The notes under the pieces: model-generated
The model's input: only the letters and a program-made list of their open reading frames with translations
Told to the model about the DNA's origin: nothing
Database searches by the model: none
NCBI GenBank assembly: GCA_905178155.1
Contig: CAJINV010000001.1
Coordinates: 12,073,832-12,137,831, forward strand
Length of the DNA stretch: 64,000 nt
From: Amoebophrya sp. A120
Lineage: Eukaryota > Protista > Dinoflagellata
Direction of reading: 5' to 3'
Program-made: the position numbers and the translations under genes
Shown: one piece after another, positions 1 through 64,000 of the stretch
How positions within the stretch are numbered: position 1 is the first letter of the stretch
Layout of the letters: each line of letters starts with the position of its first letter

Positions 1-1375
1 TCGAGAGGCGCAGGAATGACGAAGAGCCACTCCTACCGTGAGGGGATGTCGGACGCTAACGACCTCCCCGTCCTTCAACCTGAGGAGATGATTCTGGGGC
101 GGGCACTGGGGAAGCGCCTGGAGGTATTAGTGGCCTGCCGAATCCCACACCGCTGTTGCCATTAACCTAGAGTAGTAGAGGGAGGGAAGGAGCTGGAGCT
201 CATACAATGCAAGATCTAGGTCTATCTCTGGGTCTGCGATCACGATGGATAGCAAAAGAAGAAATTGATGAAAATCTTCACTGACAAATGTATGGTGACT
301 GAGACTGAGAGCCACAAAGAGTTACCCTTTTTTTAAAATCAATCAGTTTCTCATTCTCCAAGAGATTTTGAAATACGGACGGATTGTCATTAAACACTTG
401 TATTTTTCAGAAGGAGTCACATTGTACAATTTAAGATAAAGATACTCGAACTCGTACTCGGGCCGGGGTACAGGCTTGTTGCATATTTCAGTACATACAA
501 ACTAGAAACACAAGCATAGCTCTGCCTCTGTCCAGCAGTCCTTGCAGAGATGATACTTACAGTATAAAAAAGAGTAGACGACGAGATAATTGTCGACCGA
601 TGGAAAGTGTAGAAATGTCGCTTCCACCAGGGAGATGATGAGGGTCCTTCAGATAGACAGAAAAAAGTATTTTGCTACCGCTTTCTGTTCTATTGATTCC
701 CGTTTGGGTTCCAAGATGATTTTTTGAATGTGTCGCTGATTCATTTCATTCGCTTGCGATCTGATCATTTTTCTGAGGACAGACTACAACCATAAACGTA
801 AAGCGGTATAGGAACATCTGGATCTGGTCCAAGAACTCCGAGATCATGATAACGATCGTAGCCCCTATGTTTTCATGCGGTGCTCTTTTTATGATACATT
901 CGCTCAAAACGTAAGATCTTGGTCCACCGGATTTCTGAAACCTGTAGTAAGGACTAACTGTGTCTGTGGTCGCGGACAACGCAGCGAACTTATCGGGTAA
1001 CTACTACAGCAATAAATATGATCTATGAATAAATTCATTTCATCAGCGACTAGCGAACGGAAATAATTTTTCTTTGCGCGGAAAACAGATTTAATAGAAA
1101 TACGGTGACAAGTGATTTACCTTAAATTTCTGTAGAACAGATACACGAACATCATGCCAGCCCGCGCCAAGAAATACATTTTCAGCAAAAAAGCAGAAGA
1201 AAACGAAAAGACATGGCCACGCTTAGAAAACAGTGCAGCACCTCGCACTGTGGAAGAACATGACAGTAAAACAATCTGATCTTCGGCGACTGCAGCTTCG
1301 GAATAAACCGACGGACGAGGGATTTTGTCGGAAGGGATTAATCGACTAAGTCATCAATTTTCCCAAGATGGCGTT

Positions 1376-1697
1376 TATGAATCGAAAATTCATTTGGCTG
1401 GGTCTGGAAGACTGCAGGTTTCTCTTCGATGCCATTCGTACATCGCCAAACATTCTGCTTTGCAGGAAGGAGGAGCAAAAGCTGTTAGTTTTTTTTTGGC
1501 GGAGATTTATGGATTTGTCATGCAGAATGGGCCTCCAGTGAGTGTGCATCAGTATCTGCATTCGCAAAGCCAAAAAGCCTTGCTAGAACCTGTGATGCCA
1601 CGCTATGCATTGTAGACTTTGTGCGGGGATGAGATGAAAATCCGCATCACACAAAGGATCTGCACTCTCCCAGACCCAGACATGTTTGCGGTGGATA
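1376..1697. mobile_element. Decayed family-A introner/MITE copy (322 bp)
   Basis: Starts TAT and contains ctgggtctggaag; ends ccagacccagacatgtttgcggtggATA; flanked by GCGTT (1371-1375) and GCGTC (1698-1702); internal ttgtcatgcagaatgggc matches other family-A copies. Host gene not resolved. Confidence 0.7.
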
Positions 1698-1993
1698 GCG
1701 TCTTCATCCTCGCTTCCCGGAACCGGGAATAAGCGATCGAGTGCGAATTATCCTCAATGAAAACTACGTACCCACCCCATTGTTCTCAAGACAGTTAGGA
1801 ATTCTGCAGGGCAAATCAAGAATCTCTGTGAGTAGTGCACCATTACAAGTGTGGGTCCACAGGATAGAAGACATGCTTCGCTTACGTGGCCGCATCACTA
1901 AGCCAGTTCCGTATTCTGATTCGAATTCCCAAGCGCTTGTGATTTCGATTCGAGTATGCAAGGGGCGCTTGTGATTTTGATGGATTGTTTTCT

Positions 1994-4900
1994 ATGGCGA
2001 ACTTCCTGGAACCTCTACAGAACGCGCGTCATGAGGCTGCGCGCCATGAGACTCATTCTGGGCCTGCAGACAGGTATACTATACCTGTCTGCAGGCCCAG
2101 AATGAGTCTCATGCCATCTGCGTCGAGCCGCCGTCTGCGGTAGGGCCCTGTGTGTTCGTGTTGCAACTCCTCTACGCAGGACATTGATCATCGGGTGGGT
2201 ACGTTTTTACCTAGGATGCGAATGGAGTGAACAACAGTCCGGAAGATCGGACTGCGAAAACGCGACGCCAAGGCGCCGCAGGACAAGAAGTCGCGCCGAG
2301 ACCGAACTGGGAAAGAGGGAAAGCAAGGGCGCCCTTTGTTTTTCGGGATGCAAAGAAGCAGACGTGGGAGGTGGCCGACGTGGCCAACGTGACGATTATT
2401 CCAAAGAAATCGAAAAACAAAAAGTCCAAATTGGCGGAGGAGAAGAGGATGAGGCTGCAGCAGTTCGCGTTGTGTCCGCCGAAAAAGTCAACGGTGCTCC
2501 TAGACAGGCGCGCTCTTGAATTTACGCCGCAGGATCTGGTACTGTGCAAAACGTGACTTCTTCGTCTCTTTGCGATGGCTTTGGCCAGGTTGATTCTCTA
2601 GTTGCTAACACAAGGGAGTTCGATCATTTTTTGCTAAGCCAGCCCTGCTGTAATCATGTAAATTTCACCCGCGTCGTGTAGTTGATTTTGTGCTATTCAC
2701 TGCTTTTGTTTTAGTTTTCATCGCTAATTTGCAACTCTAACTTCATGATACGGCAGGTACGCAACCTGCTTCCGCGCAGCGAGAGAGACCCCGCTGTCAC
2801 AACGAAGATCAAGACGCAGAATGTGCCGATAGAGCAAGTCCTGGGTTGGGGAAAGGGGACGCGAAATGTTGTCTCTGAGTATGAGCCACCAGATGAGGGC
2901 CCGGAGCCCGCCTCGTTTTCCTCGTTTACACAAAACCGAAAAACGGCGATGGCCCCAAGCGTATATGGACCGCTACGGCAATGCGACCACAAAAGTGACT
3001 TCATGAGTCTGAAAGAACAAGAAGAGTTCGAAAGGAGACGAAAAAGAAGGATGAAGGAGGTGTCCGCCAAATTTCCGACCGTTGACGTAAGGATTCCTTT
3101 TATTTCGCTTGTTTATGTTTTTCTTGCTGTAGAAAAAAAGTAAAAGAGTCTGAGTCGATATCGATTTATTATCGCCATTGTGCAAGCAAGGCAAAAGGAA
3201 AAGCAGTACGATAACCAGCTATAAATCGCAAAAGAGGCCAGGAGAAGCAACTGTAGAGTATTCGCGCTTAGTATTGATGAGTTCCTACTTTCATCAATTT
3301 GCAAAAGTAAAGACCGCATAACTTTTCAATACAGAGCACGAAGGAGATGATTGACAAGCTGTGGAGTCTCCGGCGCAGGCGCATGGACGAGATCTGCACG
3401 AAGAGGGGAAACGTTTTGACAGAAGAAGAGATTCGCGGCGTGCTGTGTCTTGTGCGCGAAATCATGCTGGATCAGCCCATGATGATCGAAACGGATGCAG
3501 GCGACATCAACGTCGCGGGAGACACCCACGGCCAATTCTTTGATCTTCTGCGGATTTTTACAGCGAACGGGCTACCGGGTGAAGCCAGCTACATGTTTCT
3601 CGGAGATTATGTCGATCGCGGGAGAAACAGTATTTCTAGAAATATGTGGGTCGATTGAATGTTCCTGCAAATGAAAAATCTGATTGAATGCTTTTAATTT
3701 GAAGAAGAAGAAGTCAAGTCATTTATTTTTGTTGCGACTCTGAAGTAGATGTAGAGGTCATGGATTTTATGCATCAATTGAATTTTTTCAGGTTTGGAAT
3801 GCATGTTGCTGTTGTTTCTCTACAAGCTGCGCCTGCCCGATAACATGTTTCTGTTGCGTGGCAACCACGAAGCGCCGGGCGTGAATCGAGTGTACGGCTT
3901 CTACGATGAGGTAAAGAGGAAGTACAACGCCGGCCTGTGGAAGGCCTTCCAGGACGTCTTCGCTGTGATGCCCTGCGCCGGGCTGATCGCGGGGAAGATT
4001 CTCTGCATGCACGGCGGAATTTCTCCGCGACTGACCAACTTGCGCGAAATCAACCAGATTCAGAGACCCTGCGGGGTGCCGGACAATGGACTGCTTTGCG
4101 ATCTCTTATGGTCAGACCCGGCAAACGAATGGCAGGCCGTAAATCCCGGGAAGGCGGTGAGCGCAAGTCGCCCACCGAATCCTGCTATGAAAACCCTGGA
4201 GCCTGTCGACGAGCACTGGGGCTTCAATGCAAGGGGGGTCAGCTGGATATTCGACGAGGTCGCGGTGCAGGAATGTTGCGACAGATTTGGCCTCGACTTG
4301 ATTGTTCGCGCACACCAAAAAGTCGAAGATGGCTACGAGTTCTACGCGAAGAAAAGGATGCTCACCGTGTTTTCAGCTCCGAACTATTGCGGCACCTTCG
4401 ACAACAATGCAGGGGTAAGCAAGTTAGTATGATCGGGAGTAATTAATATCTTCGTCTTCAGGCTAGTTTTTTATATATGCAGCGTAGTGCCCATGCCTTC
4501 AAAAATGGCAGACGATACCAGTTCTGGAGCCGAACAACGTCATATATCAATCAAAATCAAGTATGTTTAAGTTTATCAATTGCGCATATTTTTGCAGCGC
4601 ATGTTCGCCCGCAGGCAAGCCTTCAAATAGATGCGCAATTTCCCACAAACACATTGATAGGTTCTCAACGTGTCCCGGCAGCTGCGATGTAAGCTGACCG
4701 TTTTGGAGCCGGAGCATCACATTGGGAAGGGCAAGTTTCACACTTGGCCAGGAAAAGAGAGAAAGGCAATGGAGTTAGACGAGCTGACGCTTTTTCCTGA
4801 CACGGAGGACATTTTAGAGCGACTGAAGGAGGTGGAAGACGAGGATGCGCCGCCAGCGGTATCGCAGTGGTTACTTATTTGGTTCGATATTTGTTGATGC

Positions 4901-7900
4901 CCCAAAGTCAAGACATATTCCTTGTTCGACCTGCACGACTTGATAAATGAGTGGCCGTATCTCCCACATGGCTGAGACTGTATAAACTGCACAAAATAAT
5001 CGTCTTTTTCGTGTATGAGGAAATCTGAACCAAAACAACAGGAGCTTGCTCGCCAAGCGTCTGCTCCAACAGCGTCGCCGAACAAAGCCATGCCAGATAA
5101 CGATCCTACGGTCCCAGACCCGCGAAAGATCCAGGTGAATGCACATGAAGGGTGGCCGCCTAACGACCCAAAGCACCATCCAGATAAGAAGTTCTACGTG
5201 ACCACTGACCAGATTCGGGAGGAGATAGCTCGGCTCGAGCAGGCAAAGCGCGACTTCAGGCCAAGTCCCTTAGTGCGCGAATACACCGAGTCCTGGCGGG
5301 TATTTTCATTTCAGTTTTTATTTTTTCACATTCAAGTTAGTTTGAGTTTTTCTGCTAAGGACCAAAATAGTTAGAAGTACCGTATCGTGTTACGTGAGCC
5401 TCATCATCTTCTTGACTTGAAAATGCAATGTGTCTTCTTTGGCGGCAAGCTCGTTGGTCTTCGTCTGCGCCCCACTATACTAGTGAAGCCGACTTTTCAA
5501 ACATCTTTAAAGCATTGCTCTACCACTTATATCCACTTCAATATGTTTCTCACTCTCAGTTCCGTCCGCTTTGGGACCGGCAAATGTTGACCGGACTGTT
5601 CGCGAACCCCGAATTTACACTACCGCAGAAATGGCGTGAACTGGGACCGAAAAAGATGGAAGGACGAATTATGAATCTCTGGAAGCAGGAGAAGGCTAGA
5701 GATCCAAAGTGGAAACAAGTCGCTGTCTTGACACATCTCAAGGCACTTCAGTTGTATTTTCCTCCGAAAGGCGGCGCCGCCGGACCTGCTGGTCCCGTTG
5801 GAAAGCCACCAGGTCCCACGGCTATTGACCGCTTGCTTCAACAGCATGGCAACGGCAAAGCGCAAGGGCAAGGAGCACCGCCGAAACAAGATATCGTTGG
5901 GCAGGCACAGCACCAGCAGGTGGCCCCACGCAGTGAAGTTCCAGCCTCCGCGTCAAAGCTCGACGCGCTAAAAGCAGTGCACCCGCAGTTACTGAGCGAA
6001 GCAGATAGGCTTTGGGCCAAAAGTGATCGGTTACGTTTTGCCCTCCAACAGGCTAAGCAAGATACGACCGAAACCCTGGAAACTTCGCTAAAAAGGACTC
6101 TTGAGTTGGAGCAGAAGCAAGCAGATCGAGATCGCGCGGAGTTTTCCGATTCAAAACAGTGCCCCGGGTGGAAGATTTTCGAAAATGGGGCACAGATGAT
6201 TGCGCTGGACGGAAGTCTTGGCCATCGGAGTAACGCGGTCTATGTGGAGGTCGCAACCAATGTGGGCGCAGTCATTCTGAAAAGAGACGGAATGGGCCGC
6301 TTGCAGATCGACTCCAACTGCAAGGATAAGCTGAAGATCTATGGGGTACCAGTTGCGGGGAAAAAATATTTGCGCGTGCGGTCCAGTCCGGCTATCACTG
6401 TTGAAGAAACCATAAGAGGAGGCCACCGCTATTACATGGTTCATGTGGGCGCAGCGACAGGGTCGGGCGAGAAGAAACGTTTTGCACAAATCAAGATCGT
6501 GCAAGACCAGTACAGTGAAGACCGTGGAGCACAGCAGCGGGACAGGCTGCTTAAGGCATCGCTCAAGCTGCAAGCGAGAAAAAAAGCACGGCGCCAGCTT
6601 TTTCTGAAACAGCTTCTGTGGCTCCGGGCCGTAGCGAAAACCCCCCTCCCGAGGGAGCCTCGGACTCGCATGCTGATGCTGGAGCCGGACTATTTGTGGT
6701 TGCGCTACCATCTGGAAGGCAAGGAAGCAGCATCGCTGCACAGGAGCTGTTCGGCACTGCAGAGCCTTATGCGACAGTTTCACATCGAGCACGTGATGAA
6801 CCGACACGAGTATAGCGACAAATCGCTTCTTCCCCGGCTAGACGAATACATAACGAGTCGTTATCGGATGACAAACAGGCCGCACAAGCTCCTTGAGAAA
6901 TGCACGACGAAACTCGGAGCTCTGTATCAAAACGAGGATGTTTCGCAGCCGGTCGGACCGCCGCGGGTGTCGGAAGGTGCCGGGATTGCGACCACAAACG
7001 AGACTCTTAAACTTGACGAGATGCAGCTCCAAGAACTCAAGATGCGGGCAACAAGCATTCAAAAATTTGAAGCCGTGCAATACGTTTCCGGGAAGCGAAC
7101 CGATGAAGCGAAACTGCGAGCGTTACTGCAGGCAGTAGATCAGCAGCTGCAGGATCATGCTACTGTCGCGCAAATACCGAACGCGCCCTCCGGTAACGAT
7201 TCAAATACAGGCCTTGGGATAAGCAAAGGCAAGAAAAACAAGAAGTACAGCAGCCGCCTCTGCAATACAATGCTGCTATGTCATTTTACCGCGGAGATGT
7301 CCAGGACACAGCGCGCAGGCCAGCGATACCAGGACGCAGTCTTCTACGAGTTTCGTGCTCAGAGAAACAAACACAAGTTTGAGTACCTTCCTCCGCTGTC
7401 CGAGTCGTCCATGTTGTTCGGCGGGGAAGTCGCGTCAAATCGGGTGCTGGAGGACAAGTCCAGCGAATTTTCTGTCGAACCCACGGTAGTCCCCCCAGGA
7501 CAGAAGATGACAGAGGCCCTGATGCAGGTATCCCGGCGTGTGGAACATGAGAAGAACGAGGACAAGGCGGAGTCCGCCAGGAAAGCCGCCACGGAGGTCT
7601 ACCTGCTCTTTCTAGAAATGGCCACCCAGTTCATTCGCCAGCAATTCGGGACTTTGGCCGGAGGGCCGCGGCGCTGGGAACCAAATCCGGAGATGGAGCT
7701 TCGACGACAATTGAGCATGCTCACTTCTGCCCAACAGATGGCCCTGCTATCCCGTCGGAGAAAGGAAATACCCTTCCGCACTTACTTGGCAGCGCTACGA
7801 AAGAACCTGCAGGAAAACATAGAAGACAGGCAATCCAAGCACGAAAAACGTTTGGGAAAATCGCTACGAGCTATCACCGCGTTTTCTGTGGCACAGGACT

Positions 7901-10900
7901 CAGCGGGTTCCGCAAGCAGTGAGCTGTTTTCCTTCAAACCCCCCGACAATGATGGTGGTGCTGTTGACGACGGACCATTGACGTTATCACTCGTTCCTCG
8001 GGGTCAAGAGCAAAGCGGCGGTGTATCGTTTGCAGCTGCGCTGAGACACGTGCGGCGTGCAGGCAAGAAGCTTTTGGCTGCTGCTCGAGACAAGGGCGCG
8101 GTAGTCCGATACAGACGCCATGCTGGACGACCCATGAGTATCAAAGTCCGATCTGGCGGGAGGGTAGAAAGACGTCACGTCCTGCATTTTCTGAAGCAAA
8201 TGAAGCGACCGGAGCGGACTGCAAGGCACCTGTTGGACGCGGTTTTGAAATCCGCCGGTGTGCCGACAAAATCCCGGAAGGCCGCAGCTGCTGAGGAGAA
8301 AAAGGAGCAGAAGTTTGTCGCCAAAACCATGTCCAGTCTGAAACGGTCACGACACGATGTAGTGGGAACTGCAGGCGCTCTCGGCAAAGACGGTTTGCCC
8401 CCGGACGCTGGTGCACAAGCAGAGCTGAACGGCCAGAACAATTATGAGAACCACTCAGGAGTAGGAGCACTGGACTTGGATGATCCAAAAGCTCTAACAA
8501 GAAATCTTGTGACGCGTTCCCCGAAGTACCTCCGCTTCCGACGTCTTCTGCGACTATACATGCATGGGAAAAAAGCTTCTTCCGGGCTTTTCAGAAGCAG
8601 CAAGAAGGCCGTGAAGACAGTTCCATCAACGACGGCACATCACGCGAACCAACTTGAGGCCGTAAAGCAAATTTTCCTGCGCAGAATGACAATGGCAAGG
8701 ACAGCAGCGGACGCAAGCAGTTTCCTGACCGAGAATTTTGGCATCCTCAAGAGCAGCCGACAGCTTACAAGGTTGGTTTGCTTCAACGAGAACCTTACTT
8801 CTCAGCAATTCCGGCGGAACTCAGCAGAAAAAACGAAGGTCGATCGGCAAGTTGGTGCTATGAAAGAGCTCGCCAGGAAGCTCATTTCCGAGAGCGTCCA
8901 CTGCCCATCCGATGCTGGCAAAAGAAAACTTTTAGAAGGCCGCGCCCAGGATTTGCTAGACAAAGCCGAGGAACTTTTGTGTCGATACATGGAAAATCTT
9001 CGCAACGACAAACAGCTCTGTTTGTCCAAAGATCAGCGACGGAAGTATCGACAGAGTCTGGCAGTCATGCGAGTAAAACGGGCTAGCACCAATGCACAAA
9101 ATCGGTCAGTCGACGACAAGAAGCCAAGCGGTGAAGTGAAGAAGAGCGGCTCTGTGCCGCAGAAGCCGAAAACTGGAGTGCGGAAGGGAAACGCAAAACC
9201 TCCGAGGGGTGACGCTCGCCGAAGACAGAGGAAACTGAAGCTGGCAGCTGCAAACAGAAGGTACACATGTTGTACAAAGTTGTATTCTTCGTCGAAGAGA
9301 GTTTGAAAATCAATATATTTTCCTAATATGCTTACGCTTGCTTTTGCTGTACCCCATGATTTTATATAAATGCTTCGCTGAGCTTTTCTCTGCATGATCA
9401 CCGGCATTTTGATTTTTTACATACATCCAGGTTTAACGTCAGCAATCCGAAAAGTGTCTACGCACAAAAGCTACTGAAGATGATACGGGTAAGAAAAGCT
9501 GCTGCTGCTGCTGTGTCCGCAAATAATTCAGTCCCGGAAAAAAATGAAGGCTCAACCTCAAGCGCATTAGCCCTCATTAGCTCCGAAGCGAAAAACTTGT
9601 TAGACGCCCTCTACCCGAAGAAGAACGACAAGAAAGGTTCACTTTCACAAGCAGCGAAGGTTATGATCCGCAACGGACTGAAGGCGGAAATCATACAGCG
9701 GACAATAACCGAACTGAACGCGAGGGGGGACAAGGCAGCAGGTATCAATTAGCTTTCAGTTTTTCTTGTTGATGTTGATGCCGTGCCCGTGAACATGTAA
9801 GAGCCGGATCGCTGTCGCAGGGACAGCGATTTATATTTGTATACAATCTAAGCCCTGAGGACTCTACAGTCGTTTCGATCCCATATTCCTAGTTTCTGCA
9901 TGAGTGCATGTAAATGAAGTTGCATTTCTTGTCACATCGTTATCGCCAAATCGACACAGGTTCTGCAGAAGCAGAGAAGATGGAGATGCGAAATGCCGTG
10001 GCTAGCGTTTTGAACCGGTATGTTCTCGAGGAGATAAATGTTAAAAAGCACAGGCCGATCTTGCAGGCACTGCGTGAGGTCGTAATCAAACTGGCACAGG
10101 AGCAGCTGGCGGACAATGTTACATCTGTAACCCGGGGCGGCGCTGCGGATGACGAAGCGAAAAACGAGAATCGTGCGCGGGGAAGGTCTCCTTCGGTAGA
10201 CGAGTCGCGGCAGCGGCAGCAAAAAAGAGCAAGACAGAGAAGCGAGAATCGAGCGAAGTTCTTTGCGCCGCGGGCGGTTTCATTTCGCGAAGCCTTCAAT
10301 ACGACGCTGCATCCAACTGCCTACGAAGAAGACCTTTCCGTGCAGACCTTTGTTGCGGGAGAGAAAGCAACCGACATTGTGGACAAGCTGAATAGTGAAC
10401 ATGCCCACGCGGAGGAAGCGATGAAGAAAGCCAAGAGCATGAATTTTTTGGGCTCCCTATCGCCGGGCGCCCTGCAGAATGATCCTTTTTCGCCTACAAT
10501 TTTGGAGGAATCCAGCCAGCCGTCAGTCGTAATTCCCGCGGCTGCAACAGCACATCCTGCACCAGACAGCCTTGCCCTGGTCAAGACCATTTCTGATTCC
10601 TCGGAGAAGGCTCGAGACCAGATTTCGAATGGACGAGTTGTAGATGAAAAGGAACTCCAATTAGTATCGCCTAACTCCAGCGACGAGAACATGATGAAAA
10701 ACGTATCCCTACCGATTCCGGAGACCACGAAAGCAGTTCTTTCCGAAGTGAACGCTCCCAGTTCATCTTCCAGTACTTTGTCAACTCTTCATCCCCTTGA
10801 CAACTACTCGACAGTGAGCAGTGGAAATGTACCCTCGGAGCGACCCCTTCATCCCTCGACATCAAATGGCGAAGCTTTATTGCAGGAAGAGCTGAGCGCG

Positions 10901-12007
10901 ATCCTGCCGAAGGGTGACACAAAGAACACTGCACGAAGGTCCGAGCAAGCAGCTGAGCATGCCGCTCGGGAGCCGCGGGAAGACGTCGTACTGGACAGGC
11001 CTGGCGAAGAACGCGATGGCGCTTCGTCCCGAGGACTGGCCAGTGGAGAAGTAGCAGTAGGAGATGCGGTAGCGAAATCTGATGAAAATAAAGAGGACGA
11101 AAGGAAAAGCAACCAGACCCCATTGTCCAGAATAAATCGCGACAGCGTCATGCGCATAGTGCATGATGCTCTACAGCTAGATGACGACAGTGTAAGTGAC
11201 CAGCAGGGACAACAGGACCTACGTAAAAGCACGACTCCGGCTAGGGCGCAAGAAGGCGAACACGCAGATGCTGCTGCACAGCACGTGTGTGTTAGTAGGC
11301 GCACCGGTGCCGAGAATTCGGGCGCGCAGGAACAGATTTCCAGTGCAGCTGTCGCAGCACCGGACGACGTGGTGAAGAAGTTGTCAAACGGGGTTCCACC
11401 TGCGACGACTTCTACGGTTGAGCAACACGGCGACTCTTCATCGGTGCTTGGGCTTGAGCGGAAAGCGAGCGGTGATCTGGCTGACCAGCCATGCGGCGAT
11501 GATCAGACAGCAGCTCTTGCAGAAGCGGCGGCGTCACCAGAAGTGGAAGAGCAGCACAGCATGATTGCCGCAACGCCAAAAAACAGCAGCGTCGTGGAGA
11601 GGCCGGCCTTAGCACCAGGGGACCTTGTTGTGGAGAACGCCGGCGCAACCGCATCGAGTAGCTCCAGTGCTCCTGCTCTCGCTGCGGGAACAACGGCGGA
11701 TCCCGATCGGTTTCCTGCACGATCTTCGAAAGAAAGCCAGGACCGACCGGATGCTCCGTTGCGAGCCAGCGAATCCACGGGAAATAAGCGCGGACCCGAA
11801 GCTGTTGAATCGGGCGGTAGGAGCCGCAGTAGCGCAAACACTGCAGGCCGCGAAAAGAGAGATAACAATTCATCCGCTGAAGGCAACCGTAATCCGGGAT
11901 CTACCGCTTCAGGACGACGGCAGGGCCGGGACAGTTCTGTCGGAGTGAATCCTAGAGAATACAACCAGCGAAAAGGAAGAAAACGGGACTGCGCGCAGTC
12001 GAAATGA
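1994..12007 (+). CDS. PP1-like Ser/Thr phosphoprotein phosphatase (catalytic domain ~3335-4720), probably with a ~2,100-aa C-terminal extension; multi-exon
   Basis: PPP motifs GDTHGQ, GDYVDRG, LRGNHE, HGG and SAPNYC. Phase-compatible GT-AG introns at 3630-3791, 4415-4660, 4859-5041, 5300-5559, 9261-9430 and 9742-9959 link the ORFs to the stop at 12007. The 5' exons (1994-3086) are uncertain. The domain call is firm; the full fusion is inferred. Confidence 0.7.
2045..2113. repeat. Perfect palindrome, 34-bp arms with 1-nt centre; candidate minimal hairpin intron
   Basis: catgagactcattctgggcctgcagacaggtata-c-tatacctgtctgcaggcccagaatgagtctcatg; direct repeat GCCAT at 2043-2047 and 2113-2117. Confidence 0.9.
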
Positions 12008-13021
12008 CGAGAGCGACGGCGACCAGAAAACTACGCAAGTACACGTGTAGTTTTAAACCCAACCAAGTTGGAAGTAGCAGTTTCAAGCAGAAGTAGACGG
12101 GTGATTGTATCTACTGTACTAGCGCATCGGCATCCTCCTCTTCGCCGAAGGGAGGGAGGTCTATCACCAGAATGTTATGAGTGTCCATGGCAGAACCGAA
12201 TTGTTCACGAACCAAGTTGTTGAGGAATTTCTAATTTCAAGTACGTAAAACTAAAAACGACACCAACCCAGCATTTTTTTTTGGTCATTTCTGTGGAACC
12301 CAATTTCGCAGAAGAAGGAACAAGAAGAAGAAAAACGCATTATTTATCAGGGTCACGGTAATTCCACCCATTCCAATGAAGGCACGTTTGAAACTACGCC
12401 CAATTTGTCTGGCTAGATGTCGTTACGCGCATCATCGTTGGTGTCAGCGCACTGTACGTAGTCAGTGTGTTTCACGTTTTTCGTGTCACCGTCCTCGGTC
12501 GAATTCGTCGTGTTGCGCTCGTTTTGGTGAACAAACTAGCTTTAGGTGTGCTGGACCAGAGATCTTCGTTGGTTCCCCACCCGGTTTGCTTCGTCCTTTT
12601 CTTCCAGTACGGGTTTTGTACCGGTTCGTTGACGTTTTCTTTTGAATCTGTAAGCATCCGCAAAATAGAAGGTTCCAGTGCCGGCTTTTCACTGGGTGCA
12701 GGTGCGTGCGGCGGGCGCTTTTGTTTGACGAGAACGAGGATACACTGGAATCACAATACATAGAGCACAACCCTTTATGGAGCGATCAATGGGCGGCGGT
12801 TCTTGTTGTTCTCGCCACGGGGTTCTTCCGGCTATTTGATCGAAGCTTGGTCGTGTACTTCTTTCTTCCGTTTTGCTTTTCCGGAACACATCGGGTGTTT
12901 TTTCGGAGGACTGGTTGTCTCCTTGTCCCGGTGATTTTTCGGCGCGAGTAGTGTGCCACCTCCAAGCGGAACAAGCCGGCGTGGTTCCTGGCCAGCACGC
13001 AGGGTCGTCGGTAAAAAAAAG

Positions 13022-16000
13022 ATGCCTCGACGTAGCCAAGAACCCTGCGCGGAACCAGAGGGTGAGGACGGACAGTTCGACGATGAGGAGTTTGTTGGCA
13101 ATGACAACCGAAATTTGCAACGCGGACACCACAACGAAAATCCAACAACTACCGGAGCCGCAAGTGGGAGCCAAGCGACGTCGCGCTCCCAGCACCCGCC
13201 GACCCCGGAAAAGCCGATGCTGACCCTCGGCGCAATGTCGGACGATTCAGACTCCGAGGACGACGAGGAAAGGAGTGGCAACGGAACGAGTTCGTTGTCC
13301 AGCACCATCGGCTATCCTGTGCAAAAGTATCGTACTCGTAGTAATCGTAGTCATGCATTACAAATCTTTATCCCAAGGCAAAACAGCATGACAAATTCCA
13401 TTTGTCATGCTGAGCGAATTTGTATTGCAATTACTACTAGTACGATACTTTTGCAGTTCATATCGGCGATCCGCGTTCACGGCAGCGGCAGAACCGCGAG
13501 CAGAGGCGGTCGTCGAGAAACACGCGGAGGTCGCGGCGACATGAAGACGGACAGCAAGTTGCGCGCACGCGGAGCCGCGGGGACAAGCGCGCGGAGTGGC
13601 AGGTCTTGCACGAGCAAGAAGCCGCACGCTTAGCGAAAGAAGCACAGAAGGCGTTCCACAAGACTGCGTGCAAAGTTTTCCAAGCACTCATGCTCGCTTC
13701 CTGCCTGGTTTTGCTATCCGTCCTCGCCTACCACCAGTACCTGCAGCTGCGACAACAGGCCGCTCACGGGGAGAATTCTTTACCCGGCAGCGGTTCGGCA
13801 GTATTTCCAGTGGGGAAGGGCAGAAGCGGCGCGCGGGAGCAAGCGCGAAGTATCGTCTTGGACGATCGCAGCGACGTTGGCAGTGACACTGACGACCCGC
13901 AAGAACGGGGAGTACAGAATTCCAAGCGCGAAAAGATTCGGCTGTCGCGGAAATTCGAAGAGCGGTCGCGCGGTTTCTCTACGGATCATGTCACTCGCCG
14001 CGCATCATCGTCCTCGACGGGGTCTTCCCGCCTTCCGCCCGACCGACACAGCGGCCGCAACTCCCGCAGCAAGGGTGGGGCGACGCGACGCCACTCCTCC
14101 CCCGGTACTGGTCGCCGCCCGTCCCGGCGCAGTGGTCGCGGCTCGGCGAACTGGAAGCGCGGCGCGTCCGACGGTGCAGCTGGTACTACCACGGTCGCGT
14201 TGGTAAATGGAACTATTGCCGGCGCTTCCGGGACGAGACCGCCACTAGATGACGGCGCGGCCTCCAGTACGGACGGAGGATGCAACAGTGCGGATGACTA
14301 CTCTTCTACAGAAGAGGACGACGACACAACTGACTCGGACGTGGACTCGGCCTTTGCTGGCGCCCAGAATGAGGACGCGTCCGACCTGGAGCTGAACACG
14401 ACCGCGACCAGCCGCCGGACGAGCAATCGCGGCAACTGCAACATGTACGCGAACAAGAACAAGCGGCCCCGGCGTACGTCGAAGAAGTACGTGCACTCAA
14501 AGACGAAAAACTCGGTCGTCCACAACTACTTCACCATTCAGCACATGAGCGACGAGGCCGGACGCTACTTCTTCGGGAACGCCGCACGAGCGGCGGGTTT
14601 CGGAGGCGGGGGCGGTAGTGCGGGTGCGCAATCATCTTCGCAGGCCGCGCCAAACTTCCAGTACACCCAGCAGCCAGGGTCGTCCACGGGACGAAAGAAC
14701 GCTGATGAACACGACAGAAGTGCAACGCCGGGCGATGGTGGCGTGGACGCGGGCGTCCCAACAAGAACACCCTCCAGTGGAGCACAACAACATGACAGTT
14801 CGTCAGTTGTGTCCTCTTCCGTAGGTGGCAACAGTGAAGATGTGCTAGCACGGAGGAATCAGCAGGAGCTTTCGGGAGTTCAGAATATGCGGGCTAGCAC
14901 GCCCGGAGGTGCTACTCCTTCGCAATCAGAAGTAGTCGAGTCGGGTTCAGGGAACGGGGAGACATTCTTTTCGGCCGCAAGCTCGTCGATCGGCGGTGAC
15001 GACCAAAGTGGATCCGGGCGAGGGTCGCCAGCCTTGGAAGACCAGATTTCGGACACGTCGGATGCACGGAACAAAAAGAAGCGCGCACAGCAACTGGAGA
15101 AGCAGCTGCAACTCGCGCTACAGCTCGGAGATACGTCCAACCAGCCGGCACGGACGAGCGCAACCTTGCTGCCCCTTGCGGATTATGTTCCTGGGTACTT
15201 CAGCTTAATACTTCTTGCGCCATAGGTTTAGATAGATAGAAGTAGAAGATGAAAAACGCATCTGCAGAATCCATCCATGATCGCTAAGATTCATATGTTC
15301 ACTTTTGGTTTCGACTTTTTTCCGCCCAACAAGCTAAAGCGACAGCTAAAGCAGATGCACTCTTCTTTCATGAACACTAAAGTAATTCCGAACCTCAACA
15401 GAAACGGCAGCAACGAGGTTGTCATGCCTGCTCCTGGAACACACAACTTCACGCATTCGGGCGCAATCGTTCCCGTAGTTGTTGCTCAGCAGACTGCTGA
15501 GAGTCTCGGATCTTCGTCCGCAGCCCCAGCACTGCGAAGCGGCCAGCTGGCCCTGGAAGACGCACCGCCAGCAGCTCCGCCGTCTCCCGTGGGAGTGCTA
15601 GATTCCGCGAACCCGCCGCAGCCGCCAGCATCTCCGGTGGGGATACTTGACACCTCTGGTGGATCTGCAAGCTCTCAACGACCAAATGCAGGCAGCTTGC
15701 AGCATTCAGCACATCTCTTCTCATCAATCCCGCCGCAACCGAGTGCGCCACTTCCACTCGTCGATCCCGCTGAGGTTCCCGTTCCGCTTTCCCGGCCAGG
15801 GGAGGTGGATGCTGATTTGGTTGAGACGAGCGATGCCGCTGCGGATAAAGAGCCAGCTGATACTTCTAACACCAACAAAGCGGATCTATCTAGGGAAGCT
15901 GCTCGTGGTCCAGAGGATGGCACTAGTAGTACCGGACTGGAGGAGGTGCCGTCCGCTACTCCGCTTCTTGACCAGGCCGCACCTTCGGAAGGCGAGGGAA

Positions 16001-19000
16001 CAAGCAGCAGCACTTCTGGTTCGCCTGCCCAGAGCGGGAATGATTCACCATCCGGTTCTCCTGCAGTTCCGCAAGAGGAGGAAAATCCCGAAGCGCGCCG
16101 CCAGGTGGATACCCTGCGGCGAGAAATTCCGGTGATGCTCGCGTCACTGAAGACCTACGCCAATTTGGTCATTCGGCTCCACGACGGGCGGAATCGTGGC
16201 GGAGCGAACCCAAACGGCAAGAAACCGAAGAAGCACAGCGCGTATCCCGCGCGACTAGCAAAGAAGGCCCTGTCCGCGTTTCTGCCGACGCAGGGGAACT
16301 TGCCGACGCCCGAGGAGGTCTTGGACCGTCTCATCGATTTCTTCGGCGTCGACGGGTCTGCCAACACCTCCTTCGAACGGAAAATGAATGCTGCTTCGTC
16401 CGCAATGGACGGAACAAACGCGACCTCCTCCGCGCAGCCGGGGGGCGAGAGCAACAACGGACAAGAAGATGTCGGGCCAGGAACTGCACCAAAAGAGGAT
16501 TCAAAGAAAAGACCGAGCGCTTCTCTCACCCCGATTCCGAGCGCTGCGCCTGCACTCATTGAGTACTTGAACGCACGGAAAACGCTGGTGCAAGTGACCA
16601 TGCAGAAGTTGTGGCTGTTTGTGTCTGGCCGGGTCGGACACTTCAAGCTGGATTTGCGAGCCGACTATGAGCTGCAGAAGGTGCCGCCTAGCGGTACAAC
16701 TACGGGAGGTGGTGCTGCGAATCAGGGACAGCTTGTGCCGACGACCTCGTCACAGAGTGGCGCGAGCTCGGGAACCTCCACGCCGACGTCCGCGCGCAAG
16801 CACAGCCTCCCCATGTTTCTCTTCGGGGAGCAGCCGGAGGAGGCGATCCCGCCGACGGTTTACCAGCACAACGTGAAGTATGAGTGTGATTTCCTCGGCG
16901 TCAAACCACATGTTGTGGGCGCGCGCGAGCACGCGGGTCTCGTTCACGTGGTCTCCATGAACAGCTCGGGCGACAGCGACGAAAATAGTACACACGACAA
17001 TAAACAACATGCAGAGATGAAGCTCGACACCGGCGCGAATGAACTCGCGCGCGGGAAGACAAACGAGTTGCGTTTCGCCCCGATTTTAGAACGTTCTCAC
17101 GAGTCGCAGGAGCGATCGGGGGACTGGTTGCGGAACTCGAAAGAGAGCGGCGACCAGCCACTGGACATTAGCGGAATCTTGAGTAAGATCATGGCCGAAC
17201 ACGAGACCACCACGGTCGCGTCCGGCACGGCAGATGCTGATGGTCCAGCATCAGCATCTCCCAACGAGGGCGGACGAAACAAGCGCAACGCACCTTTTTC
17301 TACCAAGCAGGAGGCCGCCTCTCAAGATGAAGCAACGTCAAAATCGGACAGACCGGGAACTCGCGGGGATGGTGCTGGTGGTGAAAATAAAGATGCGTTT
17401 GGGCGCTCCCCCTCTGTTGGGTCCGACCTGTACATACCAACCGGGGGCGAAAACTGCATGCCGTCGATCCCCGGAACACCAAGATCAGGCAGCGACATTG
17501 ATGCCAACATCGAGGACATGCACAGAAAGCCGTTCGCGTTCGGCGGCGGGCGAAGCAGCGGGTCGTCCGAGGTGAGGCGCAGAAAATCGAACAGCGTCGA
17601 TCCCTCCCCGGCGTCCAATCGCAACCGAGGACGGGGTGGGGATCAGACCATCTCGATGGCCATGGTGCAGCTCCCTGTCACGACGTACGGTCATAACGAA
17701 GTAAACAAAAAGCCGAGCAGCCGCCCAACTTCTTCTACCGGCGGAGCTGGTTCCGCGCGGAGTAGAGCCGCCGGAACAGGGGCAACTCACCATCATCCAG
17801 CACGCCAGCTCGTTTCCGCGCCGACGGTGATGCCGCGGCCGAATAACTGGTCCCTCTTGAGTGCAACCGAGGCGGATCGGGCATTACAAAGCATCCCACA
17901 CTTACCCTTTGTGCGGGGATCCGGTAATGCCGAGCAGACTACACAGCTCCTTTCCCCGAAAGAAAATAATTCGTTTGCACCTCCTCCTGCGACGTCGCTG
18001 CAGCAACCAACGACATCTAGTTCTTCTTCTTCCGCGCCCCGAAAGGAGCGTCAAATACCTTGCGACGACGGTGCTTGTTTTCCGGCGTTGCGTCGGCGTG
18101 GCACTGCGGCGAAGAAAGCACAGCTGCACGATATCGGCGGTTTGCTGAACCGCGAAAATCGCCTGATGCGCACGAGCATGGAGAGCGATTCCGCGCTCGT
18201 CGGGCGCGGCTCGATCGTTCCAGCGAGTCCAGCCGGACCGCACAACACGCCAAGCAATTCCGCCGGCAGCGACCCGGAGGGCAGCGCCTTTCTTTCCGAT
18301 GTGACCATTTCCATGCCCATGGTGATTAAATCCAGCGCGGCCCAAAATAAACTGCCGGAAACGAACGCAACGACCAACGGAACCGATACTCGTCTTCAAA
18401 ATGTTTCCGACGATGCACAACAGCAATTGCAGCTATCGCAAATATCGTCGAACGGCGCCAGCGCAAAAGCACTTGGATACGGGCTTCTGCCGTCCCAGTC
18501 GGGGGACGGCAGCGGGCCGGCGCCCTACTCCCAGTTGAACGACGAGAGTGGTGGGTCTCTGCATGGCATTCCTTTTCCAGAAGACGACGGGTCGGACACC
18601 GCTTTCGCCGCGCGCCGCATGCTCCCCAACGAAAGCGAGTTTTTCGACGGCACGCCCGAAGACGAGCTGGTGGACATGGTCACGGGGGACACGGGAGAGG
18701 AGAATCCGCTTGTCCTCCCCCCGCGGCGCAGTAGTCTGGTGGCGTCCCCGTCCAAGGATCGGAAGGCCAGTGCGGGTGACAACATGCTTGGTAAAACAGA
18801 GGTAGAAGCAGGAGAACAACAACGATTTCTCGATGTTGACCAGGGTCCGGACACAGGAAACGCCGCCGCCCCACAACTGAGAGCTGCAACCGGCGCTGAG
18901 ATGATTAAGTTGGCCGCTCGTGGTGAAGCTCCGCCAGCGCAAGTCGTCATGGAGGACAGCACGACTACGCCAAGATCTTCCGCAGCGTCGCCGAAGGGGA

Positions 19001-20772
19001 TTTTTAGGAACAGCACAGACCACGATGAAACTGACGTGGGACAGAAGCAAGATACACCCGGCAGCTCTAGCACCGGCCCTGCGTCCGCCTTTGCACCGCA
19101 GCAGGAAGCGATGCCCCCTCCGCTGTGGGCCGGAAGTGCCGCGAGCAAGGTCCGCAGTGGTCACCGACTGGACCAGAACACCTACTGCGTGACCGGCGAT
19201 GCCTCGCCGGACCAGTCCCGCGAAGAGTTGCGTGTGCCGAATAAAGCACCGTCGCCAGAGAAGATCCCCTTTGTCGGCGCCAGCAGTATCAATAACTTCA
19301 ATCCGCCGGAAGTGCTGTCGAAGACGAGAAGCAAGAAGCGCTCCACGGGGGTCGACATCGAGCAACTCGCCAAAATCGATTTCTCCGCGGCGAACAGTGC
19401 CATCCTGGGCACGTCGCCGGAGCAAATTTCCTTCTGGAAGACGCTGCTGTTAGAGGACCCCCAGGAGTGGGACTCGCTACCGGCCGTCTCCTATCAAATG
19501 TAAAAATGTCTGGGTCTGGAAGAATGCATGTTTGTCATGCTTGTCTGGCATGACTCTTAAATCTGTCATGCACGTTACCCAAGAGCTGCGTTTTTCTGTG
19601 ATGCAGAAACGCAGTTTGTCATGCAGAATAGGCAACACCTACACCTAGAAGCTCAGAAACTTGTCATGCTGAGCCAGCATTTGTGGCCTCATCATGAGAC
19701 GCCGCCCAGCATCACAAGTTTCCAGATCCAGACATTTTTACATTTGATATCTCCAAACCGGGGCTGAAGCAGAGTCAGCTGTACGATCGACTGCTCTACT
19801 ATGGAAGCGTCAGGTTTGAAATCGTCAAAGTTCAAATAATTCGTAATGCATAAAATGCGACACAAAAAGTGACTCTATTGCAGAGGACCCACGAGAGGCA
19901 GATTATAGTCCTGGCAAGGGTCAAAAATTGGCCTGCTAACTAGCATGACAGAAAGCAGCTCTTTTGCTCTAAACCGCATGACAGACTCGCTTCCAGGATT
20001 GGGAAAATTTGTCATGCACCGACTACAAACTGTAGGTCTAACTGGTATCCGTTTTATGCATGACAAACTATTTCAACTTTGACGATTTCAAACCTGACAC
20101 ATCCATATCTACCAGTGCCACCAAAAGGAAACCGAGCGGTTTTTCCGCATGGAGCCGAAGAAGCAGGAAACGGGGGCCGCGGGCATCCTGAATGCGCTGT
20201 TCCAGGTGGGGGGCGCGGGCGCCCACCGCAAACCGGGGAGCGAAAGAACCTGCACCATGGTAGACGCGCGGGGGCTGCCAAAACCACTGAAAAATTGGGT
20301 TCCGCTCAACGAACAGTACGATGCCTCGTTCACCGTGCCGATTGGCCACGACCAAGCGATACTCGAACCCTCCGGCCTGGGTCACGATCACCAGTACAAA
20401 ACTAAGTGGAACATGCAGATCGAGCGGAACCCACTCACAGGAGGCAGTATTGTTCTGTTGATTTTCCTATTTTGGTTTCAAAGACGTTTGTAAGTAACTT
20501 CTGCTGTGAATCTGAAGGCGTTTTCAAGAGCAACGATAGGTATCAATGAAGGACCACAATCATGATCATGCATAGGCAAACCCAAACGGATGAAAAGTTT
20601 TTTCCGCGAAATCACAGGTCCACGCGTTGTTGTGAAGCGGGAGAGCGTCAGCGAAACCGGAGACCGCAAGGAAAAGGCGTACACTTTGGCACAGCCCCAA
20701 GAAGCCGCGCGCTTGGCGCAGAAGCTCAGCATTCTTCTGAATAACGAATATAGGAATCTCCAGGGTATGTAA
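13022..20772 (+). CDS. Very large low-complexity hypothetical protein with one N-proximal transmembrane segment; multi-exon
   Basis: ORFs 12953, 13606, 15277, 20149 and 20590 join in frame through non-canonical inserts (13313, 19492, 19800) and GT-AG introns 15195-15401 and 20447-20575. Hydrophobic ALMLASCLVLLSVLAY near 13684-13731. No recognised domain; both ends uncertain. Confidence 0.65.
13313..13462. mobile_element. Family-B introner (150 bp), TSD TCGGC
   Basis: TAT...ATA; inner IR tgcaaaagtatcgtact/agtacgatacttttgca; TCGGC at 13308-13312 and 13463-13467; removal gives STIG-DPRS in frame with ORF 13606. Confidence 0.92.
19492..19749. mobile_element. Family-A introner (258 bp), TSD TCTCC
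   Basis: TIR tatcaaatgtaaaaatgtctgggtctggaa / ttccagatccagacatttttacatttgata; TCTCC on both sides; removal eliminates the stop at 19503 (LPAVS-KPGLK). Confidence 0.93.
19800..20107. mobile_element. Family-G introner (308 bp), TSD TCTAC
   Basis: TIR tatggaagcgtcaggtttgaaatcgtcaaagtt / aactttgacgatttcaaacctgacacatccata; TCTAC at 19795-19799 and 20108-20112; removal gives RLLY-QCHQ in frame with ORF 20149. Confidence 0.93.
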
Positions 20773-22435
20773 GTAGTATGTATCCAATTCCAACTAACTC
20801 CAAATTTACATTGTTTTTGAGTTGTCGAGTAGCCACTGCGCTGACAGCGCGCAGCTGATGTACTCCTTCTTGTGGTCAATCCACGAGAAGGCTGCGTCAT
20901 ACCTGAATTTTGTAAAGACTCAACGTTGATCTTGCATCGATATCTTCATGTATGACGGTTCTGTTCACTAGTAGTACTAGCGATCATTCAAAAAAAAAAT
21001 AATTTCAGAAGCGAAGAACGTATCGTTGGCCTGTGCTAAATTGCAAAAACCTGCTTTATTGACATTAAGACATCTATGGTTTTCATTTTGCAAAATGTAA
21101 AACAGAGCTACCGCTCACCACGGTAGGCGACTGCGAAATTTTTTCTCATGAAGTACAAGTTTCCTTTACAGTAGAGTCTCTAGGTAAAATGCCTTTTCTG
21201 TGAAACGCTACAGTACACTAAGATAGATGCCACTGTTTCCTCGTGGCAGTTTTGAGGTCACTCCCAAAAAATCGCGGTTGCAGTATGAGGAGATGAAATA
21301 CCGAGAATATGGAGCAAACACCTGCACGGCAGTGCAGTTTGTTGTTGTCGTTTCATCCGCGACTATGAATTAGAATTTCGATATCGATTCTTCACTGCAT
21401 GTTGTAGGCAGTGCCCTTGCCGCCCTTGGACTTGCGCACCCCGTGTGCCATGTGTTCTCGAAGACCGAACAGGCAGCATGCATGGCCATGGTGAATATCA
21501 ATACCTCTTGATGATTTCCTTTTCCGGTACGATCTGAATACGTATCGTGTGCTTGGATTACTCGGCGTCGGTCCTTTATTCGGTTTCCATCATCGATCGC
21601 CCCTCTCTAAATCGTGTAGCAGATGCTAGAACTAGAAGTACAAGAAAGAAATCATCGCCATCGTTGTGTTCGATTCATGAACTCCAAGTCGTCTTGGCAA
21701 TGGTATTTTTGAAGCCGGAAGCAGAGTTGAAAATCGAGAGATACTAGTACTTACGACTATTCCAAGAAGTGAAGTTGCAGTTTTGCCTGCGAATCCATTT
21801 GGCTTCAGTTTTTTTCGAACTCATCGTCCTCTTTTCGATTGCAACACACTATTAACCAACTAACACCAGGTGTGAGTCAAATTTCTCGGTCCCCACTCGT
21901 TCTCTCCCCATCCCGAGAATGTGTAGGTTGAGCTGCAGTACTATTGCAGGATTTCCATGTCAAGACTTATCTCTTGCCTTTTCTCAAGCAGTAACACGAG
22001 ATCGCGCATTATGTTTTGGTCGCCCCACACCTCGAACTCTCTTCTCTCACTCTACCCTAAGTGACTTTCATACGAGGTTGTCATGCCTATGCAGCCTAGT
22101 AAGTTTTTTCAGCACCTAATTGTACTTTTTTCGCCTGGTGTACAACTTTTTCAATGAGCTAAGCGAGACTCGTCTCTCTTCGTTTTTCCACATTTCCTCG
22201 ATTTTCCCAGAATTAAGAATGAAGTTCTCCCACGCCAAACTGCATCACCGCACTCAGATGCGTTTTCTGCATTATCGCAGAACGCAGACGCATTTTGTGC
22301 GACGTTGGTTCTGATTCTAAGCACGCATTCCTCCGCCAGGCCTCAACGAACAAAGGCAATGGACCCAGTCACGGCGCAGACACGACGGTGACGTTGAGTT
22401 AAAATCCACGGTGCCGCACAAAAATTAGAATTGCG

Positions 22436-25400
22436 ATGAGTAGGGCACAGAACAACACTCTTTCCGGGCCGTGTTCCAGCCGACGGCTGGCCGCGCACAC
22501 TTGTTGTCCAGTACAACAACTGTGGCCATTTTTACTACTTGTCTTCCTCGTCTTCGCACCAATGCCAACAGTCGCGCAGCAAGCTCTGACCATCGAGGAG
22601 GTGTCCTCCCGATCGCCGTACGTCAACGCTTTTCCCGTCCACTTGCGGTTGACGTGGCAAACCAACATTCCGACCACCAGTTTGGACGTGAAGTGCTGCG
22701 TGACTGCTGTGAAGGGCACCATGGACAGCTCGCGGACCGAGCTGTACCTGGACCTGCGCACCGCCAACAACGGCGTGTCCTTTGACGCCGGGCAAGCGAA
22801 CTGGCACTTTCTGCCCCGGATCCCCTACTACCTGAGCGACAACACCACCCAGGCCACCGCGTTCCAACACTGTGGGTTGCTGGACCCGAGCATCGAGCTG
22901 TACTTCGACAGCGACAACATCCGGCAACTGCGGAATCCCGAGATCTCGGTGTACCAGTTCACGATCCCCGGGTCGCTGATTACGGCGAACAACCCGACCC
23001 TGGTCTTCGACTTGCGGAACGCGGCGAACCCGCTGGAGGCAAACGCAGACACGGCCGAATTCGCCTCCATCACCGTGTCGCACTCCAATCTGCGCTCCGC
23101 GAGCGGGCGGCGGCAGAACGTGTACCACTGGGCTTCGATGGAGGTGCTGAAGTTTCAGGTGCAGCCGAACTTCTACGCGCAAACTTCCGCCACGTTGGAG
23201 CTCACCTTTCGGTTGCGGGGGTTGAAACAAAGGAAAAGACTGCCGGGCAACAGCTGGATCTCCCTGAACGCGCCGATCGGCTGGAGGTTTTCCCTGCAGT
23301 CGCAGATCGTGGTGTACCAGCCGGACCTCACGAGCGACAGTTTTCCAGTTTTGTTCACCGACTGCGGGAGGATCGGAAATGTGTGCACGGGCGGGTACCT
23401 GGGCGCGCAGTTGTCGGCGACGTACGAGTACAACAACCGCGATTGGGAGTCGCAATTGCGGAGCCTCGTGTTTCCGAACTCTCCGCACGTCGACGCGGCG
23501 ACGTATTTCGACTACAGTCAGAACACCAGCCAGGTGTACGTCCTTGGTCAGGCGGCCGGGAACGAGGTGGTTACGTACGTGAATACGACCTCCTGGGACA
23601 GCTTGCCTATCAAATGTAAAAATGTCTGGGTCTGGAAAATTGCGAGATTTGTCATGCAGATTTTCCATGACCCATGAGGTCTGGAATGCGGGGCCTAGCA
23701 TGACAGAGTCTGTGAGGTCTCTGCCATGCCTATCCCGCATGAGAAACTACCTCCCAACTTGGTCGAAAGTGGACAGCTTTTGGCACTCATGCAACACAGA
23801 TTTTGACTTTTGCACTATTTGGATTTAGCATGACTTTTCCAGACCCAGACATTTTTGCATTTGATATTGCCCATGGCGGACCCAACCGCATGGTCGGCGG
23901 TGCCGGCGCAGGCCCGGTACAAGCGGGCGGTGATTCAGGATGTGAACACGGGGGATTTGCAGTTCTCGGTGGACGACACGGTGCTGCTGCGCGTCAGGGT
24001 GACGAACGTGGAATCTCCCGGGAACAAGGCAAGCAACGCTGCGGACGAGTTGGCGATGAACACGTGGACCTTTCACTACGGGTTGATCCAGTCCACCGCA
24101 CTGGACAAGAGACTGGCCACGGTCACGGTACGGGCGCGCGACGTGATGCTGGAGGCGATGGAGGTGAGTGTGAAGGTGAAAGGCTTTCAGTCGTCCGCAA
24201 CGACGCCCGATGCCTTCACCATCTCCTCGGCCCCCTATGCCTCACTGGTGCAGCTGGTTTTCACCGTGTCAAAAGCAATCGCAACGAGCAGCAGAAAGAA
24301 CTACTTCTATCTGTGGACGCCAGCGGTTTCTGAGCAAGGAAACACGTGGAAATTTTCCAGCAGCAATTGCAAGGGCGATCTCGGGGTACTGAACTGCTAC
24401 AATCTGGATTTTGCCTCGGCGGGAACGAATTCGTTGGTCCATTCGCTGGCGACGAGCTACTTCACGGTCTTTGGCGAAACAGTTTTAGATACGACGTCTG
24501 GAGGAAGTGCGTTGCAGTTTTCTATGTTCGCGACAAGCCCGAAACCTGGGTACAGTTCAAATGCGAATTGGCGGCTCTCTTTGTCCGAGGATGGGACGAC
24601 TTTCGCGAAAATTTTGAATCACGCCAACGGGGTTTCGCACGCGAGTCTGACGCTCGTCGAGCTCCAGGATTTCAACGCGGTCAATTTGAATTTCATCTCG
24701 ATGCACACCAGTGCCGTCACCCCGCCCCCACTGTCGTTCGCGCCGAAGTTTAGCGTGTCCGCGATCCCGGCCATTCTCACCACCAGCACCATTGTCGAGT
24801 TCCAGTTCCAGCTGCGCAAGTTGGACTTGGCCAGAACGAGTGCGCGGGCGACGTCAGTAGAAGCCACCATGACGGGATTGCGGCTCACGGGCCCGTGTGA
24901 AATCAAATCCTACAAAAATGGATTCAACTTAGCCAAGGTGGAAACCGGAATCGCCGATTCCGGGCACACGCTTTTTATTCCAATGGCGCACGTAAAATTG
25001 AGCAGCAACAACGATGCTAGGATTATGGTAGAAGTTGAGGTGTGCGCCAGTGCTTTGGCGCCAGCGAATGCAGTGTCTCTTGGGCAACCGGATTTTGGAG
25101 CAGCAGTGGGAACTGGAAACGCGTTTTTGTACACAAACGCGGAGGTGGCGGGGAAGTGGAATCTAGAAGTGATCGGAACGGGCAACGCGGTCCTGGATCT
25201 CGCGACGGTCGCACATTTTTCCGTTGCGACGCACGCCTGGGACCAGCGGTCCTCTTTTTCGGCCATTTCGGAGAACAGGGTAGTCTTCCAAATCTACCTA
25301 CCCGCCACGACGTCGCTAGACCCACTCACGTTCACGATCCGCGTCAACGGCTTGACCCTCTCTGCCTGCACCCTGGACCGGGTCCCCGGATCCGTGTCCG

Positions 25401-28400
25401 AGTTCCCGACGAATACGGCATCAGTGGAAACTTTACTCTGTGCGGAATCGTCTTCCGGTTACTACTTTCAGCTGTCCCAGATTCCGGTGACGAGGAGCAT
25501 GTTGACGTTTCAAGTGCGAGCGACGTTTCCGACCCCGGACGGTAGCAGTGTGGAGATCTGGGAAAGCGTTTCCCGCCCAAATACGACCGTGACGACCACG
25601 CTGAGACAGCACGCACCCTTGAGGATAAATTCCGGCCCGAGCAGCAGCAGACGCTTCAGCCAATGCGGTTCGCAAGTATCGCTCTCGAGCTCCGTCGTGG
25701 ATCCCGTAGGAAATGTGGTTGTGGTTCAGCAAACTGCCGCAGCTCCTACATCTTCTAGTTCCAACACGTCGAGCAGCGCCTCGGCAAGTCTTGTCGCGAG
25801 CACAACAACAGTAGCGCCGATAACGAACACCGTGGCGGGCACCATCAGCGAGAAAGACCTACTCACCACCAGCCCCTCGATTTACCCCGCGCAACACGCG
25901 TTGGGGCAGTACTTCAACCAGCTGCACAGCGGCAACAGTCGGGTGCGGATAAAAACCATTCCGTCGCTGGGAAACGCATACGTCTTGCAGGACGACCAGA
26001 CGCAGGAATTTCTCATGTGGTCCCCCCTCGAACCGACAGACAACGTCTGGCTACGGGGCGGCTACAGGTTGGCAACGGTGTCCGCGAGTTGCAACGGGCT
26101 CGCCGCGGAGAGTTCCGCTCTATACGGGGACGTGGACAAGGACGCGGCGGACCAGGCCGACGAGCTGTGGCAGACGATGATTTTGATCGTGATTCTCGCC
26201 CTCGGCTTGCTGTTCGGATTTGCGCTTCTGTACAATCTCGCCTTCCACCGTGAGGACTGCTTCTCGCGGTTGCGCTTAATCCTGGTGCTGCGCTACAATT
26301 GGAGCGGCAATCTGATGAGCAAAAACTACTACGATTACTACGGCGAGGAGGTCGGAGACGACGTCGCCCTGACCTATCCGAGCTACTGGAGCATCGCGGA
26401 CGAACGGAAGCTCGCCAAGGTGCAGCAAAAGAGCAACAGCGCGTTTCGCGCACTGGCCAACGGGCCGGCGAACGAGAAGCCGGCCAAGTCGAAATCCAGC
26501 CAAGATTGGCCCTCGAAGGACGACTACTACATCCCCGCTTTGCCCCCCGGGGTCGATGTCTACGATCTCATGGACCAAGACAAACAAAATTCCCCCGGGA
26601 GAAACAATGGATCCCTACCAACCAATATCGCTAGCAATTACGCCGCGAGCAAAGAACGCAACCGCAGTGGAAGCACAGTTGGGGAACAACATCAAAGGAA
26701 GAACAGCCTGCTCAGCCTCGAGGGAATTCCGCCAGACTTGAACAACAATGGGACGGACCCCTCGCCCTTACCGAGTCCGTCCGTCGGCAGTGACCACTAC
26801 CACAGCAAATTGAACTGGGCGCCGAAGCGCACCATGTCAACACAGCAGCGCTCGAACACCGGAGACAAGTTGGAGCAGCCGCCGAAGAGGCAGAGTTCGA
26901 CTGGGTCTCCATTGAAGCAAGCGCCGAGTTGCAAATTTCACATCTGCGACCAGTCGGTGGTGGAGGGGGTACAGCGCATGTTGGACGAAACGTGGAAATC
27001 AACCGCAACGAGGGACCGAAGACGGCTCGCCGCGCGGATTGGGGGCAGCGCGCGGGTCCCAACGCGGTTGGAGGTGGGCTACGTGGCGCGCGTGGAAAAC
27101 ACCGCCCTCTGGCGGCAGTACGCGGGCTTGCGTTCCTCGATGCTGCAGCTCAGCCGCGGGGTGGACCTGAAAATCCCCGCCCACAAGCCCATACCCCTGT
27201 CGACCAAGACCTGGGAGGCTGCGGGCTTGCCGCAACCGGAGCTGTTCACGCCCCTGAACGAGTTTTTGTTCTTTCACGGGACCTCCCCCTCCGCCGCGGA
27301 CAGCATCGCGAACGAGGGCTTCAAGCTTTCGCTCGCCGGAAAGCACGGGGGGTCGATGTACGGTGCGGGCATCTACGCGTCGGAGTCCTGCACTAAGGCG
27401 GATGAGTACTCGCACGACGAGTGGCTGGAGGACGACCGGTACTGCGCGATGCTGGTCCTCCGCGCCGTCGCGGCCCGCGTGTACTACACGGCGGACCCGC
27501 ACCCGGACTCCAAACACATCGAGTCTCTGTGCAAGTTCAACCGGTTTGACTCGGTTTTGGGGGATCGCGAGAAAGCCCGGGACACCTTCAAGGAGTGGAT
27601 TTTTTTCAAGCCGGAACAGGTGTACACCGAATACATCATTCGCTACAAGCGCAGGTACGACGTCCGACCGCCGAGTTACGGAGCGAAACTTTTGCACAAC
27701 GTCAGCTACCGGGCGTTGATGCCGGCCGGTCTCGGGGGCAGCTTCTCCGGCTTGAACGCGTCCAAGTACCACAAGCAGATATGGGCCGAGCACTTGGCTG
27801 CGGAGGAAGATTTGAAGATGAAAAAGAAGAAAGACACGACGAAAATTACGGTGGACGTCGAAGACGCCAAGGGCAAGTACACAGCGGACAAGAAGAACAA
27901 AAAGGCCGATGTGGTGAAGCGCGCGAGCAGTGTGGGCGGCGTGTTGGACGAGGAAACAACCGCACGCGATCGCGAGGATAGGAGTGGTGCCAAGCGGTCC
28001 TCTTTCCTGAACCGTCCTCCCGGGGAAAGAGACAATGGCAGCAGCAGTAGCAAGGACAAAAACCCCACCCCCAGCACGACGTCGACGGACGGTGGCACAG
28101 CGGCAGAGCAGCCAGGGGGGGTGAGCAAGGCCAAATCGATCTCGGAGCAAGTCAGGGAGAGAGAATTGCTGCAGCAGAAAGAAAAGGAAAAACAAGAAAA
28201 CAGGGACCGCAAAGGCAAAATCGCGACGGATAGCAGCTCAGCAGCTGCGGCGATAACCGCAAAATTGGGCGGAAATAATGGGGCAGACGACGATAAAAGA
28301 AGGGAAAAAGCTGCGAAAGAAAACAAGAGAGACAGCAAAACGTCCCGGCAGAAAAACAGCCTCACGGTCGAAAACGTCAAGCGGCAGAGCGTGAACCTGC

Positions 28401-28702
28401 TCCGGGTGGAGACGGACACGCCGGATACCAACAGCAACCGCTCTTCGGTACCCTCAAGCATCCTCGAAGGGACGCACGTGGCTACGACCCGGGTTCCAGT
28501 GCCCTCACCGAAACACGAGAAAAACTCGCGACTGCAGACCGAGTTCGCCTCGAGCTCCTCCGCTTCCGACACCGAGCACACGACCAAAGTGAAATCTCCC
28601 CAGCGGGAACGAAAAGCGAGACTTCAAGACATGTCGAGCGGGTCCGATCTAGAGGCAACGCGGAAAACGCCGTCGAGCTACAGGGCAGGGCGGACGAAAT
28701 GA
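22436..28702 (+). CDS. Single-pass membrane protein with large N-terminal region and C-terminal PARP-family ADP-ribosyltransferase domain
   Basis: ORFs 22436 and 23855 join after removal of insert 23608-23871 (WDSLP-MADPT). Signal-like LWPFLLLVFLVFAP; TM MILIVILALGLLFGFALLY (~26177-26233); PARP motifs FHGT (27272-27283), MYGAGIYASE..KADEYS, FDSV, FKEW and QVYTEYII. Confidence 0.85.
23608..23866. mobile_element. Family-A introner (259 bp), TSD TTGCC, internally inverted relative to other A copies
   Basis: Family-A TIRs; TTGCC at 23603-23607 and 23867-23871; internal atgcctatcccgcatgagaaa is the reverse complement of the ttgtcatgcggaataggcat seen in other copies. Confidence 0.95.
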
Positions 28703-29494
28703 TGTCTTCGAGTTATGCACAGCTTTACGCATGAGCATGATGAGTAGAGCTGCTCACGCCGAAGAACGCAATGCTCCGACACAGGTAAAAAGAAAAGGCT
28801 CTGTGGGTGCCAACGAACATACGATGCTCAACACACCATGAATTTACGAACTGCAACATCTATCTACGACGAAGACGCACTGAGTGTGACGTACTCCTGC
28901 AATCTATAGCTGCGCTGATCCTTGTTTCGGTATCTCAGTCCCTTGCGTTAAGTCGCATTCGCATTCTTTCGGTGTCGAGAGTAGTGTCTCAACTCTCAAA
29001 GACACGCTTCTCTTTCGGTCGTGCCAAATGAAAAAGTAAAGTCCTTTTGTCTACCTCAGGATCGGTACTGATTCCGAACAAGAAAAAACAATCGGTATTC
29101 TCGTGCAAAGCGAAAGCGCCCTTGATGTGAAAATTCTCGTTCTCCTCGGTCTTGTCGTGGCAAGCTATGTCATCGTGCAAAAACATAAAAGTTCTCCATT
29201 CGTCCATCTGATACTGACAATTCGTTCATGCTTGCTTCGTGGGATGCTGATAAGGATGATACCACACTGCAGACCACAGCCGCCGCTGTCGTCTTATTTG
29301 GCCTTGTTTCGTCTGGGTCGAAATCGAGATAATCGTGCCGTCTTGATATCCCAATTTTTCAGGTGGATCGTTTTGCATAGATCCGTTTCGGTATTGACTC
29401 CAACCCGTAAGTATTCCACCCTTCTTCCTAAGAAGATGCCACCCGCATCGTATTTTTTTTGAAAAGCACCACTTCATATTCAAATTAACTCAGC

Positions 29495-32400
29495 ATGGCA
29501 CCCTGGCAGGGGGGTTCTTCGTTCGAGGGTCCGGCGGCGGAGGACGAGGATGTCAGCCTCGGTTTTGATAACCCCGCCGCGGAGCCCATAATCAGCCAGA
29601 AGGAGAGAACGTCGACGGACAGCAACTTTATTGAGGAGGACGACGTGTCCATTCTCAACTCAGAGGCCGCCATTGTGGATTTGGAGGGCCAAGATTTGAT
29701 TTTTTCCTTCCTCGAAGTCACGTATGGTTTCATCCTCCGCCCTTGCGCCGTTGCGTCCGAACATGTGTTTTCTCAGAAAGCGCGGCGGAACTACAACCAG
29801 CTGCTGGTGTACATGAGCAAGGCCTTCGGCCACAACGTCCCGGCGGAATTCCAAGAATGCGTAGACACCGAGACGATGAACGTGCAAAGGAAACTTCGGA
29901 ATCAAAGCATGTACTACAATTAGATACTTCAGATTTGCGCCGCTCACCTTCTTGTTGGCTGGACAGTTACTTTTTCAATCGTTCTGAATCTGATCCTAGA
30001 CAGAGTTCGTAGTTTTTCAGTACAGCATGACCACGGAAAATCAGTAACACATCAATCAAAAATCTATGCTAAAACAAAAACAGGCTCTACGTGCCCCGGC
30101 TTCTTCCGAACGCGGTGATCTGTGACGCCAAGCCGCAGTTCAGCTCCGAACAGCTCCACGACGAGGTTCTCCCTCTAACCGTGTATTCCACGAACTACAC
30201 CGGTGAGATCAACAGCAAGCCCTTGTTGAAGAAGCGAAAATGCTGCACCGTCGGGATGTCGCACATATTGGACTACGTCCAGGTGTTGTCTTTCGCGTGG
30301 TGGCGACAGCGCAACCCGTTCGGGAAAATGCTGTTCGGCTTGGTCTCCGCGTTGCTCTTTTCCGGCCTACTCTACGGCTTCATCGTCCAGTTTCGCGACT
30401 GGAAGTGGCCCGACTATGGGCAGGTGCACTTCTTCGTGTTCTGGTACACGATCTTTCTCGGCCTCTGCACCTTACACTTCGGCGTCTTCAACCTGCAGTT
30501 TTCCAAGGACCGCTCGCTGTTCATCAACCAGCTGCTGTATCTGTACTCGCAGCAGTGGGAACACTTTCTGCACGACCGGGTGTTGGAGAAAAAGAAGCAA
30601 GAAGAGGAGCGGAAGCAGAGGCAGCAGCGACTTGCGCGGGCTTTACCAAACTCCCCGAATGATGGAGGTGCGGATAGTAAAATGAACTCCAGCACGCAAT
30701 CGCCGTTCTCGACCGGTGTGGACAGCCACAGCACCACGACCGGGTCTGCTGGTGTCCGCGAACCGCTGCAGTCCGCGTTTCAGCGTAGCTACGAGTCGCC
30801 GGAAACTTCTCCGGGCATGACCACGCGACTGCTCGCGGCCACGGGGAGCTACGGCACGACTGGAACAACCGAAGAGGAGCTTGCGAACCCCGCTTTGCCG
30901 GTAAACACAGCAACAAGTGCATCAATACCTGGTGCGAACAGCACTTCTGTGACCACTACTGCGCAAACTATGTTCGGACAGCAATTATCGAGCGCTGACG
31001 TCACAAAGGAGCTCGAGAGACCCTCTTCCTTTAACTTCTCGCTCACCCCCCGCGCATTCAACCGCGCCACCGCGAACAACCAGAAAGCGCAGCTGAGAGC
31101 AGCCGGGTCGCCCGCACCGGCGGAGAAGCTGTACGGCACCTACCGCGGGCCGTTTCTGACCACAGTCGGTTCACTGCCATCGGACGAGCAAAACTGGTTC
31201 CAGGATCATTTGTACACATCCCCAGAAATCCAGCGCCAAAATTGGGACTTCGTCCAAACCCTCCGTCGGTCCAGCGGCTGTTGGGCCGTGTTGATTGGGT
31301 ACAGCTTTCTGATCTTCGTCACCATGTGCAGCATCAGCCTGGCGCACTGGTCCAACCCGGGCGTGCTCCCCATCGGGGCGCCGAGCGCGAGGAATATGTT
31401 CGGCCTATCGGAGTTACAACCCGCAAAGGACGTCGCAGCCGCCGCTGCGAGTTCTACAGACCCGCTCACCGCGACCACCACGGCCGCGCCCGAGCTGCAG
31501 AACATCTGGAACGTGGACCCGGAGCGCGACGGGTTCGACCCGAACAAGTCCGAGGGGGTCACGGACAAGGAACGCGAGGCGCAGGCGAAATTCGAGGAGA
31601 ACGTGAAGAAACACATCCAGGGTGCCGCGCCGGGCGAGGGATTGCGGTGGTGCCGGGAGACCATGCAGTACCTGCCGGACAACGCACACTACTGTAGCTA
31701 CGACAAGTTCGTCGTGCTCGGGAGAGACCACCACTGCCCGTGGGTGGGAAATTGCGTCGGGTTCGGAAACTACAAGTTCTTCATTTTGTTCCTCTTCTGG
31801 TACTGGATCATGGCCGTCGTCGGGTTTTTCATCAACATAAGAGGTATCACAGGCTTTTTGCTTTGCAATGCTTTTATTTCGCTCTCTTTCCATTCACTCC
31901 TGGTGGTCCAAGCAAAAAGAAAAACGTGTATTGATGTCGCGATTTGGATCTCTCCTCTCGTGTTTCTAGTTATGCCAACCGCCCCTGTCTACTCTAGGTC
32001 TAGCCTCTAACTATCTAAAGAGTGTGCGTGTCTTCGTGTTACTACAAACGCACTTCCAGATGTTGTAGCGTCGATAAAAACGAATACGGAAAACAAAAAC
32101 TACAGCCATCGCGTTCTATCTTTTGTCCGACGTGTGTGGTGACACGATTTTCCGCCAGCGCGGCCCTGCGTTAACCAACTTCGTTGCGGAGCAGTTTCCG
32201 CAAGGGCATTCGGAGTGGGAGTACGTCCGTGTCCTGCTGTTTTTTGTCGTGAAGCGCAATCGCTACACCGACGAACTCGACTGGTCCGACGAGTCTTGGG
32301 GAACAAATTCTTCGCGCAGCGAGTGCAAGGCCGTAACGTCCGAATCCGAAGAGGATATGAGAAACGCCAACTCAAGTGGAGCAGGTAAAAAAATTAGCAA

Positions 32401-33014
32401 TGATGTTTCACACTCGTGCTTTGTGTGTAATTTTTCGAAGCACTTTTGGTTCTTCTTGGCATGTCATTGGCGTGCCAGGCCTAGGGCTAGGATAGAAAAT
32501 CTGTATCTCACTGCAAAGCGGAAACGTGACTCACTACAACAAAACAGCTGTAGTTTCCAAGTCCCCGGCGCGACCTGCGAACGTCCCCCAACTCCAGAAC
32601 CTGGAGCAGATGAATAAGAAGCACCTGTCGGAGCTCTCTTTGAAAACGAGAAGGTACAACCGCAGCTTTATGCAGCGGAAGTACGGTTGGAATTTCGTCC
32701 GCTACTACCTCTCCGGCGTGTTTTTCAATCTTTCCGACGTGCGGATCTTCGCCCTGTGGATGGGGCTGGTGTGGTACGGCTTCTGCGTGGGATTCGTGTT
32801 CCTCGTCGGACAACACCAGCTCGCGCAGTTTACCAAGGGAAAGATGCTGGGCTCCTGGGACAAGTTTGCCCCGGACGAGCACAACACGCTGTACCAGAAC
32901 ACCTGCCGGTGGCTCGGCGCCAACCCCTTGCTGTGGTTCATGCCCATCCCGGGCACCGGGAATCCGCACAACGGGTGGTATGAGCCCGGTGCGGACCAGT
33001 GGAACGGCCGATAA
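29495..33014 (+). CDS. DHHC-family protein S-acyl (palmitoyl) transferase
   Basis: DHHCPWVGNCVGFGNYKFFILFL motif and several TM segments; GT-AG introns 29911-30083, 31844-32105 and 32385-32547 join ORFs 29495, 30091, 32123 and 32526 in phase. Confidence 0.88.
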
Positions 33015-34169
33015 ACCGACCGGGTGCTTTGACATCGAGATTTTTTTACAAAAAAATATAAACACTTGTACCAGCCGCATGTACTAGTCCATCATGATAC
33101 ACGTTCGAGCCGCACCGATACTATGTGACGGGTGCAATGTAGTTGTTGAGATATTTCGAATGTACTAGGCGTTGGCCCACCGAGTTTATTTTTCAAGCCA
33201 CACGTACTGCTTACTTGATAAATCAATTACAACATCAATTTCTCAACACGAGCACACCCGCATTTCTTCTTGACGTGTACTTTCTGTTTCCATGAACAAA
33301 AGATGCGAATGACCTTGTACATAGTGTTGTGCGCCGTGTCGTCGTGCACTTATCAAAATTAAACGATATTGGTCTCTGCATGTACAACTATTTCACTTCC
33401 CGATTCTATGATGTAAAAATAAAATTTGTTTCCGATGCTTCTGTTTGTAAAGAATTTCGCTGAGACTGAGTCAAAAATTGGATAAACCCGTGTACAACTA
33501 CTCGCTTTTTGATCGCTGTCCTTGACTGACAAGTTTCCACAATATCCTGTGCCGCAAGTGCAACCAGTCAGCCCCGACAGTGTTGCAATATTGTTCGCGT
33601 TCTAAGTTCGCGTTGCCTCCTGCTTGCGTTCAGTTTGCTTGGGGGTCTTGACAGAGAATGATATGCTTACGGCATTTCGGAGAAGTAGATTGATTCATTC
33701 AGTGACTGCTCTGAGATGACATGAAGACGATTGATTCTGGACGAGAAAGACGATGAGAAGTAGTTTGTGTCTGCTGAAGTTGTATCGATTGTCTTGGCGT
33801 TTTCGAAGAAAACACAGTCTTTTACTCTTGGGTCATCAACTCGCATCAGGAAGAAATTCAGCAAGTATGATTTCAACACCTGAAAAAATCTGCAGCGTAC
33901 TGAAAGACTAAACCATTTAGCGCACGTTGTTGTATCTCTAACATTCATGCAAAACATAAACATTCACGCTTACCACCACCAGCACACGCATGCTCCACAG
34001 AGGACCGACTTCTGAATGCAGAACCGAAGACCTCATCAGATCGAGCCAGAAGCAAGTGCCGAAAACTACAGCGTTTTTGAAGAACAAGTAGAGCAGCGGC
34101 ATCATCATCAACAACACTAAGAGTGCAAGTTTCCGACGCAAAAATCTCGACAACACTACCCTCGGCGCC

Positions 34170-37100
34170 ATGTACGTAGTAAAACGGGACGGAACGCGCG
34201 AAAAGGTCGCGTTCGACAAAATCACGCAACGGCTACACAAGCTTTGCTTTGGTTTGAACAAGGAGTACCTCGTCCCGGAAAAAATCGCGCAAAAAGTGGT
34301 CGAAGGCGTTTACGATGGCGTCCACACGTGCGACTTGGACAACCTGGCCGCGGAAACCTGTGCGTACATGTCCCAGATGCACCCGGATTTCAGCCTACTG
34401 GCCGCCAGGATAGCGATCAGCAACCTCCAAAAAATGACAAGTCCATCGTAAAAACTACTTTTAAATGTTTTTTGTCCTTTACGTTTTTTTCGTATTTGAT
34501 ATGCTTGACTGATTTTCATCTCCTGATGACGTTGAGGTTTCGACATTGAAAAAACAATAGATCGCGCTGCTCTATTGCTTGGCTCAATCAACAAACCCAC
34601 AGGTTCGAAACCACCTGCAAGACGCTATTTTTCTACACGGACGAAGGGGGCCGGGATTGCGCACTGCTTTCGAAGGAGTACTTTGATTTCTGCAGTCAGC
34701 ACTGGGACCAAATCCAAGGCGCATTGAAATACGAGCGGGATTTCACCTACGACTACTTTGGTTTCAAGACTCTGGAGCGGAGCTACTTGTTGAGGGTGGA
34801 CGGCAAGATCGTCGAGAGACCACAGCATTTGATTATGCGCTGCGCGCTGGGGATTCACATGGGCGACATCGAGTCTGCATTGGAGACTTACGACTGGATG
34901 AGTCAGAAGTTCTTCACGCACGCCACTCCAACGCTTTTTAACGCAGGTATGAGCGTATAGGTCTACCATCTAAGTTTTTCACTAAAGAACAATGGAAGGA
35001 AGGAAAAAAATAGAAAGTCGCCCACGGAAAGTCAAGGAACAATTAAACTGTGCCCAAGTGCCTTCTAGACCTGCTTGCTGCGAATTTATGTCACCAGGTA
35101 CACCGAAGAACCAGATGTCTTCCTGTTTCCTTCTTTCCATGTATCCACAGTAAATTTCCCGTACACGTACAACTGCGGCCTCTGCATGACAAAACTTGGC
35201 ATCGATCCTAGTTTAGCATGACAAGTCTTCAGCTCCAAATTGGTAGAATTTGTGATGCATCTTGTACATGTACGGGAAATTTGTATTGCATACCATGGTC
35301 TCCGACAGTATAGATGGGATCTACGATACCCTGAAACGGTGCGCGAAAATATCAAAGTCTGCCGGCGGCATCGGCGTAGCGATTTCGAATGTGCGAGCAA
35401 GCGGAAGCTACATCCGGGGAACCAACGGTTACAGCAATGGATTAGTCCCGATGCTCCGAGTTTTCAACGACACGGCCCGATACGTCGACCAGGGCGGGGG
35501 CAGGAGAAAAGGCGCGTTTGCGGTACTACTATGCATACTCTAGATGAAGTTTTGACAAAACTACGAAAAGTTTGTAGGTCGAATTGTTTATGCTGGATCG
35601 ACAATTTTTTTCGGAGTGAAATTCCCAAGACTGTTTTCCACGAACAGATGTACCTCGAGCCGTGGCACGCCGATGTGTTTGACTTCCTGGAATTGAAGAA
35701 GAACCACGGGAAGGAGGAAAACCGAGCGCGAGACTTGTTCTACGCACTCTGGATTCCCGATTTGTTCATGAAGCGCGTCATGGATGCCGGGGACTGGACG
35801 CTTTTTTGCCCCGATGAGACCAGACACCCGGAGACGAAGAAAACTCTGCAAGACTTGTGGGGCCCGGAGTTCGAGGAAAGATACGTGGAACTGGAGAAAG
35901 CAGGTACTTACAAAAGTAGCTACATGCGACGTGCAACCTGCTGCACAATCTTTGCCCTTGCCTGGACCTGGTGCTTGGGCCCTCTTCTGTCTTCACTATC
36001 AGTCGTGACTGTGCACGACGACTAGTAGTACAACAAGTAGGAAAAAAAAGCATCAGCATAATTTCCTCAACTCGACCAGGTAAGGGCCGCAAGACCATCC
36101 CCGCGCAGTCACTTTGGAACAAGATCCTGGAATCTCAAATGGAGACCGGTGTTCCATACATGTGCTACAAGGACCTATGCATTGCAAAAGTAACGTACTA
36201 GCATAAATTGCATTACAAATTTTCTCAAGAAGAAAAGTGGAATTTGTAATGCTGTTTTACCTTTTGAGGAAGATTTGTCATGCATATTTGCAATTAGTAC
36301 AAGTACGATACGTTTGCACAGCATAGGACCACGCTAACAGCAAGTCCAACCAGCAAAACCTGGGGACGATCCGTATGGCGTTCTCAAACGTTACATTCTC
36401 AACTGTTACATGGTTTGTCATGCGAAATTGCCTTCAGAAGCGACACCATCAAGCTGCTTCGCATGACAAATTCTCAGAGGGCCAAATAGGGTGATAATCG
36501 GCGCCAAGTCTGTCATGCAAGACGCGCAAGATCTCCCCTATTACTTTTGCCATTCTTGCATTACAAATTTCATGTAACAGTTGAGAGTGTAACGTTTGAG
36601 AACGCCATAATCCGCTGTTCCAATCTGTGCACGGAAATCTTCGAGTACACCAGTCCCGACGAGGTGGCCGTGTGCAACCTAGCCAGTATTGCGCTGAACA
36701 TGTTTACCAAGGAAGAGGCCGTCGCTGCCGCGCAGGAGGGCGGGTCCAGTTCGAGCTCGAAGGTGCCGATACAGGAGAAGTACGACTTCGAAAAACTGAA
36801 GCTTATTTCCAAAATGGTCACGAAAAACCTGAACAAGGTGATTGACGTTAATTACTACCCCGTGGAGGCCGCGGAGAAGTCGAACAGGAGGCACCGGCCA
36901 ATTGGTATCGGCGTTCAGGGATTGGCGGACGCTTTCATGAAGCTCAAGTACCTATCTATCTTCGATCGAGTTGTTTTCGTCTTTCTGACTCTACGGTTCG
37001 TGTTTGTTAAAACGCGAGCGCGGCACGATTTTTTTCGGGTTGGTTTTGATTGTTGTGGACAGAACAATACAGCAGGCCGGCTTTTTAGCTCGTGGTCACT

Positions 37101-38368
37101 GGTAGTGGTGAGCGAGCCAAGGTAATTGCTCCCGCTCTGCGAAAAAAAATCAGGATACCATTCGAGAGCGAGGAAGCGCGGGAGCTAAACAAATTGATTT
37201 TCGAGACAATATACTTCGGCGCGTGCGAGGCATCAATGGAGCTGGCAGCAAAGAACGGCCCGTATGAAACATGGAAGGGTTGCCCGGCTGACAAAGGTAA
37301 TATGCAAGCTTAAGAATTTTGCTTGAGAAAGAAAATCATAATTTGCTCACCTCGTCCGCAGGGAAATCTTAGTGCTGCTTTTATTGAAGTACTACAAACT
37401 AACGATGATCTTTCTGTCACGCACCCATATCCAACCTGACAATCGAATCGCGACACAGGTAAACTTCAATACGACCTGTGGGGCGTGACACCAACGCCAT
37501 TGCACGACTGGGCGGCTCTAAAGGAAAAAATTGCGCAGCACGGCATGCGCAATAGTTTACTGCTTGCCCCGATGCCAACCGCCTCCACGGCACAGATTTT
37601 GGGAAACAACGAATCTTTTGAGCCATACACGCAGAACATCTACGTATTGAAGACGTTTTCCTATAATTTTTTGACATTGATGACGCCGTGCACGTGCTGC
37701 ATTTGATGGAAAACATTCAAAAGTGACTATCGTCTGCTGGATTTCTCACCTCGCGATAATTTTATCAGGTCCGTCGTGTGCTATCCGGTGAATTCGTGCA
37801 AGTGAATCGGCATCTTTTGAAGGACTTGATTGACAGGGGGCTCTGGAACCAGGACATGAAAACAAAGCTCATCGCGAACAACGGGTCGGTGCAAACGATT
37901 GCAGAAATCCCATCCGACATGAAGGAAATGTACGTGAAAAGATGTTGTTGAAGATGAAGTCAAAGTTTTTAACAGCGTGGATGCCTTTTGGGTTTTGTGA
38001 AGCCGTTCTGATTTCCTACTAATTATTGTAATTGCGAAATAAACAAAAACCACCGCAGATACAAAACGGTCTGGGAGATCAAGCAGAAGCGCATTCTCGA
38101 ATTAGCAGCCGACCGCGGTGCGTTCATTGACCAGTCGCAGAGTCTCAACGTGCACATGACCGGTTGCACGACCCAGAAGCTTTCCTCGATGCACTTCTAC
38201 GGCTGGAAGCTCGGTCTCAAGACTGGGCAGTACTACCTGCGAACGAAGGCGGCTGTGGAGGCGATCAAATTTACGGTCGATGTTACCGACACGAAGAAAG
38301 CCCAGGCAAAGCTGAAGGCGGAGCAGGATGAGAAGAGCAAATACGAGTGCGTGGGGTGCGGCAGCTGA
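34170..38368 (+). CDS. RRM1: Ribonucleoside-diphosphate reductase large subunit (class Ia)
   Basis: ATP cone [49 protein letters not shown] and C-terminal ECVGCGS. GT-AG introns 34448-34602, 34947-35097, 35523-35647, 35904-36079, 36948-37153, 37297-37458, 37644-37768 and 37930-38058, plus three non-canonical inserts. Confidence 0.97.
35142..35292. mobile_element. Family-D introner (151 bp), TSD CCATG, in RNR
   Basis: TAT...ATA; IR aaatttcccgtacacgtacaa / ttgtacatgtacgggaaattt; removal restores [20 protein letters not shown]. Confidence 0.93.
36176..36325. mobile_element. Family-B introner (150 bp), TSD GGACC, inverted orientation, in RNR
   Basis: tatgcattgcaaaagtaacgtact...agtacgatacgtttgcacagcata; GGACC on both sides; removal restores [17 protein letters not shown]. 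Confidence 0.95.
36374..36609. mobile_element. Family-C introner (236 bp), TSD ATCCG, in RNR
   Basis: 39-bp TIR with 1 mismatch (tatggcgttctcaaacgttaca...); ATCCG at 36369-36373 and 36610-36614; removal restores [12 protein letters not shown]. Confidence 0.96.
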
Positions 38369-39672
38369 GGAAACAAGTTGCTTTGAATAGTGGCTGCAAG
38401 TCAACATCCTCGAGATGAACACACGCCACCTGTTTTGCACGAGATAGGAGAAGAATAATCTTCACTTTTAGTTTACTTTTTGACCGATTCCAATTCAATT
38501 AAGTATACCTATGCAGGAAATAAATGAGAAGTTGTTGCTTTGGATCCATCGACGAACTACAAAAATCCGTCGTCTGGATCGAAGCTGACTCGTCTATTAA
38601 CATTGATTTTCACTTCATTTTTCGATTTCACTTGCGCCAATGGCGAAGTGAGCGATGGCGGTTTTTGAACTAAATTGCATGCCGTTTTGAGAACAAGTGC
38701 CGTAGGGCTAGGAATACTCGGTTCCGGCAGGTTAGAGGAGCTTCACGCGAAGATATAACCGGTGAAGGTTCTAGAACTTTAATACCCACTATCAAGCGAA
38801 CTGTATTCTACCTTTTGAAGGTTCTTCGTCTTTCTACGAAAGGACGACAAAAAACGAGATAATTTCAACTTTTTGGCAACAAAAAATGCACTGTATTTTC
38901 AAGAATCATGATGATGATTTCGATTTGAATTTTTCCCGCAGTAAAATGCTAGAAAAACTTCGTACGAACACGAAGCGTCGTCGTATGAACTACTTATCCC
39001 GGGAGGAATTTTTTGTGCAGAACACACACCCGCCCGGGTTACCTATGAAGAAAAAAACACGATCAGGGAGGCTGCAGCCGATCGATTTAGTAATGGTGAA
39101 CCCACTGCATCGAGTGCTGAGGTTCTATGTGTACAGAGAAAACTTCTAGCAGCACAACAGAGCAGACAGACGCTGTGCAGTACGTGGTTGTGTCTGTGTG
39201 CAAATAACTGAGCAGCGCGTCTGTGTCTGAAGCAACGCTGAACCAGGTAGCAGTAATACCGGCTTCTAAGTAGAGTGTGGAGATAGCTGTTTCGTTTTCG
39301 ACGTACCGCTGCTGAGTGACCGTGAAATACACGAGGGATAGCAAAGATTAAGCTAGAGCGATTGAGAGCGACACCAGCGCGCTAATTCGTGGTTACGGGC
39401 AAGACCCTGGCTTCTCTAGTGCGATCCCTACATATTGACGTTCGAGGAGTAAGACAAATCGGCGAAGCGCTCAAATCGTTTCGTACTGTTGATCGTTGGT
39501 TTCTTTCGTTTTGCTGTGGCTGGGTGTTGACCCATTTACTCTTGAAAATTATGTAACGCGTCGTGCAAATGCAGAAGGTTTACGTTTAGGTTATGGGGGA
39601 GATGTAATAGATTCATATTCTTTCCGCGATTTTAAGACCGACAGTGGACGCCTGACAGGACAGAAAAACCCT

Positions 39673-42600
39673 ATGCCGTCAGCCCGTCCGAGCGAGGTAG
39701 CTGCTGGCGGCAGCAGACCGCCTACCCGCGAGAAAATCGATCAACTCAAGGGCGACGCGAAGGCGATCACTAAATTGCTCAAGGACAGCAAATATCAAAT
39801 GTAAAGATGTCTGGGTCTGGAAGAATCCGAACTTGTGATGCTGCATTTGGATTCTAAAAAAATCTGTATTGCATGACCAGCAAAGGGAATGCAATTTTGG
39901 CTACGCGGCGAGGGCATTTGTCATGCGGAATAGGTATCCCGAAGCCCTCAAAAAGTCTGTGATGCTAGGGCATGCATCACAGACATCGTGGCCCCTGCAA
40001 AACGTGCATGACAAGTTTCAGAATCTTCAGACCCAGACATTTTTACATTTGAAAGCAAAAAGTGGACCGAGTTGACGCAGAGCGTTTTTTCTATCCTGTG
40101 CAAAAGTATCGCACTCGTACTAATCGCATTCATGCAATACAAATTTCTTTCTAAAGTTAAATCCGCATTACAAATTTTCTTTCTCATGCTGACGAAAGTT
40201 GTCATGCGATTTATACTAGTACGATGCTTTTGCATTTCATATTTTCGGAGCTGCAGCAGAAAGACCAGCTCGAGAAGAAATTCAACACCGTTGTCAAGCG
40301 GGCCGACGAGAATGAAACGAAGGTACTATTAGAGGAACTAAATTCACACACTTTCATTTGATTCGTGAATTGTGTTTGGGATGATTGTGATTGCTTCAGA
40401 CTCCCGACTACTTAATTTGAAGCCGAATTGGAATTCGCACTCGAGGCGAGTGTGATAATTGCGAACAGGAATGGGTTACACATTGTCTCTCTCTTCACTC
40501 GCACAGCTCGCGAAGCTGCAACGGGGCCTCGAGGAGGAAAAGCAGGCCCTTTGGGCGGAGGCTAGAAAAGAAAAATCGGACGCAGTGGAGCAGCTGGCAA
40601 CGGTGGAGGAACACTTGTCTGAAGCCAAGGAGCAAGTCGAATACCTCACCAAGGCGCTCGCGAAACATGAACACTCGTATACTATGCTACAGCTGCCGCC
40701 GTGCTTTGTTTGGTCATACGTTATCTTTGCTCTCTGCGAAGAACAGACCCTCACCTGCGTCAAAGATGGACTTTGCCATATGTTTTCTGGCGAACTTCTT
40801 GCGTTCTTCCAATTTATCTTGTTTGTATCGGGAATGAATCTTTACTAAGGTCCGAAGAAGCCGGGAAGACTACGGCCGGGCTTGAAGCAGAGGCGGAGTC
40901 CTTGCGCCGGCGGAACAGTGAGCTGGTTACACGCTGCAGTGAGTTGGAAGGCCGCTGCAAGGAATTAGAGACGGCAAACTTCGATTTGCTGAAACACAGC
41001 GAAAAGCAACAGAAAGAGTAAGTAGTTAAGTACTTATCTAAATGTCGACTTAAGTAAGTATTTCTTCGTCGTTGTGCACGAGGATGAAGTGATTGAAGAT
41101 AATGACCTTGCAACTGCGCAGCTGGCCGTTTGCGCTCGCGCTTCCCATGTAGATGGAATTGAAAATTCTCAGACTCTCTTCCCTAATGGAGGCCAATCAC
41201 CAAGCCAAGGAGTCCGCGATGCAGTACAAAACCGAAAGCGTCCGGATCGGCAATGCGTTGAAGGACGCCACGCAGAAGATCGCCGAGATGGCGAACTTTG
41301 GAAAGAAATTTCTCGAGCCAACCCCGCCCACTCCCGCGGTAGACGTGCGTCCCGGAAGCCGCGGGCGCGTGAGTTTCAACAGTACAACCGGGAGTGGTGG
41401 GAAGAACAGGGTGGTATTGGATCCGCTACCACTGTCGGTCACGGGCACACAGGAACCCATAGTAAGTCCAGTGAGCGGGTTTCAAAAGTGGGCAAACTTC
41501 TACGGTCTGCCAGAAAACGGAAAGCCGGAAGCGGCTGGTACAATGTTGAGACAGATATTTTCACAATCACAATTAGGATCTACTACTTCCTTGACCGTCA
41601 GCTAGGTTGTACTACCTGGCACTAAATCAATGGCAAAAGCGCGATATTGATACGTCGCTACAGGTGCGTCGCTGGCTAAGACCCTGAAGCAGTCGTTCGT
41701 GGAATCCGTAAAGAAAAAGTACGGCAACTTGATCCGCGGTTGGCGGGTACTGGCCGCCTATGCCTCGCAGGGAGACTCTTTGACTCTTGCGGAGTTTTCC
41801 AACGCGTATAAACAAATTGCTCCTTTACCTTGTTCATTTCATTGAAGAACGTTGATGAGTCTCAATGACAATGTAGTTCTGGGTCTCGGTATCTTGGATG
41901 AAACGAAAAGGAAAAGAACATACCCACAGCATGTCTATAAGTCATGCAACACCTGAATCATCATCGAAAGTCTTGAAACACCTCCGCTGCAGGTGCCACG
42001 AGCTTCACCTGATCTCCGAGAAGAACATGAAAATGACCTTCCACGACTTTGTCGGGAATTTCCACGGGAAGCTGACCCTACCCGACCTCGATTCCGAATC
42101 TTACCGCGCCTGGAGCAACCTACGGCTGAAACTGCAAGACCTGTTTGGTTCGACCGTGCACGGGATACGCGAGATGTTTGGCCCGAAAGCCAGCCTCTCC
42201 GCGGAGGACTTTCTGCACTGCGTCGAGCACATCAAGGTGCAGAAGGGAAAACTGCTGGTCACGTATCTGCAAGTCGAGAACCGCGTTTACTCCGACTCGC
42301 TTGTCCTGAACGAATCCGAAGTGCCGGCACTGAAGGTTGACAGTCAAACCTTGCTCGAGATGCAGAAGAGCGGCAGCACCCTGTCTCCCGACGCAAAAAA
42401 ATTCCTCCAGCGCGAGCAGGCGCAGGAAAAGCGCGCGAGCCGGGCGAGCGCCCCATCTGCTGCGATGAGGCGCGGCTCCCCGGACTTGTACACATCAAAT
42501 CAGCCGACGGACTCTCCGGAACTCGGTGGGACCACGCTCGAGCCGCCAATGAGTGCGAGTTACTACGCGACGAGTAGCCCGATGCTAGAGCAGTCTTTGA

Positions 42601-45328
42601 AGAAGGAGAAGCTCACCGGGGCACAGTTGTTTGAAAATTTGAAGAGGCTGCTCATCAAGAAGTATCGGTCCCTGTCCCTCGCGTGGAAAACTGCCTTCGA
42701 CGTGCAGGGCCGAGGCCACTGCGGGTCGCAGCACTTTGCTGCGGTGTGCCGCGGGTTGGGCTTCGAGGGGGCGAATAGCGTATGGCGGGAGGTGGTGCAG
42801 TGGCGCTCAAAGAGCGGTTTGTTGACCTACGCGGATCTCGACCCCGAGGGTGCGCAACTGATCTACGAGTTAAAAGCCAGGATGGTTGACAAGTAAGTAC
42901 ATGCTTGCAATAGACGAAAATTGTAAAGTTATGCGTGAGACTGCTCCTTCGTTCTAGAAGTATCGTGGAAGATGTTTATGTTGATCAACATGATTTTTGA
43001 TCAACATGATTTTTGATCAACACGCTCGTGCACCCCAATAAACAAGGTATCGCGACTTCGTCACTGCCTGGGTCGTCGGTATCGATATGGATGGCAGCAA
43101 CCGCGTTTCTGAGGCCGACTTTGTGAATACGGTATCTAGTGGCAAATTTGGTGACTTTTCGGAAGTGGAATCGCGGCAGCTGTTCCGTTTACTGCGCTCT
43201 GCGGACAAGAAGTTCCTGCAGCTCCACGATATCGACGTCAAAGCGGGTCAACAGCTGATGGACGGCAATCTGCCTCCCTATGTGGACCAAATGAAGGCGG
43301 AAGCGAGGAAGCAGCTCAGTCGCGGCATGAGCCGGGAAAGGAGAACCGAGTTTTTGGTCAGGCAGAATTCGCACGAGGTATCTTGTTATCATTCACCTGA
43401 TCGTGTCATGAGCCCATAAGCGCGAGTACCTTCTTCTTCTGTGTCTCTCTGCCTTTTGTTTTCGCTGTGTTGATGAAGTATCTATTGAATGTTGTCGCTG
43501 GATTCCATTCTATTTGCACTAGATCCACGCCTTCCGGACGGAGTTTGCGCAGCACAAGCGGCAGCAGCTGAACGCTAAGGATGAACGGCGGCAGAGCCGG
43601 GACATGGGGGCGAGTTCCAAGGAGGAGTTCCTGAGCTTTCTGAAGCGCAAGTACGGAAACCTGCCCCGCGCCTGGCGCACGGCCTTCGACACGGACGGCA
43701 ACGGGAAAGTTTCGCAGCAGGAGTTCTTCAGTGTCTGTCGACACCTGAACGCCTTTATCGGCGACGTGAGCAAGTTGTTTTCCGAGTTCGACGTGGACCA
43801 GAGCGGCATTTTGTCCCTCGCGGAGGTCGACCCGGCGGCGTGGCGGATTTTGTCCAATTTTGAGGACAAGTGTCTCGAGGCGGTGGCTGCTTCCTCCTCG
43901 CGGGGGGCGGTAGTGGTCCAGCCCCCCTCTGCGTCCACGACGATTGGCGGTGCGCAATCCGGGTCCGACGCGTCGGAGCCAAGCGGTGCAGCTGTTCCCC
44001 GTGGGCGCACGGGAGCGTTGGCGAAGTGGTGGAGCGTGTTCTTCGCCGATCAGGATTTTGCGGAGCACGACCTCCTGCGCCGTATGCAGGACAACAGCGC
44101 GGTGACGGCGACAATTCTGAAGATCGATTTCACCAGGTTCCAGGCCATCTGTGCGAAGGATTTGAATTTGCACAACGAAGTGACGGTCAGGAAGCTGTTT
44201 TCCTACTTTGCAAAGGAGGAGGGATCCACGTTTCTGACCGAAACGGATTTTAAGGCGATGGACATCCCGAAAATGCGGGACATGCGCGAGCGCAAGCGTC
44301 GTAGCAGCAACGCATTTGGGGGCGGCGCGCGATCTCGGAGCACGTCGCTCCAAAGCTCAAAGCAGGCGAGCGCCAGTCCATCCGAGAACGAGGGAGCCAG
44401 CAACGTCGTGAGTCCTGCGGTCCCGGAGGAGGGGATTGTCGGTAGTACAGCCGGGGCCGCGGCCACCGAAGTGTTGAAGGCCGCAAAGCCGGAAGAAGCG
44501 AGCAAGTCGGAGGAAGAAACAGATGCATATCACAAGAAAAAAGTGTTACAGTTACACATTTGTTGGAGTTTCTGCATCACAAATTTTCTCTGTGTGGCAG
44601 GGAAAACTTGTAATGCGAAGATCATTAGGGAAAACAGGAAGGAAACGAGGCTCCCAAGCATTTCCTGCATGAGAAAGGTTATCTGTGTTGCTGGTCTTGC
44701 AACACAATGTGTAACTGTAACACTTTTTTCTTGCGATACTGCAGATGCCGACCACAGCAGCAGCACAAGCGCCGAGGCAAGTGGAGGTTCCAGCACGGAG
44801 CCGGAACCTGCAGCGGATCAGGTCGGTCTTGCAAAAAAGAATGACGCCGATGTTCTTGGAGCGAGTGCCAGTGAGGAAGAAGATCCTATCTTGGGAGCCT
44901 CACAGGAAACCGCAGAAGAGGAGGAAGTAACGAAACCAGCAGGAGAACAGGATCCAAGTGCTGCTACAATAGACAAGGCTGAAGAATCTTCTGCTCCGGA
45001 GGGCGGACAGGAAATTATCATTCCTACTCGATCTGCAGCGAAAGATGACGAAGAGCCGCCAGCAGCAGTAGAGGCTGCGACCACCACGACAACGTCCGAC
45101 ATTGACGAGTTTTGCGTGACCTTCGTCGAGGCGAATGAGGGTGACTGCAGCCGCGCGTGGGGCAACCTCTTCGGCACCGACGAGGATGTCGAGGAAGCCA
45201 AGTTTGTCGACTTTTGCAAGGCCGTGCGGGCGAAGGGGTTCCAGGGCAACTTGAAGCTTCTGTGGACCAAGTTCGGTGGGACGGATACACTCTGCCCCGG
45301 TGACATGGAAGAAAAGCTGTTCTTCTGA
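39673..45328 (+). CDS. Coiled-coil plus multiple EF-hand-like repeat protein; multi-exon
   Basis: Repeated units KKYRSLSLAWKTAFDVQGRG, DMDGSNRVSEADF, KRKYGNLPRAWRTAFDTDGNGKVSQQEF and FDVDQSGILSLAE; N-terminal heptad-rich exons; three introners and several GT-AG introns. Not every internal junction was verified. Confidence 0.7.
39793..40054. mobile_element. Family-A introner (262 bp), TSD GCAAA
   Basis: Family-A TIRs with the right end mutated to AAA; GCAAA on both sides; removal gives KDSK-KWTEL. Confidence 0.92.
40092..40241. mobile_element. Family-B introner (150 bp), TSD TTTTC
   Basis: tatcctgtgcaaaagtatcgcact...agtacgatgcttttgcatttcata; removal gives SVFS-ELQQKDQLE. Confidence 0.92.
42981..43022. 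repeat. 16-bp tandem repeat (about 2.6 copies) in an intron
   Basis: ttgatcaacatgattt repeated at 42981, 42997 and 43013. Confidence 0.8.
44528..44738. mobile_element. Family-E introner (211 bp), TSD ATGCA/CTGCA, stop-free in frame
   Basis: 33-bp TIR tatcacaagaaaaaagtgttacagttacacatt with 1 mismatch; AT-rich island inside ORF 43604; element plus TSD is 216 nt. Confidence 0.9.
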
Positions 45329-46667
45329 CTCTAATCTTTGGAAACACATTCACCAAAAAATGAATCCTGCTCTACTGCGAATGTCAAAAACAAAGATGTC
45401 AAAAACAAAGATAGAAAGATGGAACTTTAACTAGACTCGTCATGATTGTCCTGGACCTAGATGGCAATTGACGAAGCGAAAATCTATGTGAAACTTGCAA
45501 GACGGTGCTATAATTTGTACGATTGTATCAACTGCGCAAAAGTAAAAATTCGAATGAATACAGACCGATTTCTCATTCTCTTGTTTCACTAGCTACTTCT
45601 ATTTGCATCTTACTTGTTGATGATCTTTCTTGTTACATCAGCAGGGCCAAGAGCAGGGCCATGGTAGCCTCAGCGATTGCCAGTCCGACTCTTGGTCGCG
45701 GTTTCTCCAGATCAAATGTACGATTCCTCTTCCTCGATGCTTGACTATCTTCCGAAATGCAACCTTAGGCCCTGATTTGAAATGGAAATCAACGATGAGA
45801 AAAACGTGGCCTTCATGTTTGATGCTCGTTTCCACCGTCATGGCCCAAACATGGAGCATCAAGCGGACGAATTTAAGATACCGGTGGAAGATAGAGGATT
45901 GGCTATCGCTCCAGGTTTGTAGCCACAGCGCAAACCACTACCACATCCAGCAGCGGGGCTTCACCCACAGAAAAAAAAAATAGATTGTTTGCTCAACCGG
46001 CTACGCAGACAGCAATGCAAGTCTAACTCGACAGTGAGGTTGTCAAACTATGTCTCCTCTACTTGATCTCTAGCTTTAGAACGTGTTCTGCGTGCCCTGC
46101 TTTCGAAGCTTCGAAGCTACGTGAAATTTTCCTGTGTCGAGCGTGGCAACGTGCTGTATAATTTCCTTGAAGTTGAAGATCCTTCTCCTTTGTTTTTCCT
46201 TTTTGTTCGGAATAGTACTTCTACTACCCATTCAGATCTGTCATCGCTTTCGGATTCTTGTTTGACTTTGTAATGCAGCAGCGGGCACCAGCGGCAGGGG
46301 CAGCATCAGCGTCACGTTCAAAAAGAAAATCGAAACTATCAACGCTGGCTTGGTAGATCTCAGCTCAAGAAGACAGCCTCCGTTCATTTCGTGTTTAAGT
46401 TTGAAACTCTATTTGCAGTTGTGCAAAAAGCTAGATCCTTCTTTTTGTTGATGACCCAGTGGCAGTGACCACGGCGATCGATGAGCTTTGTTTGGAACCT
46501 CCTGCTGGCTGGCTTTGCACATTATCACAAAAAACTATGTATGTGATGAGAGCAGCACTTACTTTCTTTGATTTTCGCTAGAGACCGGTACGCGCTGAGG
46601 CCTAGATTTGTAATCACCATGCTACGATGAGGGTTACTATTTTTGTGTCGCGCATACCATCGGGGAA

Positions 46668-47230
46668 AGCAGGGGGCCCCCGCCTCCCGCCCTCTCGGTC
46701 GCCCGCTGCGTATCCCGCTTGCAGGGGGCCCCCGCCCTTCCGCCTGCCGCCTCCACAGGGGGCCCCCGCTCCTCACCGGGGCCGCCCGCCTGGTGAAACA
46801 GGGGGCCCCCGCCCCCCGCCCTCTCACCCGCTGCGTATCCCGCCTCCGCAGGGGGCCCCCGCCCTTCCACCTCCGCAGGGGGCCCCCGCTCCTTTCCCGG
46901 GTCGCCCGCCGGAGGCCACAGGGGGCCTCCGTCCTTCTCCGCGGTAAGTCTCTCTCGCCCGCAGGGGGCCCCCCACCTCCACCTTTGGTGCCCTAGGGGG
47001 CCCCGCGCCTTTCTCTCCCGCGCGCAGGGGGCCCCCGCCCCTGACTCCTGGGGTCCGCCTGTGGTGCCCAAGGGGGCCCCCCGCCTTTCTCTCCTGCCCA
47101 CAGGGGGCCCGCCCCTCACTCCTGGTGTTCGAGGGGGTCCCCCGCCTTCCTTTCCCACTCGCAAGGGCTCCTGTCAAGTACATCGCTCCGCGCCCGCAAT
47201 AGGGGAAACGCAGCGGGGCCCCGCCCCGCA
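46668..47230. repeat. GC-rich degenerate minisatellite, core cagggggcccccgcc
   Basis: More than 10 recurrences of aggggg(c/t)ccc at irregular 30-60 bp spacing; intergenic. Confidence 0.8.
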
Positions 47231-47326
47231 TTCACCCCCGTTGCCGCAGGCCGGGAGCTCGCGCTGGTGCCCTGCCCTCCCAAGAAGTGGCAACACATTC
47301 ATGGGCCCCGCGCGGCTGAAGTACAT

Positions 47327-47439
47327 AACCAGTAGCGCCGCCTAGGCCTCTGCGCGGGGCCAACCGCAAATACGCGGCTGGGCCAACCAGTAGCGCCGCG
47401 TGGGCCTCTGCGCGGGGTCAACCGCAAGTACGCGGCTGG
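47327..47439. repeat. Two tandem ~58-bp copies
   Basis: aaccagtagcgccgc...ggcctctgcgcgggg.caaccgcaa.tacgcggctgg occurs twice. Confidence 0.75.
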
Positions 47440-48878
47440 AGCAGGGCAGACGTACGCAAAGGCCCGCGCATAGCGCCTGAACACACGGCGACGGCGACGT
47501 GGGACGGCGGGCACAGAGTTGGACAAGCTGACTGTGGCCGCCGACGTGGGTACGCACGCTGCCCGCGCGTGCCGAGGTGATCGGCAGGGGCGGCCTGCGC
47601 GAGCGGGGGGCCTCTGCAAGAATTAGGGGCAGCAGCCCTGTTGGGCTGTCACTGGTGCCCATGTTGTTTAGGAAGGCCGCAGGACTTTTGTGCTCGTTGG
47701 TTGTCAATGCGCCGTATTGACAACGAACCAGAGCAGTGTGTTGGGGAATACTGCCCACATGCGCCGGCACACGCACTACGCGCGCGGGAAAATATTGCCC
47801 CCAAGCGTTGGCGCCAACATGTGCCAGGGCACGGACGCAGTGCGCCGAGCAGCCGGAGCCGTGCTGTTAGGGCGTGCGGATTCTGACCCGCGCCGGCAAG
47901 GGCCACCACGGAAAAAAGTAGACACGCGCCCGGGCGCGCAACGGAAATACTGCCCACATGCGCCGCGGTGCGGGCTAGCGCGATGCCAGGCAGCCGCAAG
48001 CCTGGCGCGGAGCGTTGCAAGGGGAGGCGCTCCGTGAAACAGGGCCCACACCGTCGCGACCCCAACGCGCGACGGTCGCGTCAAACCACGGAAACCAACT
48101 CCGGACGCTGGCGCCATACCATTGGGGTTCGAGAGAAAGTCGCCGCGCTTGTTCCGATTTGTGTCACGGCGAGACACATCGTGAAAAAAGGACCCTGCCC
48201 TCGTGATTCGGCTGCGCGGCTTTCGCGAAATATCGCGGAAAAGCAGAAAAAACCAATGCCGCAAACAGGGCCCGTAGCATCGCGATTCGCGACGCAAGCG
48301 GTAATTTTTTGCTCGATTTTTTGCACGGTGCAAATACTCGTGCAATAGAGGCCCTACCATCGCGATTAGCATAGAAAACACAGCAACTTTTGCACGATTT
48401 TCACCAGTTTCACGACAAATCCCGGGACTCGGGAAATCCCGGGATTCCGGAAAGACGTGAGTAAAAGACAAAAGCAAAAACCAGAAGACTCCGAAGGGCC
48501 AACCCGCATGGTATGGTGCGCGTAGGCCAATAAAGTCCTTATGTTTTCGTAATGTAAAAAAAGCCGCTTCACGAGGGCACCACGCCCGGGCTTCCTAGCG
48601 CAGCTTCCTAGCGCTTGAACTTACGAAACAAGAAACCGCACTACACAGGCGATTGCGAATGCCCGACGTCGTGTCCGCACTGAAGAATATTGTTGCTAAG
48701 GCACGCAACAACTCGAATAAAGGACGTGCTTCAGAGGGAGCATACTAATTGTTTGACGGACAGCTCTTCCGTGCAAAAGATCAATTGTAATTCGAAGGAC
48801 CTCGTCGCGCTCGCGGCTATGTGGGGCTTGGCGGCGTTATTTTCCGGGACTACAAAAACAAAAACCTCCTCAACTAAG

Positions 48879-51800
48879 ATGCAGTCGGCGCAGCGATCCA
48901 GGCGCGCTCATCTTGCGGGATTGTTGTTTCTTCTTGTGACGGACGCAACGGTTGCCAATGGCGCAGCCAACACGCCAGCGCCACGGTACCCTCAAAGCTT
49001 CAATCTGCCACCGGTCAACAACCTCGGCAATGTGCTTGGGCGCAACTACAATTATCCAAATAATGGGCTCGGTAGTTTGACTTCTTTGAACAACCAAGCT
49101 TCGCTCGGTCCAGGAACAATCACCGCGACCTCCGTCACCGCTTCCCAATTGCGGGATCGGATACACGTGCCGAGTGCACGCGTCGTGGAGATACGTAATT
49201 TCCACTCGGGCTTTGACGTCCCAGACATACCGGCATCCGACCACAGGGAAATTCTGCTTGTCTCGACTTACGTATAGTTTTTGACTTTTCAAAACTTCAT
49301 CTTCATGTACTTTTGTTATTTCGACCTTCAGGTCCAGATGGGGTCCTTGAATCGCGTCCTTGCGTAAAAGCGGTTTAAATCTCTAAGCCTAAACACTATG
49401 AATGTTGTGTACGGTACGTGAACACACGCCAGTTGATTCGTCGCGAGCAGCAGTTGTTCAGAACCGTGGACAGGACGGAGCTGCCCGCGAGCGCCAATCT
49501 AGAGTATCAGCGCATGCTGGCCCGAGTGCGGAACCGGCGATCTTCGGACGCCGCCCTGCAATCTCGGAGTTGCGTCCTCTGGATGGGCGCGGACGAGCAA
49601 GATGAATTCTACTTGTACGGCAAGGCGCTTGGAGTCGAAGGTGCAGCCGCCCACCGCTTGACCATTCGCGAAATCAAGATCGGGAGAAGTAGTTTCACTG
49701 CAGCCTCTCGGTACTATATAAAAAACGCTTTGTCGACGATGAAAGATATTCGACGGCCGCAGGTGCTTGCTGCACACACTGCCGTAGCCATTTTCACTAC
49801 TCGAAGGAGACCCTCCATATGCTATATCCTATCCATACAAAAATATTTTCTGAGTCGTTTCCTTCGTACAGAAACCTTTTCCTGCTTTTAACGCTCTTTG
49901 TGGTCCTCACTGGTTCTTGTGCCTGGTGCATGATCCATCTTGGCTCAAACACTCACCTTTTTTGTACTTCAGCGTCGACGAGACCGCACTGCAGTCCGCC
50001 ATCAACGAGTGCGAGGTGCTGAACCTCGGTGGTGGCAAGCCGGCGCGATTTGCGCGCAACCTGCAGCATTTGCAGACCACCCACAGACCACTCTGGGATC
50101 GCATGATGACGCTTATCCGCGAGGGCAAACTGATGGTATTCGCCTACAGTGCGGGGGCCGTGGTAATTGGCAAGACTGCGGAACACTGGCTGGACGACAT
50201 GGACGAGCCCGTGCCTTCGGAGATGACTACCGACCAGGCACGCCACTTCCTCAAGGAAGGGGCATTGAAACTCCTGGGACCATATCAGGTTCCTGGTTTC
50301 TGATTCTCGATTCTCAAACTCATTATCGTTCTTCTATCCACACAGTATTCCCTTTACTTATTCCTATGGACGAAACTCCTTAAGAACTCCCCTTAAGACT
50401 TCCCCTTAAGAAACTCCTTAAAAAAGGGGGGGGCGCGGAATCGATGACACCATGGGGGTTCATTTTTGCGCCGATGGTATGCTGCGTTTTTCTGTGTGCG
50501 TTGGCGCAAGGTTTTGGCACCCAGAAAATCGGGCCCATAGCATGGGGATTCGGGCCGAAAGGCTTTAAGGCGATTTCTTTAAGGGGAAATCTTTAGGGGG
50601 CATCTTTAAGGGCATTCTTAAGGGAATCTGTAAGGGGGCCTTTAAGGGGATGCTTAAGGGGGCCCGTAGAGCGGCCCGCGCGATTTCGTCAGGAGACAGG
50701 GCGCAAAAAGCTAACTATTGCAGTGCCCTGCGTGCCGTGAGCAGAGCGGCAGCCACGGACCGCAACAAGAGAGCCACCATGCGCAAGGCAGCCGGCAGGC
50801 TAGCGGCGGCCGGTAGGCCTGGAACAGCCGGCAGGCTAGCAGTGGCCGGCTGGCAACCAAGCGGCAGCCGGAAGGCTAGCCGCGGTTGGCAGGCCAGCGG
50901 CAGCCGGCCGGCTGACAGCGGCCGGGGGCTATCTAACTAGCGGCGGCCGGGCCGGCCAATGGGCTAGCGCGCGGCCGGCCGAGAGGCTAACGGCAACCAA
51001 CCCGATGCACGCGGTGCGGCCCGCCGACAGGCAGAGGCAGCTAGCGGCACTCGGCCCGCCGGCAGGACAGAGGCCAGCGGCAGCCGGCCCGCCGGCAGGT
51101 AGGACAGAGGCCAGCGGCAGCCGGCCCGCCGGCAGGTAGGACAGAGAGAGGCCAGCGCCAGGGCAGCCGGCCCGCCGGCAGGTAGGACAGGGGCCAGCGG
51201 CAGCCGGCCCGCCGGCAGGCAGGACAGAGAGAGGCCAGCGGCAGCCGGCCCGCCGGCAGGTAGGACAGAGGCCAGCGGCAGCCGGCCCGCCGGCAGGTAG
51301 GACAGAGGCCAGCGGCAGCCGGCCCGCCCGGGCAGGTAGGACAGAGGCCAGCGGCAGCCGGCCCGCCGGCAGGACAGAGGCCCGCCACCCAGCGGCAGCC
51401 GGCACGCGGGCAGAGGCAGGCCAGCGGCAGCCGGCGCGGGCGCTCGCAGGTCAGGCAGCCGGTCCGAGGCAATTGCCGCCGGTGAATTTTTTTTAAATTT
51501 CCATTAATTCTGGGAATCGCGGGTCGTTTGGCCTGGTGTGCAACCAATTTGGTGGGCGCCCCCGCCGGGGTTGGTGGCGCGGCGTGGTGTGGCGTCTCCG
51601 TTTCCAGTTTTCCTTGGCGCCGTACGCTCTCGGGCCTCTCCCCCTTGCTGTGTGTTCTCCCCCATCCTCCCGGAAATGGGGGCCGCTTTTTGGAAACCCT
51701 TTTCGCGCGTGAGGCGCCGCGGCTTTTGGTGGTGGCCTGCCCTTTGGTGGTCTTTTCCCTTTCCCCAGGGAAAGTCTCGGGTCGGGCCCTTGCCCGGGCC

Positions 51801-54346
51801 TTTGGTTTTCTTTGTCCGGTGTGGTTCCTAGGGGAGGGGGCCACGTGGTGTGGTTTGGCTCATGGGGCCGCCTCTTCGTGGCCATGAGCCAAACCCCTCG
51901 GGCCCCCGCTCCTTTGCATTTGCCGGGGGCATCGCGCAGCGGCCCCGCTTCGGGAAATCAGGCACGCGCGACGCCGGGGCGTTTTGGTTTTCCAACCCAC
52001 ACCCGCGGCCCCGGGCGGCTAATGATGAGGGTAGTCCCGGCGGTAATTTCCGGGGTTAATCTCACCACAACGAAATCGGGAAGGTTTCGCTGGTTTTGAA
52101 ATTAAACCAAAAATCAGCCCTCAGATTAGAATATGAATTAGACCACAAATTACCCCCAAAACCCACGAAATTAAACTCCGCCCGGAAAACAATCACTCCG
52201 CCGGGCCACTTGGTGCTCAGTCGCTCGGTGCCGTTGGTCATTGGTTGTCTTGCTTTTTCTCGACACGCCGCCCGCCAGCAGTTCCCGCCCACTTGTGTTT
52301 TTTGTGTCTTTGGGTGGACTCCCTCCGGCCGCTGCCCTTTTCAATTTGCCCCGAAGATTGGGGGGCGGCGTTCTGGAAACCCACAAACAGAAAGCCCGCC
52401 GGGGCAGTGTTGCGGCCCCCGTTTTGTTTTGGTGGGGGCCTCCCGTGCGCAGGCTCTTTCAGCCGGCCCCGGGGTCTTTCTTCTGTGCCGGGCCACCCTT
52501 CGGCGCCTTGCCCGGCGCGCGCCTCCCCTCATGAGGGGCGCAGGGGGCCCTACAGGGTGGCGCCCGTGGTGGCGATGTGCCTTCGAAAATATGGCGGTAC
52601 CCCCGGCGCGCCTCCTAATCTGGCCCCTTCGGCGCCTGCTCCCTTTCGCGTTGGGGATTAGCCACCATTCAGCCAGGAATTAACGAAATAGCTTGCCACG
52701 GGCCGGCTGCCTGACGCAGGCAGAGGCCGGCCAGCGGCAGCCGGCACGCACGCACCGCAGGCAGAGGGAGACGGTTGGCACGCAGGCAGAGGCCGGCCAG
52801 CGGCAGCCGGTTGGCACGCAGGCAGAGGCCGGCCAGCGGCAGCCGGCAGGCAGAGGCTAGAGTCGGCCTGGCAGGCCGGAGCGGGGCAAGCAGCTGGCGC
52901 GGGGTTGTCGAAAGCCGGCGCGCGAACGCGCAGGCACAACGCCCCCACTGACATCGGGCCCCCTCTCCCTGTCTCCTTGCAGTTTACTCAGTCACCGACG
53001 TACCGGGCGCAACCGACAAACCCAAGCCCAGGCGAGCCCAGCAGGGCTCGCCCCGAGGCTTGTTTAATATTAAAGAAGAGTTACGACCCACTAGCATCCC
53101 TAAAATCCTTTTGCCGGAGCCGGACGAACAAAAAGTATAAGTCGACGAAAATGCATAGTGTATTATACGGTGTGCAGTAGATGAAGTGGGACGTAGTTGA
53201 AACTGAAAGTAAGAACGATGAACAATCGAAGTGAAGTATTAACGGTGAAGAAACTACATCTACTCGTTTTACCAATCTGTCATAGGTGAAGCCGCACTTC
53301 AAGGTCCTGGTCCCCATCATTCCAGAGCAGCCGAACGGCCCTTCAGGGGCCTCGCGAGCTGCCATAGCCATGTCTGCTTACGGGACCAACAACCCTGGCT
53401 CCAAACTGCTGGTCCTCTCCGACGCCGATATATCACAAGAAAAAAGTGTAAGTATACACTTCTGTGTGCAGCAACATCACAAACTTGCTCTGCATACCGG
53501 AGAAAACTTGCAATTTAGAGTTCATGAGAAAATAAACCACGTCTGAAGCTAGGCTCCTCGTGAGCGTATCCGGCATGACAGAGCTTATCTGTGTTGCCTG
53601 GAATGCACCACCATGAGCAACCGAATGGCATTTTTTTCTTTGCATAAACCATCGAGCGCATGGACTATTTTAGCTTGAGCGGAAATCGAGCGACCTTCAA
53701 ACAGTCCGATCCGTATGCGGTCTTTAGAAGGCCTCCACCGATCACGCCTCCGATCGGCGGTGGAAATCAGAATCCCTCCCAACCGGCCTCGAGCCCCCCG
53801 CATTCGCAGCCGGACTGGAATTACAGTGCTGGGCAGTACGGAGTACACCACGAGGAGGTACCGGTGGGAATCGTCCTGGGGCTGGTATTTGGGTTCTACC
53901 TGCTGCTGGGCTTGGGTATTTGGGGCTGCGTGTGCTGGACCACGAAAAGAAACCGCGAAAAAGGCGAGCGAGAACTCGCGGAGCAGAAGAAGTTGGCGGA
54001 AGAGAATCGGCACTTGCTCTACAACCAGTACCACACCATGAACGCTTTCAGCAACCCCTACGAAAACGGCTTCCATCAGGCTGCTCAACAAGAAACCACC
54101 CCTGGATCGACAGATGTTGGCGCCACAAACAGTGGAGCGGGAGGACCAAAAAGTCAAAGCAACATCCATACCTTTGGCACGCTCCAGGGCGGCGGCGTAA
54201 GTGGGGTGCAGCACCAACAGCAGGCCGCGCAGCAACCGCTTGCACAGATGTACGGGGGTTCGAACAACAACATTTACGGCTTCAACAACAGCGCACTGCA
54301 ACAACCCGCGATCATCAACTACGGCGCTACCGATCACTATGCGTGA
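48879..54346 (+). CDS. Membrane-anchored peptidase S51 (dipeptidase E/cyanophycinase)-like protein; multi-exon
   Basis: Signal-like LAGLLFLLVTDATVA; VLNLGGG, FAYSAGAVVIG and LKLLGPYQ|VKPHF across GT-AG intron 50289-53285; C-terminal TM VGIVLGLVFGFYLLLGLGIWGCVCW. Other probable introns 49272-49387, 49711-49972 and the insert at 53431. Confidence 0.6.
50373..50662. repeat. Foldback-like structure: ccttaag units on the left, cttaagg units on the right
   Basis: About 4 copies of aact(c)nttaag at 50373-50422 and about 8 reverse-complement-like ct(t)taaggg units at 50563-50662. Confidence 0.7.
50770..51470. repeat. GC-rich minisatellite, ~37-bp unit ggcaggtaggacagaggccagcggcagccggcccgcc
   Basis: About 9 near-identical units at 51060-51400 with degenerate flanks; a related block lies at 52700-52880. 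Confidence 0.88.
52700..52880. repeat. Second block of the ggccagcggcagccgg minisatellite
   Basis: gcaggcagaggccggccagcggcagccgg occurs three times. Confidence 0.8.
53431..53646. mobile_element. Decayed family-E introner (216 bp)
   Basis: Left end tatcacaagaaaaaagtgt is identical to the 44528 copy; shared internal aaaacttg and ttatctgtgttgc; right end catttttttctttgcata; TSD not recognisable, but removal of 221 nt joins ORFs 53286 and 53660. Confidence 0.75.
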
Positions 54347-55242
54347 AGCAAGCATTTTTTGTTACTCGCTCCTAGTGTTCTGTTTCTTTCTGCTGCTGCA
54401 TAGAGGAGAACATGGTAGAACAGGACGCTCAACGTCAACAAACTGACAAGGGGTTAAACGTTGAATGCCATAAAAATGAAATATCATGTTCATGTTTTGG
54501 AGATGAAGATGTTTACTAGGAGTTTTTGAGTTTTTGTAAACAGTGATTCCTCGCACTGGTTCTCATGCCGCGATGCCCGCTCGGCCTCGGACGATAGTAC
54601 TTGAGAATCATAGTCGCATGATTGAAAAAAGATAACTATGGGAGTCTCAAGATGAAGGATAATTTGGAATGCAAATCAATTTGACGGTGAAGATCCGTCG
54701 CGACCTAAGTTTAGCATAATCACACCGACTGTAATCAACCTTATAACGCTATCTAGGACCTATTACGCACTATAAGCCGAACACAGACGCCCACAGACCG
54801 ATAGATATTTCGGATACAGAAAAACAGCCTCTGCTTGGTCCGTCAGCGAGAATGCTCGGCGCTGCGTTTCTCGCACGCACGCGCATTAGTCACCTTGCAT
54901 CATCAGGAGGTGGAGGTACACGTTGATTTACAATTTTGGAATAGATATATAAATGAGTAGATGCATCATGCAGGACAAATTTATTACGCGTGAACCAGAA
55001 ACGACGCAAAGAGTCTGAGAATACATCGGTATTGGTTGAGCAGTTCGAAAATTTTGAGAAAATTCGGAGTTCCCCCGCTAGGACGGCAAACGCTTACGCG
55101 TAGGGTAGTTTAATTTGTTGCTCGTGCCGGCTTCCGCTTTTGTGCCCTGTGACGCAGTTGGTTTTCCTTGGCTTCTACTCTTCATCTTACTGTTACTTTG
55201 TCAGTTCGCACTTTTGGTTGGAGAAAAAATTTCAACTTAATC

Positions 55243-56954
55243 TGGTAACCAAATGCGTGCGCGCGCGCGCGCAGAGCGCGCGCCGGCCCACGAAGCCGGC
55301 GCGCGCGCTCTGCGCGCTTGCGATATTGCTTAGCAAACGCAGCGCGAAGGCAGTTGCCGTTACCATATAGGGCAACCGCCGGGAGGCGTGAAGGTCAGGG
55401 AAATGGCCAGAAATGAAGCGGGAGAAGGGAAAAAAAGCGGACCAGATGGGAAAATGGCCAGGAGGTCAAAAATGACGCAAAAACGGCAGAAACCAAGCGG
55501 GAGAAGGTGAAAAAAGAGCATTTTTGCGGTCTGGCCCACTTAGTATCTGAAAAAGAGGCGGACTATTTTTTGCTCCGCCCGCTGGCCAGCTGCGTTGGAG
55601 CAGCAGGCCCGCGACCTGTTCGGAAGCCTTGGGCCGCTTCGTAACTGGAAAAAGTTGGAAAAAAATGGCGAAAAATTGCTTTATAACGTGGGGGGAAGCA
55701 ATCGCCGGATTTTGTGCAGATCACCCGGGCCACTTGGAAAATGAAAAAAGATGAGAAATTGCGCAAAAGCGCAATCCTTCCGCAGGCTTCAAAACTGCCA
55801 GTCAGATGCGTGCGGTAAAAATGTGCAGGTCGCCCGGGCCACTTGGAAAATGAAAAAAGATGATAAATTGCGCAAAAGCGCAATCCTTCCGCAGGCTTTA
55901 AAACTGCCAGTCAGATGCGTGCGGTAAAAATGTGCAGGTCGCCCGGGCCACTTGGAAAATGAAAAAAGATGATAAATTGCGCAAAAGCGCAATCCTTCCG
56001 CAGGCTTTAAAACTGCCAGTCAGATGCGTGCGGTAAAAATGTGCAGGTCGCCCGGGCCACTTGGAAAATGAAAAAAGATGATAAATTGCGCAAAAGCGCA
56101 ATCCTTCCGCAGGCTTTAAAACTGCCAGTCAGATGCGTGCGGTAAAAATGTGCAGGTCGCCCGGGCCACTTGGAAAATGAAAAAAGATGAAAAATTGCGC
56201 AAAAGCGCAATCCCTCCGCAGGCTTCAAAACTGCCAGTCATCTGCGGGCGGTGAAAATGTCCAGAGCCCTTCGGCCACCTAAGAACCAGAAAAAAGAGCG
56301 AAAATTGAAAAAAATCGAGAACCCTCGGCAGGCTTACAAACTGGCCGCCAAGGGCGGTCCGGCGGGCGCGCGCTTGCGCCGTACCATCGCGATTGGGAAA
56401 AAAAAAACGCACTACAAGCGGGCGGAGGCATGTCCCAAAGTCCCGATTTGGCCGGGGTTGTGAGCACCAATTCGGGACCTCCGCCGCGTCTGAAATGGCC
56501 GATTTTGGTTGCCCGGAAGGGTTCGCGGGTTTTCGGCTTTCCGCATACCTTCCTGGCCAGGCGGCCAGTTTGTCACGCAGGGGGCTAGAGAGGATGCCCC
56601 GCTGCGAAATAGCAGACCGGATTTCGCCTTCAATGCTTATCGCAGGAGCCTGCGGGCCGCCGCGGGCGACAGTAGTTGTCCGCGGCCCTTTAGGGCCGCG
56701 GGGAAGTGGTGGAGCCCGCGGCGGCCCGCAGGCTCCTGCGATAAGCTTTGAATGCGAATCCGGAAGCCCCCGATGACCCAGATACCTTCCTGGCCAGGGG
56801 GCCAGTTTCTCATGCAGGGGGCTTGCAGAAGAAGGAGTGGGACTGTAATCAAAAATAAATAGCGCCAAAGCGCGGCCCGCAGGGCCGCGCTTTCGCCGCG
56901 CGGCTGGTTAGGCTTTCGCGCTGGTTAGAATTTCGCGCACGCATTTGGTTACCA
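55243..56954. mobile_element. 1.7-kb non-autonomous TIR element containing a tandem array and hairpins
   Basis: Perfect 21-bp TIR tggtaaccaaatgcgtgcgcg at 55243-55263 and 56934-56954; no transposase ORF seen; TSD unclear. Confidence 0.8.
55713..56257. repeat. 109-bp tandem repeat, 5 copies
   Basis: Units start at 55713, 55822, 55931, 56040 and 56149 and are near-identical with no spacers. Confidence 0.95.
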
Positions 56955-57779
56955 ATATCGCCCTCCGGGCGCGACCTTCATACAATTAACGATGCCCTTC
57001 CGGATCTTGTACTTCAATTTAAGTAAGCTACGAGTGCAGAAAAAATGGCACTGACTCGAGTGGAAAATGTTATCTCAGGTTCATTACACCTGTGCACCCA
57101 GGGTCGGTGTCGCCGCAAGCGCGTTGGCACAGAACCCGAAGTCATATGTGAAGGTGGACACATCACATACGTCTCGCATTGCGGCCACGATACGCATGGT
57201 GAGAGAGTGGCAGCACCGCTGTAGAAAAGATAGACACAGACGCGCACGTAGTTTTGTGGAAGCAAGAATAAACTGCGAGGACGTCGACGCTTGCGACGTG
57301 AGTAGTAAGTCTACTGAATCTCCTGTTTGGCAGAGGCTCTGCCACAAGTCGAGCGAGGATTTGGATGTACCCTAGAGCTAGACGCAGCTTTCTGGGCCGT
57401 TCTGTGTCTTTCATGGAAAATTACCTGCAGATCACACAGCCGTTGAGAACGAAATGCAGATGGAAGGATGGATCTCGCAAAAATCTATGCAAATGATGGA
57501 TCCTCGAACAAGAAATGAAATAAATGCTCAGAAAGATCGATGAGTCGTGCTGGTGGTAACCACGAACGCAGGCATCGACGACGAGAGGTACTGTGGTGAA
57601 GCTAATGAAAGGTGCCAATTTTCGGTATGGGTTTCTACTTCTGCAGAGAACGTTGAGCATTGAGAAACGAACAATCAGCAGCATTCACCTCAAGTGCGTA
57701 GTACTTCCGTGTTTGTGTACGATCATCGATACGAACTACTACTGAAATTATAGTTCTCCATTTACTTGTACAAAACTAA

Positions 57780-59300
<1,521 letters not shown>

Positions 59301-60166
59301 GACGGAAGGCGTGAAGATTATTCTCCGCGACAGTCACGAAAGCGAAAGCCAGCAAACGACCAGAACGACCTATAATTTCGAAAGAGAAAAGACAGCAGAA
59401 TCTACATCACTCAAACGACAAAAGCCACAGGAGTCGGGCATTATCGAGACGACAACGATATCTCATGTCCCGGAGACCACGACAGAACATCGATGTAGTT
59501 CAAAAGCACTACTTGATGAATCTTTGAAAGTTCGACGTGTTTTGACACTAGTTCTTGAGTTTATCAGTGTGAACAGCAACGGCAGAAGCACAACGATACG
59601 AACGATGGGCGTGTGGCTACTTCTGCGTTCCAACTCCGAAGGCATTCAGGTCGTGTTTATTGCACGTAAATGCCGCGCACGAGTACGTACGTGGCGTTGC
59701 AGAATGATTTGATCGCGCTTTCTTTTTTTCGTTTTGACTTTTTTCTTCTTTTCGCCTTACCTTCACGTCGACATTTTCGGCACCAAATATCAAAGAGAGT
59801 CTCGCAAAATGCTTCGTAGGAGCGCCTGCATCGCAAAGTTCGTTGCAGCATGTTATGACCAGAGAGGAGCGTTTTTGAGTGTCGACCCGCAAAATGCAAT
59901 TTGGAGAAAGAAGGAAAACCAAGTGACAGAGTCTTTCACTACGAGCGCCTCGCCTCGTCTAGTTTCGTCAAATTTGGTAAATTGCATTGTGGACAATAAA
60001 GTTGCGGTTCTTGCATTCTGGCATTTGTCTGAATCTCAAACGCAAACATTGCGGAAGAAACTCAGTATCTGATTCTGGGGTTACTTAGATCATGGTCTCA
60101 CGTCCGCGTTGCGTTTGCGCTCCTGGAGGTTCGTTGTAGCTTGTTGCGGCCACATATCAGCTCGAT

Positions 60167-63100
60167 ATGGCTGATTCGGCGAGTGTAACGTCGACGGTGA
60201 CGGCGTCAGCGCTGAACACGCCTCGGGGGAAACACGATCCGAATAAACCCGACTATGAGGTGCAGACGCACTCTGGCGTTCCGAAGGAAAAGAAAAAAGT
60301 CGTCAACTATGCGGTGGGGACTACAGGTAATGCTAGCTCGACTAGCGAGATTTGCTCCTACAAGGACGAAATACAGGCCTTGCCCTTGTATCCACACGTT
60401 GACATCATGAAGTAGGCCGAGATGAAGTGAGTTCAAAAGAGATTTTTTGTATCGTTTCACATCACAACATTGACATTTCCAAAAAAAACAGTCGGGCACC
60501 GTGAGACCTTCGGCGACAACCTGCGACTCAGTGCAGGGTACCCGCGGATTTTCTTCCAGACCACGTATCAAATGTAAAAATGTCTGGGTCTGGAAGAATG
60601 CAACTTGTGATGCGGATTCTGGAACAGGCCAAAAATCTGTATTGCGTAGTCAGCAAATTGTGCCAGATTTTTGTCTCCAGAAGTGGGCATTTGTCATGCG
60701 GAATAGGCATGGAGAAGCTCAGCTGCCACAGAGTTTGTCATGCTCTGTGTGCATTCCAGACCTTTTTGTAGATGTAAAAAATGCATGACACATGTCTGAT
60801 TTCTACCAGACCCAGACATTTTTGCATTTGATACCACAACGCAGGTGACTATAGAGCTGATGGTGGAGCGGCCGGCCGCGGTGATCTGCCAGTGCGTGGA
60901 GGTGCCAGACTCGGCACGGAAGCACGACGCGTACCAGTACGCGGATGCGAGTTTCGAGAAGTCACAGACGGTGACGATACGGACCCTAACCCGGGAAAGG
61001 GACCTGCTGATTCAGCGTCTGAGGAAGAAGATGGAAAAGCCCGGGCTCGACGACGCGCAGGACTCCGATGAGGACGAGGAAGTTCTGAAGCGCGACGTCA
61101 CGGACACGGGGCGGGAGAAGCCCTACGTCAAGCCGATCAGGTTTGAGGCCAACCTGCACGGCTCGCACGCCCGGCCGAAGTTTTACGAGCAGTTTCACTT
61201 CGCCACGCCCATGCTGGTCCGCTTCCACGCCGGGCACGTGCCGAAGACGCTGCCCCTCGTCGGGCTCAAGGCCGACGGGCAGTACGAGTTCTACGCGACG
61301 GTGATTGACGACTCGCTCGTTCCGTTCTACCGGAAGATGGTAAACGAGACCATTCTCGCTTCCTGGATGGTGCTCACCGCCTGGGAGGTGGATATGGCCT
61401 CCGGGACGAACAAGAAGAACCAGAAGCAGAGCGAGGGGCTCGTGTCCAAAGCCGGGCACCAGCGGATCAGCAACATCAAAAAAGCCTGCACGGAAACGTC
61501 CACGAAGTTCCCGTTCGCAGCGGACCAGCGCTACCCGTCCCACCCCCTGCACACGGAGCTGTCCTCACTACCGCAGCCCTGGAACCTGGAGATGATGTCC
61601 GAGAGTTTGCATTTCTACGTGAAGCACGGCCGGGATTTGAGTCCAGCGAGCAAGGCGAAAAACAAGGACGCGGACGACGACCTGCCGCCCGGGTTTTTCT
61701 CGCGGAAGGGCGTTGATCCGGAGCAGCTAACGACGCTGGTGTCGTTTGCGCGACTGCGGTTCGAGACGTTGTCGAAGCACCCGAAGTTCTTGGACATCAG
61801 CTTCGTGCCCAACGGGGTACGGTTTCGGCTCGACCGCCCGAACTGCATGGTCTACTGGGTCCCGGTCAACCCGGCTCGGGACGAGATGGCGCAGAGGGTC
61901 CGGGCACAGAACGCGACTGGAGGGGTCCTCGCAAATAAGAGCGCTTCATCAAGTACATCGGCTCTGGTCCCCCCGACCGCGAGTTCGGTGGCTGCAAAAA
62001 AGATGAACCAGACACATTTAAACGAGCACGACTTCTCTAATACAGGGATGGCGCGAACAAGACGAAACGACGAACTGGATTCACTCATATCATCCCCCGG
62101 TTATGAGACGACAGAATGTCCTTTGCTCTCCCTCCCCCCCTCATTTGATGTCATGCGAGTTTAAAAGTTGTGATGCAGATGAAGCTGCTACGAAACTCTT
62201 GTGATGCTGTCTCAAAGACGGTGCCGTTCAAATCAGGGAAAGAGACTCACTTGTGCCCCCTCATACCCGTGGACGGTCGGACAAGAACGTGTTCGATGAG
62301 CTACTGGAGCAGGACGAGGAGGAGAAGGACCGCGCCGCTGCCGCGGACGACGCGGAGAACGCAAAGTCGACCGCAAACAAAGAGGACGCCGGCTCGCAGG
62401 CTACGAGCCCCTCCGCCGTCTCCTCCTCGCCGGCTGCCCCCTCGGCGCCGGCCGCACCGGCGCCCGTGCCCTACAAGGCCCTGGATCCGAGACTGAAGCC
62501 CTACGCACTCGCGGCCGCGGGCGATCTGGCGGGGACCGGCGCCCCCGACAGCGACGACGAATTTGCCGTGAATAAAAGCCTATCAAATGCAAAAATGTAT
62601 GGGTCTGGAGGAATGCAACCTGTGATGCTGCGTTTGGATTCCAAAAAAATCTGTATTGCATGAGCAGCAAATAAGGGAGTGCAATTTTTGCTACGGGAAG
62701 AGGGCACTTGTTATGCGGAATAGGCATCAAGAAGCCCTCAAAAAATCTCTGATGCTAGGGCATGCATCACAGACGTCACGGCTCATTTAAAACTTGCATG
62801 ACAAGTCTCAGAATCTTCCAGACCCAGACATTTTTGCAGTGCATAAAGCCCGAAGGAGCAGGCCCCCGACCAGCACTTCGAAGCGAGTCTGATCGTCCGC
62901 GATAGGGCGATCGCGGCGGGGCACTACCTAAACGTGACCGGGGAGAAGGGGTTCATCACCCTCCCGCCCGCCTTCCAGGGCCGTCCGCTCGACTTTGTCG
63001 CGGAAACCATCCCCGACACGACGCGAGCGAAGTCCGCGGTGGAGGTGCAGCGACTCGGGCCCGGCAGAGACAATTTGAAGGACGTAAAGATCCGGAAAAT

Positions 63101-64000
63101 GTTTGATCCGTTGTTCTCCTCTCTCCGGCCGCGCTCCATGATGCCAAAACCGTACCGCCTCTTCTACCAGCAGCCGCAAGTGCCGGAAGAAGAGCTGGAA
63201 GCCACGATATCCTCGCCGTTGCGCACCAGAACTTCTTCCGGAGGTGTTGGCGGGGGACCAGCAGCAGCCCCCGGTGCAGCTGCCAGCAAGCTGTCCCCGT
63301 TTTCAACATCTTCGCCGTTCGGCAGTCGGCGCGCCACGAGGAATTCAATTTCCGTGAGCGGCGCCGGCCCCGCGGCCGCAGACAAAAATACAACTCCCGC
63401 GGGGAAGTTTATCGACCGAAAAGACGCCAAAGGGTATTTGGACACCCCGCAAAGCGCGTACGCCCCGGGCGCCGCGGTGCACTTTGAGAAGACGCCGCAA
63501 AACTTGCAGCGGTTCGCGCTGCGCCGCACCGACATCGTGAGTGGCACGCCGGATGCGGAGCTGGTGCAGACCTTCGGCCCCGACGTCGTCCCGGAGGTCT
63601 TTCCCTACTCGCGGAAACTCGTGTCGGTGTCCGAGTCGCTGAAGACCAGCTACGGCCGTCCGCCGGAGCACATCAAGATGCAAAGCAGCTTGGACGTGGA
63701 GCTGCAGGAGCCGCGGCCCTTCGTACCACAACATACGGTCATCACGGACGAAAATCGGTACGAAAACGACGGTATGCATGGCAAAAGTATCGTACTAGTA
63801 TAAATCGCATTACAAATTTGCTCAGCATGAGAAATGCAATTTTTCATGCTGTTTTACCTTGGAACGGAAATTTGTAATGCATGACTGCGATTACTACCAG
63901 TACGATACTTTTGCACAGGACAGACGGCGAGGACCCGAACGCGGTGAAAAAGGCGAAGCCCTACTACTACCAGCAGCTGCAGTATGGGAGTGTCAGGATC
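60167..64000 (+). CDS. Hypothetical protein, 3' end outside the window; carries five introners
   Basis: GT-AG intron 60327-60491 and inserts at 60566, 62102, 62581 and 63773 join ORFs 60167, 60845, 62253 and 62934 in frame; strong GC3 bias; no recognised domain. Confidence 0.7.
60566..60833. mobile_element. Family-A introner (268 bp), TSD CCACG/CCACA
   Basis: Family-A TIRs; removal of 273 nt gives RIFFQTT-TQVTIEL. Confidence 0.92.
62102..62265. mobile_element. Degenerate family-F introner (164 bp), TSD CCGGT/CCCGT
   Basis: tatgag...ctcata ends; internal tgtcatgc and two tgtgatgc; removal of 169 nt joins ORFs 60845 and 62253. Confidence 0.78.
62581..62845. mobile_element. Family-A introner (265 bp), TSD AAGCC
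   Basis: Family-A TIRs; closely similar to the 39793 copy; removal gives VNKS-PKEQ in frame with ORF 62934. Confidence 0.93.
63773..63922. mobile_element. Family-B introner (150 bp), TSD GACGG, inverted orientation
   Basis: tatgcatggcaaaagtatcgtact...agtacgatacttttgcacaggaca; removal gives END-GEDPN. Confidence 0.92.
63983..64000. mobile_element. Probable left end of another family-G introner, truncated by the window
   Basis: tatgggagtgtcagg resembles the TIRs of the 19800 element (tatggaagcgtcagg and tatggatgtgtcagg). Confidence 0.55.

Follow-up and report, generated by a model that had tools for sequence, protein, structure and literature searches.

The closest described systems come from Amoebophrya itself. 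Farhat et al. (2021) reported introners in strain A120 that, like the elements analysed here, carry TAT inverted repeats and 5-bp direct repeats (Fig. S19 legend), have RNA-seq support, and occur in genes mixed with GT-AG introns, with a mean length of ~240 nt (PMC7789003). In the accessible text of that study the inverted repeats are given as TAT, 7 nt and at least 3 A, a motif that fits most ends at the present locus. The same text does not settle where the borders lie and puts the repeats at 3-5 nt, whereas the repeat here has a strict length of 5 bp and is likely cut after its letter 3 or 4; neither the orientation of the elements nor subterminal or internal motifs are mentioned in that text, nor are lariats or template switching. 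A later account of A120 families describes, as here, TIR DNA elements, of 150-320 bp, although its available part tabulates the splice sites in their annotated form and gives no shared register (PMC12130899). Thus, as far as the accessible text of both papers goes, the element system is already published for A120 (PMC7789003, PMC12130899). A preliminary description of this DNA had called the class not new, which is borne out, but it underrated the closeness, since the same TAT-starting, 5-bp-repeat elements are described for A120 itself. In agreement with this, the present elements combine TAT TIRs, a border repeat, non-GT-AG absence from transcripts and repeated families, the features by which A120 introners are recognised. 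Exon pieces of 114 aa, 130 aa and 501 aa were 100% identical to Amoebophrya sp. A120 proteins, with the A25 orthologue at 86%.

Outside this genus, ciliate internal eliminated sequences are transposon-derived and TA-bounded, lie in coding exons and are removed from DNA; here, in contrast, the DNA keeps the elements and the duplication is 5 bp. Euglenid nonconventional introns share with the present elements an end-joining TIR stem, TSD-like repeats, non-GT-AG borders and coexistence with ordinary introns, but, in the accessible text, their stem motif is CAG/CTG at +4..6/-8..-6 with pyrimidine|purine borders, whereas here the stem begins with TAT; additionally, circular products have been demonstrated for them, and their lineage is unrelated to Amoebophrya (PMC11282704). 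No pyrimidine|purine preference was found in the duplication letters. The introns of Fritillaria borealis are likewise MITE-like TIR/TSD insertions with non-GT-AG ends, removed there by an adapted spliceosome, but the available text gives them fixed TIR-derived ends (AG-AC, AG-AT), whereas here both cuts fall within a free target duplication (PMC11282704; bioRxiv 10.1101/2025.08.15.670264). No paper mapping the cut position, orientation or internal motif of these elements was found in the openly accessible text of the literature. In the papers searched we did not find the cut at letter 3/4 (if the register is fixed), removal in both orientations, the seemingly dispensable duplication match or the shared GCATNAC motif.

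The window, that is, the whole stretch of 64,000 nucleotides analysed, was described initially as holding 16 inserts; all are present at their positions, and a 17th had been overlooked. The elements, listed here with no strand assigned, are insertions that duplicated 5 bp of free target sequence.

1376..1697, TIR element in exon 1 of a gene with a PP1-like phosphatase domain; duplication GCGTT/GCGTC
1749..2218, 17th element; perfect duplication CGAAT; 3' end ATG (last letter A>G)
13313..13462, 150-nt family element; duplication TCGGC; frame test
19492..19749, ~260-nt family element; duplication TCTCC; frame test
19800..20107, 308-nt element; duplication TCTAC; frame test
23608..23866, ~260-nt family element, inverted relative to 39793/62581; duplication TTGCC; frame test
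35142..35292, 151-nt element in the ribonucleotide reductase large subunit gene; duplication CCATG; exact-length absence in cDNA
36176..36325, 150-nt element in the ribonucleotide reductase large subunit gene; duplication GGACC; cDNA length
36374..36609, 236-nt element in the ribonucleotide reductase gene, directly upstream of conserved CSNLCTE; duplication ATCCG; cDNA length
39793..40054, ~260-nt family element; duplication GCAAA; 3' end AAA; cDNA length accounting
40092..40241, 150-nt family element, inverted relative to 36176 and 63773; duplication TTTTC; cDNA length accounting
44528..44738, 211-nt element; duplication ATGCA/CTGCA; cDNA joint 44523 to 44740 (run X4)
53431..53646, 216-nt element; no duplication (CGATA/AACCA); deposited protein P0121
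60566..60833, ~260-nt family element; duplication CCACG/CCACA; cDNA joint 60559>60833, 4/4 runs
62102..62265, 164-nt element; duplication CCGGT/CCCGT; cDNA joint 62099>62269, 4/4 runs
62581..62845, ~260-nt family element; duplication AAGCC; cDNA joint 62574>62845, 4/4 runs
63773..63922, 150-nt family element; duplication GACGG; 3' end ACA; cDNA joint 63767>63923, 4/4 runs

Among the 16 inserts of the preliminary description, the duplication is, as it had stated, a perfect 5-bp one in 11, carries one mismatch in four (1376, 44528, 60566, 62102) and is lacking in one (53431), which, with the added element, makes it perfect in 12/17. The TAT...ATA ends attributed to the whole set hold for most inserts and fail in 2/16 (39793 and 63773). 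The window inserts fall into seven families, close to the number first proposed, and 5 of the 7 have relatives in a second assembly. Under strict criteria (TAT..ATA, a 5-bp repeat allowing at most 1 mismatch, at least 10/15 terminal complementarity, 100-420 nt) the window gave 13 matches, whereas 30 random sequences of matched dinucleotide composition gave 0-1 apiece. Among 18 family representatives from the window and the second assembly, TAT(C/G) starts were found at 36/36 ends, these ends having been a requirement for detection in the second assembly, and A occupied end positions 11-14 in 23-29 of the 36. Such TA ends are explicable by transposase chemistry alone. When elements were searched for without regard to the repeat, 202/282 carried a perfect 5-bp one, other repeat lengths being at chance level. 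Mismatches numbered 11, 7, 4, 4 and 5 for duplication letters 1-5, a bias that was not significant (p=0.23). Terminal stems were predicted in 6/6 elements folded, with weaker or frayed very ends in 53431 and 63773. Rfam gave 0 matches across the window, and the TIR pattern gave 0 matches in viral contigs.

The elements lack the GT/GC...AG ends of U2 spliceosomal introns: sliding the boundaries without altering the joined sequence yields GT-AG or GC-AG in none of the 17, and a GA-AG pair is possible at 36176 only, exactly as had been proposed. Of 19 ordinary introns selected from the window, 17 begin with GTA. Removal of the element plus 5 nt gave a long open frame across 15/16 junctions, which supports the in-frame joins claimed earlier, and retention introduced a stop or frameshift at 15/16, the exception being 44528, which is in frame without a stop and was removed from cDNA nonetheless. 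The 1376 junction lies in an open frame once 1749-2218 is removed as well; as to a deposited protein for it, the match P0123 begins downstream and a search of representative proteins gave one weak unrelated match.

One gene served as a control and confirmed that elements and GT-AG introns coexist in a single gene:

34170..38368, + strand, ribonucleotide reductase large subunit gene, with three of the elements alongside ordinary GT-AG introns

Its junctions were gap-free against 92/94 (35142), 94/94 (36176) and 94/94 (36374) homologues, and the A25 protein of this gene is uninterrupted. Cryptic GT/GC-AG pairs near the three elements were considered and rejected, as they would change conserved sequence by +/-1-12 codons and violate the 662-nt count.

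In transcripts, the precise removal that had been postulated was observed as cDNA contigs without element+5 nt at 10/10 sites checked, five by direct joints (44528, 60566, 62102, 62581, 63773) and five by length accounting (35142, 36176, 36374, 39793, 40092). Runs X3-X6 were treated as cDNA because GT-AG introns are skipped in them, and the evidence consists of contigs, which lose rare forms, from 2 samples of 1 study; the raw RNA runs X9 and X10 had no host exons in them. Each of the joints at 60566, 62102, 62581 and 63773 stood at full contig depth in 4/4 runs. The skip at 62102 was exact, with just 2 ambiguous letters, while the 63773 joint has a 60-letter side and an intervening sequence marked 'between: not known'. 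Additionally, the deposited protein P0121 is consistent with element+5 removal at 53431, with at least 3 left letters retained, and a matching duplication thus seems unnecessary for removal. The 150-nt family was removed in both orientations, the inverted copy (40092) being judged by length accounting. The outcomes that would have spoken against removal did not appear: the cDNA joints are exact, with neither retention nor cryptic GT-AG splicing nearby, and the host genes are expressed and intact rather than pseudogenes. In DNA, contigs of run X1 (depth ~42-45) extend from the flank 26-30 nt into the elements, and those covering 33900-35168, 35267-36205, 36582-39819 and 40215-44554 have no empty-site branch at the duplications, as far as contigs of one run, in which rare variants are lost, can display it. 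Since the DNA contigs keep the elements without such a branch, removal acts on RNA.

The naturally mismatched duplications reveal which copy's letter reaches the mRNA, and therefore where the cut can lie. At 44528 the mRNA retains the left-copy letter 1, which allows 1-5 left letters to be kept; at 62102 it retains the left-copy letter 3, which allows 3-5; at 60566 it retains the right-copy letter 5, so that at most 4 left letters are kept; and at 53431 the P0121 protein allows 3-5. The cut thus likely follows letter 3 or 4, provided one register serves all, a fixed register that stands on 3 cDNA junctions and a single deposited protein, each letter being represented by one case, with 3 and 4 inseparable. 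Published splice-pair counts were discarded as proof of register, because aligners differ in where they place ambiguous borders. Among 205 transcript-oriented second-assembly elements, the first two terminal letters were altered in 3 at the 5' end versus 11 at the 3' end (p=0.057), and with the window elements added (0 versus 3) the asymmetry reached p=0.013, in a test made post hoc with orientation assigned by codon use (17/18 window chunks right). In the perfect-duplication subset the changes were 2 (5') versus 8 (3') (p=0.11), and at terminal letter 3 the asymmetry was reversed, with 7 (5') versus 3 (3'). AG was the most frequent pair at duplication letters 3-4 (23 versus 14.2 expected, one-sided p=0.016), and G at intron +1 was not enriched (67/205, similar to other positions).

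Taken together, we consider it somewhat probable that the elements are non-autonomous DNA-transposon copies of the published A120-type introner class, removed by the organism's own relaxed, terminal-hairpin-guided spliceosome. A cut after letter 4 gives an intron start N-TA-T resembling the GTA donors of this genome, and a hairpin-guided relaxed spliceosome is therefore preferred. The relaxation would concern the G of GT as well as AG, and the inverted ends would pair in the pre-mRNA, keeping both exons together. The intron would then read N|UAU(C/G)...(C/G)AUA-NNNN, with U at +2 and A at +3 as in the GUA donors, and on the 3' side the cut would be placed by distance, 4 nt past the stem, rather than at AG. 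In the accessible text on the sister strain A25, the repeats begin with TTA followed by two purines, and TT opens each of the 9 splice pairs listed as most common (PMC7789003), which again puts U at +2 and A at +3, a weak support because these borders are aligner-dependent. Spliceosomal proteins are nearly all present, and a U1 snRNA was not found. A stable stem, however, would have to open for snRNA pairing, which counts against this reading, and the contigs showed neither a lariat nor a branch point or intermediate. A tunicate spliceosome is described, in the available text, as removing transposon introns with non-GT-AG ends (PMC11282704). The preliminary description had invoked a second, structure- or terminus-guided pathway; of this, the hairpin as likely guide stands, but a separate non-spliceosomal route does not follow, since the cut register fits a relaxed spliceosome at least equally well.

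Such a route would consist of a spliceosome-independent endonuclease and ligase that recognise the terminal stem and make a staggered cut of constant geometry (1-2 nt before and 3-4 nt after), as proposed for euglenid nonconventional introns, which, though of like build, leave as circles rather than lariats in the accessible account (PMC11282704). We regard it as unlikely, though a serious competitor, because the 5' TA is modestly more conserved than the 3' TA and AG is in mild excess at the predicted 3' end, neither of which is expected for a purely structural cutter. A far less probable explanation is that the skips reflect reverse transcriptase jumping over the hairpin between direct repeats, or polymerase slippage in vivo; hairpins with short direct repeats are a known substrate for template switching (PMC2923612), and the RNA evidence is made up entirely of the cDNA contigs described above. 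However, retention breaks the frame at 15/16 sites, including the three ribonucleotide reductase elements, whose joined protein is gap-free against 92-94/94 homologues, while the joints stand at full contig depth in 4/4 runs, the 62102 skip is exact to 2 ambiguous letters, P0121 implies removal at 53431 without a duplication, and the artefact hit ~30% of transcripts (PMC2923612). Excision from DNA in some stage or nucleus, with transcripts read from empty-site templates as in ciliates, was raised in the preliminary description and is suggested by the transposon anatomy and TA ends, but it is the least probable of all, since contigs at depth ~42-45, albeit from one run (X1) and blind to rare variants, enter the elements from each flank without a branch at the duplications, transcripts keep a portion of the left copy and a portion of the right copy of the duplication in the same register, and Amoebophrya is not known to have a germline/soma split.

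As to their mobility, several families share an internal GCATNAC motif with ~32-bp spacing, whereas 1749..2218 has no strong copy and contains a perfect 34-bp palindrome. The motif was rejected as a branch point, since 62102 is removed without a sense-strand copy at threshold and 1749 lacks the motif; it may instead be the DNA-binding site of the mobilising enzyme and no splice signal. The TIRs and the duplication, within the 4-6 bp of Ginger or integrase-like MITEs, agree with a mobilising enzyme that is probably an integrase-like (Ginger-type) transposase acting in trans. No transposase-length ORF was present in the window elements or in the long second-assembly elements (longest 118 aa), and among the 4 longer perfect-duplication elements (457-972 nt) in 153 loci there was no autonomous integrase-type element with the same ends. 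In the accessible text of a recent study, A120 family 38 is annotated as 'Ginger, 5-bp TSD, TA/TA termini', with integrase-like ORFs (PMC12130899), which makes it a candidate autonomous source, though without the usual Ginger termini.

A sharper version of the preferred spliceosomal reading may be put forward tentatively: a U1-less spliceosome would read a transposon-supplied N-U-A donor (N|TAT in A120, TTA in A25) and cut 3' at a fixed distance past the hairpin without AG, rendering insertion at any site and in either orientation seamless, while a ~32-bp-phased GCATNAC array would serve a single enzyme for all families. This system is among the oddest in eukaryotic splicing, although it is published for A120. 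As mismatched duplications mark the origin of each letter, existing RNA-seq can fix the cut genome-wide, and a search for lariats would gain a predicted 5' end. Should the rule of N-U-A donor and hairpin ruler hold true, thousands of annotated borders would be corrected, and the spliceosome of Amoebophrya would neutralise transposon insertions whatever their sequence or orientation.

A search for TAT...ATA pairs flanked by 5-mers, with the boundaries then fitted, recovered the 16 inserts of the preliminary description with the same tally of 11 perfect 5-bp duplications, four with one mismatch and one with none, and they sort into seven families, matching the earlier estimate of about seven. 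A strict rule gave 13 matches in the window versus 0-1 per random sequence of matched dinucleotide make-up (n = 30). Additionally, a 17th element with a perfect duplication, overlooked because its last letter is changed, was found at 1749-2218, and taking it out opens the frame across 1376 too (elements are named by start coordinate). As previously stated, no join-preserving border slide yields GT-AG or GC-AG (0/17 elements). A retained element would stop or shift the frame in 15 of 16, the exception being 44528.

Features of the window (window positions)
1368-12007, +: fusion of a PP1-like phosphatase domain to a unique, very long tail
1749-2218: 17th element; internal perfect palindrome with 34-bp arms (2045-2113); strong GCATNAC motif absent
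23873-28702, +: long membrane protein with a putative PARP-like catalytic region (motifs judged by eye)
30073-33014, +: presumably a DHHC palmitoyltransferase-like gene (motifs likewise judged by eye)
34170-38368, +: ribonucleotide reductase large subunit gene, carrying elements 35142, 36176 and 36374
46640-48600: intergenic, GC-rich, with repeated CAGGGGGCCCCC units
50289-53285: 3-kb ordinary GT-AG intron starting GTT, full of GC-rich 33-46-bp repeats (other introns in the window are mostly 125-262 nt)
53431-53646: element with ends that each resemble a separate member of the 44528 family
55243-56954: 1.7-kb intergenic stretch between the arms of a perfect 21-bp inverted repeat (TGGTAACC...GGTTACCA), with a 109-bp tandem array, GC-rich palindromes and no clear duplication; a different transposon-like element

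Every gene seen lies on the + strand, which resembles the co-oriented gene blocks reported for the genus. Since the deposited protein P0123 (2320 aa) begins at an internal Met at 3968, within the phosphatase domain, the 5' exons bearing elements 1376 and 1749 are probably missing from it. Ends resembling those of 1749-2218 also occur on a 457-nt element at another locus (L023) of a second assembly (contigs JACKZZ01...).

The elements are real and are exactly removed at the RNA level. The contigs of runs X3-X6 were taken as cDNA because GT-AG introns are skipped in them. Between 57000 and 64000, four of four elements were skipped as the element plus 5 nt in all four runs at full contig depth, and three GT-AG joints adjoin them. 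Within 33900-45400, run X4 joins 44523 to 44740 (216 = 211 + 5), though element 44528 is in frame, and from 34943 to 36610 its 662 letters equal the exon sum exactly with three introns, and three elements each with its 5 nt, gone. The length of a second X4 contig predicts a start at 39584 with 39793 and 40092 gone, a fit to 76 letters from the depth bin. Therefore, the proposed precise loss of the element plus one duplication was borne out in 10 of 10 elements tested on RNA (of 17), five by listed joints and five by length accounting. The joined reductase gives a stop-free translation identical to the deposited protein at 539/539 residues compared, and its three element junctions are gap-free in 92, 94 and 94 of 94 full-length homologues; the cDNA comprises two samples from one study and may be the source of the deposited proteins, so that these two lines are not independent.

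Proteins labelled Amoebophrya sp. A120 match three exon pieces at 100% identity (the reductase of the sister strain A25 is 86% identical), and the system, already recognized as a known class, has thus been published for this very organism, in PMC7789003 and PMC12130899. In the former, more than 60% of RNA-seq-supported introns are non-canonical in A25 and A120, A120 inverted repeats begin with TAT, after which come seven nucleotides of lower conservation and three or more As, direct repeats measure 3-5 nt (the Fig. S19 legend gives 5 bp), U1 snRNA was undetected and the border position is given as unknown. The latter lists A120 TIR families, including family 38, labelled 'Ginger, 5-bp TSD, TA/TA termini'.

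Mismatched duplications narrow the cut position. The transcript takes letter 1 of the duplication from the left copy at 44528, letter 3 from the left copy at 62102 and letter 5 from the right copy at 60566, so the cut falls after letter 3 or 4 if one register holds for all. At 53431, which has no duplication (its right flank matches the left in only 1/5 letters), the deposited protein P0121 fits only loss of the element plus 5 nt with 3-5 left letters kept; this annotation, rather than reads, suggests that the element ends, and not repeat matching, set the distance. As a speculation, 53431-53646 may be a recombinant in which the 3' end brought along intronic flank letters from a different copy. 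Relative to 36176 and 63773, element 40092 lies in the opposite orientation, and all three are absent from cDNA (40092 and 36176 by accounting), so orientation is irrelevant to removal in this family.

A cut after letter 4 would make every intron begin N-T-A-T; a G-T-A start is seen in 17 of 19 ordinary introns picked from the window. A25 repeats begin TTA and the top splice pairs listed begin TT (PMC7789003), which would again place U at +2 and A at +3, a placement that aligners may favour. In 71 loci, 205 elements were given a transcript orientation from codon use (a method correct in 17/18 window chunks); changes in the first two terminal letters affect the 5' end in 3 of them and the 3' end in 11 (p = 0.057; 3 versus 14 with the window added, p = 0.013; 2 versus 8 in the perfect-duplication subset, p = 0.11), and duplication letters 3-4 most often read AG (23 versus 14.2 expected, p = 0.016). 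By these weak tests, the asymmetry and the AG excess lean toward a letter-4, spliceosomal cut; however, at terminal letter 3 the trend reverses (7 versus 3), G at +1 is not enriched (67/205) and only 17/205 are readable as GT/GC-AG at any slide. The sole element with its first 5' terminal T changed (L002, transcript-oriented 4609-4758) carries T>C directly after a G, a single case in which a letter-4 cut would give a GC-type donor.

On balance, a hairpin-guided spliceosome freed of the G and AG requirements is somewhat favoured, no chemical step having been observed. Removal by a euglenid-like nuclease and ligase ranks below it as a possible but doubtful route. Skips made by reverse transcriptase, whose known artefact substrate is a hairpin with short repeats (PMC2923612), are very unlikely. 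The preliminary description had left removal on RNA or on DNA open; the element-free cDNA sustains the former, and excision from DNA is hardly credible, as contigs of the DNA run X1 keep the elements, running 26-30 letters into them from each flank with no empty-site branch at the duplications. Therefore, no common empty-site form existed in the X1 sample, a single run, possibly the window's own source, with rare forms dropped from its contigs.

A 22-letter terminal pattern gave 154 matching stretches, kept as 153 loci, the 79 listed all being on JACKZZ01... contigs. A duplication-blind search of this second assembly returned 302 TIR pairs, 282 at ≤420 nt, of which 202 had a perfect 5-bp duplication, with other lengths at chance and no preference among the duplicated letters. 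The internal motif GCATNAC(A)(A/G)(A/G) occurs in at least two copies of mixed orientation in 18/18 families (252 elements); it is absent from element 1749. With one representative per family, 10 of 49 neighbouring motifs are spaced 31-33 bp apart; 2.1 would be expected, and 2000 random placements never gave more than 9. By a matrix trained on the window elements themselves, these elements carry the motif at about 60 times the outside density (21.3 versus 0.35 per kb); in the second assembly the densities are 20 inside versus 3 outside per kb. A sequence-based look-up returned no look-alike of the elements. The spacing of three helical turns and the mixed orientation suggest, from sequence, an array that may be bound by a DNA-binding protein such as a transposase. 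In the raw RNA run X9, 91 reads align, nearly all on the terminal repeat of the ~260-nt family (39792-39824) with a different flank and interior, and zero on host exons, hinting that a divergent strain carries this repeat.

The narrowed cut register, removal in either orientation, the dispensability of a matching duplication and the phasing of the internal motif did not turn up in the text of the open-access papers searched. Together, the narrowed register and these three features make the open mechanism directly testable.

Follow-up and report, generated by a model that had tools for sequence, protein, structure and literature searches.

The introns of Amoebophrya include tens of thousands of non-canonical ones, which the text of the genome paper assigns to about 1,954 families of introners in strain A120, with terminal motifs and direct repeats of 3-5 nt (Farhat et al. 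2021, PMC7789003). In the stretch of Amoebophrya sp. A120 DNA analyzed here (64,000 nt, referred to as the window), an initial annotation had pointed to a short motif recurring inside several introner families, and had suggested that it acts in cis and is recognized by one trans factor in all of them, perhaps as the recognition code of the system. The question is what reads this motif, and whether it serves the spreading of the introns or their splicing.

Abundance of the motif and the full site

The sites were sought as GCATNACA and, on the reverse strand, as TGTNATGC. The window contains 58 matches, compared to 6.29±2.52 in 100 dinucleotide shuffles, none of which (0/100) reaches 58. Of these matches, 51 fall inside 16 elements with TAT…ATA ends, together comprising 3,520 of the 64,000 nt (Table 1). 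The seven others (at 3964, 4714, 15420, 17881, 22079, 46269 and 59132) are at the chance level of about 6; the initial annotation had named two of them. Eight GT-AG introns (4,229 nt) with joints in RNA-like contigs contain one exact match, and the short introns among them, seven in number, are free of matrix sites. Contigs are called RNA-like here and below; none of their listed sources is on record as RNA. All motif copies listed initially are present (six in the family A element at 19492, and the named variants in families B, C, D, E, F and G). An Rfam search over the window yielded no matches.

Table 1. TAT…ATA elements of the window and their motif sites.
Element	Position	Length, nt	Motif sites (strand)	Remarks
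A, decayed	1376..1697		1516(-), 1591(-), 1644(+)	Flanked by GCGTT/GCGTC; z of 8-13 in masked comparison with the other A copies
B	13313..13462	150	13355(+), 13386(+), 13403(-); degenerate site 13421(-)	5-bp target duplication
A	19492..19749	258	19533(-), 19564(-), 19597(-), 19617(-), 19662(-), 19709(+)	Summed depth very high in the DNA-like run X5
G	19800..20107	308	19943(+), 19976(+), 20058(+), 20010(-)	RNA-like contig piece starts at 20108
A	23608..23866	259	23650(-), 23698(+); degenerate sites	
D (clusters with B)	35142..35292	151	35184(+), 35216(+), 35251(-)	Ribonucleotide reductase gene
B	36176..36325	150	36210(+), 36245(-), 36276(-)	
C	36374..36609	236	36416(-), 36461(+), 36511(-), 36558(+)	RNA-like contig piece starts at 36610
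A	39793..40054	262	39834(-), 39919(-), 39958(-), 39974(+), 40006(+)	
B	40092..40241	150	40165(+), 40200(-); degenerate sites	
E	44528..44738	211	44574(+), 44609(-)	216 nt skipped, contigs of X1 and X2
E, decayed	53431..53646		53573(+)	221 nt skipped, one X2 contig
A	60566..60833	268	60606(-), 60692(-), 60736(-), 60783(+)	273 nt skipped, X1 and X2
F, decayed	62102..62265	164	62149(-), 62169(-), 62200(-)	Weak end pairing; 169 nt skipped, X1 and X2
A	62581..62845	265	62621(-), 62709(-), 62764(+), 62796(+)	270 nt skipped, X1 and X2
B	63773..63922	150	63807(+), 63873(-); degenerate sites	155 nt skipped, X1 and X2

The reductase gene harbors D, B and C elements, and 307 nt are left over in the cuts there.

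A larger set of 352 elements was collected without using the motif, 341 of them from the listed loci L001-L147 and 11 from the window. These related loci (604 kb) come from a metagenome search with the family A end pattern, among the matches listed, and family A is over-represented in them; loci and window together make up 0.67 Mb, less than 1% of the published genome size. In this set (loci among the matches listed, plus the window) GCATNACA is present in 344/352 elements, with 1,101 matches in total against 29 (maximum 40) in 20 composition-matched dinucleotide shuffles. Hence, the enrichment over a matched background, on which the initial annotation had staked its proposal, is clearly observed.

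The full site, H-GCA(T/A)(G/C/T)ACA-RR-Y, is longer and more degenerate than the motif first noticed, and is flanked one turn upstream by alternating AT/GC stretches. There are 4-7 redundant sites per element, usually 4-6, most elements have both orientations, and only one of the 352 lacks a matrix site. The decayed copies of the window do carry the motif, as had been stated (three matches in the element at 1376, one at 53431 and three at 62102). This persistence is due to the redundancy of sites, and decay of sites is seen too in copies that were found with the motif masked.

Relationships between the element families

The motif had been thought to recur in otherwise unrelated families, but this part of the initial annotation does not hold. 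All families have in common the TAT…ATA ends and 5-bp target site duplications (TSDs), their terminal inverted repeats (TIRs) form a linked network, and families B and D cluster together. Of the 242 TIR pairs collected without filtering for TSDs, 180 have an exact 5-bp TSD and none (0/242) a 6-bp one, and no target sequence preference was seen at these insertions. Most elements (335/352) begin with TATC or TATG, the TAT start being demanded by the search; an A-run is found in the terminal repeat of most families and is missing in the TATGG group. The elements of strain A25 have TTA ends. The masked interiors mostly no longer align (8/91 pairs reach z 3). Judged by these sequence features, the families are one related group. 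The elements have the features of MITEs, being short, non-coding and high-copy, with TIRs and TSDs; their repetition in the genome is reflected in a summed depth of 1e4-1e5 against 43. Raw-read runs X8-X10 leave the elements almost uncovered.

Site spacing and helical phase

The arrangement of sites is also common to the families. Direct site pairs 30-33 nt apart occur in 10/11 family representatives (null mean 2.2, maximum 7 in 2,000). Site spacing has a period of 10.4-10.5 nt: over the range of 7-18 nt the best period is 10.5 (0.47 for all pairs, 0.56 for opposite pairs), and this periodicity is reached by 0/150 random layouts, while opposite pairs give no signal (0.06) at 11.0 nt, the A-form period. 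For pairs of like orientation that are more than 36 nt apart, the peak is at 16 nt rather than 10.5; a 16-nt lattice suits these pairs, but describes opposite pairs worse (0.26 vs 0.56) and was rejected. When the 32-nt units are preserved in the null layouts, one of the two family sets gives an observed value of 0.40, below the null maximum of 0.42. Outward-facing first sites lie, in 33/33 cases, 32-33, 40-44 or 52-55 nt from the element end (24 subfamilies, eight of them from family A), and these fixed distances argue for an end-related function.

Conservation of the motif and timing of changes

The seven fixed bases of the motif (the core) vary less among copies than any other part of the elements: variation is 0.069 in the core, 0.281 at the N position, 0.246 in the interior and 0.124 in the TIRs (290/352 copies). 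The core is less variable than the interior in 18/18 subfamilies, with N being free, and less variable than the TIR in 16/18; conservation above the neighboring positions, the second point on which the initial annotation was to be judged, is therefore supported. As an independent check, in 40 of the 64 variant rows 0/39 element variants fall on fixed motif bases, where 5.9 are expected, and one falls on N. Seven fixed bases kept around a free N in every subfamily, and a spacing retained though most interiors have ceased to align, make it highly improbable, barring a sequence-specific shield against mutation, that the motif is a neutral remnant of shared descent or of duplication within the elements, devoid of function, even though the kinship seen in the ends, TSD length, TIR network and some of the masked interiors would suit such an origin.

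Shared variants would record the donor lineages, and single-copy variants the time since insertion. In the three largest subfamilies (133 copies), private/shared variant events number 48/25 in the core, 74/62 in the TIRs and 221/507 in the interior (core vs interior, p=6e-9). Inherited variants at the motif are depleted about 7-fold and single-copy changes about 1.6-fold, the latter like in terminal repeats. This comparison of shared and private variants indirectly supports selection at the propagation step.

Corrected for opportunity, private rates are 1.4% in the core, 1.1% in the TIRs and 2.3% in the interior, while the two TSD copies differ from each other at 3.2-3.6% per site. The rate of private changes in the core is some 0.6 times that in the interior (p=0.046), and their dependence on copy age is weak (Spearman 0.14, p=0.056), so that some protection after insertion is possible; in the oldest tenth of copies the rates are 3.0% (core), 3.4% (TIR) and 7.9% (interior). 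Transitions make up 38% of private changes versus 50% of shared ones, and therefore assembly errors in the loci may inflate the private counts.

Splicing and the level at which the motif is read

Taken together, enrichment and conservation above the neighbors support the initial idea that the families share a cis signal and that one trans factor recognizes it. In non-autonomous TAT…ATA transposons that double as introns and form one related group, the motif is probably a conserved internal site with regular spacing, likely bound in double-stranded DNA by the mobilising machinery, with mostly those copies spreading whose sites are intact. The period of 10.4-10.5 nt would place the proteins on one face of B-DNA; the units would consist of two direct sites three turns apart at the above distances from the end, and the bound proteins might bend or wrap the element of 110-320 bp, letting its two ends pair. 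Splicing would rest instead on the paired ends and the N-TAT donor-like start. Of the two factors proposed initially, a transposase is favored, while the intron-marking protein finds no support.

The splicing data come from reading frames and RNA-like contigs. For 6/6 elements in 44001-64000, the element plus 5 nt is skipped in RNA-like contigs, without GT-AG, and removal of the element restores the reading frame in 195/222 cases. Only 3/195 elements could be read through unspliced, and the sole element of the 352 free of matrix sites is one of them; all 192 must-splice copies hold at least one matrix site. This would suit a dual use of the motif. A DNA-binding factor (a transposase, still active or domesticated) would then recognize the phased array for two purposes, mobilisation of the element and its co-transcriptional marking for a U1-less spliceosome, and one or two intact sites would be enough for splicing. 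In line with it, U1 was undetected in both Amoebophrya strains according to the genome paper (PMC7789003), the strand symmetry and B-DNA phase are equally expected, the deficit of private changes in the core is residual rather than absent, and, due to site redundancy, a rule requiring at least one site would stay hidden.

However, the site-free element belongs to a two-site family, in whose alignment 6/14 sites are broken anyway, and it is a single copy. Moreover, a non-canonical intron of 1,915 nt without any site (46622-48536) and another of 1,770 nt with two weak sites (55217-56986) are skipped, presumably by splicing, in one RNA-like contig of one run. Sites in must-splice copies are no better kept than others, 192/675 (28%) being mismatched there versus 118/497 (24%) elsewhere, with similar core/interior ratios of private changes in coding (0.57) and non-coding-like (0.65) contexts. 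Dual use is thus unlikely, and so is its specific form, in which a transposase-derived protein would copy the element and hand both its ends to the U1-less spliceosome.

Another possibility is a host chromatin signal, a nucleosome, DVNP or AP2-like factor being positioned by the phased motif for packaging or silencing, with carriers being tolerated or accessible. The 10.5-nt phase with alternating AT/GC flanks agrees with it, as does the resemblance of the motif to the apicomplexan octamer TGCATGCA. TGCATGCA itself is rare (one in the window, 15 in the loci, two in the elements), and identity of the site with an ApiAP2-type palindrome was rejected. The motif is not in excess outside the window elements (7 vs about 6), selection at the host level should remove private changes to the same extent as shared ones, contrary to the observation, and the distances from element ends are fixed, all of which renders this reading quite improbable.

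Even less can be said for a code at the RNA level, with an RNA-binding protein or snRNA reading the motif in the transcript, either single-stranded or as stems of opposite copies. Most elements do contain both orientations, and opposite sites are predicted to form local stems in the elements B13313, C36374, E44528, G19800 and part of A19492. Still, there is no bias with respect to the transcribed strand (mismatch 4.6% vs 4.2%, p=0.44), and the sense strand lacks GCATNACA in 45/239 elements and TGTNATGC in 40/239. Families c3 and c8, with a single site orientation, are inserted both ways; element F, having only (-) sites that cannot pair, is removed exactly; no pairing covariation is seen between the N bases of mirror sites, and the A-form period is without signal. 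The absence of strand bias and the TIR-like level of private changes at the motif also speak against the recognition code for introns suggested initially.

Comparison with known systems and the candidate mobiliser

The elements resemble the introners in the text of PMC7789003 in having inverted repeats that start with TAT and contain an A-run some ten bases from the start, short direct repeats flanking them, a mean length of about 240 nt, genes that are co-oriented, and exact removal from RNA; an internal motif, a rule for spacing and a uniform 5-bp TSD are not mentioned in that text (figures S19-S25 aside). The family lengths given for A120 in PMC12130899 (about 106, 149, 209, 234, 256-260, 278 and 305-321; 56 of 58 rows) agree with those observed here. 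Supplement file 8 of that study (Gozashti et al. 2025) describes A120 fam38 as 'Ginger, 5-bp TSD, TA/TA termini', and integrase-like ORFs are ascribed to this family in the text of the study. Our elements share with it, by description and not by sequence, the 5-bp TSD, TA/TA termini and TIRs, but fam38, at 808-810 bp and with these ORFs, is unlike them; most other A120 families are listed as 'Unknown', with TSD calls of 2-6. In the available descriptions of IS3EU and GingerRoot, which have an integrase-related DDE transposase (PMC10045372, PMC6839031), TA…TA termini and the lack of target preference are similar. The TSD there is 6 bp versus 5 bp here, TIRs of GingerRoot are 100-150 bp versus about 28-58 bp, and no subterminal motif is reported in these descriptions.

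Multiple short sites inside TIRs with a fixed phase to the ends, a feature of hAT-type subterminal repeats, are found here as well. In Hermes, as described in PMC10368747, such repeats are bound by BED domains, and their phasing to the element end is crucial; they are likewise short, repeated in both orientations, inside the TIRs and asymmetric between the ends. The Hermes sites are 4 bp, whereas ours are 8-12 bp and paired three helical turns apart, and, unlike in Hermes, they fill a whole mini-element that doubles as an intron, so the comparison concerns the way of working only. In this sense, the best reading of our analysis is that the motif may work like hAT subterminal repeats, for mobilisation rather than as a splicing code.

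Mobilisation is probably the work of one integrase-type transposase, perhaps assisted by a host cofactor. As for the protein binding the motif itself, the chances that it is the transposase are about even, and a host architectural cofactor is an unlikely binder. A Pfam scan of 356 of 982 ORFs (at least 150 aa, codon score not strongly negative) yielded no transposase or integrase, and no autonomous element was found among long TIR pairs of up to 12 kb in the 0.67 Mb; fam38 is a published candidate for such an element. The authors of PMC7789003 detected no transposase in A120 and argue against general mobilisation by transposases. The family A end pattern gave nothing in viral contigs; motif-pair patterns retrieved 17 viral and three prokaryotic stretches, none with TIRs and TSD or similarity to the elements.

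No earlier description of the motif was found in the literature accessible to searches, motif strings included. It is not described in the available text of 10.1101/2020.10.14.339549, PMC11282704, PMC9860276 or PMC11453091, and motif strings had no matches in the supplements of the introner literature, the search covering part of the PMC9860276 file and files other than figures, external FASTA and files 13-14 of PMC12130899.

Implications

At least 11 family groups have in common one motif, one rule of spacing, one signature at the ends and a TSD of 5 bp, and therefore these constitute one system, probably with one mobiliser. If the dual use held, introns would be defined in a new manner, most of those in this genome by a DNA code and not by RNA splice sites. 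The motif is, however, likely the docking site of the enzyme that copies introns around the genome, not a signal for splicing them out. This reading separates two problems, spreading, which would depend on the motif at the DNA level, and splicing, which would depend on the paired ends, and makes the motif both a concrete bait with which to search for the protein and a signature by which the autonomous element could be recognized.

Motif abundance and element families

An initial annotation of the window had reported a short internal motif in both orientations within its introners, and every family variant it quoted is found there. The motif lies far above chance, with 58 matches against 6.3 expected from dinucleotide shuffles of the window; 51 of these fall inside 16 elements totalling 3,520 nt, and the seven outside equal the chance expectation. 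The window elements start with TAT, end with ATA (except for two decayed ends) and are flanked by 5-bp duplications, in agreement with the signature of the already known A120 introners, as given in the accessible text of PMC7789003. Several elements split essential genes (Table).

A metagenome scan with the end pattern of family A yielded at least 152 stretches in at least 147 loci (604 kb once merged), which hold the same families at identities up to about 94% and do not overlap the window. A search using only end pairing and target duplication, with the motif ignored, identified 352 elements in 14 loose clusters and none in shuffled sequence. The exact motif is present in 344 of the 352, with 1,101 matches against 29 in composition-matched shuffles. 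Most of the other matches fall in decayed or partial copies; 211 in 528 kb (0.4 per kb) are left unassigned, and those of their clusters that were inspected resemble further elements. The longer, degenerate site model is H-GCA(T/A)(G/C/T)ACA-RR-Y, plus a weak TGC one turn upstream, and most elements contain 4-6 such sites.

The families carrying the motif had been described as otherwise unrelated, which does not hold, as B and D fall in one cluster and terminal repeats and interiors are partly similar. Of 91 comparisons with the motif masked, 16 reach a z of 3 for the terminal repeats and 8 for the interiors. Of 242 pairs identified without any duplication filter, 180 have a target duplication of exactly 5 bp and none has one of 6 bp; no target preference is seen. 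The families form a single related group. Their interiors are now mostly too diverged to align, while the motif is retained.

Splicing of the elements

In RNA-like contigs, which also skip GT-AG introns, each of the six elements of 44001-64000 is removed together with 5 nt, the decayed element F and the one at 53431 included. If a single register holds for these six (44528-63922), the cuts fall 1 nt upstream of TAT and 4 nt downstream of ATA, and the introns start with N-TAT, which agrees with the starts (GT/CT/AT/TT) that have been tabulated for A120 fam1. In several families the start is N-TATCC(T), which we take to resemble a U12 donor. Minor-spliceosome RNAs, however, are reported absent in the accessible text of PMC7789003.

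Besides a role in mobilisation, the motif could serve as a DNA-level intron code, and we regard such dual use as improbable. Two long introns, one site-free and one with weak sites, are skipped and have strong near-terminal pairing (Table), which argues, on the basis of one contig of one run, that removal is guided by paired ends and not by the motif. A contrary hint is that L073:4890-5016, the one element lacking any site, could be read through.

Table. Non-canonical introns and other features of the window and related loci (L, metagenome loci)
Feature	Position	Length	Structure	Observation
Non-canonical intron	46622-48536	1,915 nt	GC-rich with CT…GT ends; target duplication absent; inverted repeat lying about 25 nt in from each end, strong near-terminal pairing	No motif sites; skipped in one RNA-like contig
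Non-canonical intron	55217-56986	1,770 nt	GT…AT ends; about 112-nt tandem repeats in the interior; strong inverted repeat lying about 25 nt in from each end	Two weak sites; skipped in the same single contig, the joint connecting one gene's 3' region with sequence immediately before the next gene
GT-AG intron	50287-53283	2,997 nt	Inverted CCCCTTAAG-type repeat arrays (50378-50661), GC-rich tandem repeats	Arrays probably another kind of inserted element
Palindrome	2045-2113		Near-perfect, 34-nt arms	Exact motif absent
Palindrome	56623-56758		Near-perfect, 67-nt arms	Exact motif absent
Read-matched segment	56949-56982	34 nt		About 750 raw reads of sequencing run X10 match, running into unrelated sequence on both sides; no Rfam match
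Site-free element	L073:4890-5016		Indels total +18 nt; inside a 746-codon frame	Possibly exonised
Inverted arms	L055:4187-16168	About 12 kb	Long, near-identical	Either inverted duplication or assembly artefact
Ribonucleotide reductase gene	34603-37122			Split by elements
RNA polymerase largest subunit gene	L068			Split by elements

Conservation and timing of selection

Pairwise diversity was compared in the 18 subfamilies that have at least five copies (290 copies in total). It is 0.069 at the seven fixed core bases, 0.281 at the free middle base N, 0.246 in the remaining interior and 0.124 in terminal repeats. Separate data on six window elements place none of 39 variants on core bases (5.9 expected) and one on N, among the 40 of 64 rows listed. 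Since core diversity is below that of the interior in 18/18 subfamilies (and below terminal repeats in 16/18) and variants avoid core bases, the motif does not decay like the rest of the element, and the proposal of the initial annotation, which had named equal decay as its refutation, withstands this check.

Shared variants, those present in at least three copies, number 0.14 per column in the core, 0.27 in terminal repeats and 1.01 in the interior of the three largest subfamilies, while private, single-copy variants number 0.53, 0.44 and 0.57, respectively (core versus interior, private against shared, p=6e-9). After saturation correction the private rates are 1.4% (core), 1.1% (terminal repeats) and 2.3% (interior). 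The two copies of the target duplication, a clock starting at insertion, differ by 3.2-3.6%, similarly in the window and the loci. Broken sites amount to 28% in copies that cannot be read through, versus 24% elsewhere. Among decayed full-length copies identified with a masked motif (130 copies), divergence of the core climbs with that of the repeats, from 0.05 to 0.32, and in the oldest bin that is well filled it exceeds that of the interior; wrong subfamily assignment can inflate this trend. A model of selection on splicing only cannot easily tolerate private breaks yet purge inherited ones, while selection on donors does both. This reading is limited by a residual deficit of private changes at the core. 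Since private changes track copy age weakly and include fewer transitions than shared ones, assembly error may contribute to them, though the similar duplication mismatch in the window and the loci speaks against it. Any rule that one site is enough is masked by site redundancy.

Spacing, helical phase and strand

Of 11 family representatives, 10 contain two same-orientation sites spaced 30-33 nt apart (null mean 2.2), as do 22 of 24 subfamilies. With periods of 7-18 nt scanned, the best is 10.4-10.5 nt whether all pairs or opposite pairs are taken, and also once 32-nt pairs are left out; a period of 11 nt gives almost no signal, and none of 150 random layouts matched the observed period. The period of B-DNA is about 10.5, and that of A-form RNA about 11. 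The distance from the element end to the outward-facing first site is 32-33 nt (12 ends), 40-44 nt (18) or 52-55 nt (3), with none between, the 33 ends being mutually non-independent. Two results speak against a purely helical rule: for pairs in the same orientation more than 36 nt apart the peak is at 16 nt, and in one of two family sets a null preserving 32-nt units equalled what was observed. The phased pattern may reflect proteins bound on one face of the DNA.

Transcription direction was assigned by a codon model for 239 of the 352 elements, neighbours agreeing in 149/153, and cutting out the element with one duplication restores the frame in 195/222. A mark read in single-stranded RNA is unlikely, as motif mismatch is 4.6% in the sense and 4.2% in the other orientation (p=0.44), elements occur in both insertion orientations, even in families with all sites facing one way, and N bases of mirror sites show no pairing covariation, although several elements are predicted to have local stems made by opposite sites.

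Proposed role in mobilisation

The motif inside the elements, the grammar of its spacing and the evidence for selection on it at propagation seem to be the new part, as no description was found in the searched literature or supplement text, figures and external sequence sets aside. No transposase was found among the 356 ORFs scanned in the window and the related loci. The mobiliser would likely be of the integrase type, since A120 fam38 has a 5-bp TSD, TA/TA termini and integrase-like ORFs, according to the accessible part of PMC12130899. The TA…TA ends are shared with IS3EU/GingerRoot, but membership is not claimed, because duplications in that group are 6 bp, as described in the accessible parts of PMC10045372 and PMC6839031, versus 5 bp here. 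We consider it fairly probable that the motif array comprises protein-binding sites for mobilisation, working like the subterminal repeats of Hermes, for which the accessible text of PMC10368747 calls exact phasing crucial. Such sites in double-stranded DNA would arrange the element, which is very short, for pairing of its ends and for transposition.

Follow-up and report, generated by a model that had tools for sequence, protein, structure and literature searches.

Spliced transcript contigs lack the inverted-repeat elements that interrupt genes in this window (the whole 64-kb stretch of DNA analysed), whichever way round these lie. Between positions 36090 and 40420, all four elements are skipped, each as the element plus 5 nt, in RNA-like contigs from three of four runs (X11 has no reads); this RNA evidence consists of assembled contigs from two samples of one study, for which the RNA label is itself a guess. 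One repeat copy remains after each skip, with no letters left between by contig coordinates. Raw reads of X9, X10 and X11 cover no element joint. The skipped form is the sole form in the contigs of the three runs, and the element-skipping contigs also skip four GT-AG introns. The DNA-like run X1 keeps the elements: depth outside them is flat (43–54×), and its contigs, from which rare forms are dropped and for which joints are listed only in part, extend 24–30 nt into element ends with no break at the flanks. A sequence-only reading of this DNA had proposed that introners occur in either orientation within same-strand genes; copies are indeed not all co-oriented, and removal is not confined to one orientation, family B being skipped both reversed and forward.

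The elements themselves are already known: Farhat et al. 2021 described them as non-canonical introners (PMC7789003). There, non-canonical introns account for >60% of the total in A25 and A120, with their removal and its mechanism left open; orientation, pairing selection, motif phasing and join position are not addressed in the text available. Orientation independence for Amoebophrya was not found in the literature searched, which took in the texts of Farhat et al. and Gozashti et al. and the preprint 10.1101/2020.10.14.339549; Farhat et al. S19–S25, the Gozashti et al. datasets and Roy et al. as published in Current Biology may bear on it.

Elements and host genes in the window

We find 15 TAT...ATA inverted-repeat elements in the window, 14 of them with a 5-nt target duplication. 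A strict finder (TAT...ATA, a 5-nt repeat and 19 or more of 30 end pairs) returned 13 elements, compared to none in each of eight shuffles and one match each in the complement-only and reverse-only controls; BLAST recovered the degenerate copies 1376 and 53431 in addition. Outside the window, the finder's call at L046:1501-2531 was discarded as a false merge, and a scan of viral contigs gave no matches. The 5-nt direct repeat is exact in 11 of the 15 window copies, carries one mismatch in three and is absent from one. In X1, summed depth at the elements far exceeds that of their flanks, which shows them to be repeated in the genome. The elements are short, non-coding transposons, bounded by inverted ends of ~30 bp and a 5-nt duplication of the target, and they lie in either orientation in coding sequence; left in, 12 would bring an internal stop, two would shift the frame and one reads through. 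As in the available description of A120 introners (PMC7789003), the inverted repeats start with TAT, followed by less-conserved bases and then at least three A; the boundaries carry direct repeats (3–5 nt there, 5 nt in the window); and the elements form repeated families with RNA-supported removal lacking GT-AG. The annotated proteins P0001, P0003 and P0006, labelled Amoebophrya sp. A120, are 100% identical to products of the window.

Host genes:
22436..28699, +, PARP-domain protein P0001; raw RNA reads show poly(A) behind 28859
34170..38370, +, class I ribonucleotide reductase large subunit; removing eight GT-AG introns and three elements gives 805 aa
39673..45325, +, EF-hand protein P0006, 1297 aa; contains 39793, 40092 and 44528
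60167..64000, +, P0003, 1304 aa; extends beyond the window end; contains 60566, 62581 and 63773

Family A:
1376..1697, +, diverged; closely follows a probable start codon in a predicted host frame; the two repeats disagree at position 5
19492..19749, +, diverged subfamily, forward; removal restores a 1554-codon + ORF
23608..23866, −, inverted, in the PARP-domain gene; P0001 is the ORF after removal, and its homolog P0002 aligns colinearly through the joint
39793..40054, +, forward; 267 nt skipped in RNA-like contigs
60566..60833, +, forward, in the P0003 gene; repeat copies differ at position 5, synonymously
62581..62845, +, forward; same gene as the reversed copy 63773

Family B (150-nt element):
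13313..13462, +, forward; 5-nt repeat on both sides; removal restores a 711-codon + ORF, the sole basis for its host
36176..36325, −, reversed, in the reductase gene; 155 nt skipped in RNA-like contigs
40092..40241, +, forward; 155 nt skipped in RNA-like contigs
63773..63922, −, reversed; joint spanned by annotated P0003

Other families (unstranded):
19800..20107, family E; 45 coding nt separate it from 19492
35142..35292, family C, laid out like family B, in the reductase gene; probably removed, the contig having the predicted length of 662 nt
36374..36609, family D, just 5' of the reductase CSNLC motif; 241 nt skipped in RNA-like contigs
44528..44738, family F; repeat copies differ at position 1, and annotated P0006 has the residue of the left copy
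53431..53646, decayed family F without target duplication; lies 5' of a probable start codon (near 53660)

The earlier statement that all hosts lie on the + strand holds for the nine named copies, on three kinds of basis: RNA joints and GT-AG introns (36176, 39793, 40092), annotated proteins (23608, 60566, 62581, 63773) and restored ORFs only (13313, 19492). After removal of 36176 and 36374, 15 residues lie between two reductase motifs, as many as in solved reductases. An idea that broken copies are confined to non-coding DNA was not supported by the related loci, whose copies with broken repeats (n = 3) all have coding-like flanks; among window copies, only 53431 fits it.

Orientation and end signals

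The two orientations of family B are evident from BLAST on both strands: 13313 and 40092 match on the same strand (80%), and each matches both 36176 and 63773 in opposite-strand alignments (76–87%), with the same orientations obtained when interiors are aligned alone. The opening tatcctgtgc ascribed to 13313 and 40092 is exact in both, and its reverse complement closes 36176 and 63773 with nine of ten letters in each. Within family A, 23608 had been called inverted relative to four copies. End-to-end BLAST on the opposite strand (69–71%) bears this out for 39793, 60566 and 62581, and for 19492 the interiors alone decide (opposite strand 44.5, same strand −7.5). Orientation scores of 19492 against 60566 are near-equal (35 and 35.5), and we therefore place 19492 in a diverged family A subfamily.

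Orientation was tabulated against predicted host strand, as the sequence-only reading had suggested, in a related assembly where host strands are model calls; family A is unbiased there (50 forward, 50 inverted), and family B is split 7 to 10. Among other elements in related loci, the oriented members of one group all point the same way (5 to 0, 4 uncalled), as do those of two small groups (2 to 0 each).

Among 190 related copies, the end TAT is present in 97–100% and A at positions 11–14 in 84–97%; different families keep the same sequence at positions 1–3, 8–9 and 11–14, the shared end motif being TAT-N4-TG-N-AAAA. We found no strand-linked end signal in related copies, in which sense 5' ends and reversed 3' ends show no difference at each of 30 positions. 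The target duplication is 5 bp in window and related copies, no base exceeds 38% at any flanking position of the related copies, and the direct repeat is not demonstrably better conserved than the TIR core (mismatches at 13 of 505 versus 29 of 1391 bases, p 0.49). In the 15 window elements, GT..AG occurs at no equivalent register, and GA..AG occurs in one. Among the 190 related copies, GT..AG (12, versus 11.4 by column shuffle) and G[TCA]..AG (30, versus 28.0) are at chance level; an apparent GT..AG excess over the window coding background (12 versus 5.8) was gone under the composition-matched shuffle (11.4). As the interior flips without bias or splice-site recruitment, all needed signals would be confined to the ends and the 5-nt repeat.

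Candidate modes of removal

Because the elements are missing from transcripts in either orientation, they are likely cut by a system reading matching ends and not the usual splice signals. We tentatively favour, as the leading candidate, a dedicated RNA cut-and-join, apart from the GT-AG spliceosome, that would recognise the two matching ends in pre-mRNA. A DDE-type transposase would insert the element with its 5-nt duplication, blind to gene direction; the copies display this pattern, and the enzyme is putative. The gene would then be transcribed through the element, both ends would offer the shared motif and are predicted to form a single stem on either strand, and cuts inside both repeat copies would let the exons join with one copy left, the contigs recording the product and the chemistry being presumed. 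The join position possibly slides, and the interior with its phased motif likely serves mobility, not removal. Euglenid nonconventional introns, end-paired and with machinery not known, are a precedent in the texts available (PMC11282704; PMC12501133). As against this reading, the end motif may be conserved solely for the sake of the transposase, and 83 of 89 spliceosome proteins together with U2, U4, U5 and U6 are reported for A120 in the available part of PMC7789003. Sequence-independent scarless removal, if true, would add a new activity to RNA or DNA processing and account for the ability of a transposon to fill essential genes such as ribonucleotide reductase.

It had been proposed that removal depends on symmetric features such as TIR pairing, the target duplication and a bidirectional motif. 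Removal in both orientations, the absence of bias and the absence of a polar signal speak for symmetry, but selection on TIR pairing was not detected and the role of the motif in removal is unsupported. End stems are predicted on both strands; in the 13 intact copies they comprise 21–35 end pairs, and the last 30 nt would be hidden in them. On the transcribed strand, G.U and A.C mismatches number 119 and 128, in a test that is weak for long stems; at positions 4–10 they number 53 and 79 (p 0.03 uncorrected), a direction opposite to RNA pairing. The arm duplex is not stabler on the sense strand (76 versus 88), and covariation was absent at four of six variable positions in family A arms and overall in family B arms. 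The internal motif occurs 57 times in the 3355 nt inside window elements versus 11 times in the 60645 nt outside; its same-strand spacing has a period of 10.6–10.7 bp in the window (p about 0.001, family members not being independent) and 10.3–10.4 bp in related loci. This matches DNA helical pitch, which is compatible with a protein that binds DNA, for example a transposase. Mismatches between repeat copies are synonymous in 15 of 23 cases, versus 32–43% expected for a fixed cut (p 0.001–0.025, in predicted frames). The excess is a hint that the join position slides; it could also come from gene conversion with alleles that lack the element.

A modified, U1-less spliceosome is possible but doubtful; it would find donor, branch and acceptor all inside the ~30-nt inverted repeats, alike both ways. 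Polarity alone does not exclude a spliceosome, because these ends read alike both ways and because bidirectional spliceosomal introners are known from the accessible text of 10.1101/2020.10.14.339549. In partial texts, U1 was not found in A120 while most other components were (PMC7789003), and tunicate spliceosomes process non-GT-AG introns (PMC11282704); cross-family end conservation also gives a U-run about 11–15 nt before the 3' end. Yet every register leaves 5 nt of arbitrary exon-like sequence between the cuts and the conserved ends, GT/GC/GA..AG stands only at the chance level given above, and the predicted stem of 21–35 pairs covers the branch region. Moreover, the eight canonical introns checked all keep GTA...CAG and all lack the element end motif, and the synonymous excess speaks against a fixed cut.

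Skipping at the DNA or transcription level, in which a transposase-like protein would occupy the ends and the phased motifs and loop the element out of the template, seems unlikely to us; variants are a polymerase jump between the 5-nt repeats and a stage-limited template excision like that of ciliate IESs. Such skipping accords with the lack of orientation and G.U bias, the scant arm covariation and the element-enriched motif phased at ~10.3–10.7 bp, and the apparent coding constraint on both repeat copies is what one would expect of a homology-guided join. Ciliate IESs are likewise transposon-derived, orientation-free and precisely removed with one direct-repeat copy kept, but they leave somatic DNA, whereas X1, representing the dominant DNA form, keeps the elements; we know of no germline/soma split in Amoebophrya. 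Element sequence from other loci is also present in the RNA runs, including raw reads (DNA carry-over is possible), and transposition alone accounts for the phased motifs. Template loop-out, if true, would join the spliceosome and ciliate genome editing as a third means of neutralising genic transposons.

cDNA artefacts arise where direct repeats flank a stable stem. Such artefacts are documented in the available text of PMC8240250, all RNA data here are cDNA based, the 5-nt repeat always contains one in-frame codon and many repeat mismatches fall at third codon positions, but it is highly improbable that the elements stay in mRNA, skipped by a reverse-transcriptase jump at the hairpin and a ribosome hop between matching codons, given that contigs of three runs show the skipped form only, that retention brings the stops and frameshifts counted above with an essential gene among the hosts, that five of the 23 repeat mismatches affect a non-wobble position in the codon proposed for the hop and that reads from other loci cross element ends.

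Relation to other introners and transposons

U2 spliceosomal introns, excised by way of a branch point and a lariat intermediate, have polar GT/GC...AG ends; the elements lack such ends. The introners of Polarella glacialis and Aureococcus anophagefferens, in the available part of 10.1101/2020.10.14.339549, resemble ours in being MITE-like, with TIRs and target duplications, and in forming introns in either orientation that leave the mRNA unchanged; however, they recruit GT/GC/GA and AG from the element or its duplication, pairs found only at chance level here, and an orientation bias is reported for them, compared to 50:50 in family A. Euglenid nonconventional introns share non-GT-AG ends, direct repeats at joints and a likely MITE origin (PMC12501133; PMC11282704); they also have terminal pairing, for which the elements here offer predicted stems, and are excised as full-length circles. 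Their code is N3CDG...CH'G N5–6 with a purine opening the next exon, in contrast to TAT...ATA with position-6 G at 2% here, and our stems are longer.

Among transposons, IS3EU/GingerRoot elements share TA..TA termini with TIRs, and their transposases are integrase-like, although their target duplication is usually 6 bp rather than the 5 bp seen here (PMC10045372). No transposase was found in the copies studied here. A120 TIR introners with integrase-like homology are described in the accessible part of Gozashti et al. 2025 (PMC12130899). Long copies of our elements contain foreign inserts.

Introners and their host genes in the window

The elements in the window are the introners of Amoebophrya sp. 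A120 described by Farhat et al. 2021 (PMC7789003), in the available text of which they have TAT-starting inverted repeats and 3–5 nt direct repeats and are removed without GT-AG. Three window-encoded host proteins, P0001 (PARP-domain), P0003 (1304 aa), and P0006 (EF-hand), match records labelled Amoebophrya sp. A120 at 100% identity. Our strict finder retrieved 13 elements, as compared to none in each of eight shuffles and one in each of two strand controls, and BLAST recovered two degenerate copies, 1376 and 53431 (elements are named by window start coordinate). Lengths range from 150 to 322 nt, and the 5-nt target repeat is exact in 11 of the 15 elements, differs at one base in three, and is missing from one. 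The ends fall into at least six types, all with TAT, TG at positions 8–9, and an A run at 11–14; either strand is predicted to fold into a terminal stem, which has 21–35 end pairs among the 13 copies that are intact. An internal motif, YTGTNWTGC, is common to all six element groups in both directions, and occurs 57 times in the 3355 nt inside elements, compared to 11 times in the 60645 nt outside. The decayed family-F copy at 53431–53646 has a weak right end and no repeat, and a likely start codon near 53660 lies downstream; it may illustrate how a copy decays where its removal is unneeded. Within the P0003 gene, an intron-like gap holds three internal-motif copies without element ends (62148–62210), possibly an element remnant.

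The sequence-only reading held that these introners occur either way round within same-strand genes, and alignment of the copies on both strands bears this out: family-B copies 13313 and 40092 are forward, while 36176 and 63773 are reversed, and family-A copy 23608 is inverted relative to 39793, 60566, and 62581 and, by interior score, to 19492. The hosts do lie on the + strand, where long ORFs are restored once the element and one repeat are taken out; with elements left in, 12 of 15 bring an internal stop, two a frame shift, and one read-through. The host proteins, which are annotated gene models, not transcripts, agree. P0001 is the ORF after removal of 23608, and its homolog P0002 aligns across that joint, apart from a nearby gap of one residue; P0003 spans, in a single gene, the joints of two forward copies, 60566 and 62581, and of the reversed copy 63773; and P0006 spans those of 39793, 40092, and 44528, with its homolog P0007 colinear over the first two. 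With its introns and elements removed, the ribonucleotide reductase large-subunit gene yields 805 aa free of internal stops; two reductase motifs are then separated by 15 residues, which matches the spacing in solved structures (6l3r_A positions 336 and 352). The conserved motifs of this gene hold three elements, two of them 48 nt apart.

All four elements in 36090–40420 are skipped in three of four runs (the RNA-like X3, X4, and X6); raw run X11 has no reads there.

Elements skipped in X3, X4, and X6 contigs
36176, reversed, 155 nt skipped
36374, 241 nt skipped
39793, 267 nt skipped
40092, forward, 155 nt skipped

Removal in both orientations, as had been proposed, is seen in the 155-nt skips of reversed 36176 and forward 40092. 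Four GT-AG introns are skipped in these contigs as well, and depth is zero in two intronic/intergenic bins; the letters between joints are not given directly, and contig coordinates leave exons of exactly 44 and 33 nt. Removal of 35142 follows from a contig span of 662 nt, so that the RNA test reaches five of the 15 window elements, through contigs from two samples of one study whose RNA label is our guess.

Orientation across related loci

In one metagenome assembly (JACKZZ01; DNA only, and not shown to be A120), the family-A end pattern marks at least 144 loci, which carry 223 elements, at least one of them a false merge. Window genes served to train a codon-position model that called the host strand; at margin ≥5 it was correct in 387 of 392 leave-gene-out trials (480 trials in all), and neighbouring elements received concordant calls in 68 of 72 pairs. 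Tabulated against host strand among the loci listed, family A comprises 50 forward, 50 inverted, and 27 uncalled copies (n = 127; 95% interval 0.40–0.60); the forward:inverted counts are 58:53 at margin 3 and 43:44 at margin 8. Family B divides 7 and 10, with 6 uncalled (n = 23), and both orientations occur in five of the eight other groups.

Among the 190 strand-called copies, the 5′ end differs from the reversed 3′ end at none of 30 positions, and element orientation makes a difference only in the interior, beginning at position 31. Neither GT..AG (possible in 12 copies, 11.4 by shuffle) nor G[TCA]..AG (30, and 28.0 by shuffle) is in excess. Target duplications in these copies start most commonly at codon position 3 (85 vs 56 and 49; p 0.003), and element plus repeat length modulo 3 is 0, 1, and 2 in 73, 46, and 71 cases.

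The elements are already known; their orientation independence is a real property, apparently not previously reported, and it sharpens the question of the removal mechanism. The available text of the literature searched, including PMC12130899, PMC9860276, and PMC11453091, holds no statement on the orientation of Amoebophrya introners, though supplements may hold one. Polarella and Aureococcus introners also act in both orientations, but according to the portions available (10.1101/2020.10.14.339549) their GT/GC/GA and AG sites are recruited and an orientation bias is reported, whereas here such sites are at chance level and family A is evenly divided.

Five ordinary family copies carry foreign inserts of 180–690 nt.

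Insert-bearing copies (related loci)
L019: 1814–2270
L032: 571–1051
L033: 1815–2445
L050: 1501–2472
L052: 1032–1527

In L032, L033, and L050, a flanking 8–18 nt duplication overlaps the internal motif and the insert ends are simple-repeat or A-rich, as in retroposed pieces to which the element would offer a safe site.

Signals and candidate removal mechanisms

Element orientation is random, removal is exact in both orientations, and canonical sites are absent. We infer that all signals needed for removal sit in the element ends and the repeat. The earlier proposal that symmetric features drive removal survives in part. A hairpin is predicted, yet tests of pairing give no clear support for a need for it: isolated stem mismatches show no G.U excess (119 vs 128 A.C), arm duplex energy is no better on the sense strand, covariation appears at two of six variable family-A positions and nowhere overall in family B, and positions 4–7 pair in just 45–85% of copies. 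(At element positions 4–10 in the related loci, the transcribed strand has more A.C than G.U mismatches, 79 to 53, uncorrected p 0.03, opposite to the RNA-pairing expectation.) The same-strand spacing of the internal motif peaks at 31–33, 93, and 124 nt with a period of 10.3–10.7 (related copies are not independent), and this phasing suggests a protein that binds double-stranded DNA, most simply the transposase. The TA..TA ends recall IS3EU/GingerRoot, for which the consulted part of PMC10045372 gives a 6-bp target duplication, in contrast to 5 nt here.

The repeat mismatches at the same rate as the TIR core, and 15 of its 23 mismatches are synonymous, compared to expected shares of 23–29% if neutral, 32–43% if the cut is fixed and one copy is free, and 50–80% if both copies are coding. 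This excess suggests that either copy can end up in the message, though it could also have arisen by gene conversion from empty alleles. At 44528, the annotation retains the first base of the left copy.

Our first-ranked reading, put forward tentatively, is an RNA-level cut-and-join that the ends would guide and that is distinct from the GT-AG spliceosome, for which euglenid nonconventional introns offer an analogy (parts of PMC12501133 and PMC11282704). Second, and rather unlikely, a spliceosome lacking U1 might read TIR-borne signals; in the available text of Farhat et al. 2021 (PMC7789003), U1 snRNA was not found in A120. Skipping at the DNA or transcription level ranks third and is improbable; the DNA-like run X1 has flat 43–54x depth outside elements, keeps introns, and has contigs running into element ends. 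A cDNA artefact combined with ribosome hopping (PMC8240250, seen in excerpt) ranks last and is very improbable.

Other features of the window

The reductase transcript contig (34170–39257) has a long 3′ UTR, extending ∼880 nt beyond its stop codon. Raw run X10 contains the PARP-domain gene only as a 3′ part (27373–28859), with a sharp start at 27373 bearing an adapter-like loose end, and poly(A) at its end; at 28443 nearly all its reads disagree with the window sequence, and it therefore likely derives from another isolate. A perfect 34-bp palindrome (2045–2113) and a GC-rich 67-bp palindrome (87%; 56623–56758) both lack element ends. The repeat-rich region holds GC-rich short repeats, CCCCTTAAG repeats in both directions, 37-nt tandem units, and a 109-nt tandem array.

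Further window features
3339–4429, +, calcineurin-like phosphoesterase gene (Pfam match)
30073–32007, +, DHHC palmitoyltransferase gene (Pfam match)
57780–58652, +, zinc alcohol dehydrogenase gene (Pfam match)
46667–47176, 50378–50661, 50789–52851, and 55604–56387, repeat-rich region

What the first reader, a model, noticed from the sequence alone, without database searches (positions are those of the whole stretch)
35137..36640. Three different inserts interrupt catalytic motifs of ribonucleotide reductase
Seen: inserts split [17 protein letters not shown] and [12 protein letters not shown]. Known: in class Ia RNR the SSCF cysteine and the NLCTE Asn/Cys/Glu are active-site residues and the enzyme is essential. 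The surrounding exons show no stops or frameshifts. This is the best internal evidence that removal is nucleotide-precise and leaves exactly one TSD copy.
Basis: partly seen in the sequence, partly recalled or inferred. Interest (0 to 1): 0.78.

Follow-up and report, generated by a model that had tools for sequence, protein, structure and literature searches.

The report
Transposon-born introns in ribonucleotide reductase
Three small hairpin-shaped pieces of jumping DNA sit inside the ribonucleotide reductase gene of a marine parasite and are missing to the base from assembled, likely RNA-derived contigs although they lack normal splice signals; they belong to an already described class whose removal enzyme is still unknown.

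Summary
The inserts are real. The gene is RNR1 (34170-38368, +); its spliced frame equals an annotated 805-aa Amoebophrya sp. A120 protein. It holds 8 GT-AG introns and three unrelated MITE-like elements (151, 150, 236 nt; TAT...ATA inverted ends; 5-nt target duplications). Contigs of three RNA-like runs skip exactly element plus one duplication (156, 155, 241 nt); no cut register gives GT-AG. These are the introner elements described in this organism in 2021: already known.

No insert splits a catalytic codon, YKDHAN is not catalytic, intact exons are expected after any insertion, and a second full-length A120 RNR large subunit exists. Closeness to active-site codons is nominally unusual (P 0.001-0.016, post hoc).

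Added here, from a second assembly with the same families: the duplication is uniformly 5 nt and of free sequence; both orientations occur; mutations between duplication copies are mostly synonymous (16 of 25, 7.6 expected), support for removal in the cell that needs no cDNA; families share an internal motif; elements cluster 40-80 nt apart. Removal is likely hairpin-guided. The scan noted similar introns in other genomes.

The parts
34170..38368 (+). RNR1 (class Ia ribonucleotide reductase large subunit) gene, 12 coding exons: 34170-34447, 34603-34946, 35098-35141, 35298-35522, 35648-35903, 36080-36175, 36331-36373, 36615-36947, 37154-37296, 37459-37643, 37769-37929, 38059-38368; 805 aa
   Evidence: spliced frame identical to P0002; Pfam ATP-cone, Ribonuc_red_lgN, lgC; full-length match to solved R1 chains
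35142..35292 (.). E1: 151-nt MITE-like introner, TAT...ATA, 32-nt inverted arms 81% complementary
   Evidence: skipped with one TSD (156 nt) in X1, X3, X4; 91% full-length relative at another site with another 5-nt TSD
35137..35141 (+). E1 left TSD copy (CCATG)
35293..35297 (+). E1 right TSD copy (CCATG)
36176..36325 (.). E2: 150-nt MITE-like introner, member of a family with three more copies in the window (13313, 40092 in the opposite orientation; 63773 in the same)
   Evidence: skipped with one TSD (155 nt)
36171..36175 (+). E2 left TSD copy (GGACC)
36326..36330 (+). E2 right TSD copy (GGACC)
36374..36609 (.). E3: 236-nt MITE-like introner, 39-nt arms 97% complementary
   Evidence: skipped with one TSD (241 nt); relatives at 79-84% elsewhere
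36369..36373 (+). E3 left TSD copy (ATCCG)
36610..36614 (+). E3 right TSD copy (ATCCG)
35098..35141 (+). 44-nt exon between GT-AG intron 2 and E1; encodes C217
36331..36373 (+). 43-nt exon between E2 and E3
34947..35097 (+). ordinary GT-AG intron (one of eight: 34448-34602, 34947-35097, 35523-35647, 35904-36079, 36948-37153, 37297-37458, 37644-37768, 37930-38058)
   Evidence: all eight start GTA and end CAG; three seen as joints
35184..36565 (.). nine copies of the shared internal motif GCAT[GT]ACA, on both strands, all inside E1 (2), E2 (3) and E3 (4)

Best explanation
The three inserts are non-coding, MITE-like elements with TAT...ATA inverted ends and 5-base target duplications that sit in the RNR1 coding sequence and are absent, together with exactly one duplication copy, from spliced contigs; they are likely cut out of the pre-mRNA by a hairpin-guided route that does not read GU/AG signals. 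Shown: anatomy, repeated families, junctions. Inferred step 1: a DDE-type transposase acting in trans inserted them with a 5-base stagger, binding the ends and the shared internal motif, and favouring sites 40-80 bases from an earlier element. Inferred step 2: in the transcript the inverted ends fold into a long stem that brings the two duplication copies together in either orientation. Inferred step 3: a nuclease-and-ligase activity measures from the UAU/AUA stem base, cuts at equivalent positions in the two copies and joins the exons, so the old frame is restored whatever the target sequence. I put about 0.9 on precise removal from RNA in the cell and about 0.5 on the whole chain with a non-spliceosomal (or separate) machine. 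The position near active-site codons is taken as chance.
For: Joints skip 156, 155 and 241 nt = element + 5 in contigs of X1, X3, X4, with no added letters; ordinary-intron bins have depth 0, the E1 interior bin 0, 1.0, 0 against 35-156 in exons. No register gives GT-AG; 0 of 45 in a second assembly, 9 of 45 with neither GT nor AG, TSD bases near background. The spliceosome-like register (N|UAU donor plus UA-N| acceptor) would remove element + 2 and add one codon; it is not what the contigs show, although E1 and E3 offer a GUAU donor and E2 a UAG acceptor. Both orientations occur in coding sequence (21:15 in the largest family, 6:3 in the E2 family). Fold z-scores -5.5, -7.3, -13.9 for E1-E3 against -0.8 to +1.5 for the 8 ordinary introns (mononucleotide shuffles). 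No sense-strand excess of branch-like or motif sequence near the 3' end in 79 elements. Single TSD mismatches are synonymous in 16 of 25 confident coding cases against 7.6 expected (P 0.0004; 58 tested), so host genes stay under protein-level selection after insertion. P0002 is 88% identical to the A25 orthologue where orthologues average about 50%, with a short end branch (0.07). Retention would stop translation at aa 226, 423 or 469.
Against: No enzyme is identified; step 3 rests on absence of spliceosomal signals and on analogy. The published view is an adapted spliceosome lacking U1, and nearly all spliceosomal proteins are present. The junction evidence is cDNA contigs from 2 samples of 1 study, guessed to be RNA and probably the data behind the annotation; contigs drop minor forms, so precision per molecule is not measured. 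Hairpin plus direct repeats is also the signature of reverse-transcriptase slippage. Only 2-3 of 8 ordinary introns show a CTRAY branch motif, so that test has little power. The nearness to active-site codons stays nominally unlikely under three nulls (P 0.001-0.016). No autonomous element or transposase was found.
Confidence: 0.5

Rival explanations
1. Same origin and same precise removal from RNA, but carried out by the U2/U5/U6 spliceosome, adapted (U1 apparently lost) to take the hairpin base as its landmark and to accept free dinucleotides.
For: Proposed by Farhat et al.; 83 of 89 spliceosomal proteins detected there; precedent in Fritillaria as reviewed. The element start gives N-U-A at one register, like the GUA of all 8 ordinary donors here.
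Against: At any precise register at least one cut lies in free TSD sequence; ordinary introns of the same gene keep GTA...CAG in 8 of 8; the in-frame element + 2 register that mimics both signals is not used; a 30-50 bp stem would hide the branch region; no strand bias.
Confidence: 0.38
2. The skipped junctions are reverse-transcriptase template-switch artefacts; this RNR1 copy is dead or poorly spliced and the paralogue P0127 supplies the enzyme.
For: Hairpin flanked by short direct repeats is the described substrate; such products reached up to 70% of cDNA reads in human data. A second intact R1 protein exists. 'Template switch', 'reverse transcri' and 'RT-PCR' have 0 hits in the main text of the A120 paper.
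Against: All three elements are skipped in one dominant contig per run with near-zero interior depth; synonymous bias of post-insertion TSD mutations; no stop or frameshift in 2418 nt and a short branch although nearest sampled relatives of E1-E3 are 84-91% identical (a small sample, so age is an upper bound).
Confidence: 0.06
3. The elements target, or are kept preferentially at, active-site codons, like inteins and homing introns in ribonucleotide reductases.
For: 2 of 3 sites within 6 codons of the five active-site residues (P 0.008 uniform; 0.002-0.016 with spacing-aware nulls), 3 of 3 within 20 codons (P 0.001-0.010); 0 of 8 ordinary introns within 6 codons.
Against: Thresholds chosen after seeing the data, in a gene picked for this pattern from a genome with about 30,000 repeated introns; conservation percentiles equal those of ordinary introns; TSDs show no sequence preference; 11 other elements in the window show no such link; no ORF, no Rfam intron match; E2 and E3 are not multiples of three.
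Confidence: 0.05
4. The elements are excised from DNA (ciliate IES-like) before transcription.
For: Precise loss with one repeat copy left resembles IES excision (recalled).
Against: In the intron-containing run X5, single contigs at flat depth 42-43 run unbroken across the left and right borders of E1, the left of E2 and the right of E3, and no listed joint skips an element (15 of 44 joints shown). X5 may be the source of the window. No germ-line/soma split is known in this lineage (recalled), so excision would be inherited.
Confidence: 0.02

Closest known systems
Introner elements (IEs) among the non-canonical introns of Amoebophrya sp. A120 (Farhat et al. 2021, PMC7789003; 58 A120 families in Gozashti et al. 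2025, PMC12130899 Dataset file 8)
   Same: Same organism and annotated gene; IR starting TAT, then about 7 variable bases and AAA; short direct repeats over the borders; hairpin; repeated families; about 150-300 nt; non-canonical borders.
   Different: Nothing in kind. Refinements: the repeat is a uniform 5-nt TSD abutting the TAT (paper: 3-5 nt, variable; Fig. S19 legend shows 5 bp; the 2025 automated calls range 2-5 in the 21 of 58 rows seen); shared internal motif, free orientation and 40-80 nt spacing were not found in the text I read.
MITE-type introners of Micromonas pusilla and Aureococcus anophagefferens (as reviewed in PMC11282704 and PMC9860276)
   Same: Short TIR + TSD elements that become introns; biased insertion sites.
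   Different: Those carry one canonical splice site and co-opt the other from the TSD; here neither is present and the TSD sequence is free.
Euglenid nonconventional introns (PMC11282704 section 6; PMC12501133 abstract)
   Same: Ends paired into a stem, TSD-like repeats, no GT-AG, coexisting with ordinary spliceosomal introns, unknown machinery.
   Different: Different end code (CAG/CTG set in from the borders, purine at the exon start); unrelated lineage; circles without lariats are reported there and untested here.
Falsitrons (reverse-transcription artefacts; PMC8240250)
   Same: Hairpin between short direct repeats, seen as a skip in cDNA.
   Different: Here the skip is needed for the frame, is dominant, and host genes show purifying selection after insertion.

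Membership tests
Amoebophrya A120 introner elements | Non-canonical splice borders (not GT-AG) | tested here: met
   no GT-AG in any of 6, 7 and 6 registers
Amoebophrya A120 introner elements | Terminal inverted repeat starting TAT, with an A run near position 11-13 | tested here: met
   all six ends start TAT; A run present in E1 and E2, shifted in E3; profile
Amoebophrya A120 introner elements | Direct repeat of 3-5 nt over the exon/intron borders | tested here: met
   CCATG, GGACC, ATCCG
Amoebophrya A120 introner elements | Repeated elsewhere at unrelated sites | tested here: met
   E2: three more copies in the window; E1, E2, E3 in families of 3, 37 and 9 in the pooled set, with different TSDs
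Amoebophrya A120 introner elements | Removal supported by RNA-seq | tested here: met
   joints in contigs of X1, X3, X4; runs guessed to be RNA, ordinary introns also absent
MITE (non-autonomous TIR DNA transposon) | Short, non-coding, TIR plus fixed-length TSD, many copies | tested here: met
   282 of 538 TAT..ATA pairings have an exact 5-nt flank repeat; other lengths 45 (2 nt), 7, 2, 1, 1, 2
MITE (non-autonomous TIR DNA transposon) | Cognate autonomous element or transposase, superfamily assignment | tested here: inconclusive
   no Pfam transposase in 4 ORFs of the longest candidates or 20 window ORFs; genome not available
Canonical-site introners (Micromonas/Aureococcus type) | One canonical site carried, the other co-opted from the TSD | tested here: not met
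   0 of 3 here and 0 of 45 GT-AG in the second assembly; TSD composition near background
Spliceosomal intron | Excision through a lariat, U2/U6 dependent | not testable with these tools
   no raw reads on the gene; branch-motif scan weak
Intein or group I/II intron of ribonucleotide reductase | In-frame protein insert, or ribozyme core | tested here: not met
   retention gives early stops; no intron family in Rfam at E 0.1, one chance hairpin match
Class Ia RNR large subunit | ATP cone, barrel, SSCF Cys, NLCTE, second redox Cys, YY, C-terminal CxxC | tested here: met
   the roles of the residues are recalled

The most novel reading that the evidence does not exclude
Amoebophrya A120 has a second, spliceosome-independent mRNA splicing system that cuts any UAU...AUA hairpin out with exactly one 5-nt duplication, in either orientation and at any target sequence, making every insertion of one transposase system (5-nt TSD, shared GCATNACAA array at 31-32 nt spacing, insertion 40-80 nt from earlier elements) a scar-free intron; both duplication copies may contribute to the mRNA through a variable cut register.
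Probability: 0.35. Interest if true: 0.8.

Novelty: already known. Interest (0 to 1): 0.32.

Why it matters
The class and this gene model are already public, so the finding as written adds little. It touches an open question: how tens of thousands of GU/AG-less hairpin introns are removed in Amoebophrya. Three things here help: an argument for removal in the cell that does not depend on reverse transcription (synonymous bias of TSD mismatches), a geometric test that separates spliceosome-like from other removal (element + 2 against element + 5), and a cross-family motif and spacing rule that point to one transposase system. If a separate splicing machine exists it would be a new RNA-processing pathway that lets transposons colonise coding sequence without cost.

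Tried and rejected
No whole genome held, so a second-copy search at DNA level and dN/dS could not be done; no orthologous DNA was fetched. A 22-nt end pattern hit two viral contigs (L001, L002): a chance match inside a phage helicase gene, no second arm, no motif. Long candidates L054 (4208 nt) and L074 (2459 nt) look like two separate elements around host exons; no transposase domain. An integrase-family search on five loci was not possible, records not held. An apparent bias for C/G at the last TSD base in the window's copies vanished in the larger set. The internal motif as branch point: no sense-strand excess near the 3' end, absent there in E2; overall strand counts 101 forward, 135 reverse (P 0.03, opposite to the idea). 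TSD-mismatch cases did not fix the cut register; 60-65% synonymous is above the roughly 46% expected if one copy were free, a weak hint only. '45 of 45 in frame' was not counted as evidence of splicing because any insertion gives it. Spacing-aware nulls did not remove the nominal nearness to active-site codons. Later intron borders were mis-set and corrected; conservation figures are. Motif not found in print: search 'GCATGACA'+'transposon' (83 papers, 15 listed, none on this organism), 0 hits in 12 of 14 supplements of PMC12130899, 'subterminal' 0 in PMC7789003; figures and logos could not be seen and may show it.

Full report
What is there. The region is a eukaryotic RNR1 gene on the + strand, 34170-38368. 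Twelve exons give an open 805-aa frame identical to database protein P0002, which its sources label Amoebophrya sp. A120. It has the three Pfam domains of a class Ia large subunit, aligns over its length to solved R1 chains and keeps C217, N432, C434, E436, C449, Y761, Y762, C800 and C803 (roles recalled). Eight introns are ordinary, all GTA...CAG. Three are not: E1 35142-35292, E2 36176-36325 and E3 36374-36609. Each starts TAT, ends ATA, has inverted arms of 32-42 nt and lies between two copies of a 5-nt sequence. None of the possible cut registers gives GT-AG; E2 allows GA-AG. They fold far better than shuffles (z -5.5, -7.3, -13.9), the ordinary introns do not. Retention would stop translation at aa 226, 423 or 469.

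Removal. Contigs of runs X1, X3 and X4 (2 samples, 1 study; kind guessed as RNA) each contain one record that skips 156, 155 and 241 nt, that is element plus one repeat copy, with no added letters, and also skips the three GT-AG introns in the stretch. Run X5 holds the introns and runs unbroken at depth 42-43 across four of the six element borders; it may be the source of the window. Three raw-read runs did not cover the gene. Contigs hide minor forms, and these are probably the data behind the annotation, so this confirms the major product, not per-molecule precision.

The junctions have no indel against 202 of 202 relatives. But no insert splits a catalytic codon: E1 is 5-6 codons after C217, E3 3 codons before N432, E2 17 codons away. 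Conservation around the three sites (percentiles 49, 59, 84) matches that around ordinary introns (P 0.50). Against my reading, closeness to the five active-site residues is nominally unusual: P 0.008 for two of three within 6 codons, 0.001-0.016 across nulls and thresholds. These thresholds are post hoc and the gene was picked from a genome with about 30,000 repeated introns, so I take it as chance. Intact exons prove little, since any insertion leaves them. Its introns and expression are unknown. P0002 still looks selected: 88% identical to the A25 orthologue against about 50% on average, end branch 0.07.

The family. The window holds 14 such elements (11 from the scan, 3 more from BLAST), and for most a long + strand frame continues across the site. 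There, 282 of 538 TAT..ATA pairings under 700 nt have an exact 5-nt flank repeat, other lengths being at chance level. Of 281 elements, 151 had testable flanks and 45 were confidently coding: removed lengths fall evenly modulo three (15, 12, 18), TSD bases follow background, 0 of 45 allow GT-AG and 9 allow neither GT nor AG. Elements lie in both orientations relative to the gene (21:15 and 6:3 in the two largest families; 79 strand calls). E1, E2 and E3 have full-length relatives at other sites with other TSDs.

Evidence that needs no cDNA. Hairpins between short repeats are the known substrate of reverse-transcriptase slippage, a concern not raised in the main text of the A120 paper. Differences between the two TSD copies must post-date insertion. 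Among 58 single-mismatch cases, 25 had a confident frame called from the flanks alone; 16 were synonymous against 7.6 expected (P 0.0004; 16 of 27, 15 of 23 and 20 of 33 at other thresholds). Host genes therefore stay under protein-level selection after insertion, which requires in-frame removal in the cell. The codon model was trained on this window and includes two window elements.

Two further regularities. The motif GCAT[GT]ACA, first seen in E1-E3, falls in elements in 34 of 40 window hits on 4.7% of the DNA (25 of 31 without E1-E3). In the second assembly 269 of 281 elements carry it, including 13 of 14 singletons, at 8.8 per kb against 0.22 outside, often 31-32 nt apart. It shows no sense-strand preference near the 3' end, which fits a transposase binding site better than a branch point (inference). 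Neighbouring elements are 40-80 nt apart in 88 of 294 gaps against a null mean of 18 and maximum of 32 in 2000 draws, and close neighbours are not more often of one family (9 of 125 against 12 of 120). The 43-nt exon between E2 and E3 fits this; E1 is 44 nt from an ordinary intron. Biased insertion into nucleosome linkers is reported for other introners; whether it explains this spacing is untested.

Mechanism. Shown: anatomy, families, junctions. Inferred: insertion by a transposase in trans with a 5-base stagger; folding of the transcript so that both TSD copies meet at the stem base; cutting at equivalent positions and joining. One geometric point favours a signal-blind route: the element ends mimic a donor (N-U-A-U) and an acceptor (U-A-N) at a register that would remove element + 2 and add one codon in frame, yet all three junctions remove element + 5, although E1 and E3 offer GUAU and E2 offers UAG. 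I give about 0.5 to a nuclease-ligase or separate machine and about 0.38 to the adapted U1-less spliceosome proposed in print.

What is known. Farhat et al. 2021 (PMC7789003; abstract, sections 7, 10, 11, 12, 16, 32, passages, supplement passages and part 3 of 5) describe these introner elements in A120: TAT-starting inverted repeats, 3-5 nt direct repeats, hairpins, RNA-seq support. Gozashti et al. 2025 (PMC12130899; passages, supplement search, 21 of 58 A120 rows) list them mostly as TIR DNA elements of unknown superfamily and describe one family with an integrase-like ORF. Also seen: PMC11282704 (passages, section 6), PMC11453091 (passages), PMC9860276 (passages), PMC8240250 (abstract, passages), PMC12501133 (abstract). 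Figures were not visible and may show the motif or repeat lengths. Earlier scan notes report similar element-plus-one-TSD introns in other genomes, none on this genome or sequence; I did not test them.

Verdict. Real, correctly predicted in its junctions, overstated in its title, and a member of a published class in the published genome. Interest 0.32, carried by the open splicing question and by the tests proposed.

Noticed in passing
P0127 (not in the window; source scaffold of the same length as that of P0002): Second A120 RNR large subunit, 792 aa, 68% identical, long branch (0.58), sister to the clade of P0002, P0004, P0007 and P0005; all catalytic residues kept.
   Followed up: partly
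window 13313-13462, 19492-19749, 19800-20107, 23608-23866, 39793-40054, 40092-40241, 44528-44738, 53431-53646, 60566-60833, 62581-62845, 63773-63922: Eleven more TAT...ATA elements; 39793 and 63773 have a damaged terminal triplet but perfect TSDs inside open frames, 44528 and 60566 have one TSD mismatch, 53431 has no matching TSD. Good test cases for the removal rule.
   Followed up: partly
window about 1390-1697: Worn element related to the 19492/23608 family, with one internal motif copy.
   Followed up: no
all elements; L003-L138: Shared internal motif GCAT[GTC]ACA[AG][AG]T on both strands, often 31-32 nt apart and about 40 nt from an end.
   Followed up: partly
window 19749-19800, 36325-36374, 40054-40092; L003-L138: Neighbouring elements cluster 40-80 nt apart and avoid under 30 nt.
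   Followed up: partly
L044:5001-6031 and L048:5001-5972: Elements of about 1 kb with the common ends and perfect TSDs; no Pfam hit in the one ORF tested; possible deletion derivatives of an autonomous element.
   Followed up: partly
window 2046-2112: Short hairpin with arms perfect over at least 20 nt, not of the TAT...ATA type.
   Followed up: no
window about 50380-52850: GC-rich array of short imperfect repeats, up to 70% GC.
   Followed up: no
window 3782-4432, 23834-28702, 30073-32010, 43523-45328, 57780-58655: Co-oriented neighbours with Pfam hits: metallophosphoesterase, PARP catalytic domain, DHHC palmitoyltransferase, EF-hand, zinc dehydrogenase.
   Followed up: no
L001:3001-3022, L002:176-197: Chance 22-nt match to an element end inside a phage helicase gene.
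   Followed up: yes
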